In this document: piece after piece, positions 1 through 64,000 of the stretch
How positions within the stretch are numbered: position 1 is the stretch's first letter
Layout of the letters: every line of letters starts with the position of its first letter
Source of the DNA: Mytilus edulis
Taxonomy: Eukaryota
Assembly: GCF_963676685.1 (NCBI RefSeq)
Contig: NC_092357.1
Span: 60,574,001 to 60,638,000, forward strand
Length of the DNA: 64,000 nucleotides
Direction: 5' to 3'
Made by a program: the position numbers and the translations under genes
The notes under the pieces: generated by a model
The model's database searches: none
What the model saw: only the letters and a program-made list of their open reading frames with translations
What the model was told of the DNA's origin: nothing

Positions 1-375
1 CAAAATTCTTTGTTCATTGTTCGGGGTTGGGTTGTTTTTTACCTTACGTTCTTAACTTAAAGATTATTAATTGAGAAAATGCAACTTTAATATAGATGTA
101 AAATGATAAAAAATACAAGACTTGTCTATTTTTATAATCTATTAGTTATGAACAGGCAAACTGTAATGAACGAATCGCTTGTCCGTGTAAAAGAAATTCG
201 CAATATTTAAAAATCTTTAATAAAAAACTGTAATATGACTTATCATTGTTATCCCATTCCTCCGAAAATGAAAATTTAAAAGCGAGTAAAGATAGAATTG
301 ATATAATATTTATAAGTTCTACATTAAGTTTTTTCCTTAATGCATGTAAACCTGCATAATTATATTGCATTGAAG

Positions 376-3300
376 GTGATACAGTGATTTCAATAACTAT
401 AGCTGCGATTGGTGCAATAGCTGCAGTAGGTTCCGCAATATGTGCTTGTTGTAATTATAAGCTAAACCAAAGGTCTGGTAAGTTAAATGTATTCAAACTT
501 TGTATACGATCTTACGATAATTATATGATTATGTTTACATGATCATAATTTGATATAAAAATTATAACATTGTGATCCTGAATAATATTTTGAAAGCTAA
601 ATTGCTATTTTTAAAATGATATATAATTGCAATAATACTGAATATGATATAATGAAATTAAAGAAGTCAATGTTTTGTTTATCATTACTTGGTTTTACAA
701 GAAGCTACAGTGACCATTAATTATCAATTGTATTTCATTTCTTTTAAATTTGTACAAGAACCGTAAAAAAGTATAATCTGAAAAATTACAAAACATGCAT
801 AGGAGAATTTGACACTGTTAACACATTCTTTACTACAATGCATGAGCAAAAGTCAATCATGCATGTGCATCCGTAAATAATTTTCGATTAAGAAATAGAT
901 CATTCATATTTTTAGGTTTCTTCTTATCGCATAAAACACCGGGGGATAATAAGATTGACCAAATAAAAGAACTACCATAGGAAGCTCTGCCTTAATGTAT
1001 TCTCATCACTCTAATCTGTGTTTTAGGAAAAACCTCAAAATATGCATTATCTCAGCTATATAACGTCAAAACATATTTTTTTTCGGTAAATATTGGTAAT
1101 CATTATCCAAAGGTGATGCATATAATTTACAATGTACCTGTGTTTTACGGGTTGCATCGAATGCGGCGTATTTGGTGTTATCTTGTTATTTGCTTGGTAT
1201 TCAACAGTCTCATTGCATACTACTGTGGACTCATGTGTATATATATGTCCAATCGAAGTTTCGCCCCCCTGTGTTAATTGAACGCAAATTTCTCAGATCA
1301 CCAGGATACTGACGTCAATACTCAGATCACCAGGATACTGACGTCAATACGCAGACCATCAGGATACTGACGTCAATACGCAGATCATCAGGATACTAAC
1401 GTCAATACACCTACTATGGTGCAAATGGCGAATATTACGAATGATGTCGTTCTGTCAGTCGGAACACGGTTAAGCGGGACAAGTTTAAGCTTACTCATAT
1501 CATGTTTTGGTCCGGTTATAATACACAATACACAAAAACAAAAAAAGGTATACGTACGCGGGATTATAAGAGTAAACAGATGTTGTGAACCGTATTTCAG
1601 TCAAGGCACCATCCCTGGTCAAACAGTGATGATGAACTCTATATCATCATCCCAAGAGACCTTTCTAGCAATATTTACCTACACTAACAATAAACGTGTA
1701 ATGTTTATCAAATGTCTTTATATACGAGTTTGCTAGCAGTAAACGACAAACGTAAAAGTAGAGGTGGGCGTTTATTGAGAAGTCAAAAAAGTCCTATGTA
1801 AAACCCTACAGCCTGCCCGTAAAGCGTAATACTAATAAACAATATATGACGCGTTGTTATATGTATGATATATTTTTTAAATGTATTTATTTACTGATAT
1901 TTGACATAGGAACCCAACAGCCATTATCGTCAACTGAACTGAATGCATCCACAGGTTAAGTATTATTTACACTTCTAAATTATAGACTTATCATTGTTTT
2001 AAAAATTTACAAAAGTGAAAATATTGGATACAAATATTTATTGAGTTGGCGATATTTAACTTTATTGGCATCACACAAAAGAATATACGTTATCTGTCCA
2101 CGGAAGTAGATGAAAACATGTGTTTCGAACTATTTAACTTCGTGTCAAAGATAAATTCACATAAAATGATAATGATAAATTATTCAAATATTGGTGTGAT
2201 GACTAATATTCGTATGAAACCTTGAACACAAACAACAACCAGCTTTATTATCAACATATTGGTTTATAGTCATATCAATATATACCAGGTTTAATTTTGT
2301 GCATCAGACACAAATGTAGTCTAAATTCGATTCACCTGTGACGCTTTAACCATAACAGCACGGTGTATATTCATAATCTTTTACTGAGTACAGTATCTGA
2401 AAGGACGCGTTTTCTGACTTGAAAGGAAGCAAAACCGTCGATTCTACTCCGTGAACAGTTAAGATATAAACAATAACAAAATAACGAAGATTAGAGTCAT
2501 TGAAAATAAGACATTTTCAAGGTTGTGCTCAATTAAGCTAAAGTCAAATCAGCATGTATGTAGTTTATTTACCGTATAGCGAAATACGCTAGTTTCTTCT
2601 TCATAAGACTCTTTAGTGACGCTCAGATCAAAATAGTTAGAAAGCCAGTAGTATAAATTTGAAAATTAAAAAAAAGTTGTTCCAAATCAGGCTATTTAAG
2701 GTAATCTTTGTTTGGGATAAGAAAATCCTAAGTATTTCGAATAATTTATACGTTTGCAAACAGTTAATTTTAAAGAGATTTGGTATGAATAAACATTTCA
2801 AGATGTGATACTTGCAACAGGTGACAGAGATGTTGAAAACATGAATAACAGTAGATCACAATCACGGTACGTACTTCAAAATATCTATGCATTTGAGTAG
2901 TAGTTTATAAAGAGAAATTATCAAGATTTCCTTTTGAAATCAATCATTTTCATGTTTCAGTTTCCCCCTCTCTACCATGTCTACCGTATTTTCTGCTTAA
3001 GAACTCCTATATTGAATGGATTTACAGCCATGTTGACCATATATTTATAGATTGTGTTTAGATATAGGAAGATGAGGTGTGAGTGCCAATGAGACAACTC
3101 TCCATCCAAAAAACAATTTTTAAAGTAAACCATTATAGGTCAATGTACGGCCTTCAACACGGAGTTTTGGCTCACATCGAACAACAAGCTATAAAGGGCC
3201 CTGAAATTACTAGTGTAAAACCATTCAAACAGAAAAATCAACGGTATAATCTATATAAAAAACGAGAAACGAGAAACACGTATAAATTACATAAAGAATC

Positions 3301-6205
3301 GAAAACTACTGTACATCATATTCCTGCCTTAGGACAGGTGCACACATTTGCAGCGGGATTAAACGTTTTAATGGTACCAAACCTTCTACCTTTTTCTGAA
3401 ACAATAGCATAACATCACAACATAGAAAAACACACGATAAAATATCAATTGGAAGGCTTAACTCAATCAAAAAACGTAAATTAACACACTATGAACGAAT
3501 AAATTTGATCTGAGATATCTGAATGTCTGACTGTGTAGTTCTGTTGTAGGAAATTTTTTCTTTCTCTTCTACAATCCTAATTTTCTACCACATATAACTT
3601 GTCAAAATGTCAGATAACTCCTGCAACGTCACATCGAACCTTTGAAAAGTGTGCACGAAATTGTTCATATTATCCTTGATAAAAATGAGAACGGTTGTTA
3701 TATGAAATAAGAGAGGCTTTCTAAATAGCCACATGTTAGTTCAAATAACACTATTCTTAATCTCTAAACTGTTTCTTGTTCGAAACGGATACCTTAACAC
3801 TCCGGTTATGGCAACAAAAAAAGAAAATGCTATTCCGATCGACATTTCTTTGTTAAGTGATATATTTCACCAAGACATTTGACATAAAGAAGAACATATG
3901 GATAATTAATATCTTCAGAATGACTTCAGTTTACGTTTTTTCATACCTGCAGATCTAAAAAAAAAGGTACCATAAACCAATTGACTTCGTTCTCATGGTA
4001 GCCGTCACTTTGTACCATTGTGTGTCATTTTTCTCGTTGTTAGCGTATTTATATGGATAAATTGAAGATCAAGCATATCAACCATTGTACAATAGTTGGT
4101 GGTAACAGACAATTGCTATTAAGTTGTTCGAATATAGTAGACTATTTTCTCCCGATTCAAAGGGACATTCAAATTCTTATGTTGACAAAAAACTAACAAC
4201 TCCATAGTATTAAAAGAAAAGCACTTCGCCTTGATATAATTCTAAATTTTTGCTGTTGGTCAGGTTTCATTCTCCAGTATGAAATCATGATAGGAAATGC
4301 AAACCCAGCAATTTCAATTTATACCTTTTATACCTTTTATACCTTTTATCTTCGGGTCGTTACATAAGCCAAAGGCTTCTACTGCTCTTGGATTGTCGTA
4401 TATGATTTCTCATCTCATAATAATATATTTATATATAATATATTAAACTTATAAAAAAATACTTATTTAGGTGTGCGCAGCTGAAACACTTAACACGCAC
4501 ATATCAATGTATATAGGTTCCAATTTTCGCCATTTAATGCAGACTTAAAATTATTCAGAGTCTTTGCCGTCACCGTTAAATCTGACAGGTTATTCCACTG
4601 ATCCACTTCTCTAATTGAAAAAGTATTTAGTCTATGTGTGGTCTTACACTGTTTTTTTTTAAATTTAATGAGTGACCTCTAGTATTAATAGATGGTGCTA
4701 ATTTGGATATGCATACTCCATATGCAGGGAACGAAAAGATAGATCTAACTTGTATGACAGTCTTTATATTGAAAACAATGTTTGAATGAATCAACATTAT
4801 ATATATATAATTATGTTAAAAAAAATAGTGGTTCAGCAGTCAACATTGTGGGATCATCTTATTTACTATGAAGATAAACAAATATTTCAACAAAGAAAAC
4901 CACATTAGCACATAGACATAACACATAACCATGTTTTATTGTGTTGCGTACAATAGTATATCAATAAAGTATTATAATTTTGCCATATGATAATACTATA
5001 TATCATGTCACTCATAAATCGTTTAAAGTGTTTGTAGCTGGTGCATTCAAGGCTTTCCTCTCTGTTATATGTATTGTGTGTATCATATAATACTTGTTTG
5101 GCATGTTTAAAACCCCTAACTTGGGAATGCATTTTTAATGATGATCTTAATCGTATATTTATAAGATTAAAAGAGTTCTGTCTATGTGCTAATCAATTTC
5201 AAAGGCTAATATACATAAACAACATACGTCTGTGTTACAGTTCCCGATCAGAAGTGGAAAATAGCACCAGACCACAAAGTTCTACAGGTAATATATATAC
5301 TACAAGTAAACAATTCTACCCGATAAGAGAAATTAATTGACTCTTCAAAAAAGAAAAAAAAAGAAAATAAATAACCATAAAAAAACTTTCTGAAACGAAA
5401 TCAATTTCAATATTTTATCCACACTACTCTGTGTAGTGTCAAGAGTACATATCTGTTGATAAAATGTGTATCACCTTTGTATGGTATCTTATTTGGATTT
5501 TACAATGTTGCAGAGTGATTTATGACTGACAAAAATCATTTTAAACATAGCTAACTACTAAAGAAGAAGGATGAATACATTTTGATTTTTTTTGTATATT
5601 TCGAATAATGTCATATTTTATTCCGTCGGCTTCTAAATCGTTCGTTGACATTTAACTTGCAAAACTAGAGAACTAAGATTACAAATGGATATTCAAACTA
5701 ACAAGTCAAAGATAAACTTACAACGGAATGGTAATAGATGGACTCGATCACGGAATTGATGCGGAAGGACACTTCGAAACAAGGAGCTATTAATATAGCA
5801 ACGTTTTCAGTATCAATGTTGCCATCATTTCATTCTTGAAACTAACAAATATGCAAAAAATCTAAAGTTTGAATTACAGTTGATATGACTCATTGGATGC
5901 TAGGCAGTAAATTTGCAGAACCTTGGAATCACTCTGTACGGGAATTAAAAGACTATATTTGTTCCAATGTATAGATTTCTGCAAATACTTTTGATATCAA
6001 CTTCGATATTGCTGATTTTGTTCCATCAACGATTTCAAGACGAAAGACTTATTTATTTAGACATCTCATATCATTATAACTGATTAGAATAATCAATCGA
6101 AAAGGTTTATATAAGTTATCAATTCTGCTCCTACATATGCTAAATATTATTTGTTTTCATTTCATCATTTCATTTTGTTCTATAGGTCCTGGTACCAATT
6201 CTTAA
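376..6205 (+). CDS. 3' part of a single-pass (type I-like) membrane protein: TM helix, Cys-rich juxtamembrane segment and short Ser/Thr-rich tail; 5' exons lie upstream of the window
   Basis: Phase-compatible AG/GT exons: 376-477 (DTVISITIAAIGAIAAVGSAICACCNYKLNQRS), 1910-1954 (GTQQPLSSTELNAST), 2821-2866 (GDRDVENMNNSRSQS), 5241-5287 (RSRSEVENSTRPQSST), 6186-6205 (GPGTNS*). AATAAA at ~6530. Confidence 0.65.
1292..1407. repeat. 29-bp tandem repeat x4 carrying TGACGTCA (CRE) palindromes
   Basis: Unit ctcagatcaccaggatactgacgtcaata at 1292, 1321, 1350, 1379; the fourth copy has TAACGTCA. Confidence 0.9.
3060..3520 (+). mobile_element. Abundant unclassified interspersed repeat (SINE-like), near full-length copy
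   Basis: The head gaagatg(a/t)ggt(g/a)tga(g/t)tgccaatgagacaactctcca recurs at ~23300-23555(-), 35140-35290(-), 54908, 56088, 57905-57980(-), 59030-59170(-), 60015-60245 and 62025-62170. Confidence 0.7.
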
Positions 6206-7734
6206 TGTGATGTATTAGAGACAGATACAGAAACGGAACACTAAAAAACACTTTTTTTTTCATTTGATCTAAAGTATTTCCTAAAAATAGCATTTGTAAT
6301 TAGTTTGAGAGTTTGTTTGTTTTTAACGGTTTATGCCAATTGTATATAACATGTACATGATGTACGTTTTACATGTTTTAATTTTAATATTTTATATTGA
6401 ATGTTTGTTAACTTTCTAATAATTTACTTTGGAATGTGTATCTTATTTTTTTATCATTTCTTTTGACACAATGTGTTATTATTAGCAAGTGTTCATGTGT
6501 ATATCTTGTGTTCAAATATAAAATGACTGAATAAATAGTCAACGATTAATCTTACAGGGCGATGGATCATGTTAAATGATTCTATACACTACAAAATATA
6601 ATATATAACAAGTCAAAAAGGGTACAACATCACCATTAGATAACTATACAATGAACAAATATTAGGTATTTTGGATAACATATATCCTTCTTCAATAATA
6701 GCATGATGTCAAATGAATCATGTCAATATATTCAAACAGAGAAACTATCATAATCTGGACATTTGTACAATTTAAGCGAACACCACAGACGCTGGTACAA
6801 TTTTAAAATTGTGTTCAAATATATAATATGTATGTATCGTTTTTCTATATTTACTTCATTATTATTTCAAAACATTGTTTATCTAAGACAATAAATTAGT
6901 ATTGCTATTTCGTACCGTCCTTCGTGTTCCTTTTATGACAGTCGAAGACCCGACCGGTCACCGGATTATACTATTTCATATGTATTAGTGCCTTTATTGC
7001 AAATATTTACATCAGAATTTTTATTTTGTTTTAAAACAAATATTTTCTTCAAGCCAACCAAATAATTAATAAGTTAAAGTACCAGAACCAAACTGTAAAT
7101 TTGGGTAACAATAAGCGGTGCCCATTTTCAAATGCATACATCTCAATCAATAACAACCACGAACAAGGTACAAATAATTGAAAACTGATCAGCCTAAAGT
7201 TAAGAGATACTTATGGCGAGATCCTACATTTGCCGTTGTTATTTTACCTGATTTTTGGGGGTATTTATGAATTTTTCTTAGAATTAAATATGACACATAT
7301 GCATTTTAATTTCATTAGAATAAATATCATTGTACACATAGTATGCCTTGTCTACATACCCTACTGACAGAAGCACACACTTTTTTTGGTTCGAGATATA
7401 ATAGTTGTTCAATAAGGATCAATTTAATTGTGACGTTACCTATTTTACGAATAGGACCGGAAAACTAAACATATTTTTATGATTGAAAAACTCCTCCTTA
7501 GTAGTTCCAAATTATATTGCATGGAACGTTTGAATATCTGCAATTAGATAAATATATTGCTGAGAATTATTAACTGATCATTTAAAAGTTAAAGTTAGCA
7601 TATGTATGCCATATTCTAGTTTGAAGTTTTCCACTTAGCCAATGTCAAGGGAAAAATCCTCAAATGAAGCAAATCTTTTAGTTTCAGAGTATCCAGATCA
7701 TAAAATTCATTATGATATTTAAAAAGAGTATATC

Positions 7735-8055
7735 TGCTGGTGGACTGTTAGTCCCCGAGGGTATCACCAGCCCAGTAGCCAGTACTCCGGTACTGGCATG
7801 AAAATACGGATTTTTTTGTGTTATTGAATTTGCTGTTACAAAATATTAAAAATTATTATAAATTAAGGAATGTATCCTTCATGCAAAGCTCTGATTTCTT
7901 TCACGGATTTGGCTATACTTTTTGAAACTTTTGGATTATAGCGCTTCATCTTTTATATAAGCTTTGGATTTTATATATTTTGGCCACGAGCATCACTGAA
8001 GAGACATGTATTGTCGAAATGCGCATCTGGTGCAGAAAAATTGGTACCGTTAATG
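7735..8055 (+). mobile_element. Hammerhead-carrying repeat (putative non-LTR retrozyme), subfamily A
   Basis: Near-identical to 45372-45650; ends in a hammerhead motif. Confidence 0.75.
7990..8033 (+). ncRNA. Minimal type I hammerhead ribozyme, subfamily A, intact
   Basis: gcatca-CTGAAGA-gaca(tgtat)tgtc-GAAA-tgcgca-TC^tggtgc: conserved core, 6-bp stem I, 4-bp stem II and palindromic ATGCGCAT stem III. Predicted cleavage after 8027. Confidence 0.85.
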
Positions 8056-9718
8056 TTATTATAATCAATCTGTTTTCCAAGTGATTTAAAAAATCTGACA
8101 AAAAGCAAAAGCTTGACTGAATAGATCGACGAAACGGAAAGAAGCATTTTTTTAATGTAGAAAATCGTGAATTAAAACTCGTTTTATAGCTAGCTAAACC
8201 TCTCAATGCCTGTGCCCAGTCAAGAATATGACAGTTGTTATCCATTTGTTTGATGTGTTTCAGCTTTTGATTTTACCATTTTATTAGGGATTTTTTTTTT
8301 TTTTTTATTTTCCTCGGAGTATTTTTGTTATTTAATTTTCACTTGTATTACGGTCACATGAACTTCCATTTTACTAACAACGATGTGTAAACAAAACTAA
8401 CAGACAAAATATATCACAAATGAGGGTACAGCAGTCAACATTATGTAATAACCTTAATCCCTATAAAAACAAACAAATATTCACAAGGAAGCACAAAAAG
8501 GCATATAGTCAAAGCACATTAGCAAAAATTTACAATAACCGTTAACATAATGACATGACGTATAAATACAGTGCCATGTTGCAAAAAAACACAAAAAGGC
8601 ATATGTAAAAACACATAAGCAAAACAGAAAGACAAGAATACAAAAATTAGCATAGAACAATGACGAGTTGTATAAGTTCTGAGCCACGTCATATGTTTGA
8701 AAAAGGCATATAGACAATGCAAGATCTTGTGTGAGGCATATGCATACTCCTCTATTTCAATAGTCAGTAAATTTCTTTATAACAAAATGTGCTGGCAATT
8801 TTAATTTTTTATCTTAAAAAAAAGTAAGATAAAAAAAAACGAACTCCGGAGACACTTCAAAACGGAAAGTCCAAAAGCAAACGACAAAATCAAAAGCTCA
8901 ACACAACAAACACATTCCTGACGTGGTACGGGCATTCTCGTATGTAGAAAATGGTGAGTAAATACACCGCACTTTTTAAATAATGTCAAGCGTTATGGGA
9001 GATGCAACTGCAACTGCAACAATTGTGAATTCTAAATTGTTAGTATTTTTGTTTGTTTGAATATTTTCCCTACACGTACCCCGTAATTACAAAATCCATT
9101 TAAATTTAAACTTTTATTGAATACTTGTTACATTTAAGTATTGTGCTTAATTCGACTTTTATGGTTGAGCAACTTTATGGAAATTTAAATTACAAACTTG
9201 ACTTAATAGAACTATTAGTATATAACTTCCTTTTAAATGCTTAAATATCCCATCTGCGAATAATGTGAGATTCATACTTTCAATGGCTTTGTTGTTAAAA
9301 TGCCTTATCAATAACGTACGAGGTAAGAGACAGTATTTTCTCTTTATCTGTTTATTAATTTTATTTGAGTTTTCATTGAAATCTTAAATTTCTCTCTGGT
9401 TGTACGAATGTTAACATTATGTGTGTGTAAAATGATGTCCGTGCATTTGATATATAGCACATTAGCTTTTTTATCATACGGATGTGACGACATTTAAATT
9501 ACCGATAACATTTCCACTAACATGACAATGCATACTATTTGATTCCGTTTGGCCTATGATCTAGAGACCGTTAATACATATAGTGGAACATTTCGAGGCA
9601 AAAATAATTAACCATACAAAATGTATGTCATTCCTTAAGAAAGTTAATGCCTATAAATGATAATGATCTTTCCAATATATAAATGTTTGGCAAAAACTAT
9701 AGTAAAGAGTAACATTAA

Positions 9719-10821
9719 GGTGGTACCCAACACTTTCACTAAAATTAATTTGGCTCGTTTAATTTTCATAAAATTTTGTTAAAGTATTTATACTGAGCCA
9801 AAAAAGTTTAGCAACACTTTTTTTTTTACATTTTTTGTTTTTCGTTTCTGGAAAAAAAAATCATTTAAACATCATAGATATACTCCTTAGTTTTACCTGT
9901 AATTTTAAACAGACGTACTTTTTTCCTGGTTATTGATTTCACGCCATTTCAGCTTTGCACATGTAGTTGATGTTTTACCTTCTGTACCTGTACTTTTAAT
10001 ACGATATTAAAAATTTCTTTTTCACTAACGTTCAGAAACACACCATTGGTAAGAAAACACATACACCTTTGAAAAAATTGCATGGGGCGTCAACCAGGCC
10101 TCCCCGACAATGACCATCAGAAAGCTCTTGGAATGGTTGATGCCGGAATAAGTGTTGCTGACATCGTGGTTCGATTTAATTTGCATAAGGCAACAGTTTA
10201 GAGACTAACAAACAGATATCGACAAATTGCATCTGCACAGGATAGGTTGATATCTCGTAGACCAAAAAAACTATCGTCAAGGGAGGAGCGCTACCTTCGC
10301 TTTACGTCAACATGTGACAAGTTTTTTTCTAGCCACAAAAGTAGTGCATTGACTAAGGGCAGCTGCTGGTGTACCTGCCAATCCTTTATTTGGTGCACTC
10401 AGGTCATGGCTAAGAAATTGATTTTGAATAACACTATACTAATTTCTGCATTTTGACCCTCCCGCGCTCCAAAAATCCTAATGAATATGAGTGATAACAT
10501 TCATGTTGCTTCTGACATGTTATATTTCCATTTTGTTATTATTAAAATTGTATGTTGATATGATTTTGTAATAAAATAAAATTTCTAATTTTTGTTGCTT
10601 AACTTTTTTGGCTTAGTATACTTTGACACTTTAACAAAAATATAAAAATTTTAAAAATTTTGAACCAACCGTTTTGTCAGAAAAATTACACTGGTTATAT
10701 AGCAATTTGACAACCACCAATTTTAATCATTGAGAAGCTTGATATTCCTTTTACAACACAACGTAATTAAAACGTTTAGCTGACTTTACAGAGTTATCTT
10801 CCTGTAGTGTTAGGTACCACC
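9719..10821. mobile_element. Kolobok-like MITE (273 bp, TTAA TSD) interrupted by a Tc1 insertion
   Basis: TTAA|GGTGGTACC...GGTACCACC|TTAA. An uninterrupted 273-bp copy lies in the opposite orientation at 26426-26698. Confidence 0.85.
9791..10618 (+). mobile_element. Internally deleted Tc1/mariner element with a transposase N-terminal (HTH) remnant
   Basis: TA TSD (9789-9790, 10619-10620) and ~25-bp TIRs TACTGAGCCAAAAAAGTT...AACTTTTTTGGCTTAGTA. From 10082: MGRQPGLPDNDHQKALGMVDAGISVADIVVRFNLHKATV*RLTNRYRQIASAQDRLISRRPKKLSSREERYLR, resembling the Tc1 HTH and GRPR linker, with an in-frame stop. Confidence 0.85.
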
Positions 10822-11260
10822 TTAACCACAAAATATATCAGTAAACTAGAATATTGCGTCATGAATTACACTCTGGTCGATATACAATAGGAACTGGTCA
10901 TTTATTCAAATTTCATAGACTCGGTAGGGCTTATCGGTCCCTTTAGAACCTCTAGTTACAAACATACGTGTTAACACTAGTTTTATTAATGGCTATTGAT
11001 ATGGTATGCATTGGTATTAATCAATATTGAAGACTATAGATGATTTAAAGTTGAAAATGTATATAGTTAAGTCTCAGTAACAGGTTTATATTTATCACTG
11101 TAGCATAAATGCATAGGCTGCAACAGTCCCAATTTCTTTCAGTATTTTTTCTTGTTTTATATAAAGATAAAACCAGTGACCACCACAGCAAAAAAGAAGA
11201 GCACGTGACAACAAGATCAATAAAAATTGGCGACAAAAGGATTCAGCTTGCAGTGCTCTC

Positions 11261-14200
11261 ATGGTACGTGTGAATGTTACCTGTCAATCAAATAAACTCA
11301 TCATAGCTGGATAAAATTGTGTATTTTCGCCAGACACGCGTTTAGTCTACAAAAGACTTATAAGTGACACTTAAATTTTTCAACCAAACACTACACTACA
11401 GATTTTTTCGTTAAAGCAAATGCTGAGATCTTCGTGCGAAATGTATCATATTGCAATAGTCAATAACAAAATTAATATACAAAAATGACGAAAATTCTGA
11501 ACTCCAAGGAAAATTCAAAACGGACAGTCTCTAATCAAATGGCAAAAATCAAACGATAAAACACATCAAACGAAGGGACAACTGTCATATTCCTGACTTT
11601 TTTAAATGTAGAAAATGGTGAATTATCACCCGGTTGTTTGTTGAGTTCATTCTGCTCAGTTTTTATTTTGTCATGTTAGTTTTTGCAGATGATTGCGTGT
11701 CTCTTTGGTCGTTATTTTGGTTATGGCGTTATCAGGTTTTTTTTCGACTTATAAGTATAAAACATCTCAGGGTGACAGAAATGCGAACTATACCAACGGG
11801 ACATTCAAAGTTGCTAATAAACTGACAACGACATGGCAAAAACAAAGATAAATACGAAAACAAAATCACAAAATACACAAAGCCACAACATAATATACTA
11901 AAATATGAGCAACACGAACCCCATCAAAGAATACAAGTATTCGTATACAGTTCACAATAAGTCTATTTGCTTTTGTAAGTGGCTTTTGTCTAAACTGCTT
12001 TGTCGTTCGCATGATTCAGTCGAAGCATCCCTTGTTATAATGATATGGGTTTTGTTTTTCTTTCTTTCAAGTCAGTTATTTGAAATAATTTTTTTTAATA
12101 TATAATAGAATTGAGAATGGAAATGGGGAATTTGTCAAAGCGACATCAACCCGACCATAGAGTAGACAACAGCCGTTAACATTTCTCTTGCAGGATGATC
12201 AGACGGCAGATGATTCAGACTTTGTTTCTAGTGTTAGTCTTCGACACTTAAGCAGAGAACTAAAATACAATTACTATGATTGTTATACACAGCATGAAGG
12301 AGGAATGGAATTAATGGACGGACACGCAAAAGTTATTATCAAATATATGGCAGATCAGATACTTCCAGGGAGAATCATAGAAGCCGGTATTAAATTTTTT
12401 TATATAAGAATAGAGAACAGAGTAAAATGACAAAAATATCGAACTTCGGGGAAAATTCAAATCGGAAAGACCCAAATCAAATGGAAAAACCAAAAGCTCA
12501 AACACATCAAACGAATGGATAACAACTGTCAAATGCCTGAATAACCCATATACTTACTTATAGATAACTTAGAACATAAAGCCAATCCCTTTTATTTCGT
12601 GATACTTGTTTCTTTGAGGAAAGTGTGATTTTTTTTCAAGAACATTCAATGTCTGTATAATAACTACTGTTGTAGTTGCTCGTAAATAAACTAGTATATG
12701 CATTTATAAAATCGTAAAACCGTAAACTAAATCGTAATCAATGTAAACAAATACAACCATTGAACTGTCCGATACTTTTCAATAAAACCATCAAGCTTTT
12801 ATTGTGTTATAGATAACAAAATTTACGTTTCCGATTTTGAGTACTTTTTTTACATTAAATATGCATTCAGTAACCAATTGTAATTGAACGAAAGCAAGAT
12901 TAGCTTGTATTAAATTGATATAATAGGTAAAAAATAATTGTCGCAGACATATGCCTGCGTTGAACTTTAATCATGAGTGAACCTATAGTTGGATTTGTTC
13001 CTCTCTATAAAAGGAAGGCGGATTAACCATAGGGGCATTCAAACATTCAAAAAGTAAAAAAAAAAAAAAAACAGAAAAGCCATGTCATTAAAAGAAAAAG
13101 ACCAGACCAACAGACATACACAAGTACGCAACATAGAAAATTAAAGACTGAGCAAAATAATTCGAGTGAAGATTTTCAAAAATAGCATTTTAAACTATAT
13201 GTATTCAAATTATGTAAAAGAAAAAAAGACAAAATCAAAAAAATACTGCACTCCGAGGAAAATTCAAAACGGAAAGTCCCTAATCAAGTAGAGTTTGGAT
13301 GGCAAAATATTTAATGGCATTACTTAAAGAAACCGAAAGAATTTCGAATATCTGGCAAATGTCAAAAACAAGAGGAACGAACATCTTTAAACACTTAATA
13401 CATCGATGATTAAATCCTCAGAACCGTTATTATAGTGAAACAAAGCCAATGATATTAAGACGCAAAGTGTATATGTGTCTTAAAATCTAAATTTGCTACC
13501 AATACGGCATTTAATCCTGATTTTGATATTTCTTTTATCAATGGTCAATTTTACGTAACTTTTCCTTTTTTCCAAGTTCTCACTTATGTCTTTAAACTCG
13601 GATAGATAAAAAAACACGAATATTTCATATTTAATTGGTATTTACTTTACTGGGTTTGTACTTGCATGAGCAGCACGACGCGCTAAAATACTCGGGTTTG
13701 ATCTGCTTACACTCCGAAGCAACTAAGATTACTTCCGGTTGGTTTTTTTTTTTTATCTCTTTAGGAAGCAGAGCAGAAGGAACCATGACACCTTCTCACG
13801 ATGGCTTAGGCTATACACTACAGGCTGACTCTGACTTCATGTATGAAGTCGATACAACTGGCTTCAACACTACTTTTACTCTTGAGGACACAGAACATCC
13901 CGGATTTGTAAATCTATGTATTGATTCGAAAGAACACCTACCCTATATATTTCTTAATTCCGTGCTGGAGAATGAAATTACAAAATTTATGAGACTATCT
14001 CCTTCGAAAATAAAACTTCACCTATCCATAGCGTTTGAAATTCTTATATCTATGATGAAAAACAATATTGAAAACATAGATCATGATATTTTCGAAGGCT
14101 TCGAGACTAGAACAGAAATCATAGGCCCAGCTGTTAGATTAAAGTGTTTTCCTCAAGAAGAAATATTCGAGCCTGAATGCATATTAATGTTAGGCGAAGA

Positions 14201-14903
14201 AGACGAATTAGAAGACACGGATTTGCCACAAAGTTTAAAAGTAAGAGAAATCGACGTAGCTATGGCGATTAGATTTAACAAATGGCCGAAACAAGCATCG
14301 GGTTGGTTGACTCGTGAACGAAAATGGCCAAACAAGTCTTTATTAAAAACCGCAGTAGATGAAGGTTTTCACGTGGTTGCAAAATCAAGTACTGAAGACA
14401 TTACTAACTATGAATGGAAGATGTCATTTGCAAGAGTGGATTGTATTTTATTAAAATCCATTCCAAATACTTCACAATGTAAACATTGTTATAGAATTTT
14501 TAAATGTTTCGTCAAGTATCACTTGTCTCACCCGAAGCTTGTTTCAACTTACCATTGTAAGACAATTTTTCTATGGACACTTGAACGATTTCCGCCGGAT
14601 ACATGGACAGAAGACAATTTAGGTCATAGATTTCTAGGTCTTCTCGATAGTCTTTTGCATGCCCTTGTAATGCGCCAGTTACCTCAGTACTACATCCCGT
14701 CGGATAATTTGCTAAATAAATTTAAAGATAAGACAGATTTTGTGGACACAGTTTGTCAAAAACTTTCCTACATTCGACGAAATCCATTCAGTTACATTTA
14801 TAGATTAGGAACTAACGCCTGGGATGATGAAATGCAAGGTTTTACTATTGAAGAAATGATTCATTGGAATGAGAAACCAGAGAAAGACCGTTATCCAACG
14901 TAA
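11261..14903 (+). CDS. cGAS-like receptor (cGLR) / Mab-21-domain nucleotidyltransferase, ~444 aa
   Basis: Exons 11261-11263 (ATG|gtacgt, tentative), 12194-12386 and 13765-14903 sum to 1335 nt in frame. Motifs: AGSRAEG...QADSDFMYE (GS plus DxD), REIDVAMAI (third acidic residue), WPKQASGWLTRERKWP, GFHVVAK, EWKMSF, STYHCKTIFLWTLE, LPQYYIPSDNLL. Confidence 0.9.
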
Positions 14904-16484
14904 GTGAATAATCAATTTTGTTATTTGCTGGTGTCCATTATTCTTCGCATTTCGGTCTTTATTCAACTTTTTTCCAAATTGTTTTTTTTTTCCTCAAGAA
15001 AACCCAAAAAGGACTGGAATTAAATTAAATGCACATGTCTTTAAATTTCCTGTACAATGTTGTATGACACATGTACATGTCAATGCTCCCACTGATTAAC
15101 CAAACTTGGGAATGAAAACTATTGAAGAAATCTCCGTGCAAAAATCAATTAAACATTCTACAAAACAATTTGAAAAACCTTTTAATGGTATAATGAAAAT
15201 TTTGGGAAATGGTTTCCAACAAAATTGGAAATGATGCATGCAACATTGAAGATTACCATTCATTCGGATTCAGATCTGGCTTAAATGCTTACTTTTAAAA
15301 AAATTAGAAAATTTGCGAGAAATACAAACACTCTCATTGTTGTACGAAATGGCAAAGCATATTTTCTCATATGATACAAAATGGTAAAGAATTTTCCATA
15401 TGGTATGAAATGGTTTGTTATGGCACAATTTGGTTTAATTGTCATGATACGAAATGACAAATTCATTGTACGAAATGGAAGTTCTGAGTCGGAAGTGGTA
15501 ATGGTACAAAATGACTAGATACCAGACCAAACAATTATTAGTTTAAGAAAAAACAAAACTTTCAGAGTTTCATTTATTTTAATATCTAAGAAGGAAAGGT
15601 TACTTCAGACTCTGCTTAATGACTAATGTTTCTTAGAATTAAATATGAAATCATGCATTCATTTAGAAACCAAAGGGGAAAAAAGGTGATAAAAATGAAT
15701 AATTCTGTACCCTAGTATTCTTTTTACACAAAACAGGAATTTTAACCAATATAAGTTGTAATATAATACGATGGCAATCACGATCAAATAACGGTCAACT
15801 CTAATTCTTACTTTCGAGTGTATGTCAGGCTTTCAAATCACAATTTACTATGTTTTTCAGAATCACGATAGTGAAATTCACTTATTTTGAAATAACAGGA
15901 TTTAAAGCGCGTTTATCAAGATTATAATTATAAAGCCGATTATTTAAACCAAATCAGAATGAGAACAATTTCCAACTCTATCTGTGAAATCACAACCGAA
16001 TTTAAGTTGACATTTGCCTGATATATAAACTGCTCATTCGTTAATAAGTTTCTGAATGAAAATCGTGTAATTTAAAAGAAATGAAACTCAATACTTCTCT
16101 AATTATATGTATATATGTATGGTATGTCAACATTTTGTATTTTATTTCTTTTAGGGCAGAACAGGACATATTTTATGAACGAAATCAAGATACAGAAAAG
16201 TAACACAATCTTATTATGGGAACTATGGAGCGCTAAAACATAAACGCATTTTTTTTTTACTTTATGCATATGGCATGGTAAATGTAATTACCGAAAGGCA
16301 AACCACATTAAACCAATCGGACTAATGAATACAAAAAATGGGACAAAGCGGCCATTATTATTCAGTATTAAAATCCCCATGGAAATACTCTTACTAGTGG
16401 CGCTTAATCTTTTTTTTTCTCTATAAACAATTATGAACTTCGTCTTTGTTTTCCTTGGATAACCAAAAACGGCAAAATTTCCTT

Positions 16485-16860
16485 AGAGGCAGCAACCCAA
16501 CAACGGGTTGTCCGATTCATCTGAAAATGTCTGGGCAGATAGATCTTGACCTGATAAAAAATTTAATCCTGTCAGATTTGCTTTAAATACTTTGTTTTTG
16601 AGTTATAAGCCAAAAACTGCATTTTACCCCTATGTTCTATTTTTAGCCATGGCGGCCATCTTGGTTGGTTGGCCGGGTCACCTGACATATTTTTTTTTAA
16701 ATTAGATACCCCAATGATGATTGTGGCCAAGTTTGGTTTAATTTGGCCCAGTAGTTTCAGAGTAGAAGATTTTTGTAAAAGTTAACAGACGACGCCGGAC
16801 GACGACGACGACGGACGACGGACGCAAAGTGATGAGAAAAGCTCACTTGGCCCTACGGCT
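16485..16860 (+). mobile_element. Helentron-associated (HINE/DINE-like) non-autonomous element, 3' part
   Basis: (GAC)n/GACG microsatellite followed by the terminus gtgatgagaaaagctcacttggcc; homologous to 18990-19572. Confidence 0.6.
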
Positions 16861-17735
16861 GTTCATAGTAGATAGGGAGTGTAATAAACTTCTTATCTCC
16901 CTATCTTAAATTAAACGCGTAACCTTGTCTGCTTTGAGTGTTTGTTATAAATATTTATATTTAAAATTGAAAAGTGTCAGGGTATTTCATCTGGTCCGGT
17001 CGAGATCAGTAGTCTTAAAAACAAAACATAATAAATAAATTGGAAGGAACCAGCACTAAAAAAGAGCTATACTCAACAGCTGACCCTGACAGAGCAAGCT
17101 GCGACCTTCAACGTCTACCAATTTTTAGGCTAGTTGGTATGTTTTTTATGAATAATACAACGAGATCATGTGTGTTTGTCAATTAAACAACAAAAGAACC
17201 AACAAAAGAACCAAATGACTTAAAGTGTTCAACAATAGACATCATTGACAAATTAATAACATTAGTCAAGTATCAATCAAACAAAAAAATGAATCTGCTA
17301 AAATTTTTAATTGCTAGGAAGACTTATAAAAGAAAAATAAATACATACGAAAAATTAAAAAACAGAAATACAGGAGCAACAGCTTACTTTGATATTATGT
17401 TAAAAAAAGAGAAAAAAACACACCATAAAATAAAATAAAAAAACAACAACAAAACGAATAAACCAACAACAACATTACCCGAACAAACATATCAACAATG
17501 CACAACAAAACGTACAAAAGACACTCGAAGCTACTCAAAACAATATCGGTTTTTAACTGACTTCAGAGTTGTTATGTCTTATAAAGCAGAGGCTCTTAAC
17601 AGCATGTGTCGCTCAACTTGGTTCATGTGCATATTCAAGAAAGAACACTCTCCAACATTGTAGACAAGAATTCAGTTCATGACAAAAATCTGTTTTGTTG
17701 ATCTTCTGACACATCTTTGAAACTTAATACCTTTA

Positions 17736-18323
17736 GGTGTCTCGGGTGTCTTCCGCCATCTTTAATTTTGAACAAGCAGATAACTTCGGTCTAGATTTGA
17801 TGAAATGTGCAAATTTTGAGAGTTGTATGTCATTTATGTAAAAGACTTTTGATATAATATAGAAAATTGTGTGTTTTATCATAATTACAGTTGTAAATTC
17901 CCCAAAACACCTTGTTTGTGTTTAATCAGATTTTCTTCAACTTTGCCAAATAAAAGGAGATAACTCAAATAAAGTATTTTTTATGATAGAAAGTGTTATG
18001 AATTTATCTACTTTGACCTGTAGCAAGAAAACAAGTTCGATGACCTTTTTTTCTTTTTCTTATCTGAAAGAATGTTATCAGAGCAATCTTCTCACTTTTT
18101 ATCTTAAAGTTCTTAAAAAACGTTTTCTTTTTATCACTCAAAATTTGATTTTCCGTGCATAATTATTACAAAATCTGACAATTTTGCACAACTTGTAGCG
18201 TGAAAAAAAAGTCCCGTGACCCATACTTTTTAAAATCTTTTTGAAAAGAAAGCATGATAAAAACTTCATTTTGACAAGTTATCAAAAAATTCTATCAATT
18301 TTAAGTAAGACGCCCTAGCCACC
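17736..18323. mobile_element. Kolobok-like MITE with degenerate TIRs
   Basis: TTTA|GGTGTCTCGGGTGTCTT ... AAGACGCCCTAGCCACC|TTAA. Confidence 0.6.
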
Positions 18324-18329
18324 TTAATA

Positions 18330-18570
18330 GTCATTACTGTTTGCAAAAGCATGAATTATTCCACATAATAAGGATGTTCTTATCCCAGACAGAAAACCCA
18401 AGACGTATTGGTCACCACCTTTTGGGAACTTTTGGTCCTCAGTGCTCTCCGACTTTGTAATGCTTTTGGTTTTGGTTTTTAAACTTTCGTCATCCGAGCG
18501 TCACTGGTTGGTCTTGTGTAGACGAAACGCACGTCTGGCGTATTAAATTTTAAACTTGGTACCTTTTGTT
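18330..18570 (+). mobile_element. Hammerhead-carrying repeat, subfamily B, with a mutated core
   Basis: From 18498: gcgtca-CTGGTTG-gtct(tgtgt)agac-GAAA-cgcacg-TC-tggcgt; the CUGAUGA core is disrupted. Confidence 0.7.
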
Positions 18571-18989
18571 AGCTATTATTCGTGCGTTTCTCTGTCCTAT
18601 ATTTTCTCCCATTTATTTGTATTGTAATCCTGTTATGTAAAGTTGTCATATTAATGATATAGTTGTCATTGCCATTAAAGCGAAATGTTTGGCATGCCAG
18701 AAAACCAGGTTCAACCCACCATTTTTCTTAAAATGTCCTGTACCAAGTCAGGAAAATGGCCATTGTTATATTATAGTTCGTTTCTGTGTGTGTTATATTT
18801 TTATGTTGTGTTTCTGTTGTGTCGGAGTTCTCTTATATTTTATTGAGTTTTCCTCAGTCTTAGTTTGTAACCCGTATGTTCTCAATCAATTTATGAATTA
18901 TGATCAGCGGTATACTTCTGTTGCCTTTATTTATTTGCCAAGTTTGTTCTTTTTTTGTTTGTTTGTTTTTTTTTTTGTCTCAGTAGCTT

Positions 18990-19572
18990 CAGATGGGAAA
19001 ATTACAATCATTTACGACCAATTGTAAAGAGAAATTACAAAACAGTGCAACAACTCATTATGGGGTCAATTGACAATCTCCGTCATGTTATCCTTGTTCT
19101 TAGATCTACTTTGCTGAATAGTATTGCTGTTTACAATTTATCTCTATATATTATAGTATTCAAAATGATAACCCAAAACAGCAAAATTTCATAAAAAAAA
19201 ATATAAATTCAGCAACAGCAACCCAACGACTGGTTGTCTGATGTGTATGTAAATATCAAAGCAGACAGATCTTAATCTGGTTAACATTTTGATTTTAGTC
19301 ATATTTGCTCTAAATGCTTTAGTTTCGGAGGTATAAGCCCAAAACTCTAACTTACCCATATGTTCTATTTTTAGACATGGCAGCCATGTTGGTTTGTAGG
19401 ACATATTTTTTAAAGTAGCTATCCCAATAATGGTTGTGGCCAAGTAGTTTCAGAAAATGTTTTAGAAAAATTAACGGACGATGCACAATGACGACCACTA
19501 CAACGACGACGACGACGACGGACATCAAGTGATGAGAAAAGCTCACTTGGCCAATTTGACCAGTTGAGCTTA
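18990..19572 (+). mobile_element. HINE/DINE-like non-autonomous element
   Basis: (GAC)n tract at ~19490-19523, then the terminal hairpin agctcacttggcc...gaccagttgagct followed by an A-run. Confidence 0.6.
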
Positions 19573-19724
19573 AAAAGGTTATAGTTAACTATGTTTGTTA
19601 TTATTCTAATTTTATTCTATTTGGGTTTAGTAATGACCATAAAAACAATATTTGAAATTTCACTTCACAATATTTTGTATATACTTTGTTTTCAATAGAA
19701 AGAAATAATATTCCAAAAAATGTT

Positions 19725-22700
19725 TTACAACAGATATATTAATATGGAAACTTTGATTGTCAGAAGACTTATGACCTCTTTCTGTGTATGCGTAACTGCT
19801 CCAGAATCTGAAATATATAAAAACATCTTCAGGTTATATTTATCCAATATATATACAATATTAGGTCAATGTCAGGAAAATATAAACTTTTTTGTATAAG
19901 GGCTAATAAACTGGAGAAGAGACAAGTTCTAATATTGTTTTTATACTGCAACTTAAATTAATACAGTGATAGCTTTTTAAATCATAACACAAATGTCAAA
20001 CTTATTTTCAATGGACCCCTGATTGTACATGTTGAGAAAGTGTCCCATGATGAAAATAACATTATACAACATACAGTCATGTAACTATATTTAGGAAATA
20101 AACTAGTTGCAGTATACTGTAGTTTACTGTATGCTACCATTTGTTAACCTACCATTGCATATTATCCTGAAAGTCTTGAAAGTTTCTCAAATAAAAAATT
20201 GAAATGTTATATAAAACATATTTTGTGTACCTTTTTGTATTGGTTTTGTTTGATGAAATTAGTGTTAAAGACAGAACTGTATAATAGTCTCGGGCTAACT
20301 TATAGAGGAATGATGGGAAAGAAAAGGGTTATACTTAAATATGGACAAATATTACATTATTTATTTTCAAGGTAGGATGTACTTACCAACATTAATAACA
20401 TCAATCCTGCTTGTTGTTGTTGTTAATTGCGTCGTTGTGGCTGTCGAGGCTGTTATTTGGATTTGTGAAGAAGGAAATGAGACGTTGTTTGTTATTGAAA
20501 AGGATGGTTGCACGTAAATCGTTTGAGTTGGCATAATAATGTCAGTAGATTGTATCATATTATTGTTAGTAGATTGTAGTGTATCACTACTCAACAATAC
20601 TGCTAAACTATTTACAGAATATCTGGTAGAAGATGAAGGCATATAACTCCTTTCTGGAGGCGTGTGTTTGCTGGATTTCGATGACACTATACTGTTGGGA
20701 AAAGTTGCCTGATCAAAAGTAATGTAGGTCTGCACGTGATCGCTTAAAGATGGCACTTGATGACCTATTGGCATATTACTGCTGTGGAGGGGTAGCACGT
20801 AACTAGACGAACGATATTCGTAGATAGTTTGGCTCGGTTTTGGTATACCTGATATAGTTGCCTGATGCTGTTCAGAAATGCTAATTGGATGTGGTATTTT
20901 ACTACTATCAGACTGAGACGCCTGGTCACTTAATGAAGGAAAAACAACGACTGTTGTGTGTTCCAATGGATCACTCGATATGGAACTGTCAAGCGAGCTA
21001 CCACGGTCATTAGTTGTATTTTTTAGCTGTGCAACTGATGTGGTTTTTAAATATGATGCGCAAGAATGACAACATTCAACTTGTACGAGATGGCAATCTT
21101 TTGGAGAGTTGGTTACTACATCTGTGCATGACCAGCCGTAAGAAGATACTGGTCCAAAAACATCTCCATACAGACATGATTCTAAAAACAAAATTTTACA
21201 ACAGTAATCATACCTTTTTATAATTACTCAATTGAAGATAATTTTTGAAATCGTATACTTGCATGAATATTTTGTCAATATTTTTTTTTCAAATTTAAAA
21301 CATGTATAAAACATTATGAATACATGAAATACTTGCGTAAGCAAGGATTATATTAAATCTTGATCTGTATACCATTAATTTCGTGTAAAACCAAAACAGA
21401 AATTTCAACTGGAAACAAGTTCATATCAATAGTGACTTTATAATAACTTGCTTACCCTTCCGGAGTACCTAAGATCACCCCCAGTTTTTTTTAGGGGGTT
21501 CGTGTTGCTCAGTCTTTTGTTTCTAAAATGTGTCATGTGTACTTTTATTTCATGTATGTCTTTCTCATGTTTTATCCATGGCGTTGTCAGTTTATTTTCA
21601 TTTTATGAGTATCTTTCGCCCCTCTTTTATTATAATCCCAAAATAAATATAGAGTGCTAATCGGTATATATATTTAGGTGGTAGTAGTTAAACGTTATTC
21701 AAATCTTGTAAATCAATGATAAAACAGATAAATCAAGTTAACAAGCAAAAACCAACCACCGAGGGAATCACAGGAACTCTATGAGCTTAATCGAGTGTTG
21801 CTTGGGTTAATGTTTCTTACTTCTGGATAAACAACAAGAACTCAATTTGTGTCTGGAAACATCCATCGATCGGTGAACAAACGAAGGGACAAAAAAGAAA
21901 ATCAATATATGCTACCATTTATGAGCATATTATGATTTTAGAAATATTTTGTTTGTGTTACTATTATTTACCTCAATAAGTATGTGTAAAGAACATGTCA
22001 AAAGAAGATATGATATGAATGTCAAATTGACAACTGTTCACAAGAAACCAAATACATTTGCAAGTTCATTTTAATCGCATACTCACCGTCTCCTGAAGGT
22101 GCTTTCGAATCCTTGGTGCATATTCCAGACATACACCACTAAAATAGACAGAAACATCATACATAACTAAATTTGAAATAGTTATCAAAGGTACCAGGAT
22201 TATAATGTAATGCGCCAGATGCGCGTTTCGTCTGCATAAGACTCATCAGTGACGCTCAGATCAAAATAGTTATAAAGCCAAACAAATGCAAAGTTGAAAA
22301 GCATTTGTTTAAACTGAATATTATCAAAGGTTAATGGTGGTTATGTAAATGGAATAAAGAGCTGCGCCATGAATGCATTATAGGCCTACCTCAAGAAACA
22401 TTGATAGATATTTGCCTACTCTTTTGGTAGAACTGGTACGATATAAATTTTATTATATCAACTGAATCCAAATTATTCTCACAATAAACTACAAAAAATG
22501 TACTATGTTTGTTTGGTTAATCATGCAATTTGGTCCATTTAACAGAACTATTATCATCTTTCATACAATTGGGAGGTTTGGTAAGATATAAAAAGAGGTT
22601 TTCCTCTCCATTTTTTTTCGGACAATGCCTGAACAAAGTCAGGAAAAGGTCCGTTGTTTTACTCGTTCCGTTGATTAAAATGTTTTGAAAATACCTTTTA

Positions 22701-25700
22701 AATAGATTTTTTTTTTAACTTTTTTGAACTGATGAGTTACCTTGATATTCCCACATAAGGTTCCATCTAATGCTGAAGCTGACCCACATGATGATGAATT
22801 GGCGGGATTTGAGCACCACATTGTCTTGCAAATGGATGTAAAGTCTCCTTGATATAGTTCCTGTGATCAAAATAAGACTGTTTAATAAAGACGTAATTTA
22901 TAATTTTAGGTAAACAAAACATGAGCCAACAAAAATATGAACACGATATCAGATGACGTCTTATGCATTCTAGTTAAAGTAGAACATTCCTGGAATTGGG
23001 GAGAGGTATAGGGGCCATTTCATATGGTGCTATACAATACCCCTAAAATTAACTCTTACATGTATCTCAATGATGTGCATTAAATCAGCGATATGTCACG
23101 GTGCGGCCTAAGACAATGAACAAAAGCCCTACCGCACAATAAGATATTTTCGGACAATATATTTTGACAGTTTAATTATGGCATGATATCTTAAAAAATA
23201 ATATTTTACTATCAAGGTTACAAACGTACAGGTAATATAAACAGGCATTGTTATTAGACCTCATCATGGATTATAATAGGTATACTCAGGAATCGGATTT
23301 TAAATAGTTGTCGTTTGTTGATGTAGTTAATAAGTGTTTCTCGTTTCTCGTTTTTTTAGAAAGATTAGACCGTTGGTTTTCCCCTTTGAATGGTTTGACA
23401 CTAGTCATTATCCGGACACTTTATAGTCTACTGTTCGGTTTCAGCCAAGGCTCCGTGTTGAAGACCGTACTTTGACTTAAAATGGTTAACTTTTACAAAT
23501 CGTGACTTGGATAGAGAGTTGTCTCATTGGCACTCATACCACATCTTCTTATATCTAAATAATCAGATTTTCACTCTGTAAATTGCTTATTTAAATAAAA
23601 AGGAGAAGCGTTTGAATCACATTACAGCTCATTGCTCATTATAAAACTTGTCATTTGGATAAAAGGTTTTGTATGTTGATTTTGTTTCACTTACTCGGCA
23701 CAAAAACGATCCTGCTCCTAAAATACTTTGACATTGGTCGTCCACACCCAATGTAAGTGGTGGCACGCTGCTGGTTGGAACGGGTTCTGTGTAACTAGTT
23801 GTTTCAACATTATTTGTATAAGTTGACGAGGGTTTTGAGGCAGTTGAAGTTTTTAAATGTAATGTACAAGAATGACAACACTTCATATGAATGGCACTGT
23901 TATTACAATATCTAGGAGAATTGTTCATCATGTCTGTACATGTCCAGCCGTTTTTAAATACTGGTCCTATCTTATCTCCATATAAACAGAATTCTATAAG
24001 ATATATTGGCATAATTACGTAAAATTTTGAGTAATGAATAATCATAAATGTGTCCGTATACGACAAAAGAGCAACTCCACTCAAAATGTTTCTTTTGATC
24101 ATTTGCATTTAAAGCAAAAAAAAATTGTTTTTATTTGAACGCCACTGACGAATCCTATGTATGATTAAAGAATTTTTGTATTAGTTTAATGTGTTCCCGT
24201 ACTTGTTTTGTATGCTCTTATCATGCTTATATATATTGCAGTTATCGATTTTTTTGCTAGTGAAAAAGCTGTTTATGTTTATTTTATTGTTAAATTTGTC
24301 TTGGAGGATAGTTGTCTCATATATTATCTCCTTATTTTCATAACTAACTCATAAAATCATAAGTCTTGTATCTTGATTAAGTTTTGAGTTTTTTATTGGT
24401 TTTTTTTTAACTAGTTCGTTTTAATTTTTATCAAAGACACCGATACCATTCTGATAAATTGGAAATGCAGACATTAGTAAATCTGAAAATAAAGGTTCTA
24501 CATTTGTTATATTTACAATATCATTTGAAATTGGAGATGATTCAAAGGTCAGAAGAATAGACTTATTCACGTCACTCACATAACAAAATCTCAACCACCT
24601 ACTTAGACGAGTGAATATTTTTATATAACATATATTTACGACATTTCTTTTTCTCAGCATTATAACGAAGCGGAATTTGTCAAAGTATAGAATTCGAAAA
24701 TTGATTGTGGATTTTTATTAGATAATTTGGAAAACAATATTATGTCATTTCTAGAATGTTTAAGGATTGCAACGGAAGAGTTAATAAGTGCATAAATGCA
24801 TTCTATGCATAAAGTAAAATCACAGAAATACCGAAAACTTTGAGGAAAATTCAAAACGGAATGCATGCATCATTCACAACTCCCTCTCCTTTACAAAATT
24901 GGAAAACAATGGTATAGTATATCGCAGATTTTGAACGAACCACGGAATACTTATCCGAATCATTTGACATCCATTAAGAAAGTGGAACGTTTTGGTTCGA
25001 ATAGATAAACTTACCATCACCTAGAGGTGCATTGATATCTGAGGTACATACTCCTGATATACACCACTAACGAAAAAGTAAATAGTTTAAAAAAAAGAAT
25101 ACAACATAGTACACGGATGCCTCACTCGCACTATCATGTTCTATTTTCAGTGGATGACAAAATTGGGCTCAAGACTCATTTAAATTAGAAAGATCGTGTC
25201 ATAGGAAACATCCGTACTAAATTTCAATTTGATTGGACTCCAATTTCATCAAAAACTCTAAAGCCAGAGACGGACGAACGGACGGGCGAACGGACGGACG
25301 GACGAACGAACGGACGCAAAGACAGAAAACATAAAAGCAATAAATGGGGCATAAAAACACTGTAACAAATTGACAGAAATATTTGATGAATCCAGTTTGT
25401 CAATTGACACTTGGCATTATGACCAGAAGTTTCCAAGTATGCAGGTGAACAGCAATTTTCGTTTTCATTTTTGACATGCAAATTTCATTTTGGAAATTTT
25501 GTAACTACTCTTTATATGTAAACTTGTGTTGTCAGATCGATCTTCGACTGTTTTTCTATTGCAATATGCATCTTTGATAATAATCTGTTAAATGTTGTTT
25601 ACGCAATAACTCCTAAATCCATCGTCTTGATTGTAATTAATAGCGATAACAAAGATTGCGAGTGTCCATTTATGGCTTGTTCTGATTTTATACATTTAAG

Positions 25701-28700
25701 AGGTGTGGAATGAATGCACTGTTAATTAATTTGTGTTCTTAAAATGTAAGGACATTTGGTATCCCAGAAATAAATTTAATTATTTTTACCAGTATTTGTT
25801 TACCGCACTTTGCATGCATTCATTTAAGGTTTATACTTTATTATACTGGATAAGACTGAATTCTAATATGACGTCCGTATTACGCTTTGTAGTCAGAACC
25901 GTGTTCTAATGAGCACAAAACATGTTTGAGACATGCGCACAAGTTTACTGTTTATATAAAAGTTATTTGCATCGTTATCCTATAAAATATATACATTCAA
26001 GTAGCTTACATAAACTTTTATAATATATGTTATATCGAACAACATATATTTATCCTGCTCGTATTTTCTAAACTTATCAAATATGAAATGTAATGCACAG
26101 ACTCCTCGGGGAGGACACGGGAACAGCTACACATTTTTACGGTATTTTCGTACGCTTCGACCTATAAAAATACTGTATTTGTCCTATTAGAATCGAAATA
26201 ATTCCTTCATGTCATGCTCTATGCTTATTTTAACATGGGTAGGCATTATATTTGACCACATTTTACACCTCGCTAACGCTCAGTGTAAAATATCGGCAAA
26301 TATAATGCCTACCCATGTTAAAATGAGCATAGAGCATGACATCTTAAATAGATTGTTTGGTGCGGACTTCCAATAATGCAATTTTATAACTTATTTGAGT
26401 ACAAAAATTAGCTTTATACGTTTAAGGTGGTACCTAACACTACAGGGAGATAACTCTGTAAAGTCAGCTTAACGTTTTAATTACATTGTGTTGTACAAGG
26501 AATATAAAGCTTCTCAATGATCAAAATTGGTGTTTGTCAAATTGCTATATAACCAGTGTATTTTTTCTGACAAAACGGTTGGTTCAAATTTTTTTAAATT
26601 TTTATATTTTTGTTTAAGTGTCAAAGTAAATACTTTGACCAAATTTTATGAAAATTAAACGAGCCAAATTTATTTTAGTGAAAGTGTTGGGTACCACCTT
26701 AAGGTAAAAAAAAAAAAAAAAAAAAAACATTAAGTTAATTTTAATCTGTAAAATACGTAAAATTTTCGTGGAATAGCTTAAATGTCTTAAATGTCTGAAA
26801 CATCATGAATAGTTACCTTGTGATTGCCACATAAAGTTCCGTCTGACGCCGACGCCCTGTAACAGGATGGTGAATTCGATGAACACCACAGTTTTGAACA
26901 TATAGATGAAAAGTTTCCTTTATATAATCCCTAATAAAAATAATAAAAAAAAAAAAAAAATTAATAATTTCAATTGTTTATCTCTTCTGTAATGTCCTAT
27001 ATCTGTGCGTACTATAAATCATTAAACATAAAAAATTAATTTTGAATTTTATAAGTAAAATGCTAATCACTAGATATTTTTTTACAAAACTCATTCATAC
27101 AATAAACGTACTCTGCACATAAAGGATCCAGCTCCTCTTGCACTTTCGCATTGCGCATCTACATCCGACAATTGGATCGGTTTATTCAACTTGTTTCCAG
27201 ATGGAGGAGTGACCAATGAAGTTGTATTTGGCAGCAGATAAGGTGCGCATGAGTCACAACATTCTCTCGGAACCTGTTGACATTTGTCATTATGATTCTT
27301 GGCGATTTCAGAGCAGTTCCAGTCTCGACTAGAAAATATCTTTCCTCTCCGGTCCCCATATAGACAGGAATCTATAAAAGAAACATAGTTTTAAATGGTT
27401 TCACCACCAAAACTTTGACTGTGAACTACAAAATATCTTTGTTTGGCCTTTTTAACTTTTTTGGATTCGAGCGTCACTGATGAGTCTTTTGTAGACGAAA
27501 CGCGCGTCTGGCGTATATATAAAATTTAGTCCTGGTATCTATGATGAGTTTATTTTGCCGTTACAAACACGATATACGCATTCAACAAAAATTTATTGAT
27601 GAATTTGATTCTGTGTACGTATTGCCCACTATCCATTGATACGATACTGGAGAACATTTAGTTTATATTATATACTTTTTATTAGAATTATCCTAATTAA
27701 GAATTGACCTTTGACAGTTTTAGATCGTCCACTAATGCCTTTTTAGAGGGGATACAATTTGCGCTTAAACGATGCCTAATTCATACCTTATCTGCGTGTT
27801 CTATAACATATGATTCTACTTGTTTGACTTTCATCAATATATGTATTATACTATAAAATTATATTTGTATCTTTTCAAGCTTTTGGTCTGTTTGAAACAC
27901 GTGACATGCACGTTGGCAACACATTTAAGCATACGCATTAGTCTTATGGACCTGTGAGAAAGAACATATCGTAAAGTAGTAAATATTTACACAAAAAAAG
28001 TATTTACGTATCGGCTTAACTTTAGAAATATATAATATAGAATAATTTGATCATTTTACCAGATACACTTGAATAATAAAAGAGATGTGTGAAATACAAA
28101 AAGGTGGGTATATTTTGTCTCTTTCTGATTAAATGTGTATGTACTGCCTATCATTCAGGAACAATTACGTGCAAGACCAGGAAGAGTACTGCATTAACAT
28201 GAGATGTTTTCATTTCATTTGCACTTAAACTAAACTTATTATAAATGCTTGTAATTGATGAATTTAACTAAGCAAGCGATTGGGACTAAAAAAAAGACAG
28301 TTTTGCTGTTGGTTCCCTTTTGGTCCCTAATGCGTCTATCTATCTATTAGCCAGATATACTTTATATGTCAAATTAAAGTAAAGGTTTTAATCATTTCAA
28401 AAACTGCATTTTATGATATCATTATAAGTGTACAACTTAAATGATATGTATTATTATCTTATTAGAACTTACTTTTCCCTTTGGGGGCCTTGACATCATA
28501 TACACAACTTCCAGTAACACACCACTAGAAAACAAAGATGTTTCAAAATGTCATATAGATGAAGGTAATTCATTATTGCCATAAGTTCATTTTAATCTAA
28601 CCGAAATGAAACACCGAAGTATCATACATTTTAATATCAGTGAAGTAACAAGCTTTATAATGTCCACTTTAGATGTCAGCAATATCTTTATGATTCTCTA

Positions 28701-28858
28701 TTAAAAGAACTCAAACCTTATTACAATAGGGTGTTACTCGCCAATTTTCATTTAATTTTCTTATTTAAAATACCATTTGGAATTACTGTACACGAACGGT
28801 TTTCCAAATTTTATATTAACCTCTGGTGATTTTTGCCGCTGTGAATATAATGGTTTCC

Positions 28859-28889
<31 letters not shown>

Positions 28890-31800
28890 TTTCCTATGTT
28901 TTAGCTAATAAGAAAAACAGAGCATTTGATAATACAGAATATTTCCTCCATTTGGGACTACTACAATCAGAAAATTATATTCAAGGACATTTCGGAATAG
29001 TTGGCATCGTCAACATAAAAGTGTCTGATACAACCATAATGATTTCTATTAATCATTTTTAATCTAACAATAGACTACTTTCGAGATCTTCAACGAAAAA
29101 GTTCGTCAATTCTGTGCGCCTTTGTGACGTCATTTACCAGACAGAAAGGATAGCCTGTATCCCTGTTCTATTAAAGTTCATCAAGCGTCTTTGTGATCGT
29201 CATTTGGTAGGATAAACTAAAAACTAAATTTGTTCCGTAAGTACTTCATCACAATTCCTTTATGATACCAGTGCTGAATATATATTTAAAGAATTTAATT
29301 TGCCGTATAATCCGTGAAATAGAGCATTACTATTTTTTCAACCAATCGCTCAACATAGGAACGGAAGTGATGACGCTCCTAAACGCACGAATGATGTTCA
29401 CTAAAACCAACGTTTTTGACGGAAATGCATCAAACTCGAAAGGTGTCTATTGGTCTTTACTTACCATCTGATTTCCACATAGTGTTCCTTCAGCAGCTAA
29501 CTTTTTCCTACAATAAGTTATTTTGTCAGGTACAGCGCACCACATGACAGTACAAATTGTAGAGAAATTACCATAATAACGATCCTATAAATAGAAAGGA
29601 GACACATAATAGTACATATAGTAGAGAAATCACCAGAATAACGATCCTATAGATAGAAAGAGGCCATTATAAAGCATAAAAAAACAGCGCACCACATACA
29701 TGACATAATACTGTGAATTCATTATTATTCGTTGGATACCAATATTCTTGGGTTTCGTGGGAACAGGTGAACTACGAATTTAAATGTTCAAAAAATAACA
29801 TATTTGCAATAGGCTTTGTATACAGTGATTACTGAAACCACGAAATCAAATATCCACAAATATAGATGTTTTCAGCAGTCCACGAAAATTAAAAACCTAC
29901 GAAAATTGCATCCACAGTAGTACATATAGTAGAGAAATAACCATAATAACGATCCTATAGATATAAAGGGGCAAATAAAAAACATAAGATAAAGAAACAT
30001 AAACGAAAACACAAGCAACAATACAACAAAATACCAACTGAAAGTTTATCATTGACAAACAAGCCAATTCCGATTGCAAATATATGTTGGAAGGGCTAGC
30101 ATTTCCTGCTTTTTAAGTGACATTTGTCGCGCTACTGTATTAATACTGCCATTAAGTAATCGGTAAGAAGACATTTTACACAAGTATGTCCAACACTAAA
30201 TATTTTCAAATTTATAAAATCATGTGTGCGTAGATCATTCTGACATATTTGTTACCGCACTATATGAACAGACTAAAAGTGGTTACTCCAAAAGGCGGAA
30301 TTAATCTAATATTGCTATTTCTATTTTGGTATATTTCAATTATCTAAATTAAGTCTAACAAATAAATCACACTTTAATGCAACATATTTGTTAAACTATT
30401 CATGATGAGAAGTAATCCAGATATGCCTATAGAAATCTTTCAAAAATACTTTTATATTGGTTAATTACCTACCGTACACAAATACGAGCCGTGTCCGACT
30501 ATGTTTTCACATTGTGCGTGTGCATCGTACACTTGACCTGCTACATCATTTCCAAATTCTGACAAAGCTGTTGCATTGAAGCTAGGACTTAGGGATAACA
30601 TACAATTCGCTGAATTACTAAAAGAAAAAACCAACATATAAATGGCTTCTGTTCATGCATAATCTATAATAGGTATAGATGTGGCCCCAACCTTTTTCGA
30701 GTGCTACCAATGTTTGTCAAAACAAAACCATTAAGGATTTGTTGAAGAAATATTTTCAGTTTGCGTAACTTTTCAGTACAAATCACTTCGTATGGTTTGG
30801 TGCGTCTAATTAGCGTTAAATCAAACACTTTTATATATTATCGTCATTAATAATCTAGTTATATTTGATACTTTTCGTTACATAACCATTATTATGTAGA
30901 GCAAGATCGGCGTACCCTTCCAGAGCACCTTAGATCAACTCCAGTTTTTGTCGGGCTCGTATTGCTTAGTCTTTAGTTTTCTATGTTGTGTCTTGTGTAC
31001 TTTTATTTGTCTGTTTGTCCTTTTCTATTTTATTCATGGCGTTGTCAGTTATTTTTCAATCTAAAAGTTTAAATGTCCCTCTTGTAACTCTCGCCCCTCT
31101 TTTATCTTTCTTAAGAAATTGGTAAGATTTATTACATGTATTAATACTGTTTGTTAATATATGCACCTTTCTAAAGTGTCGATGTAATTGGTAAAATAAT
31201 TGGTAGAACATGAAGAAAATTTCCATGGATTAGTGGCTGTAGCACTGCCAGGTTCTTGTGGACCATTGGAAGACGCCATTATATACGAGTCATTAAAACT
31301 ACATTCGTTTCCATCTCCATCGTGTGATGCTCCTAAGCTGAAAAAGAAAAACATGTTCCTTTCATTACAATTTTATGATGGCTATACTGTGTGTCAAGAA
31401 TTGATACACCATGTTCTTTCTTTTCAGCTTATTTTGATGACATGTTTTACTTTTTTCTGTAAATTTATCAATGCATTGATTATTTATCAATAAATTGTTT
31501 TCTGTTAATTTATTTATTTAGTTTTTGGTCTTGACTATTAACATGTTTGTTTTTGGGTTTTCGTATACTCTGGTTTCATTAGTTTGTTTTCTATTTGAGC
31601 GTCTCATGTAAATTTGTGTAGATGGAACGCGTGTCTTGCGTACAAAATGTGAGTCGTTGTAGCTATAAAATTTATTTTAACATACTGAGTTCAATGTTTG
31701 AATATAGTTTAATTCAATTTTTAAAATTAATACTAGTTAGAAGAAAGCACCCCAATGACACAAAAAGCAAATTAAAAGTAAATCAAACTTTCCAAACTGT

Positions 31801-34800
31801 TATGTTGCTTCGTCGTTTTTTGCATTTTCCTAAAAAAAAATATCTCTGGTAAAGTATACAAGCTACCTTAATTTATAAAGGCAACAGTAGTATACCGCTG
31901 TTCAAAGCTCATAAATCTATTGACAAAACACAAAATCGGGGTAACAAACTAAAACTGAGGGAAACGCATTAAATATAAAAGGAGAACAACGACACAACAT
32001 TAAAATGTAACACACACAGCAACGGACTAAGTATTAGACAAAATCCGATGAGAATAACCAATATAACATAAAAACCAAATACATGAATTTGGGACAGAAA
32101 AGTGCCGTGACACGTCTTATAGTAATGTGAATTCACACTCAAAAATAGGAAAAAACAAACGACACAACGGAAACACAACGTAAAAATGTTACACACATAG
32201 AAACGAACTATGATATAACAATGGCCATTTTCCTGACTTGGTACAGGACATTTTTTAAGAAAAAAATTGGTGGGTTGAACCTGGTTTTGTGGCATGCCAA
32301 ACCTCGCACTTTGATGGCATTGTTAAATATAACATTAAAATGACAACATAATAATACAGGACTACAATACAAATAAATAGCAGCACTTTTTCTCGTTATA
32401 TTTAATAATTCAATCATTTTTTCAGTTAATAATTCATTAAGATTTGCATCAAATTCTACCATTGTATTCACTTACCTATGTCCCAGTTCATGGGCGGCTA
32501 CTGTTGACATTTCAAAGTTGAAATGGTCCTCTACAATAGACTGACTTTTACCTGAACAAACAGCACCAACATATGCCAGCCCTACATAGTAAATAGCAAA
32601 ATATGGTTTTATATATTCAATTAACGTGTTTATATACCGTCGGAACTTTTTTTACACAGCTTGAAATTTTGTCGCTCAAAAGTGTGTAACTATGTTCCTT
32701 ACGTCGTAACTGCAATCCCCTTCCCTTTCATGAATGTGACCTACCGAATTAGACTATTTACCGGATTTGTTATCATGTAAGCAACACGATGGGTGCCACA
32801 TGTGGAGCAGGATCTGCTTACCCTTCCGGAGCACCTGAGATCACCCCTAGTTTTTTGGTGGGGTTCGTGTTGTATATTCTTTAGTTTTCTATGTTGTGTC
32901 GTGTGTGCTGTTGTTTGTTTGTCTTTTTCATTTTTAGCCATGGCGTTGTCAGTTGTTTTAGATTTATGAGTTTGACTGTCCCTCTGGTATCTTTCAATTA
33001 TCTGTTTTAATGTAATAGATATAGATCAATTCATCATCTAAGATATTATCTATTGTTCAAATGTTTTAATATCAATTATTTATCATGATAGACTATTATT
33101 AAGACTTCTTAGTTGTGTTGTCTGTTTTAATAACTTCTCGTCCTTCTTTTAAAATAAGTATATATTTTATGGCAGTTCTGTAGGTTATCATATTGTATGA
33201 CTGTACTCTTAGCAAGTATATTGTATCACTGTTCACTGGCGACAACTATAATTTACCTGCATTCGATGAAGATCCATTTGATGTTAAGTCGTATCTAAAA
33301 ACAAATAAGAATTAAGTACAGCTCTTTGTAAGAACCAGGCAGAGTGCGATACATGAAGGTTTCAGATTTTTTCTATAATTGGTCTAGTAGAAGCAATAAA
33401 TGAAAAATGCTCAAAAAATAAATTTGAGTGGGAAAATATGAGTGGTTGCCATGGTAACGGACACTCTATTTTTTGGTTGTTGAGCATGGTAAAATCTTTC
33501 AAAAATCAGCTAAATCACCACAATTCAGAGCCTGATTATGAATCAAATCGTGCATTTTTTTATTAATTTTCATATGTAACATTGATAGAACTTGGTTTAA
33601 GCTTCATTTTAGTGAAGATTGCATGTCAACCAAATTTGGAATTTTTTTGGAAAATTTTGTGAAAAAATGCATATTTTCAACTTTTCTGAAAATGGGATTT
33701 TTGCTGAATTACCACATTTTCTCTGGTGTTTTTCAGAAAAGTGCAAATGTGTACAGAATAGTTAGCACTGTAGTTATGAAGTTTGGATACTATTTTACCA
33801 AATTTGATAGAAAAATGTGTGGGATTTTTTTTAGTTTTATCACCATAGCAACCAATTTTTTCCTTGGAAACGGAGTTTTCATTTGCAGAATATTGCAGTT
33901 TAAGAGCTTAAATGTCCTGAATTCTTCATAACCGATAAGAAAAATACATAAAAGCTAACGCAAACTTAAAATTACAATCGTCAAGTGTTGTTGACCTCAA
34001 TTGTTACCACGGAAACACATATTATCCTTAGCAACATCCACTCCGAAATTGCATAAATAGAAACTTATGTAAAAAAAAATACAAAAATAGAGGGTGTTTA
34101 TTTTCTAATTTGAATATGACTGCTTTGCTTCACTTACAGTCTATTCTGTTTATTTCATAAGGTTCAACAAATGTAATATATCATGTAATATTATGGTTGG
34201 AAGGTTAGAAAAAAGGGGGGTGGTAGGTTTATTTCTTAAGGATATCATACATGTAGATTCTTGAAAAGATTATGTTTCGTCGGATAACCTGATTATAAAT
34301 AGAATTAATTTTTTCTTCAGAAATTTTATATATATAAGATCGATAATCTATAACTTGGGTTTAGCTTCAGAGGTTAGTTAAGGTACATTGCAGTTCTATT
34401 GCCATGTTTTTGATTTTTTTGTCAGATTTTCGGAAACCTCAGGTTTTATTCATTTGAATGACTTAAAGAAATGGCATTGGCCCCCATTTATCTTTTTATA
34501 AATCTTTTACATGTATAATGATAAGCAATCTGTAAAAGTTTTATAAAATTCAAATTATTTTTTGATAGTTTTGAGAATGTAAACTTGTCAATGAAATAGC
34601 TATGAAAAGTCAAGAGAGACTATTTTCCCGTCAAAATTTCAATGGCTAATACCTCGAAATCAAGCACGTTGAACTGTATATTTTTTTTTACTCTTTTCAT
34701 TACATTATTAATCCCCAATTGATATCCACTTATATTTAAATTGAAAGATCCAAAATAATGTCATACAATTGTGAAACTCAAAGTCAAATGGACAAATTCA

Positions 34801-37800
34801 TCTTTCTGCTTTAAAATGAATTTTTAAATCTCAGAATATGATCAAGATTCTTTGATAGCAAGTCCTTGAATTATCATTTCGATATAATGAAGTATTTTTA
34901 AGATGCTTGGATAGCAATTTAAATAGAGAGAACATAATTTTATCAATAAAACATCTTCATTCTATATAGATTTCTTGCCAACCTACTTTACACAAACGAG
35001 AGCTTACTTTGGTAGTATATTTATATTCGGTTATAGCTATATTAGCAGGGTTGATTTTTGTTTTTTTCCGTATAACCGCAATTTACTCAATTTTCTTTGT
35101 AATATATATATATATATACTAGAAGTAACAAGGATATCGTTTCTGGGGGCCTTTATAGTTTGTTGTTCATGCAATGTAAGCTAATGCGCCGTGTTGAAAA
35201 CCGTACTTTGGCCTATGATGGTTTACTTTTAGGAATAGTGACTTAGATAAACAGTTTTCTTATTGGCATTCATACCACATTTTCTTATATTATTCTGCTC
35301 ATTATTGAAATCTAATTATTCAAGGATTTTACTTTGCAATGACTACAAGAGTGATACATTTTAATATATACAGCCTCCTCTATTAATAACAACTGTTTCC
35401 TTTGAATCTTAAATAAGAAATAAGATAAAACAAAGGTTTGCATTATTTCGCAAAGGTTTCGCGTTGTAACGCAAACACTGGAAGAAAAATTAAAAAAAAT
35501 ATGTGGCGCTAATACGCTTCCGTAGATTTTAAGAAAGGTAGTGCATATGTTAATTAAGAATCAGTGCTCACCCATTACATTAAGAATTGAAAAATCGTAA
35601 TGTACAGCTGATAGAGATGAGGATGAGTGTCATTTTTCAATCGAATGCTCACTTCATAACAATTTGAGGGAGGAACTCTTTCAGCACATTTCTAGCACAT
35701 CTCGATGTTAACACAAGAAAACTTGACTATTATGGGGGATACTGACGATTGTATTGTTAAAAAATAGTTCTTTTGAATTATGTAGTAAATGTCTTGATAC
35801 TGACTGTTATTTGATAAATATAGTTTTTTTTTTCTATTTTGTTTTGGCTCCGATTGTGACTGAGGCTTATGGTGCTATAAAGATAATCATGTCATATTAT
35901 TATTGTTATAAAGTCTTTATGTTGTTCCAATCATTATACCGCCGCTTCAAAAAAGTGGGGTATACTGTTTTGCCTCTGTCTGTCCGTCCGTCCATCCAAC
36001 TTCATCCCTCCATCCCATGAATATTTTTGTTGAATATTTTCATGAACTACATTACAAGGATTTCTGAAAGGTTTATTGAAGTCGGCCATATCGTGTGATA
36101 AGTTTTCAGATTCATCACTAAACCACTTCCTGTTTACCGAACACTTTTCACATGACAGCCAAGTTAAAAAAAAATCGTCATATTTTTCTGAGGAACTACA
36201 ATTAAATACAATGATTTCTGAAAATTGGTTTCGGGGTTTATTAGTCAGCTATACTGAGTGATGCTTTTTTCAGATTCAAAACTCAACAACGAAATATTTG
36301 GGCGAGTTTTCATCAGTAGTTTGCACCATCACTGGTTGTTTATATGCTCTTTATAGACCCTGGAATTTGGAAAAATGAAATATTCTGTTCTGTTTTATTC
36401 TATATACAGATTTCAAATTGAGTATATAGAAAGTATTCGAACTACCTTAGCCTGATGTTATATATACGGAATTATTTCTTTAAAAACATGTTTTTATATC
36501 TAAACGTAATAATACAGACAGACAATTTTTGTTTATCCTGTTACCCTTATGTTTGACTTGATAAGTGTTGGACTTATGGATTGTCGGAGTATTGGGCTGT
36601 CGGAGCAATGGATTGTCGGACTATTTGGTTGTTGTACTAATGGGTTGTCAGACTAATTGGCTGTCGGACTAATGTGCTGTCGGACCAATAGGTTTTCGGA
36701 CTAATGGGTTGTCTTTCCAAAGGGCTGTCCGACTAATGGACTGTCGGACCAATGGGCTGTCGGAATAATAGCATGTAACCTATATGGCCTGGTTAACTAA
36801 AGAAATTTCTAAGAGTTACCATTTGATATTAGGAGAACCTTTCTGGTGCCCTCTTTTCGTTATACATACACTACTATATTTTTCGACTTTCATGTAGATT
36901 TTTTTTTTATCTTTTCTGTTAATTTAAAAAGGAAGATGTGGTATGATTGTTAATGAGACCGTTACATGCCATGAAAGTCGAAAAATATAGTAGTGTATGT
37001 ATGACGAAAAGAGGGCGCCAGAAAGGTTCTCCTAAGATCAAATGGTAACTTTTAGAAATTTCTTAAGTTAACCAGGCCATTTAAGGCAAATTATACAGTT
37101 AACAGTGACACCAATAAAATTCAAACTTGATCTATGTGTATACATGTTTCATAAGATTGATTGAGGCAAACAAAAATTATAAAATAGAAACCAACTTTGT
37201 GACAACTAATGTACTGATGAACATGGGTTAAACCTACTCCAGCCCCCCCCCCCCCCCCCCCCCAACCCGTCCCCAAAAAATAAAAAATTGCGGCACATTG
37301 GAAATTTGCTTTTTTTATTCCACATGGGACACTGAAGTCTTGTATTCATGACTAGAAAACATTGGTAATTACAAACAAAAATAAGATTGGTATGTACATT
37401 GTACTTCGCTGTTTCTAGTGTTGCAGTTAATTGAATGTGTGGAATTTGTATTCAAATTATTACTGTTATTTATCTTGTATTTATGCAGACATTCTCAGCT
37501 AAGTGGTTCCATTCCAAATCTCGGGATTAATGCAGTCTTTTGCAAAGGTTACAGCTAGAGACAGATACAGAAAATAAGGGCGTAATTCCTGTAAAGGTTA
37601 AAAAAACGTTGAGAATAGCAAAACAATTTTTTTGAAGATTCATCCAAAAAAAAATCTACCTCTATTTACCGGTTTACTTTCTTAAGAGGAGGGGGATTTC
37701 AGAAGGATAAGAAGTGTGCTTCAGCTGAATCCCCCTCCCCAAAACACACACACACAACAAGATATTATGTTATCGGAATCTAGAACTTGTGAGATATATG

Positions 37801-40800
37801 TAGAATGACGCATAGTAAGGAATGATTCCTTATTGATACAATTATATTGCTTGATAATTCTGATTTGATAGTTTTGCCGGTAATAGCATGATTATTTTAC
37901 AGGGATTAGCGCAATTCCAACTTAGCAGATGTATTCTATTTGTCTATCTCGGAGATCCTGAATTTCAATTGCGGGATAGTAGTACAACAAAGCAGTAATT
38001 AATGTTTATAGCTACATGTATATATTAAGAGGATTCCATTATACTGGACTTCCGATATTAGCTATCACCCATTGCCTATTATTATTTTTAAAATCACCAC
38101 CAACTTAAAATGTGTTAAATTTGCCTGTCCGTCTATATCCACCCGTCCATCACACTTCAGTTTCAGTTTATAAATGCTTTGACCAAATGATTCTATTATT
38201 GGTTTGTTAATATTATGTTACGGATCAATTTTGTGATTTATGCTGGTGGAATAACATCTCAGACGGATGTGTGCCATAAGAAATTACGAATTTTGCTTAC
38301 ATTTGTTAGGGCCATATATATCTTGCCTTTCCATGAACCAGGTTGACCCGGCTATTGCATTCCCATGAAGTTCATCATCTGTCAACCTTAAACCAGATGC
38401 TCAACAAGGCACAGCTTTATACGACCGCAGAGTTCGAACCCTGAACAGTTGGGGCAAGTATGGACACAACATTCAAGCTAAATACAGCTCTGAATTTGGA
38501 TTGCGATTAAATAGTTGAAACAACATAGTTTTCTGACACAGAATGAATGTGGTCCAAGAACTTGAACTTAAAAATTAAAATTGGACATTTACCTATTATG
38601 GTCCAATATCCAAAATCTAAATACATGGTTAGATTCAGCATATCAAAGAACCCCCAATAATTCATTTTTTGTTAAAACCAAACTAACTTTAATTTTGGAC
38701 CCTTTGGACCTTAATGTAGACCAATTTGAAAACGGGACCAAAAATTGAGAATCTACATTCACAGTTAAGATTCGGCATATTAAAGAACCCCAATTATTCA
38801 TTTTTTGATGAAATCAAACAAAGTTTAAGTTTGACCCTTTTGGTCCCTAATTACTAAACTGATGGACCAAGACTCCCAAAATCAATCCTAACCTTCATTT
38901 ATGGTAATAAACCTTGTGTTAAAATTTCATAGATTTCTATTTACTTACACTAAAGTTATGGTGCGAAAACCAAGAAAAATGCTTAATTGACCCCTTTTTG
39001 GTCGTTAATTCCTTAACTTTTGGGAACAAAACTCCCGAAATCAATCCCAACCTTTCTTTTGTGTTCTTAAACATTGTGTTTGAATTTTATAGATTTCTAT
39101 TTACTTATACTGAAGTTAATGTGTGAAAACCAAGAAAAATGTCTAAATGTACCCTTTTTTTGGGCCCTAATTCCTAAACTATAGGGACCAAAACTCTCAA
39201 AATCAATCTCAACCTTCTTTTTGTGGTAAATAACAGTGTGTTTAAATTTCATAGATTTCTATAAACTTACACTAAAGTTAAAGTGCGAAAACCAATGTTT
39301 CTTCGGACGACGAAACGCAATTATCTTTTCAAGGATCTACTTGTATGCCCCACCCCCCCCCCCCCCCCCCCCCCCCGCCCTTATGTTTCATGACATATTC
39401 CATTTATTGAACAATCTGAAGAAAAATCCCAGACAAGTCTGTGAGTGAAGCAAAGAATGAAGTCATATTCCAATTTGAACCCCTTTATTTATATACTTTT
39501 TTACATAAATTTCTATTTATGCAGTTTTTTTAGTGGATGTTGCTATGGATAATATGTCTTTCCGTGGTAACAATTGAAGTCAACAACACTTAACGATTGT
39601 AGTTTAAAGTTTGAGTTAGCTTTTATGTATTTTTCTTATCGGTTATAAAAAAATCAGGACATTTAAGCTCTTAAACTGCAATATTCTGCAAATGAAAACT
39701 CCGTTTCCAAGGAAAAAATCGGTTGCTATGGTGATAAAACTAAAAAAAATCCCACACATTTTTCTATTGAATTTGGTAGAGTAGTATTCAAACTTCATAA
39801 CTACAGTGCTAACTATTCTGTACACATTTGCACTTTTCTGAAAAACACCAGAGAAAATGTTGTAATTCAGCAAAAATCCCAATTTCAGAAAAGTTGAAAA
39901 TATGCAGTTTTTCACAAAATTTTCCAACAAAATTCCAAATTTGGTTGACATGCAATCTTCACTAAAATGAAGCTTAAACCAAGTTCTATCAATGTTACAT
40001 ATGAAAATTAATGAAAAATGCATTATTCTATTCTTAATCAGGCTCTGAAATGTGGTGATTTAGCTGATTTTTGAAAGATTTTACAACGCTTAACAACCAA
40101 AAAATTGTGTGTCCGTTACCATGACAACCACTCATATTTTCCCACTCAAAATTATTTTTTGAGCATTTTTCATTTATTGCTTCTACTAGGCCAATTATAG
40201 ATAAAATCTGAAACCCCCCATGTATCACATGTATATGGCACACTGCCTGGTTCTTATAAAGAGCTGTACTTAATATCAAAGGTCTTAAATGTTTTGTAAT
40301 ATTGACCATTCTTTTAAATAAACAATATAGATGACCTGGATCCTCATTACTAAATAATTTTTTTTTATTATCTATAGTCCGAAACATTTGCTTACATCGT
40401 ATATGATAGTTGTTGTCCATTCGTTTGATGTATTTGAGCTTTTTGTTTTGCCATCTAATTAGGGACTTTACCTTTATCTTTGTGATTTTACTTTTTTTGT
40501 AGAAAGTACAGGCTAATAAGGATTTTCATACATTTTGAGTCCAGGTTCATGTGTACAGTTTTATTATTTGAAGTCTTTAAAGAATAAATGACAACCAAAT
40601 GAAATATTTATTTTACCTTGTAAAGAGCATTGCGTGATCATGTCCGGGCAGGCTACCAGTTCTCGACCGTACCCATTTCTCAAAATTTGTCAGGGCGTCT
40701 GATGAGTCAACTTGAAAAGGACTCACACTGGTTAACTTGATTGATTCTGTCCATGATGAATCAGATCGAGTCTGGTAAAAGTATAATGAGAACAGAGATA

Positions 40801-43800
40801 AAGTATCGTATGAAAATAACATACTAGTTGTCCGATTAGGTTTTCCTTATTCATCTTCATTCGAAACGTTGTCACCTATTGGGTAAAAACCCTTTAATAT
40901 CTCGAAAAACAATCCTCTTTAATAGAATAGTGTATCATTGATAAGGCATATCAACAAAGAACTTCTGTATACTAAGTTGGGGAAATCCCGCATTGCATAT
41001 AGCATGCGATTGTTGAAAATTTTCACAAAAAAATAGGCGTGTACTACTGTATGCCAGACTTCCGTTGCGATTAAAACCCAGACTTGTGATTTTGGAAATA
41101 TATCGAAACAAGTCAGAAAACTTTTAAACGTTACCTTGATAATTACAACCGTATTAATATCCAGCAAGTAATGCAGCACTCTTATCTTGAAAATGTTTCT
41201 ATGTTGTCTTTGATGAAGAGTAAATGCTCAAAAAAATTTGTTTTCGGGTTCGATACTTTAAATTTCAAATCTACCAACCTTGGAAATGACTATTCCGGCA
41301 AAGTTTATTGCTATACTGTAAGATGTTGTTTGAATATTTGTGTACATGGCATCCATCTGAAAAAAGATGTTTGAAAATATGGACTAATTTTCATTAAATT
41401 CAAAAAATGGAGAGAAAGGGATACGTACAATTATGTATTTATATTTGTACTGACACAAAAGCAACTCCGGAATTGTACTGATTTTTATTGGTTTGCATCT
41501 TCTCTTTATTTCGGGTGACAACTGCTAAACAATCATACACTACTAGTACATGAAAAAAGCTATGAACTTCCGTGCTCCATTCAGATCATCATACTAATGA
41601 CGACAGAAATATACTTTGCACACGGCTTTATACAAATCATCGTAAAAAAAATTGTGACAAATACAACTCAGGTTGTCTATGACTGCAATAAGAAAATCCT
41701 TCGTTTTTCGAAAACTTCATACTTTTGCAAACAGTTGATTTAAAAAATTACCATATTACTGATATCGATGTCAACACTGAAGTGCAGATTAAACATACAA
41801 CATATAACATAAAACATGTACATAAGAGTTTGAAATTTTCTCCAGTCATATACGTTTGATTTATCAGTAGTAACGATAAGCTTACCCCATTAATAATGAA
41901 CGCATAAAACTGTCGAATTGTTATTATTGCTTCTGCATCTTTTTCAACGTGGTTGGATTTCTTGCTTTTGTCATACCAACTGAAAACAAGATTTTTTTTG
42001 TATCTATCTATTTCCTGTGAGTAAAAAAACAGGGGATGTGGTATAATTGCCAACCCTCCACAAGCGACTCTTTATAAAATTTAGAAGCATTGCACATGTT
42101 GTACTACCATCGAAATTGGTCTTTTCCTTTCAAAATTTAAATTTGTTTATAAATGTTCCAATTGACATCCTTCCAATGTCTGACAAAACAATAATATACA
42201 GTGGAAAGTTAGTATCACTGTTTTTTATTCAATTTAATCTTATATTTTTGGTATGTGGGGTATACATGCCGTACAAATTTGCAACACGGGTTCGTGGTCT
42301 TAATAGAGCTTTCTTACAAATTGACGAAAGGTACGTATGCTTGACGAATCGTACGCAAGACTCGTTTTAGGGATCCTTTATTTTGACATATTTAAATAAT
42401 AGTCGTGGAACTTCGGACAATTATCGTGTATGCAACGACACTTATAAAATTGGATTTTTCTTAAGATATATTTATGATTTCGGGACGTACGATAGGTTAG
42501 AATATGATTATTGATACCACCAGGTCGGGGGAGATAACACTACAAAATATTCTACATATAGAGTAGTCAGACGAAAAAAATGCCCCAAGAAGACTAAAAA
42601 CCGGCCCCTCTCCAACTCTTTAATATTACAATGTTGCACTGTTTAACCTAAGAAAATACATTGTCTTTCCCAACAACAACTCAAATACTTCCTTGATTCA
42701 AAATTTGCAACGCTCAAAATAATAAAATGAAAATGAAGAAAAAAAGATGATCTTCATACTATATATGCCATATGCCATATGCTGTTGCTCGTTTCATAAC
42801 GTTTGAATCATCGCCTCTCCCCTGGTAATATTCATTGCCCCCCTAAATGTGTATATATGATACACCGGAGCAATGGACGGTTATTTTAGCGTATAACTGC
42901 GTTTTACCTATAGTCCTGAACATTCATGAAATATTTGCCACTGGACGATAAGTGACAACTTCGCGTCTATCTTCCAAATATGTGTATCATTTTTTAGCAA
43001 ATTTCGATATTCCACTTTGACAATTTGCTGAAAGTGTACTGTAACAAATACAAATAAATGTGAATCTTGTCGTTAAATTTAGACTTACGTACTTCAATAA
43101 TGTCATTGAAATGTTAATCGTGCAACTCGTGCTTAAAAAATTCCCGAGGAAATGTGTGTACTCGTGGTTTACGTAAGTAACGTATCGTACGTAAGTGTAT
43201 TTGACACTATTTTTCTCTGTTTGGTTATATTAAAATCGTGTATTAATTGCGATATTATTATTTTTGAAAAATAAACTAGATTTAAAAAGAATGCTGTTTT
43301 ACTGGATAAAACAACGACTCTTTTAACTGTTATTGTGGAAATGAAATGCGTGCTCCCTTTACGTTCGTTCGTACCTTTCGTCAATTTGTAAGAAAGCTCT
43401 AATATACCAGAATAGTGCATTTTCTGTTAATTTACCAATTGTGGTATGTTGTCCTGGTTCAGTGTAAACTTTTTTTTTTAATCTTAATTTGTATCTTGAT
43501 GATTTTATGAAATTTGAGAATCTAAAGTTGATTTTAAAGAGGTAGACCTAGGTTAAGGGAAATAACGCTTAAAATCATCAGTACGTTTATGCCAACCATT
43601 TTCAAAAACATATTCTAAGCTTCCAGGTTACATAGATTATTTTCAGTCTGTTTCAGGTAAATGCTTAAAATACATTGATGCACTTGACTTTTACAAACGC
43701 TTAACTGATTTAAAGAGTTATCTCCCTGAATCAAGGTCTACCCCCTTAATATCTAGATATTTTTAATATGGAGAAGAGATAATTAACCGAACAAATTCAT

Positions 43801-46800
43801 TAATGCACCCAATGTATATACCTATGAGGTTAATAGATGCTATAACTACTGTTGTTAGATTGACTCAGATTATAATATTACAAGGTAAATATTACCAATG
43901 TTATTTCAACTGATCGGGCGGAGCTTTCGTTTTTAATATGCATAAGGACAGTCTACTTGAGGATGTGTGTGATTAGGATGATTGCCGTTATAATTATTAC
44001 TGATTTCTAATCACCTATCAGTGTCATCAAAGAAATTTAAAAAAAGAATGACTTTTCATAGATGAGTTTATCCTAAAGCACCTATCTGTAGATGAATGGA
44101 CTGGTTTATTATGAGCGAACCGGTTAAACTCCGCCCAGTCAAGTGAAATAAATCGAGTAATAATAGAGAAGAATTATTCTATAATAAAGATCATTCTATA
44201 TTACTTGTAAATTAGAAAACAACTTACTATTTGTATATAGAATAGTCTACCACTATTAGAAGTTCTAGTTGGTAAGATCCTGTGCCACGTTTGTATCGTT
44301 TACGAGAAACACTTTTTAAAGTTGTTTCGGAAATTTCTACAAAAACAAAAAGAAGACTTTAAAGTGTATGTTATATTTGAAACTGCATATTTATTATATG
44401 ATAAAATATTCAATAATTTCATTTTACACGTTTAAACATTAAAGTATATTATAAGATAAAGTTTATAAAATAGCATTATGCTGCACAATGCTTAAACTTC
44501 CCTGATAGTCTGGTAAACGCTTAGTCGCAATTTTGTTTAGGAATATCGGAACAAAATGGACCATTTATTTTCGATTTGTTGTCGTATATACGTCATTCCT
44601 AGTCGTGAATCAAAAACATAATGTTACAGACACTTTAACAGCAGATTACTAATGATATAAATGAGAGTCATCGTGTTCATTACCTCCAAAAAAGTGGTAA
44701 ATGTACATGATAATTTACAATTAGTCTTTTCCTCAATTTTAATCGCTTTTTCTTATCAAGAGGAAATCCATTCAACATTGATGTTTACTAAATTCTCCTC
44801 CTAAATGACAAAACGTATGTTTCACTATCAACTAGATATTCACCTCACAAAAATAGCATAATTTCCAATTTTATAAACTACTATTTTTTTTTACTTTTTG
44901 TTTGGGTTTAACAGTATATGTTATACAAAAACTTCCCATTCTGACATCAAAATTTATAACTAGTAAATAAGTATGGTTAGTTCTTGATAGAGCTTTAAAA
45001 TGGAAGATACATTTCTTTCATATAAGAAATGAATAGCTTTTTGTTTCAAATATCAAATTTATTTAAATAGCAAACTTACCTTTTAGCGAAAGATCATTAA
45101 ATGTTACATTCTGTTTCTTTTCCTTAAAAATGAGAAATTTATTGTATCTTCGTTTGAATTGAAACATTGGTGAATGTTTTTTTTGTGATTGGAGGATATA
45201 TTCCTCTCCTTTTGCATGAAAAACTCCAAACTGGAATAGAATAATAGAGACAATTGATTTTTAATGATTTTGTTAACCAATACCAGTAATTTTGCTTAAT
45301 ATATATATTTAAATATATTATTCTTCTATCACGAGTCAATTGTTCTATTGTAAAATTGTAATATGCATTACAGTACTTCGGTACTGGCATGAAAATACGG
45401 ATTTTTTGTGTTAATAAAATTTGCTGTTATAAAATGATAGAAATTATAATAAATTAAGGAATGTATCTCCCTCGTGCAAAGCTCTGATTTCTTTCACGGA
45501 TTTGGCTATACTTTTTGGACCTTTTGGATTATAGCTCTTCATCTTTTATATAAGCTTTGGATTTCAAATATTTTGGCCACGAGCATCACTGAAGAGACAT
45601 GTATTGTCGAAATGCGCATCTGGTGCAAGAAAATTGGTACCGTTAATTTTATTAAAAAGATGCTGCAAACAATGGTTTAAAATTATATCTATACTATGTT
45701 TATGACATTGACAATTTTGTTAAATATAGGGCATTTGTTTTTTTTAATTTGAGGCCCTAAACAGTGCTTAAATGGAATAAATATTTAAATCGATAATATC
45801 TGATAACCATAAAGATATAATTTAATTTTGGATGTATAGCGTCTTCTGATTGGCTGACGTTATTTTGTTATCAGACCATAGACATAATTTAGTCATGTGA
45901 CAGTGACGTTATCAACGTTTTTTCATGGTTTTCTACGGTTTAAATGGAATTTAGAATTAAATTATAAGAAATGACTGTGCTACGCGCGTTATTCAGTGTG
46001 CACCAAATTTTTTATGTTATTTCTTCATATATATAGACAGAAAAAATTTTACAGTCATTCCTTAAATAAAACAAATCAGCTGTCGAATCCCCCTTGAAAT
46101 TTTCTTGCAAACATGTTAATCTAATGAATGTCCTAGCATCCGCTGTAGAATTGGCTGAGCCGTTTGATGAGAGAAACCTAGATTTGTTTGGGGTTTCTTT
46201 TGTCCTTGCTCTTACCATGCTGATACTACTTGTCCGATCAATCTGCATAACAAATACTGCTCCGTTGAAGTAATCTTGGTAAAATATAGATTCCTGAAAT
46301 TGAAAATTGAAATTATAAATGAACACATTAAGGTTTTTTTTTATCCCAGGCATAGATTACCTTATGCGTATTTGGCGCAACTTTTTGGAATTTTGGATCC
46401 TCAATGCTCTTCAACTTTGTACTTGTTTGGCTATATACATATTTTTGATATGAGCGTCACTGATGAGTCTTATGTAGACGAAACGCGCGTCTGGCGTACT
46501 AAATTATAATCCTGGTACTTTTGATAACTATTAGCAACAAGTTAACATCAGACTCGTATATCATGTAAATGGTTAAACATAATTAATACTGGATTACTAG
46601 TACAGTGAAAACTGTTTAAACCGAACCTCTTCGGGACTTAATATTGTGTTCGGTTTTGGCTGATGTTCGGTTTTACCAGGTTCACAACGCATACAATTTG
46701 ATATGACGGTGCTTTAGAAAATGTTTGGTTTATACAGGGTTTCGGTTTAAGCAGGATTCGGTTTAGCCAGGTTTCACTGTACCTTATTAGATTTTTTTTT

Positions 46801-49800
46801 AAATGGACCCTTATTAAACCATAAGTAATACAAGGCTGATAATTTTAAACGAGAGACGCGTGTTTCTTTAACAAAGTCAAAACATATAACCAGGAATTGC
46901 TTACATCCACCTCATGTGATCTTTCCTGGAAAGATTTATAACTGACAAACATACATTGTTTTTATATGATTTGATAAACTAAAACTCATCTTTTAATGCT
47001 TACCATTCCGGAGCACCCGATTTCAATCCCGGTTGTTAGTGGAGTTCGTGTTGTTTCTTATCTATTATTTATAACTGTTGATGTAAATGCCCTTTGATTT
47101 TTTAAATCTTGGTTTACTCCTTGGTTTTGATTTTTATTGTCTTTGAATGATATTTTTGTTTGATTAAGACAGTCTAAAACATTGCAACAATTTGGATATT
47201 TGCTTACCTCATTATCAGAAACATCTCTGGGAGTTATGGTATCACTTTTCAAGATAAAAGTAGGGACGTTCGGTTTAATATGATAATTGCGCTTAAGATG
47301 TATATGAACCGGAAATCCTTCCATTGAAAAATCAAAGTCAAACGTCTCTGGATGAAAAATGTCATCTGCTGATCTTTTTGTTCTTTTCCCTTCTTTTATG
47401 TGAATGTATATATCCTCTATAACAAACAAATAGATTGCATTTTCGTTTCAAATATCTTGCACATGGTATTATAGTCTTCACATTCAAGTTTTGTAGGCTT
47501 CGTAAACTTAACTTAATTGGGATAAGAATAGAAATATATGTCATTCATCATTCGTGTAAAGTATCCAGGTTTTTATTCTATTAAGTAATAGAAACTTAGA
47601 TAGTAGGTTGGTTCAATTTTACAACAATATGAGGATCAATATACTTTATATAACAGCAGCTACGAAAACAGACTGATTTATCTTTTGGTTGGTGCCTGGT
47701 GGAGAATTGTCTTATAGACAATCTTACCATGTATTGTTATACTTTTCTACATAAGAAGATGCCTGTACCAAATCAGGAATATGACAGTTGTTATCCATTC
47801 GTTATGTGTGTTTGAGATCTTAATTTTGCCATTTTATTAGAGACTTTCCGTTTTGAATTTTTCCCAGGGTTAAATATTTCTGTGGTTTTTGACACGGTAC
47901 AGGCATTTTCTCATGTTGAAAATGGTGGATTAACCTGGTTTTATACCTAGCTAAACCTCTTACTTGTATGACAGTCGCATTAAGTTCCATTATAATGACA
48001 CAGATGTGTGAATAAAACATACTGACATCATAGATAGAAATGTCAGATATGGGGCACAGCAGTCAACATTGTGTTATAATCTTAATCAATATTAAAACAA
48101 ACAAAGTAGTAACAAAGTAGTACAAAATGGCAGATAGACAAAGCACCTTGGCAAAAATGAAAGACAAGAATACAAAAATTTACTTTATACTTGCAGTTAA
48201 CTTTTTGTAGCCTTAAAGTCATAAGAAACGAGTGACCGGTGAAAAATAATGTTCTTCCAATTCTTAAACCAATGCATACAAACATCATAAACTTAGTCTT
48301 CTGTGCTCGAATTTATCATTTTTTTCGTGTAAATTTCGTATAATCGTCAATTTTTTTTTCAATCGGTCAGTGTTGTTGTGAAAATATGGCAGGTAATTAA
48401 AGTTCGTGTTTTGAAGCCGAAGTTTAACGATTGTCACCTGTTTGTCAACAATTGACGAAAAATAAACAAAAAAGCATGGAAATTGAGCACGTGTTTAACA
48501 TGTAAATTCAGATAATAGTTTATTTTAAGGACATCCATGCGTATTGTGGTCACCGGATTTTTACGAGATGGGTTACACTGAGGTCACCTTGCATACGGAA
48601 AATATATCGGGGGAATTGCTTGCTGGAAGGAAGCAATTCAAATAAAGTAAACTTCTTCTAAATATGAATACATTAAAGAATTTTCTTCAGAAAAAAAGTA
48701 TATGTACATAAGTTTTACTATGAAAACTATCCATTGAGTTATAAAAAACATATGCATTATTTTTTTTTGATTTGAGGTTTCTTATGACTTTAAAATAGAA
48801 TATTAAAAATATGTTTTAGTACAAACCAGTGTTTGGGAAAAGTGTCCTCCTAGTACAAATTAGACTTTCAATATAAAAAGTATATTAGTATTACATTATA
48901 ATTGCAAATAACTCCTTTCGTATCACTTTAAATACTTTTTAGTAATATCTTAGAATTTAAAATTTATCGGGTTAGTACAAATCAGAAGGTCCAAGACCAC
49001 AATTGTCGTCCTTTGATTTTCGTTGTTCACAAATATAGTTCCTAGTTTTGACAGTTGATTACTTGCCATTAATTTGTATACCCCTTCTAAATTTATTTCT
49101 CCATGTTTAATGCCTCAAATTACAAGAAGGGGGGGGGGGGGGGGGGGGTTGAAATTACACTGTGAAAAAATTTTTGTTCAGGATTTTAAAGGAAAGTAGT
49201 GATTTGTTCCAGCTGAAAAAGGTTGAAAATTAGCACTTCGGAAGCTGTCAAAAGATGTCAAGACGCACTAAACATAAAATTGTCCATTTGTCCATATTTT
49301 GAGTTAGAGCCAATGAAGTTTTCTATAATTTTGATATAATTTGTCCCAAAAGTAGTACAAAACACTGTAAAAATGCATTGAGAAAGCCCAGGTGGGATTT
49401 TTTTAATTTTCATATATCTTCTTAAAGAAATGCACTACGAAATAATTATCGTCTCGGACCAGAACTGGAATGTTGGTCCCTTATGGTAACCCCTTGATTC
49501 GATACTGTAATGAATAAATGACAGATTTGTATTTTCAACGGATAAGTTATGCAATTGTACTTAGTTAAGTTTTCTTATTGATCAATTTATAAATTACTTT
49601 ATGCTTGTAGTCAACTCTTTGTAGCCTTAAAAAAGAATATTGAAAAATATGTAACAGTTCATACTAGTGTTTGGAAAAGGTGTCTTTCTAGTACAAATTA
49701 GACTTTCAATATATACATTATTACAAAAAGCTCGTTTAGTATCACTTTTAATAACTTTTGGTAATTTGATAATTAGTAAAAAATCAAAACTGGTCCCTTA

Positions 49801-52467
49801 TAATCCCGTTGCTGCATTTCTGCAATGATTAAATGACAGATGTGTTTTTCCAACAGATAAGTTAAGCAATTGCACTAAAGGTCAGTTTTCTTATTGATCA
49901 TATGATCAATTACTATCCGGATGTTTAAGTGGTGATATGTGATACCACCTCTTTATCTTTAGATTGTTTTACATCATTGGGCGTATTAAAAAAATCGTAT
50001 CGAAAGGGTTTAGTTTAAACATATTTATTTATAGTGGATTGGAAAACTTATATTAATCCCTTTCCACTTTGCGGGTGCGAGTGCTGCCTTGTAGCGGCAT
50101 TATCCTACTCTTTTTCGACATCTACATGGGTGTCTTTAACGTGCAAGAGATATGGCTCTCTCTTAACACGGGTCAGCCATTTATCGTCCCCTTCCGACTG
50201 ACTATCATCGTTTCCTCAAGACCATACTCGCAGATGGTGTCAAGGGAGAGCCGAAAATTGAGTTCCTGAAATTTTCATCCCAAACGGTAATCGAACCAGG
50301 AACCTTTGTGTTAGTAGTCCGATGCATTAACCACTACACCACGGCTCTCATTATCGAAAGGGTAATACATAAATAGTGTTATGTTCCTGTAATTGAATTA
50401 TTTCGTCTATCCGTCTGTTGCAAATTTCTGTTATTTATTTCTCAGAAACTTCAAATTAAAACTTCTTCTTTCTTGATCTAAGAATTATTATGTATCTAAT
50501 TGACTGTGGCATGGTCAAATTTACAGGAAATGACATTTGGTGTCCATTCGTTTGATGTGTGTTATCATTTGGTGTTGCCATTTGATTAGCAAATTTTCGT
50601 TTTGAATTTTCCTCGAAGTTCAGTATTTTTGTGATTTCACTTTTTACAGAGTTACATATCAACATTTTAAGAATTGCAAAGTTGCAAGTTTAATTCTATG
50701 ACACCTTTGGCTTTTTATAATTGTATGTAGGGGCAAACAAAATAAATGCTGGTTTTTAATATTATTGATACGAACTACAATTTTACAATCTACAATCTGT
50801 TTGAAGACAAATATCTATTCAAGTTCTTCTATTAGTATTAGACTTTCAGATATAAATAAACTCATCTCAGATACCAGGATTGAAATTGGTATTTGCGCCA
50901 GACTCGCATTTCGTCTACAAAGACTCATCAGTGATGCTCTAATAAAAACAAGTAAAAATTATGCAAAATAATGTGAGAAGTTGAAGATCATTGATAACCA
51001 AAAAATCAAAAAAGTTTTGCCAAATACAGCTAAGGTAATGTATTCTTGAGGTAGAATGGCCTTAGTATTTCAAAAATGTAAAGTTTAGTAAATAGTTAAT
51101 TTTTAATTATGACCATATCAATGATAACTTATGTCAACATTGAAGTGCTGACTACTGGTCTGGTGTTACCCTTGTGGAATATATACAACACCAGCAGTGG
51201 CATGGACTCAGTGGTTGTATGAATAGACTCATCATAGATACCAGGATTGAAATGTTGTATTTGCACAGGACGCACGATTCTTCTACAAAATCCTCATCAT
51301 TGACGATCGAATCAAAACACATTAAAAAGCCCCAATAATATACGAAGTTCAAAAGCATTGAGGACCAAAAAAACCTTGAAGTGTTGCCAAGTACAGCTAA
51401 GGTAATCTATTCCTCCGGAAGATAAGCCTTAGTATTTCAAATATGTAAAGTTTTGTAAACAGTTTTAAAAATTTAATCATGACCATACCAATGATAATCC
51501 ATGTCAACAAAAAAGTGCTAACTCATGTCAACGCTGAAGTGCTGACTGCTTTAAAATCTCCTGTCACTCAGAAACCCACATTTCGACGAGTATGTGCATC
51601 CTTTATCTCCCAGTAAACCTGAAGTTAATACATCCGAAACTAAAAGTCTGATTCCGATATCGATGTTCTCCTTGAAATTCACAAAGTTGAACGACTTCAA
51701 AATAGACGTCTGTTACTAATGCTATGATTTCACTTTAGAAATTGCGATTTTCCCATTTCACAGAATTTAACACCCACTAACCCACCTGACTCCATTAGTG
51801 TATTTCATCTATGAGATGTAAACATCAGCCTGTAGTATCTAATGGGTTTATTTTTGTTTTATGGGTCGTACCATAGATAAATTATTGAACATAAGTTTAA
51901 TTGCTTATTCGTAAGGGACGACATCAAAAGTTCAATGTAGGATAAAAAAAACTTAATTCACATAGTTTTTTCACTTTTCTTATATTTATAGTGTCACAAT
52001 CGGGAACAGGATAAGATGGCAGAGGCAAAATAACCACAAGTGGAATAACTCAGTTGGCATAGGTGATGCATATATTCATTAACGATCACTTAACCATGAA
52101 GGAGTCAAACTTCCAAGGGGATGACTTCAATTTTATCTTTTTGAACGATAAATTAATTCCTTAACAAATTTTATGCAAGACTATCAATAAAATTCTTATA
52201 GAAAATGTATCATGAGAAGAACAAATAATAAAAAAAAACTTGAAAAACACTGAACTCTTTGAAACTGATAATTTAAAAGACAAAAAAAACATATCTAAAA
52301 CTAAAAGCCATACCAAATCAGAGCTCGTCAGAATGGTCGAATTATTTTAGAAATTATTCAAGCTTACCTTTGAACTCAATATCAGCATCCTTTGGAAGTC
52401 TCAGAAAGGAATCTACTTTCGACGTCGATAACATTGTCATAAGTAAAAGTATAAAATGTAAGTCCAT
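19725..52467 (-). CDS. M12B (ADAM/ADAMTS-like) zinc metalloprotease, ~1126 aa, 22 exons: signal peptide, prodomain, catalytic domain, 3x [ADAMTS Cys-rich + PLAC-like], mucin-like stalk, putative GPI signal
   Basis: Exons (all GT-AG, phases match, total 3381 nt): 52368-52467, 47208-47416, 46216-46293, 45080-45230, 44228-44336, 41886-41979, 41279-41356, 40617-40771, 33257-33294, 32476-32581, 31167-31337, 30473-30617, 29465-29584, 28473-28524, 27112-27371, 26817-26930, 25015-25066, 23695-23993, 22741-22860, 22087-22138, 20387-21181, 19725-19807. Motifs: [16 protein letters not shown] signal; furin sites RTKR and RKRYKR; [14 protein letters not shown]; HDHAMLFT; GLAYVGAVC; HELGHSLGASHD; YIMA Met-turn; FSSCS. 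Confidence 0.9.
22212..22255 (-). ncRNA. Hammerhead motif, subfamily B, core intact but stem III mismatched
   Basis: Reverse complement: gcgtca-CTGATGA-gtct(tatgc)agac-GAAA-cgcgca-TC-tggcgc. The C.A mismatch breaks the ACGCGCGT palindrome. Confidence 0.7.
26209..26342. repeat. Near-perfect ~134-bp palindrome (foldback/MITE-like hairpin)
   Basis: atgtcatgctctatgcttattttaacatgggtaggcattatatttg ... caaatataatgcctacccatgttaaaatgagcatagagcatgacat. Confidence 0.85.
26426..26698. mobile_element. Kolobok-like MITE, intact 273 bp
   Basis: TTAA|GGTGGTACC...GGTACCACC|TTAA; same family as 9719-10821. Confidence 0.9.
27471..27514 (+). ncRNA. Minimal type I hammerhead ribozyme, subfamily B, intact
   Basis: gcgtca-CTGATGA-gtct(tttgt)agac-GAAA-cgcgcg-TC^tggcgt; GUC cleavage triplet and palindromic ACGCGCGT stem III. 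Confidence 0.9.
29068..29452. mobile_element. MITE with ~18-bp imperfect TIRs
   Basis: caatagactactttcgag ... ctcgaaaggtgtctattg; it ends ~12 bp from the exon 13 donor. Confidence 0.6.
29711..29917. mobile_element. TA-flanked MITE (Tc1/mariner type)
   Basis: TA|CTGTG...CACAG|TA, interrupting a partial duplicate of protease exon 13. Confidence 0.6.
31875..32380 (-). mobile_element. Interspersed repeat shared with ~18600-18930
   Basis: Spurious ORFs 18689(+) and 31969/32208(-) share the text [20 protein letters not shown]. Confidence 0.7.
32690..32995 (+). mobile_element. Interspersed repeat, probable retroelement 3' end / SINE-like
   Basis: gtgacctaccgaattagactatttaccgg...ctgcttacccttccggagcacctgagatcacccc; copies at ~21448-21625, 30900-31100, 46997-47055 and 60610-60930. 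Confidence 0.7.
35555..35895 (+). mobile_element. Decayed 3' end of a LINE (CR1/L2-type ORF2 C-terminus)
   Basis: Translates with a frameshift as RISAHPL..RIEK...[22 protein letters not shown], matching the RISAHxLxIE...EDExHFxxxC pattern. Confidence 0.6.
36578..36768. repeat. 16-bp tandem repeat, ~12 copies
   Basis: Consensus ggctgtcggactaatg. Confidence 0.85.
36784..37080. repeat. Inverted duplication with ~110-bp arms and a 75-bp spacer
   Basis: 36784-36894 is the reverse complement of 36970-37080 with few mismatches. Confidence 0.9.
38390..39330 (+). mobile_element. HINE-like element with internal ~150-170-bp tandem repeats, nested in the 7-kb TIR element
   Basis: Repeated blocks cctaattcctaaact..gggaccaaaactcccaaaatcaatc..catagatttctatttacttacactaaagtta; GACGACG near the 3' end. 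Confidence 0.6.
43538..43745. mobile_element. Kolobok-like MITE (208 bp)
   Basis: TTAA|AGAGGTAGACC...GGTCTACCCCC|TTAA. Confidence 0.75.
45583..45626 (+). ncRNA. Minimal type I hammerhead ribozyme, subfamily A, intact (within repeat 45372-45650)
   Basis: gcatca-CTGAAGA-gaca(tgtat)tgtc-GAAA-tgcgca-TC^tggtgc; identical to 7990-8033. Confidence 0.85.
46454..46497 (+). ncRNA. Minimal type I hammerhead ribozyme, subfamily B, intact (within repeat ~46340-46530)
   Basis: gcgtca-CTGATGA-gtct(tatgt)agac-GAAA-cgcgcg-TC^tggcgt. Confidence 0.9.
46603..46779. mobile_element. Tc1/mariner (pogo-like) MITE, 177 bp
   Basis: TA|CAGTGAAA...TTTCACTG|TA with internal ttcggttt subrepeats. Confidence 0.8.
48217..48789. 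mobile_element. Kolobok-like MITE (573 bp, TTAA TSD)
   Basis: TTAA|AGTCATAAGAAAC...GTTTCTTATGACT|TTAA; a paralogous empty site gtagccTTAAaaaagaatatt lies at ~49621. Confidence 0.9.
48988..49460. mobile_element. MITE with 17-bp TIRs and a 4-bp TSD (AGAA)
   Basis: agaa|GGTCCAAGACCACAATT...AATTATCGTCTCGGACC|agaa; empty site atcaaaactgg at ~49783. Confidence 0.8.
50010..50351 (-). mobile_element. tRNA-derived SINE, full length, 12-bp TSD
   Basis: Head GAGAGCCGTGGTGTAGTGGTTAA (A box)...GGTTCGATTACC (B box). The central gcacgttaaagacaccc resembles Deu/Nin-type SINE cores. TSD TATCGAAAGGGT at 49998-50009 and 50352-50363. Confidence 0.85.
50855..51550 (-). mobile_element. Tandem dimer (~368-bp period) of the hammerhead-carrying repeat, i.e. 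non-LTR retrozyme architecture
   Basis: actcatc..agataccaggattgaaat at 50860 and 51228; hammerheads at 50895-50937 (core intact) and ~51263-51306 (core decayed). Confidence 0.8.
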
Positions 52468-52799
52468 CTTTGAAAAACAGTCCACTTTCTCCGTCAAAAC
52501 TGAAATTCTTTAAAACGAAACATGTTGGGCGTTATTCTTTCTAAATGTAGTATATATTTTTAAGCTAATTAATTTTATTTATTCGAATTGACCTGCGAAT
52601 ATTTTAAAGGCGTAACATTTTACCACTTAAAGATACATGCGTTATCATATTGTAAGTATTACATAAACGATATAATTTAATTGTCTGATGAAAGACGACT
52701 TTTTCGTGTACTTCCTCTTTTTACGTAGTAAATGAATGATCAAAGTACTAAGATATATTGGTTAGCAGTTGATGGATATCGGTGAAGCAGATGACTAGT

Positions 52800-54365
52800 G
52801 GTGATTTGCTGTACCCGTAATTCCATCATCAATATTTGACTTACCCGTAATATCATGATTTCAATGTGCTGTACCCGCAATTCCACGATCAATATTTGAC
52901 GTATCCGTAATTCGATCATTTTAATTTGCTCAACCCGCAATTCCACCATCAGTACTTGACGTATCGGTATTCTATCATTTCAATTGCTGTATCCGCAATT
53001 CCATCATCAATATTTAACGTATCCGTAATTCCATGATTTTAATGTGCTGTACCCGTATTCCATCATCAATATTTGACGTACTTGCAATTCCAATATCAAT
53101 ATTTGACGTACCCGTAATTCCATCATTTTAATGTGCTGTAACCGCATTCCATCATCAATATTTGACGTATCCGTAATTCCATCATTTCAATTTGCTGTAA
53201 CCGCAATTCTATCATCAATATTTAACGTATTCGTAATTCCATGATTTTAATGTGCTGAACCCGCAATTCCATCATCAATATTTGACGTACCCGTAATTCC
53301 ATCATTTTGATGTGCCGTACCCGCAATTCCATCATCTATATTAAACGCACCTATAATTCCATCGATTTCATTAGCTGTAACCGCTATTCCACCATCAATA
53401 TTTGACGTACCCGTTATTCAACTATTTTCCTTTGCTCTAACCTCTATTCCATCATCAATATTTGACGTACCTGTTATTCCATCATTTTCATTAGCTGTAA
53501 CTGCAATTCCACCATTAATATTTGACGTACCCGTATTCCATCATTTTCATCAGCTGTAACCACAATTCAACCAGCAATATTTGAAGTACCCGTAATTCCA
53601 TTATTTTCCTTTGCTGTACCCGCGATTCCACCATCGTTAGTTGACGTACCCGTAATTCCATCATTTTCATTAGCTGTAACCGCGATTCCACCATCAATAT
53701 TTGACGTATCCGTATTCCATCATTTTTATTTGCTGTAAACGCAATTCCACCATCGATTTGACGTACCCGTAATTCCATCATTGATATTTGTAATATATGC
53801 ATTTCGATCATTTTCATTTGTTGTAACCGCGATTCCATGCATCATCGATATTTGACGTTTCCGTATCGTAATTCCATCATTGACATTTGTCATACACGCA
53901 ATTCCATGATTTTCATTTGCTGTAACCGCGATTCCATGCATCGTCGATATTTGACGTTTCCGTATTCCATCATTTTCATTTGCTGTACCGGCAATTCCAT
54001 CATCGATATTTGAAGTACCAGTAATTTCATCATTGACATTTGTCTTACACGCAATTCCATAATTTTTATTTGCTGTAACCGCGATTCTATGTACCATCGA
54101 TATTTGACGTTTCCGTATTCCATCATTTTCATTTGCTGTACCGGCAATTCCATCATCGATATTTGAAGTACCCGTAATTCCATCATTGACATTTGTCATA
54201 CACGCAATTCCATGATGTTATTTGCTGTAACCGCGATTCCATGCACCATCGATATTTGACTTATCCATATTCCATCATTTTCATTTGCAGTATATCCGCA
54301 ATTCCACCATCAATAGTTAACGCACCCGTTAGTCCATTATTTTCATTTCCTGTACCCGAAATGCA
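52800..54365. repeat. ~1.5-kb minisatellite with a ~60-bp unit made of two related ~30-bp halves and a ~150-bp higher-order period distally
   Basis: aatatttgacgtacccgtaattccatcattttcatttgctgtaaccgcaattccatcatc recurs every ~60 bp (52831, 52891, 53157, 53217, 53277 ...). Confidence 0.95.
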
Positions 54366-55184
54366 ATCATCTAAATCGATTTAAAATCAACTTTATAGTT
54401 TAAATTAGCAGCAAGACGTAGTCACCTTAGTTTTGCAAGAACTTATAACCCTTCAATTGGTTCTTGTTTTGTTTTTGTGGGTATCTTATTACCCAATCTG
54501 TTTGTTTTATTCACTGTTTGAACTGTTCAACGACGAAGGTCACATTCCAGAAAAGCACTTTGGAATCATGAAATTTTCAAAGTCTTGTTTTATTTCATTC
54601 TTTAATTGGTGCATTGCGTATTTCTGAGATAAAAAATAATTAAAAAGCAAAGAAGGATTTATAGAGCTGAATCTGGTTGTATTTTTTTCTTAAACGGCAA
54701 AGAGGAAGTGGTTGAACGGTGAATGTAAAATTTGCTTTCTCACTCCAAACTGCTGACCAAATAAAGTCAATGAAATGAGAACGTAAACGCCTGATCAGGT
54801 AGTTACAAACAAGGTGTTATTCAGCATGCAGACCATATTCATCATACAGACCATGAACAATTCTTCATGCATTTCTCAAAACAGGAATATAAAAAAAAAT
54901 GTTTAAAAGAAGATGTGGCAAAATTGCCAATGAGACAACTCTCCACAAGATACCAAAATGACACAGAAATTAACAATTATAGGTCACGGTATGGCATTCA
55001 ATAGGAATGTAGTGTGGGCACTTTTTCAAATAATATAAAATTTCAATGTTCTTTTTTTTATTTCGAATAACAATTTTTAATAACATTGCACTATTCTACA
55101 TTTAACTGTAAAAGGCTAAATAGAAAAGGCTTTAATATAAAAGTAAAGAAACGCGCATATATAAACATATAAATGGAATCAATG

Positions 55185-55406
55185 TTTACAGTAAATATAC
55201 TTCTTAACTTAATTCACAGTAAATACGCATCTTAACTTCGCAGTAAATATACATCTTAACTTCGCAGTAAATATACATCTTAACTTCACATTAAATATAC
55301 ATCTTAACTTCACAGTAAATATACACCTTAACTTCACAGTAAATATGCATCTTAACTTCACAGTAAATATACATCTTAACTTTACAGTAAATATACATCT
55401 TAACTT
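55185..55406. repeat. 24-bp tandem repeat, ~9 copies
   Basis: Unit cacagtaaatatacatcttaactt; it produces the spurious KLRCIFTV-repeat ORF. Confidence 0.95.
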
Positions 55407-56334
55407 TGGACTAACAATACATTTCGTTCTAATACTTAGCCTGTTCAAAACTTAATAACTCAAAGTAAACAGGGATGGCCATTAGCAGATGGTAGAGGGT
55501 CTGGATAGGAGTTTCTTCATTCCTGTATTCATTTTTTTTTTTCTTAAACATATTTTTTTCTTTTAATCACGCCCCTGATAGAATGAAGGGCGAAAAAAGA
55601 AGTATAGAGAAAACTGAGCAAAACAATAAAGGTGTTTAGTACGCCATTGTTCTATAACCTTTATTTTTTTGCTCAGTTTTCTCGATACTTTTTTTTTTTG
55701 CCCTTCCCTTTATAAGGAGCTGGTCAAGTCATTTTTAAAAGGGAGTTCCAAACAAATGTCTCCATTCAAAAGCATTGATCGTCAAGAAATGGCCAATGGG
55801 TGTTCCAATACCGGGAACCTCCAATTGCAAACGCAACTGTTTATAATTTTGACCATAGTCTCTATTCTGTAAATCTCAACTAGACCCTCATGAACTATTT
55901 CAAATGGTCAACTCTAGTGTGAACGAAAGTTGAAAGTGAGTAAAATAGTGAATTATTCCCCATCCAGACCCCCAAAAGCAGATTTGATGATGTTCTATAA
56001 CTTGCAACTAACTCTTAACATTCTGATATGAGACATAAAACGAAGAGACTAAAATACAAACTTGCATAAAAAAAGGGGGGAAAAAAGAAGATGTGGTCTG
56101 ATTGCCAATGAGACAACTCTCCACAAGAGACCAAATGACAAATGTTCGGTTAAATAATTATATAGCATAGTAGCACTATACACTCTTTTAAAGCAAAAAC
56201 ATCACAAATAGCAAAACAAACAATTTTTTTTTAAACATTTTACTTTACATGCATACACACTTTCTTACCTGTTGCTAACATTTATGTACAGAAAGATTCG
56301 TTGAAGGTTCATAAGTAAAACAAAAAGTAATTGT

Positions 56335-57697
56335 AACAGGATGCTGTTACGAAGTCTCCCAAACAAAGCTCCCATAACTCGCCATTTATATGGTCCCATG
56401 TTCATTTGATTTGATTTTTTGTCCAATACAAGAATATATATGGCTTACGGGTGGGAATCTCCACCATTTACAAGTATTCAAACAGGAGGGGTGGTGGTAA
56501 CCCCCAGAGACTTTACCTACATTTCATTTGATTTGTTTTATTGTCCCATACAAGAATATATGTGGTTTAGGGGTGGGGATGTTGACCATTTACAAGTTTT
56601 CAAACAAGAGGGGGTGGGGTGACCCCCTCGGGACTTCCCTTTTATTTCATTTCATTTGTTTGATTGTCCCCTACAAGAATAAATATGGTTTAGGGGTGGG
56701 GATCTGGACCATTTACAAGATAATAGCACATTCTCAAATTGAACGGGGTGGGGGTAACCCCCAGGAACTTCCCTTTAATTTCATTTGATTAGCTTTATTG
56801 TCCCCTACAAGAATATATATGGTTTAGGGGTGGGGATCTGGACCGTTTACAAGATAATAGTACATTCTCAATTTGAACGGGGTGGGGTGACCCCCAGGAA
56901 CTTCCATTTAATTTCATTTGTTTAGTTTTATTGTCCCATACAAGAATATATATGGTTAAGGGGTGGGGATGTTGACCGTTTACAAGTTTTCAAACAAGAG
57001 GGGGTGGGGTGAGCCCCTAGGGACATCACTTTTATTTCATTTCATTTGTTTTCTTGTCCCCTACAAGAATATATATGGTTTAGGGGTGGGGATCTGGACT
57101 GTTTACAAGATAATAGCACATTCTCAAATTGAACGGGGTGGGGATGACCCCGGGGACTTCCCTTTTAATTTCATTTGATTTTTTTTATCATCCCATTCAA
57201 GAATATATATGGTTTAGGGGTGGGGATCTGGACCGTTTACAAGATAAAAGCATATTCTCAAATTGAAGGGGGTGGGGATGACCCCCCAGGGACTCCCCCT
57301 TTATTTCATGTGATTTGTTTTATTGTCCTATATCATTTCTGAAGACTGCATGTATCTATCACTTACAGTTTTTAAATTATATTCATTTGAAAATTTTAGA
57401 AAAATAAAATCCCATAGGGTTCTATAGTAAACCCCTCCCTCCTTTCTACCCTCCAAAATACCCCTTAATAGACCCCAACGCACAAACGAAACATTGATGG
57501 CTCACCTATACATGTTAGTCTAACATATTGTAAAATCCTAAGTAAATCTGATGAGCCGTTTAGGAGAACCGCTGCGGGCAAGTTCATTTTTAAAGTGGCG
57601 GAAGAAGAAGAAGAGGAAGAGGAAGAGGAAGAATAATAAAAATAATAAGAACTGACCAAAAACAATAAGTCTCCAAACTTTGTTTGGGAGACTTAAT
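56335..57697 (+). mobile_element. Helentron-associated interspersed element (HINE) with an internal 120-134-bp satellite array
   Basis: Subterminal IR aagtctcccaaacaaag (56352) / ctttgtttgggagactt (57678-57694); 3' hairpin AAGTCTCCAAAC-ttt-GTTTGGGAGACTT; (GAA)n at ~57601-57650; ~7.5 tandem units at 56395-57330. Confidence 0.8.
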
Positions 57698-57992
57698 AAT
57701 CAGATAACCCACGATTGAGTGAAAAGGGGTAAACAGTTATAAAAGTCTATACAAGAAAAATATTGAAAATAGAAAAAGCAGAACCGAAAGTTCAATACTC
57801 CGTTTGTCTGTGAATAAAAAAGACAGCAACTTCACGACACTAAACAAATAACACATGTGAAATTCAATTTGTAATCATCAAAAGTAGACAGGTACATTGA
57901 CCTACAATTGTTTACTTTTATAAATTGTTATTTTGATGGAGAGTTGTCTCATTGGCACTCACACCACACCTTCCTATATCTATATATGTCTA

Positions 57993-58229
57993 AAGGGGGT
58001 CTCATTGGAGGGTTCTGAACCCCGGATCCCGGTTACTGTTTTGTCCAATTTACGTATAGCGCTTACACTATGTACTTAATTAATTACAATTTTTTTTGTA
58101 ATTTCTCGTGTCCCACTAGACTTCATTTCCCGTTTTCACGGCACAGTAATTTGAGTTTCGCGTGTCACACTTACAAAAAAAATTGCAAACCCGCATCACG
58201 CTTAATTAGACCCCAATGAGACCCACTCT
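57993..58229. mobile_element. MITE with short TIRs
   Basis: gggtctcattgg ... ccaatgagaccc. Confidence 0.55.
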
Positions 58230-58543
58230 AAATCGACTGGAAGATGCACCTTTAATTATAAGGTGCGGTTCATATATTGTTTTTGATCAAATGAGAATGT
58301 CAAATCTTGTTGTATCCAAGGATTTGTATAGTAAGATCCTTGTTGTATCGTACAAAATTTTTGTTAAAAAGTTTTTAATCTAAAGTAAAATTTTCAATAT
58401 TCCTAAACACAGTTTAATATTAACATCATCTATATTTTAGCAAAGGGATAGTGAAAGACTAATTATTGGCAGTATAATTATATAAATTGTTTGCATATAC
58501 TTAAGTTTCCAAGTGTTCAATTTTGCGCGGAATTAAATCTTTT

Positions 58544-61500
58544 TCAAAGTCTCAACCTCTGTGCATATATCTTCATTGCACGTAATTTTAGACAGAGGTC
58601 ATCGTAACCAATGACATGAAAAACTCGAATTAGTTCTTCAATATTTGCTAGAGGTCCTTTAAATTCTTTCCAGAATAGCATGGCATGGTACACCCTATCT
58701 TGCAACTTGTCCTTCCCGTAATACGTCTGCTCAAGTTCCGCCATTTTTTCTTCTGGGAACCGGAACTTCTTCATCAGGTACCTTAACTCGTTCTTGTTCA
58801 AATTAGTCTTGATAACATTGATCATCTTCATTAAAAGCAGTTCTGAAAAGATAGTCACATGATTCATGAATTTAGGGATTTCTCTCGACAACTGTGCACA
58901 TGTAATGCGCCATAGCCAAGACATTCTTTTTGTGTGCAAATAACTCTTCACTACATGCTTCTTTTAATATCAAAATATAAAGAAAATAGACAATTTCGAA
59001 TCGTACTGCAGAAAATCATTTGCAAACTAGTTATAGCTGACTATGCGGTATGGGTTATGATCATTAATTGTTTAAGACCGTACAGTCCCCTATAGTTTTT
59101 AACTGCTGCCAGTTGGTCTCTGATGGAGAGTTGTTTCATTTGCAATTATACCACATCTTTTTACTTTTATATCTATATCGCTTCTTTTGCTTATTACTCA
59201 TGATATGTGCCATACATTGTGAGTATTTGACAAGCTTCTGTGATAATGCTCGAAGCTGATATATAAAAAAAATAAAAAACGACTGAACATGTTTTCAATA
59301 AGTTAGCCTCTAAATCACGACTGTGGTAAGTGAGGAAGTAAGAAGGAAAATAAAATCCAATATAATAGTAGTTTCATTTCAGAAAAAGTTATAGACGAGT
59401 ATTAGTTCACTGGAACTAAGTCTTGCTTTTAAAGATTCGGCTTACGAAATCAATAGCATTTCGCATATATACTGATTAATCGGGTTTTGGTTTTTTGCCA
59501 CGCTATCATATTTACTAATGTTATAATGTAATGCTATCCGATGAAACATGATTTAACCGTTTTCTTGATTAGCAGTTTCATTACAGTGTTTTCTCGATTA
59601 GCAGTTTCAATACTGTGAACTACATGTTAAAGATACTTCTGAAGAAAACTAGAAGGCATTTATAATATAAAGTAAGATATTACGCTGTACTAGAGTTAAT
59701 CACTAGAACTTAACGCGGCAACAATGCCTGCAGATGACACGAACTTTATTTCTTTTTGTGACTTTAGCCTATAATGTTATAAGGGAACGAGAGTAAAGTT
59801 TTATTTACATGTTATATCTTAAAACAAGAGGCATTACAAATATTTCTCAACAGGAACATTTTCTAGTTATTCTATCTGTACTAAAATTTACTCCAATTAA
59901 TAGCTACTTTATATGCGTGTTGAAGAAAATAGATGTTGTTGTTTTTTTAACCGTTTTCCGCTAGTCATAGTGTTCCAGTGAAAAATTATAATCTTCATGA
60001 TAAGTAGATGTGGAAATAAGAAGTTGTGGTATGAGTGTCAATGACAACTCTCCCTCCAAGTCACATATAGTGTAAAAAGTAAACAATTAGAGGTCAAAAT
60101 ATGGCTCACACCGAACAACAAGTTATGAAGGGCCTCAAAAGGACTAGTGTAAAATAAATCAAACAGGAAAACCAACGGTCTAATCTACATAAAAACAAGA
60201 AACGGGAAACACTTATGAACCACATCAACAAATGACAACCAATGAAGAGGTTCGTTTAACTGGGTGTTGCATTGTGAACACTTATTCTGTGCTTGCTGAA
60301 TAACCTTTCTCACGACAAAAAGCATAACAAATCAGAAGTCAATGCTATTTTTGAAAGTTATCATCGATATGAAAAAAGTAAAGGAACACATTTTGGTCGA
60401 AGAGCAGAAACGCTTCATGTTTCAAAATGTTGAACGTTATTGTTTTCTTATACTTTAATAAGATCCTTTCACTTGTTATTTTCACGATAGATGTGAATTA
60501 ATGTTATATATCTAAGTAACAAAGAGAGATTAATAATCATATATAGTGTTGAGTCAATGATAGATTTACCTATAATAATTGTTAATCAAAATATCATTGG
60601 TCGCTTGTATCGGATATGTTCCTTATGTCGTAACTACCATCCCATTCCCTTTTCGCAAATGTGACCTACCGAATTAGACTATTTACCGGGTTTGTAATAA
60701 CATGAGTAACACGACGGGTACTACATGTGGAGCAGGATCTGCTTACCCTTCCAGATCACCTGAGATCACACTAGTTTTTGGTTGGGTGGGTGTTACTTAG
60801 TCTTTAGTTTTCTATGTTGTGTCTTCTGTACTATTATTTGTTTGTTTGTCTTTTTCTCCTTTAGTCATGACGTTGTCAGTTTATTTTCTATCTTTGAGTT
60901 TGACTGTCCCTCTGGTTTCATTCGCCTCTCTTTTGTAACTGGGTTTTCATGCAATATGAAAATGTGATAACACCACGTCATGTTTTTCACGTGTGATATG
61001 TTTCAGCCAATGAAAAAAAAAGATTATGTAAAATGTACTGTAACTGTTAGTTGGCAAAAGCATTTTATAATTTACAATTAAGCTCCTTCTACGAACTAGC
61101 CCATAGTTATATATATATATTTGTTCTTTTGAATCTAAATTTTATGGAAAAACATACTGATAACACGTGTTTCAAACATTTAAAGATTAACTTCACTGAT
61201 ATTTGATCTGAATTTGGTCAATTTTGATTTGGGGGGAACACCACAAAGGGGGCCCACAATTCTAAGTGAAGGTTTGTCAATAAAGATATGCTTTATAATT
61301 GTGCAAAATATGAAATACTATGAACAATGATTACGAAAGTAAAGACAATGATTTGACATACATTTTCTAGACCTATGATACAAAATTTAGTCACCTAAAT
61401 ACAAAATCAAAATGGTGTTTTGGAAATATTTTCAGAACACAAAGCAGCAAATGTGTGTCATGAAACTATATATTTTAGATAATCAGGTAACATTAATGTA

Positions 61501-64000
61501 TGTCTTCCAATAAAAAATAAATAAGAACAAACATAATTTTACCTTCAAATTTGTTAATGAAGTAATCTACAAACATTTAATTATACATGTAGCATTATGT
61601 AAATTTATTACATCAATATGCAATGCATGGGAAAGCTTTTAATATCAACACAATCAGGCAAACAACAAGATTTTGTGAAGATGGATATGTGGTTTCAAAG
61701 GGTTCAGATTTCGGGTAAAGGAGTTTAAGTGGTTTGATCATGAAAAACTAAAAAAAATATATAAATCACCCCCTCAAATGACACGATCACTCGTGGATGC
61801 ATATAAAAAATGATACGGCATGAAAGACTTAAATGTACTTTCCATAAGACAGGTCTCAGGCACGTAGAACAAATATTGATAACGTGATATATTAAATGTT
61901 GTTTTAAAAATAACTTCAATTGGCCGCTTGTTATCTAGAAGAGGTTTCGATAGGAGTGCAAATGATCATTAGTTCGATTTATACTTGTCAAAATTTAAAA
62001 TGCTGGGTTACACTATGAAATTAAGAAGATTTAGTATGATTGAAATTAGACAACTCTACACCAGAGACCAGATGATGAAGACGTTGACAACTGTATAGGT
62101 CATCTTACGGCCCTCAACAATGAGCAAAAGCCATACCGCAAATACAGTAAGCTATAAAAAGCCCCGAAATAACATTACTAGAATTACTGTAAATTTCGAT
62201 CTGCTTCAATTCAGGTTAATATTACGAACGAAAATGGCCATGTCTTGCTAGCCTATGACGTAAATTTTACAAAAAAATTAATAGCAATTTACATTTTACA
62301 CATGCACCAATATATAAACCCAAAACCTCATTTTTTATTTTCAACCAGTTTTTAATTCTTAAGCGATTAAAAGCACCAGCTCCAAAACAACGCACGAACA
62401 CAAATGAGGACACAATGAGCAATTTCAAAACTCACGTGCATGACTCTGGGACTGGATATAAAGGTCTGGATCATTTCTTTATTCTTAAATTTTTATACCA
62501 TTTTCTATATTGAGCATTATTTAGTTTGCCCATTATTCTTTATTCCTTGTCTGTTTTACTTATTTTTCATCATTTTTTTTATTATTCCTATTTATTCTGC
62601 ATTTTTTGTCCAGTTTTCTCAATTTTATAAACCCCATCCAGACCCTCACGTATTTTTAATTATACATAAACTAACCTTCTCGTTCTAGTGCCCTTCTGAT
62701 GAAACGACCAATCGGCTGCATTACACCACTAACACAGACGTCCATTGGTGGAGTTTTCAATGGGTTGTTATGGATACGAAGGTCTTTCAGCTTTGATAAG
62801 TTGTCAAAGTTTTCTGGGAGAGATGTCAAACAGTTGTCATTCAAATGCAAAACCTGTAACTGTGGAATATCGCAGATGGACTTTGGCAATGTGTGAATGT
62901 CATTGTTGTCTGCAATAATCGATTTGATGTTGCGCATGCCACTTATGGTATTGGGAAGAGTTCGTAGCGAGTTCTTTGAAAGAATTAGATAAGAGATACT
63001 TGAAAACTCTATCTCGTCTGGAATAAGTGGAAGCTGATTTCCGTTTTCTTGGTCAAATTTTAACCTTTCTAGATTTGGTATGGAGAAAACAGTTTTTGGA
63101 AATTCTAAAAACTGGTTATTAGAAAGGTCAAGGTCGTTGAGGTTCTCCATTTCAGCCACTGTTTCTGGAACTTCCTGCAGACGATTCGTTGACATGTCTA
63201 AAACCTGTAATTCTTTCAATGCACAGAGATCAGTATCAAATGATTTGATATTGTTTTGGTTTATTTTCAAAACAACAAGTCTATCAAGTTGAGAAATAAC
63301 GGGTGGGAGAAATTCAATCGAATTATTACTTATATCTAATACCTCCAGAAGCTTGAGCTCGCAGACGACCTTGGGAAATATCGAAAACTTGTTATTGTTC
63401 AAGTTCAACTGACGGAGTCGAATAAGGCCTTTGAAGTCGTCTGCTAGAGTCTCGAGCTCATTGCCGTCTGCTGATAAGATTTCAAGATGAACCAGAGAAC
63501 CAATGGCGTCCGGTAATGTCTTGAAATGATTATTTGAAAGCACAAGGGTATGCAGTTTTCGAAGATTCTCGATTTCGATGGGGAATGATGATAGGTCGTT
63601 TTTCAGCAAGCTCAAAACTTCCAGCTGTGAACACCAGCATAAGTTTTCTGGAACTTCTTTGATGCAATTGTCTCCTAAATAGAGCTCTCGTAGGTCATAG
63701 AGTTTTGCAATAGTGTCAGGAATAACAGTGATTTTGTTGTTTTCTAGCCCAATGACCTCTAGTCGTTGCAATTGAAATAATTCCTCTGGTATTTCTTCAA
63801 GGTCATTGCTATTTAAACCTAAAATAGTTAGATTTTTTAATTGACCTATTTCTGGTTGAATTTCTTTAAGACGATTTCCAGAGAGTGCCAGCTCAGCAAG
63901 ATTTTCCAACCACAAAACTTGAATAGGGATAAATTCAAAATCGTTGTCGTCAAGGATAAGTTTTTCTAAAGCTAGAAAATTTTCCGTGTCACGTGGCAAA
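58544..64000 (-). CDS. LRRD1: Leucine-rich repeat and death domain-containing protein 1-like, 3' part (gene starts beyond the window)
   Basis: Exon >64000-62676 encodes ~18 typical 23-aa LRRs (LxxLxLxxNxLxxLP) with the cap NNPLKTPPMDVC. A phase-1 splice joins exon 58842-58544, encoding a death-fold domain (EELLLMKMINVIKTNL...RVYHAMLFWKE...LIRVFHVIGYDDLCLKLRAMKIYAQRLRL*) that resembles the LRRD1 C-terminus as I recall it. Confidence 0.85.

Follow-up and report, generated by a model that had tools for sequence, protein, structure and literature searches.

The hammerhead ribozyme (HHR) motifs scattered through the stretch of Mytilus edulis DNA analysed here (64 kb, hereafter the window) are, with a probability of about 0.88, copies of Mytilus non-autonomous non-LTR hammerhead retrozymes that spread through RNA, probably with the help of a Penelope-like element (PLE). 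These hammerhead repeats belong to an already published Mytilus system and are not new as such. The copies in the window, their common 3' end and a junction that one lineage of PLE has in common with the retrozymes are described below.

Hammerhead motifs in the window

The first-pass annotation had named 13 sites in intact, near-intact and decayed classes, and a type I HHR sequence is present at all 13, with every coordinate in agreement; the density of about one motif per 5 kb given there also stands. The core CUGANGA...GAAA...UH is exact in five motifs. Both core and helices are intact at 7990 and 45583 (subfamily A) and at 27471 and 46454 (subfamily B), all on the plus strand, while the fifth exact core, at 22212 (-), belongs to a near-intact motif with a C.A mismatch in helix III. 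The motif at 50895 (-) is near-intact as well, with loop 2 shorter by 1 nt and helix III broken. The decayed motifs, each with at least one core change, are those at 2301(-), 2575(-), 11328(-), 18498(+), 24140(+), 31599(+) and 51263(-). The four cleavage positions predicted earlier are correctly placed for a cut after GUC or AUC (Table 1).

A search of the window with the core pattern returned 7 matches against 1.35 expected, a number reached in 0 of 100 shuffles; one of the seven, at 36188, is not a hammerhead. Against the Rfam model RF00163, three of the intact motifs score between 31.2 and 33.0 bits. No match in the window reaches the gathering score of 34 bits, and the motifs surface only under E-value thresholds, while 26 genomic copies of subfamily B score above 34 bits (range 34-42.4 bits). 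Single-sequence minimum-energy folds did not return the hammerhead shape, which is usual for hammerheads with short helices and is thus no evidence against the fold. With a tRNA-like head and a Pol III origin in mind, we also ran ARAGORN over the window, and it found no tRNA. The 8-nt palindromes that had been described for both subfamilies are indeed found in both. The hammerhead repeat had been called the most common one here, a rank that is doubtful: a second repeat of the window, ~115 bp long, is about as frequent as the HHR motifs.

Table 1. Retrozyme copies and hammerhead remnants in the window. Units were mapped with nhmmer; identities are to the family profile, and those for B are rough, since three units went into its profile.
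Feature	Position	Strand	Evidence
Heavily decayed B hammerhead with tail remnant	2270..2344	-	Core and both helices mutated; below nhmmer threshold
5'-truncated B copy, unit ~156-355; decayed HHR 2575-2618	2545..2770	-	nhmmer E 2e-27; 84% identity
Near-full-length A copy, unit 54-350 + 34-nt tail; intact HHR 7990-8033, predicted cut after 8027	7733..8061	+	nhmmer 321 bits; RF00163 31.2 bits; 95% identity to A profile
Very short B copy, decayed HHR and 3' tail only	11290..11376	-	
5'-truncated B copy, unit ~159-356 + tail; HHR 18498 core-mutated	18328..18578	+	nhmmer E 1e-36; 81% identity
5'-truncated B copy, unit 268-355 + 41-nt tail; near-intact HHR 22212-22255	22175..22305	-	91.5% identity
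Strongly decayed HHR remnant	24140..24183	+	Missed by nhmmer
5'-truncated B1 copy, unit 283-356 + 47-nt tail; intact HHR 27471-27514, predicted cut after 27508	27434..27555	+	Primers 109D and 109R exact; RF00163 32.5 bits
Decayed B HHR remnant	31599..31642	+	
Internal retrozyme fragment without HHR, unit 107-250	41647..41789	-	nhmmer E 3e-24; unnoticed in the first-pass annotation
5'-truncated A copy, unit 101-350 + 34-nt tail; intact HHR 45583-45626, predicted cut after 45620	45371..45654	+	nhmmer 288 bits; 98% identity to A profile
5'-truncated B2 copy, unit ~170-356 + 41-nt tail; intact HHR 46454-46497, predicted cut after 46491	46307..46532	+	RF00163 33.0 bits
Sole tandem of the window, 1.7 B1 units, period ~368; HHRs 50895 (near-intact) and 51263 (core mutations) both damaged; conserved structured domain at 51150-51222	50854..51523	-	nhmmer; units 77% identical

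Three lineages with compensated helices

Subfamilies A and B, which are ~69% identical over the unit, have the same catalytic core, and each helix difference between them is compensated. Four base pairs are concerned: two U-A/A-U flips in helix II, C-G versus U-A in helix III, and G-C versus A-U in helix I. Across the 13 window copies, 85% of the cells are paired for true partners versus 21-49% when the partners are slid, and double-sided changes are found in 6 pairs; the compensatory changes proposed earlier hold up. Helix I is open-ended and helices I-III pair, which is the type I layout of RF00163. The proposal of hammerheads from a retrozyme system in two compensated lineages is thus supported, with the refinement that there are three lineages, A, B1 and B2, the latter two having been merged as B.

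The motifs had also been labelled minimal hammerheads of the Penelope type, and here the helices disagree. Helix III consists of 2 bp and a GCGC loop and is not cut back to the conserved pair as in the PLE type, while helix I runs on past an internal loop; the literature counts the mussel motif among the classical type I HHRs of retrozymes. The minimal PLE hammerheads (Cervera & de la Pena 2014; Lunse et al. 2017) are likewise of type I, lie near the 3' end of their unit and have a palindromic helix III able to pair between two ribozymes, but they lack non-conserved helix III pairs and loop-loop contacts and belong to pseudo-LTRs, within elements that are coding, whereas the mussel motif has the extra helix III pair and a non-coding carrier.

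Since PLEs are abundant in the genome (858 first-look GIY-YIG candidates) and their hammerheads resemble the mussel motifs in the palindromic helix III and the position near the element's 3' end, the motifs might be taken for fragments of PLE pseudo-LTRs and not for a separate non-autonomous family. We consider this highly improbable. The genuine PLE hammerheads of this genome, sampled at 30 GIY-YIG loci, have 6-nt palindromes only, in contrast to the two pairs and tetraloop of the window motifs; the window motifs are carried by a non-coding, array-forming unit of 350 nt; no window copy adjoins a reverse transcriptase (RT) or GIY-YIG frame, and Pfam found neither domain in the 9 window frames of at least 120 aa that were scanned; and subfamily B is a published retrozyme (see below). 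A retrozyme hammerhead or tail is common to none of the 30 loci. Apparent matches at three of them (L069, L089 and L090) were inserted retrozyme fragments, and another GIY-YIG locus (L077) has a degenerate A-like motif.

Identity with the published mussel retrozyme

Retrozymes had been noted earlier as known from Mytilus, and subfamily B bears this out. The published cloning primers 109D and 109R match the copy at 27471 exactly, and the published construct Mg353 is close to that copy, flanks included. Judged from these matches, subfamily B is the non-LTR retrozyme of Mytilus galloprovincialis, for which self-cleavage at ~0.1 per min in the single-HHR construct Mg353 and abundant circular RNA in mussel tissues have been reported (PMC7229834). 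Between the Mg353 element (Cervera & de la Pena 2020, PMC7229834) and B, the HHR is identical, both are low in GC, and the repeat is 350-390 in the published element and ~354-368 here. The window differs in holding truncated dead copies in place of tandem master copies. For expression, circularity and cleavage in vivo we rely on PMC7229834, and for B only.

What separates B1 from B2 are the two loops, 1 and 2, and the upper part of helix I, which is also where PMC7229834 places the differences between its 'HHR A' and 'HHR B'. Subfamily A, on the other hand, is set apart by changes in the stems of all three helices and does not match the text description of the two HHR families in that paper. 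We take A to be a sister retrozyme of B, with a tandem unit of 350 nt; our literature search found no published cleavage for it. As in metazoan non-LTR retrozymes generally, a type I HHR lies in a non-coding, low-GC unit within the 170-400-bp range that is repeated head to tail, identity with the mussel element being confined to B.

Genome-wide, exact cores number 4,561 for A, 15,524 for B and 24,556 for the generic pattern, and 0 for reversed-pattern controls. The number published earlier, from a draft assembly of 2016, was ~5,000 (PMC7229834), so that these counts are 3-5 times higher. In the window, core-intact motifs are ~4 times as dense as the genome mean (5 observed versus 1.15 expected, Poisson P = 0.006).

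Unit architecture and a fixed 3' end

Every HHR motif of the window is embedded in a larger truncated repeat, which the first-pass annotation overlooked. The full unit is ~350-356 nt long with ~38% GC; a conserved structured domain comes first and the type I HHR last, followed by a tail of 34-48 nt. When copies were mapped onto the unit, those at 30 genomic loci and every one in the window proved to end at a fixed 3' point but to begin at varying 5' positions. Relative to the cleavage site, the tail ends at +34 in A, +41 in B2 and +47/48 in B1, and full-length copies begin just past this end point. The shortest solitary insertion is a 28-nt piece of tail only.

The other form of copy is the head-to-tail array, in which many genomic cores sit, with a period of 350 for A and 354-368 for B (one sampled B dimer is spaced 399). 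The sole tandem of the window was not reported by Tandem Repeats Finder. An ordinary satellite or minisatellite, spread as DNA by unequal crossover or extrachromosomal circles with the HHR as a mere passenger, would also have arrays of period ~350 bp, and hammerhead repeats, those of the newt among them, were originally reported as satellites. We nevertheless find this origin improbable, because ~2/3 of the motifs with an intact core that lie in the first 5.3 Mb of one contig (C1) are solitary, because solitary copies have a single 3' end with 5' truncation down to the 28-nt tail, and because lineages only ~69% identical have an invariant core and compensated helices. A common 3' end with variable 5' truncation is a signature of reverse transcription.

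No ORF of at least 120 aa overlaps any retrozyme copy in the window, and the non-coding status holds across ~60 sampled retrozyme loci (L001-L060). Terminal repeats beyond the tandem units are absent at the window copies. No target-site duplications of at least 8 nt were found around 37 copies, and inspection by eye showed nothing clear at 9 window copies.

Each window copy is truncated or decayed. Copies with an intact HHR are 90-98% identical to the family profile, and those with a decayed HHR 81-86%; these identities indicate that HHR intactness in the window tracks copy age, the intact ribozymes belonging to the youngest copies. The window repeat had been read as a self-cleaving mobile RNA under selection. 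This reading fails here, as the copies are 5'-truncated, no locus of the window has two intact ribozymes, and intactness follows age. The same observation weighs on the idea that the intact solitary HHRs have been domesticated to cleave intronic or untranslated RNA of adjacent immune-type genes. The surroundings of the four intact motifs do include open frames of Mab-21, Death-domain and LRR type, and a few conserved amniote hammerheads have been proposed to act in mRNA biogenesis; but youth explains the intactness, and the core-intact density is only ~4 times the genome mean, so that domestication is very unlikely.

A junction in common with a Naiad-type PLE

Naiads have been reported to be without canonical hammerheads. 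One Naiad-type PLE locus (L091) has a frame of 1,053 aa with an N-terminal GIY-YIG domain and the CDC, DKA and YIDD motifs, flanked by a 194-bp pseudo-LTR repeat of 99.5% identity. Its junction and first ~85 nt match the junction and domain of the retrozymes (nhmmer E 7e-6). With a model built from retrozymes only, this locus scores 27 bits (E 3.6e-4) and is the sole match in 108 kb of PLE loci. The outer stem of the shared domain stays paired through four double changes, and at least 41 of the copies scored contain the PLE junction segment. On this alignment, the end/start junction of the retrozymes and a structured domain of ~70 nt are homologous to the junction of the hammerhead-less Naiad-type PLE. 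Among 30 sampled loci, structure models found the domain in one PLE family only, and the 3' untranslated region of that family has no retrozyme homology beyond a tail-only insertion; for these two reasons its helper role and the direction of descent stay candidate only.

Discussion

If the motifs are retrozyme copies, tandem master copies elsewhere would be transcribed, the hammerheads would excise unit-length RNA, a host ligase would close it into a circle, and the reverse transcriptase of a retroelement would return a copy by target-primed reverse transcription, a sequence of events modelled in part on the literature. Priming would take place at one defined site. Since all insertions run across the cut site and stop 34-48 nt past it, the RNA copied must have been ligated (circular) or an uncleaved multimer. 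The helper is probably Penelope-like; the candidate is the Naiad-type family, which shares with the retrozymes both the end/start junction and a structured domain at the 5' end. Tentatively, and at somewhat less than even odds, we suggest that the retrozymes, A included, are partners or derivatives of this hammerhead-less PLE, reverse-transcribed from a fixed site 34-48 nt past the cut on a religated or uncleaved template. If so, an invertebrate retrozyme would for the first time have a concrete candidate for its helper and for its priming site.

Vertebrate retrozymes have been proposed to derive from PLE pseudo-LTRs (Li, Clavereau & Pollet 2026 preprint, doi 10.64898/2026.07.22.740005). The idea there is likewise that retrozymes have PLE terminal sequence and borrow the PLE machinery, but that work deals with Xenopus and its Neptune and Poseidon PLEs and by its own account examined no other organism, whereas in the mussel the shared piece is the end/start junction and 5' structured domain of a Naiad-type PLE.

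Among other known systems, newt satellite 2 and the axolotl retrozymes likewise have tandem units of ~330-350 nt, type I HHRs, a weak helix III with a palindromic tetraloop and circular RNA products. Dimer dependence is experimental for the amphibian motifs, while in the mussel a single-ribozyme construct cleaves and the preference for a dimer is an energy prediction: for both A and B2, a double-hammerhead dimer is predicted to be more favourable than two monomers by ~11 kcal/mol. Dimer-dependent cleavage of the mussel motif is plausible on this prediction, and the efficient cleavage as dimers named in the first-pass annotation is for this motif a prediction only. The LTR retrozymes of plants are also non-autonomous, hammerhead-cut and circularised retroelements, but they have type III HHRs in LTRs, ~700-nt circles, high GC, PBS/PPT and 4-bp duplications, in contrast to the type I HHR, ~350-nt unit, 38% GC and absence of LTRs in the mussel.

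A dense population of 'intact ribozymes' can simply be one of young dead copies. If confirmed genome-wide, an unvarying 3' terminus downstream of the cut would limit which RNA form is reverse-transcribed, and the junction and domain common to a Naiad-type PLE would bear on which enzyme mobilises animal retrozymes, a question that the 2026 preprint tackles in Xenopus only. Both points, so confirmed, could advance the field modestly.

Hammerhead motifs in the window and in the genome

The 13 hammerhead sites of the first-pass annotation were read in the sequence, and the sites as well as their grading as intact, near-intact or decayed were borne out. The core (CUGANGA, GAAA, UC) is perfect and the helices are fully paired in four copies, two are near-intact, and 7 of the 13 are mutated yet recognisable. 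The compensatory differences between subfamilies A and B are as that annotation lists them, and across the 13 copies pairing is kept in 85% of cells, compared with 21-49% with slid partners, with two-sided changes in six pairs. A simple core pattern gave 7 matches in the window against 1.35 expected from shuffling; its match at 36188 is no hammerhead. With the Rfam type I model, copies 46454, 27471 and 7990 scored 33.0, 32.5 and 31.2 bits, slightly below the cut-off of 34 bits, which was passed by 26 genomic copies of the same family. The best-scoring hammerhead matches in the genome (1.37 Gb) are on contigs C1 to C14.

Genome-wide searches gave 4,561 matches for the A core, 15,524 for the B core and 24,556 for a generic core, with 0 matches for the reversed-pattern control of each. 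Averaged over the genome, the generic cores give one core-intact motif in about 56 kb, and the window holds 5 such motifs where 1.15 are expected (Poisson P = 0.006), a modest local enrichment. Subfamily A forms many arrays with an exact period of 350, the array periods of B are 354-368, and on contig C1 about two thirds of the intact motifs within the initial 5.3 Mb are solitary.

Features of the window and of sampled genomic loci outside it (L-numbers)
Feature	Position	Remark
Intact hammerhead, subfamily A	7990, 45583	core and helix pairing
Intact hammerhead, subfamily B	27471, 46454	core and helix pairing
Near-intact hammerhead	22212	C.A mismatch in helix III
Near-intact hammerhead	50895	1-nt deletion in loop 2, helix III broken
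Internal retrozyme fragment without ribozyme	41647-41789	
Opening domain, ~70 nt	51150-51222 (-), 7727-7780 (+); L055:1562-1633, L017:1754-1825 and others	
Minimal PLE hammerheads	L061:2599, L065:1862, L071:2683, L087:2418	palindromes ACAUGU, AGCGCU; around GIY-YIG matches
Tail-only insertion, 28 nt	L091:4589-4618 (-)	in PLE 3' untranslated region
Dispersed ~115 bp repeat	8228-8339, 11483-11598, 12421-12540, 13232-13287, 24803-24861, 40401-40492, 47759-47888, 50530-50643	
Open frames, immune-type	13635-14903 (+), 58544-58951 (-), 62671-63999 (-)	
Long hairpin	36837-37027 (+)	
16/64-nt tandem array	36566-36769	immediately upstream of the hairpin
30/60-nt tandem array	52804-54362	overlaps open frame 53726-54199
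134/390-nt tandem array	56521-57332	

A repeat unit with defined ends

Every motif is embedded in a larger non-coding repeat, for which one genomic dimer and then profiles from tandem units served as mapping rulers. All copies in the window map to the 3' portion of a ~350-356 nt unit (38% GC) and extend 34-48 nt beyond the cleavage site; the 3' end is just as fixed at 30 more loci of the genome, where the 5' start ranges from unit position 2 to 322. Counted from the cleavage site, the tail ends at +34 in A, at +41 in variant B2 and at +47/48 in variant B1 of subfamily B. In arrays a conserved domain directly follows the tail, and full-length solitary copies start at this same tail/domain point. 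Since the tail ends are fixed and the full-length copies start at one point, the retrozyme (a non-autonomous, non-LTR hammerhead repeat) is an element with defined ends, laid out as 5' domain, body, hammerhead and tail.

Retrozyme sequence makes up ~2.5 kb of the window (3.9%), and more than one unit is found only at 50854-51523, where both ribozymes are damaged. The first-pass annotation had suggested structural selection on these motifs. For the copies of the window it is not supported: those with an intact ribozyme are 90-98% identical to the family profile and those with a decayed ribozyme 81-86%, so that intactness in the window reflects the youth of the copy, not local selection. The window holds fossil copies of a retrozyme system.

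Between A and B, conservation is highest in the ~70-nt domain that opens each unit. It folds into nested stems, and an alternative 7-bp pairing of GCUGGUG with CACCAGC would give a pseudoknot. The domain includes GGGTCGATGCC, a sequence similar to the consensus of the Pol III B box.

Other features of the window

Immune-type genes surround the retrozyme copies: the domains encoded by their open frames are cGAS-like Mab-21 nucleotidyltransferase domains, a Death domain and a long block of leucine-rich repeats, the last running to base 63999 of the 64000-base window. A separate dispersed repeat of ~115 bp occurs at least 8 times in the window, about as frequently as the retrozyme, and several of its copies are no more than a few hundred bases away from a retrozyme copy. 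With the plant MIR530 model the long hairpin scored 48 bits, far below the cut-off of 85 bits; it is probably not a MIR530 microRNA but an inverted-repeat element. The long 30/60-nt and the 134/390-nt tandem arrays are unrelated to the hammerhead repeats.

Relation to the published Mytilus retrozyme

Type I hammerheads, about 5,000 in number and embedded in repeats of 350-390 bp, have been described in M. galloprovincialis (Cervera and de la Pena 2020, PMC7229834), where a cloned repeat self-cleaved at ~0.1 per min and its circular RNA was abundant in gonad and mantle. Copy 27471 with its tail matches exactly the primers 109D and 109R in the supplement of that study, and construct Mg353 has the same hammerhead and flanks. 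From these matches, subfamily B is identified as the published M. galloprovincialis retrozyme. The retrozyme reading of the first-pass annotation was right in substance. Self-cleavage and circular RNA are attributed to B alone, on the basis of the published work. According to the text of that study, loops 1 and 2 and the upper stem of helix I are the only places where its two ribozyme families diverge, and B1 and B2 differ in the same places. The stems of helices I, II and III set subfamily A apart, as does a tail of its own. Judged by the text description of the published families, A seems to form a third lineage.

In the literature, 'minimal' denotes hammerheads of Penelope-like elements (PLEs) without the non-conserved helix III pairs. 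The PLE loci sampled in this genome carry such minimal motifs, with 6-nt palindromes; at loci L061 and L071 they are found ~850-930 nt downstream of the GIY-YIG match. Unlike them, the retrozyme motif has one additional pair in helix III and a helix I that extends further, so that the earlier label 'minimal' is misplaced here; the motif almost equals the Rfam type I consensus. In energy predictions, a domain-swapped double hammerhead is favoured by ~11 kcal/mol for A and B2, and the minimum-energy fold is not the monomer hammerhead fold. The predicted gain makes dimer action of the retrozyme hammerhead plausible. A single-ribozyme transcript of the published mussel element does cleave (PMC7229834).

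Copying of the retrozyme and a candidate helper

The helices are compensated between the A and B lineages, which are ~69% identical overall, and three features recur among the copies: the 3' end is fixed, the 5' end is truncated, and units follow one another head to tail in arrays. The most extreme 5' truncation is a 28-nt tail-only insertion that matches the end of the B2 tail at all but one base; it lies in a Naiad-type PLE (locus L091), whose 3' untranslated region has two paralogous repeats, one of them interrupted by the insertion. We propose that target-primed reverse transcription, starting from one RNA site, makes the copies. Because every copy contains the cleavage site, the template would be a religated (circular) RNA or an uncleaved multimer, not a linear cleaved monomer, and the arrays would result from more than one round of the circle. 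Around the 37 copies checked, a search for target-site duplications of at least 8 nt found none.

When the retrozyme profiles were compared with 30 GIY-YIG loci, the one non-trivial match was on the minus strand of L091. The open frame of this element (1,053 aa) has an N-terminal GIY-YIG domain and the motifs CDC, YIDD and a DKA variant of the DKG motif, which are hallmarks of Naiad-type PLEs (Craig et al., PMC8557442). The Naiad clade has been reported without canonical hammerheads, and CUGANGA is absent throughout the 10 kb of the L091 locus. Its pseudo-LTR of 194 bp is repeated at 99.5% identity. The pseudo-LTR/body boundary and the next ~85 nt of the 5' untranslated region align with the tail/domain junction of the retrozyme (nhmmer E 7e-6), and pairing in the outer stem of the domain survives four consecutive double changes between the retrozyme and L091. 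Across 108 kb of PLE loci, a structure model from retrozymes only matched the L091 site and no other (27 bits, rough E 3.6e-4). At least 41 scored copies in the genome contain the junction segment, with 82-100% identity, and the segment thus belongs to the PLE family of L091. This sequence homology makes the Naiad-type family a candidate helper of the retrozymes, in a comparison of one PLE family and one domain. Vertebrate retrozymes have been argued to derive from PLE pseudo-LTRs, in a study stated as not covering invertebrates (2026 preprint, doi 10.64898/2026.07.22.740005).

The retrozyme system itself is already published for Mytilus; the remaining novelty would lie in family A, the proposed fixed priming site, and the homology of junction and domain with a Naiad-type element.
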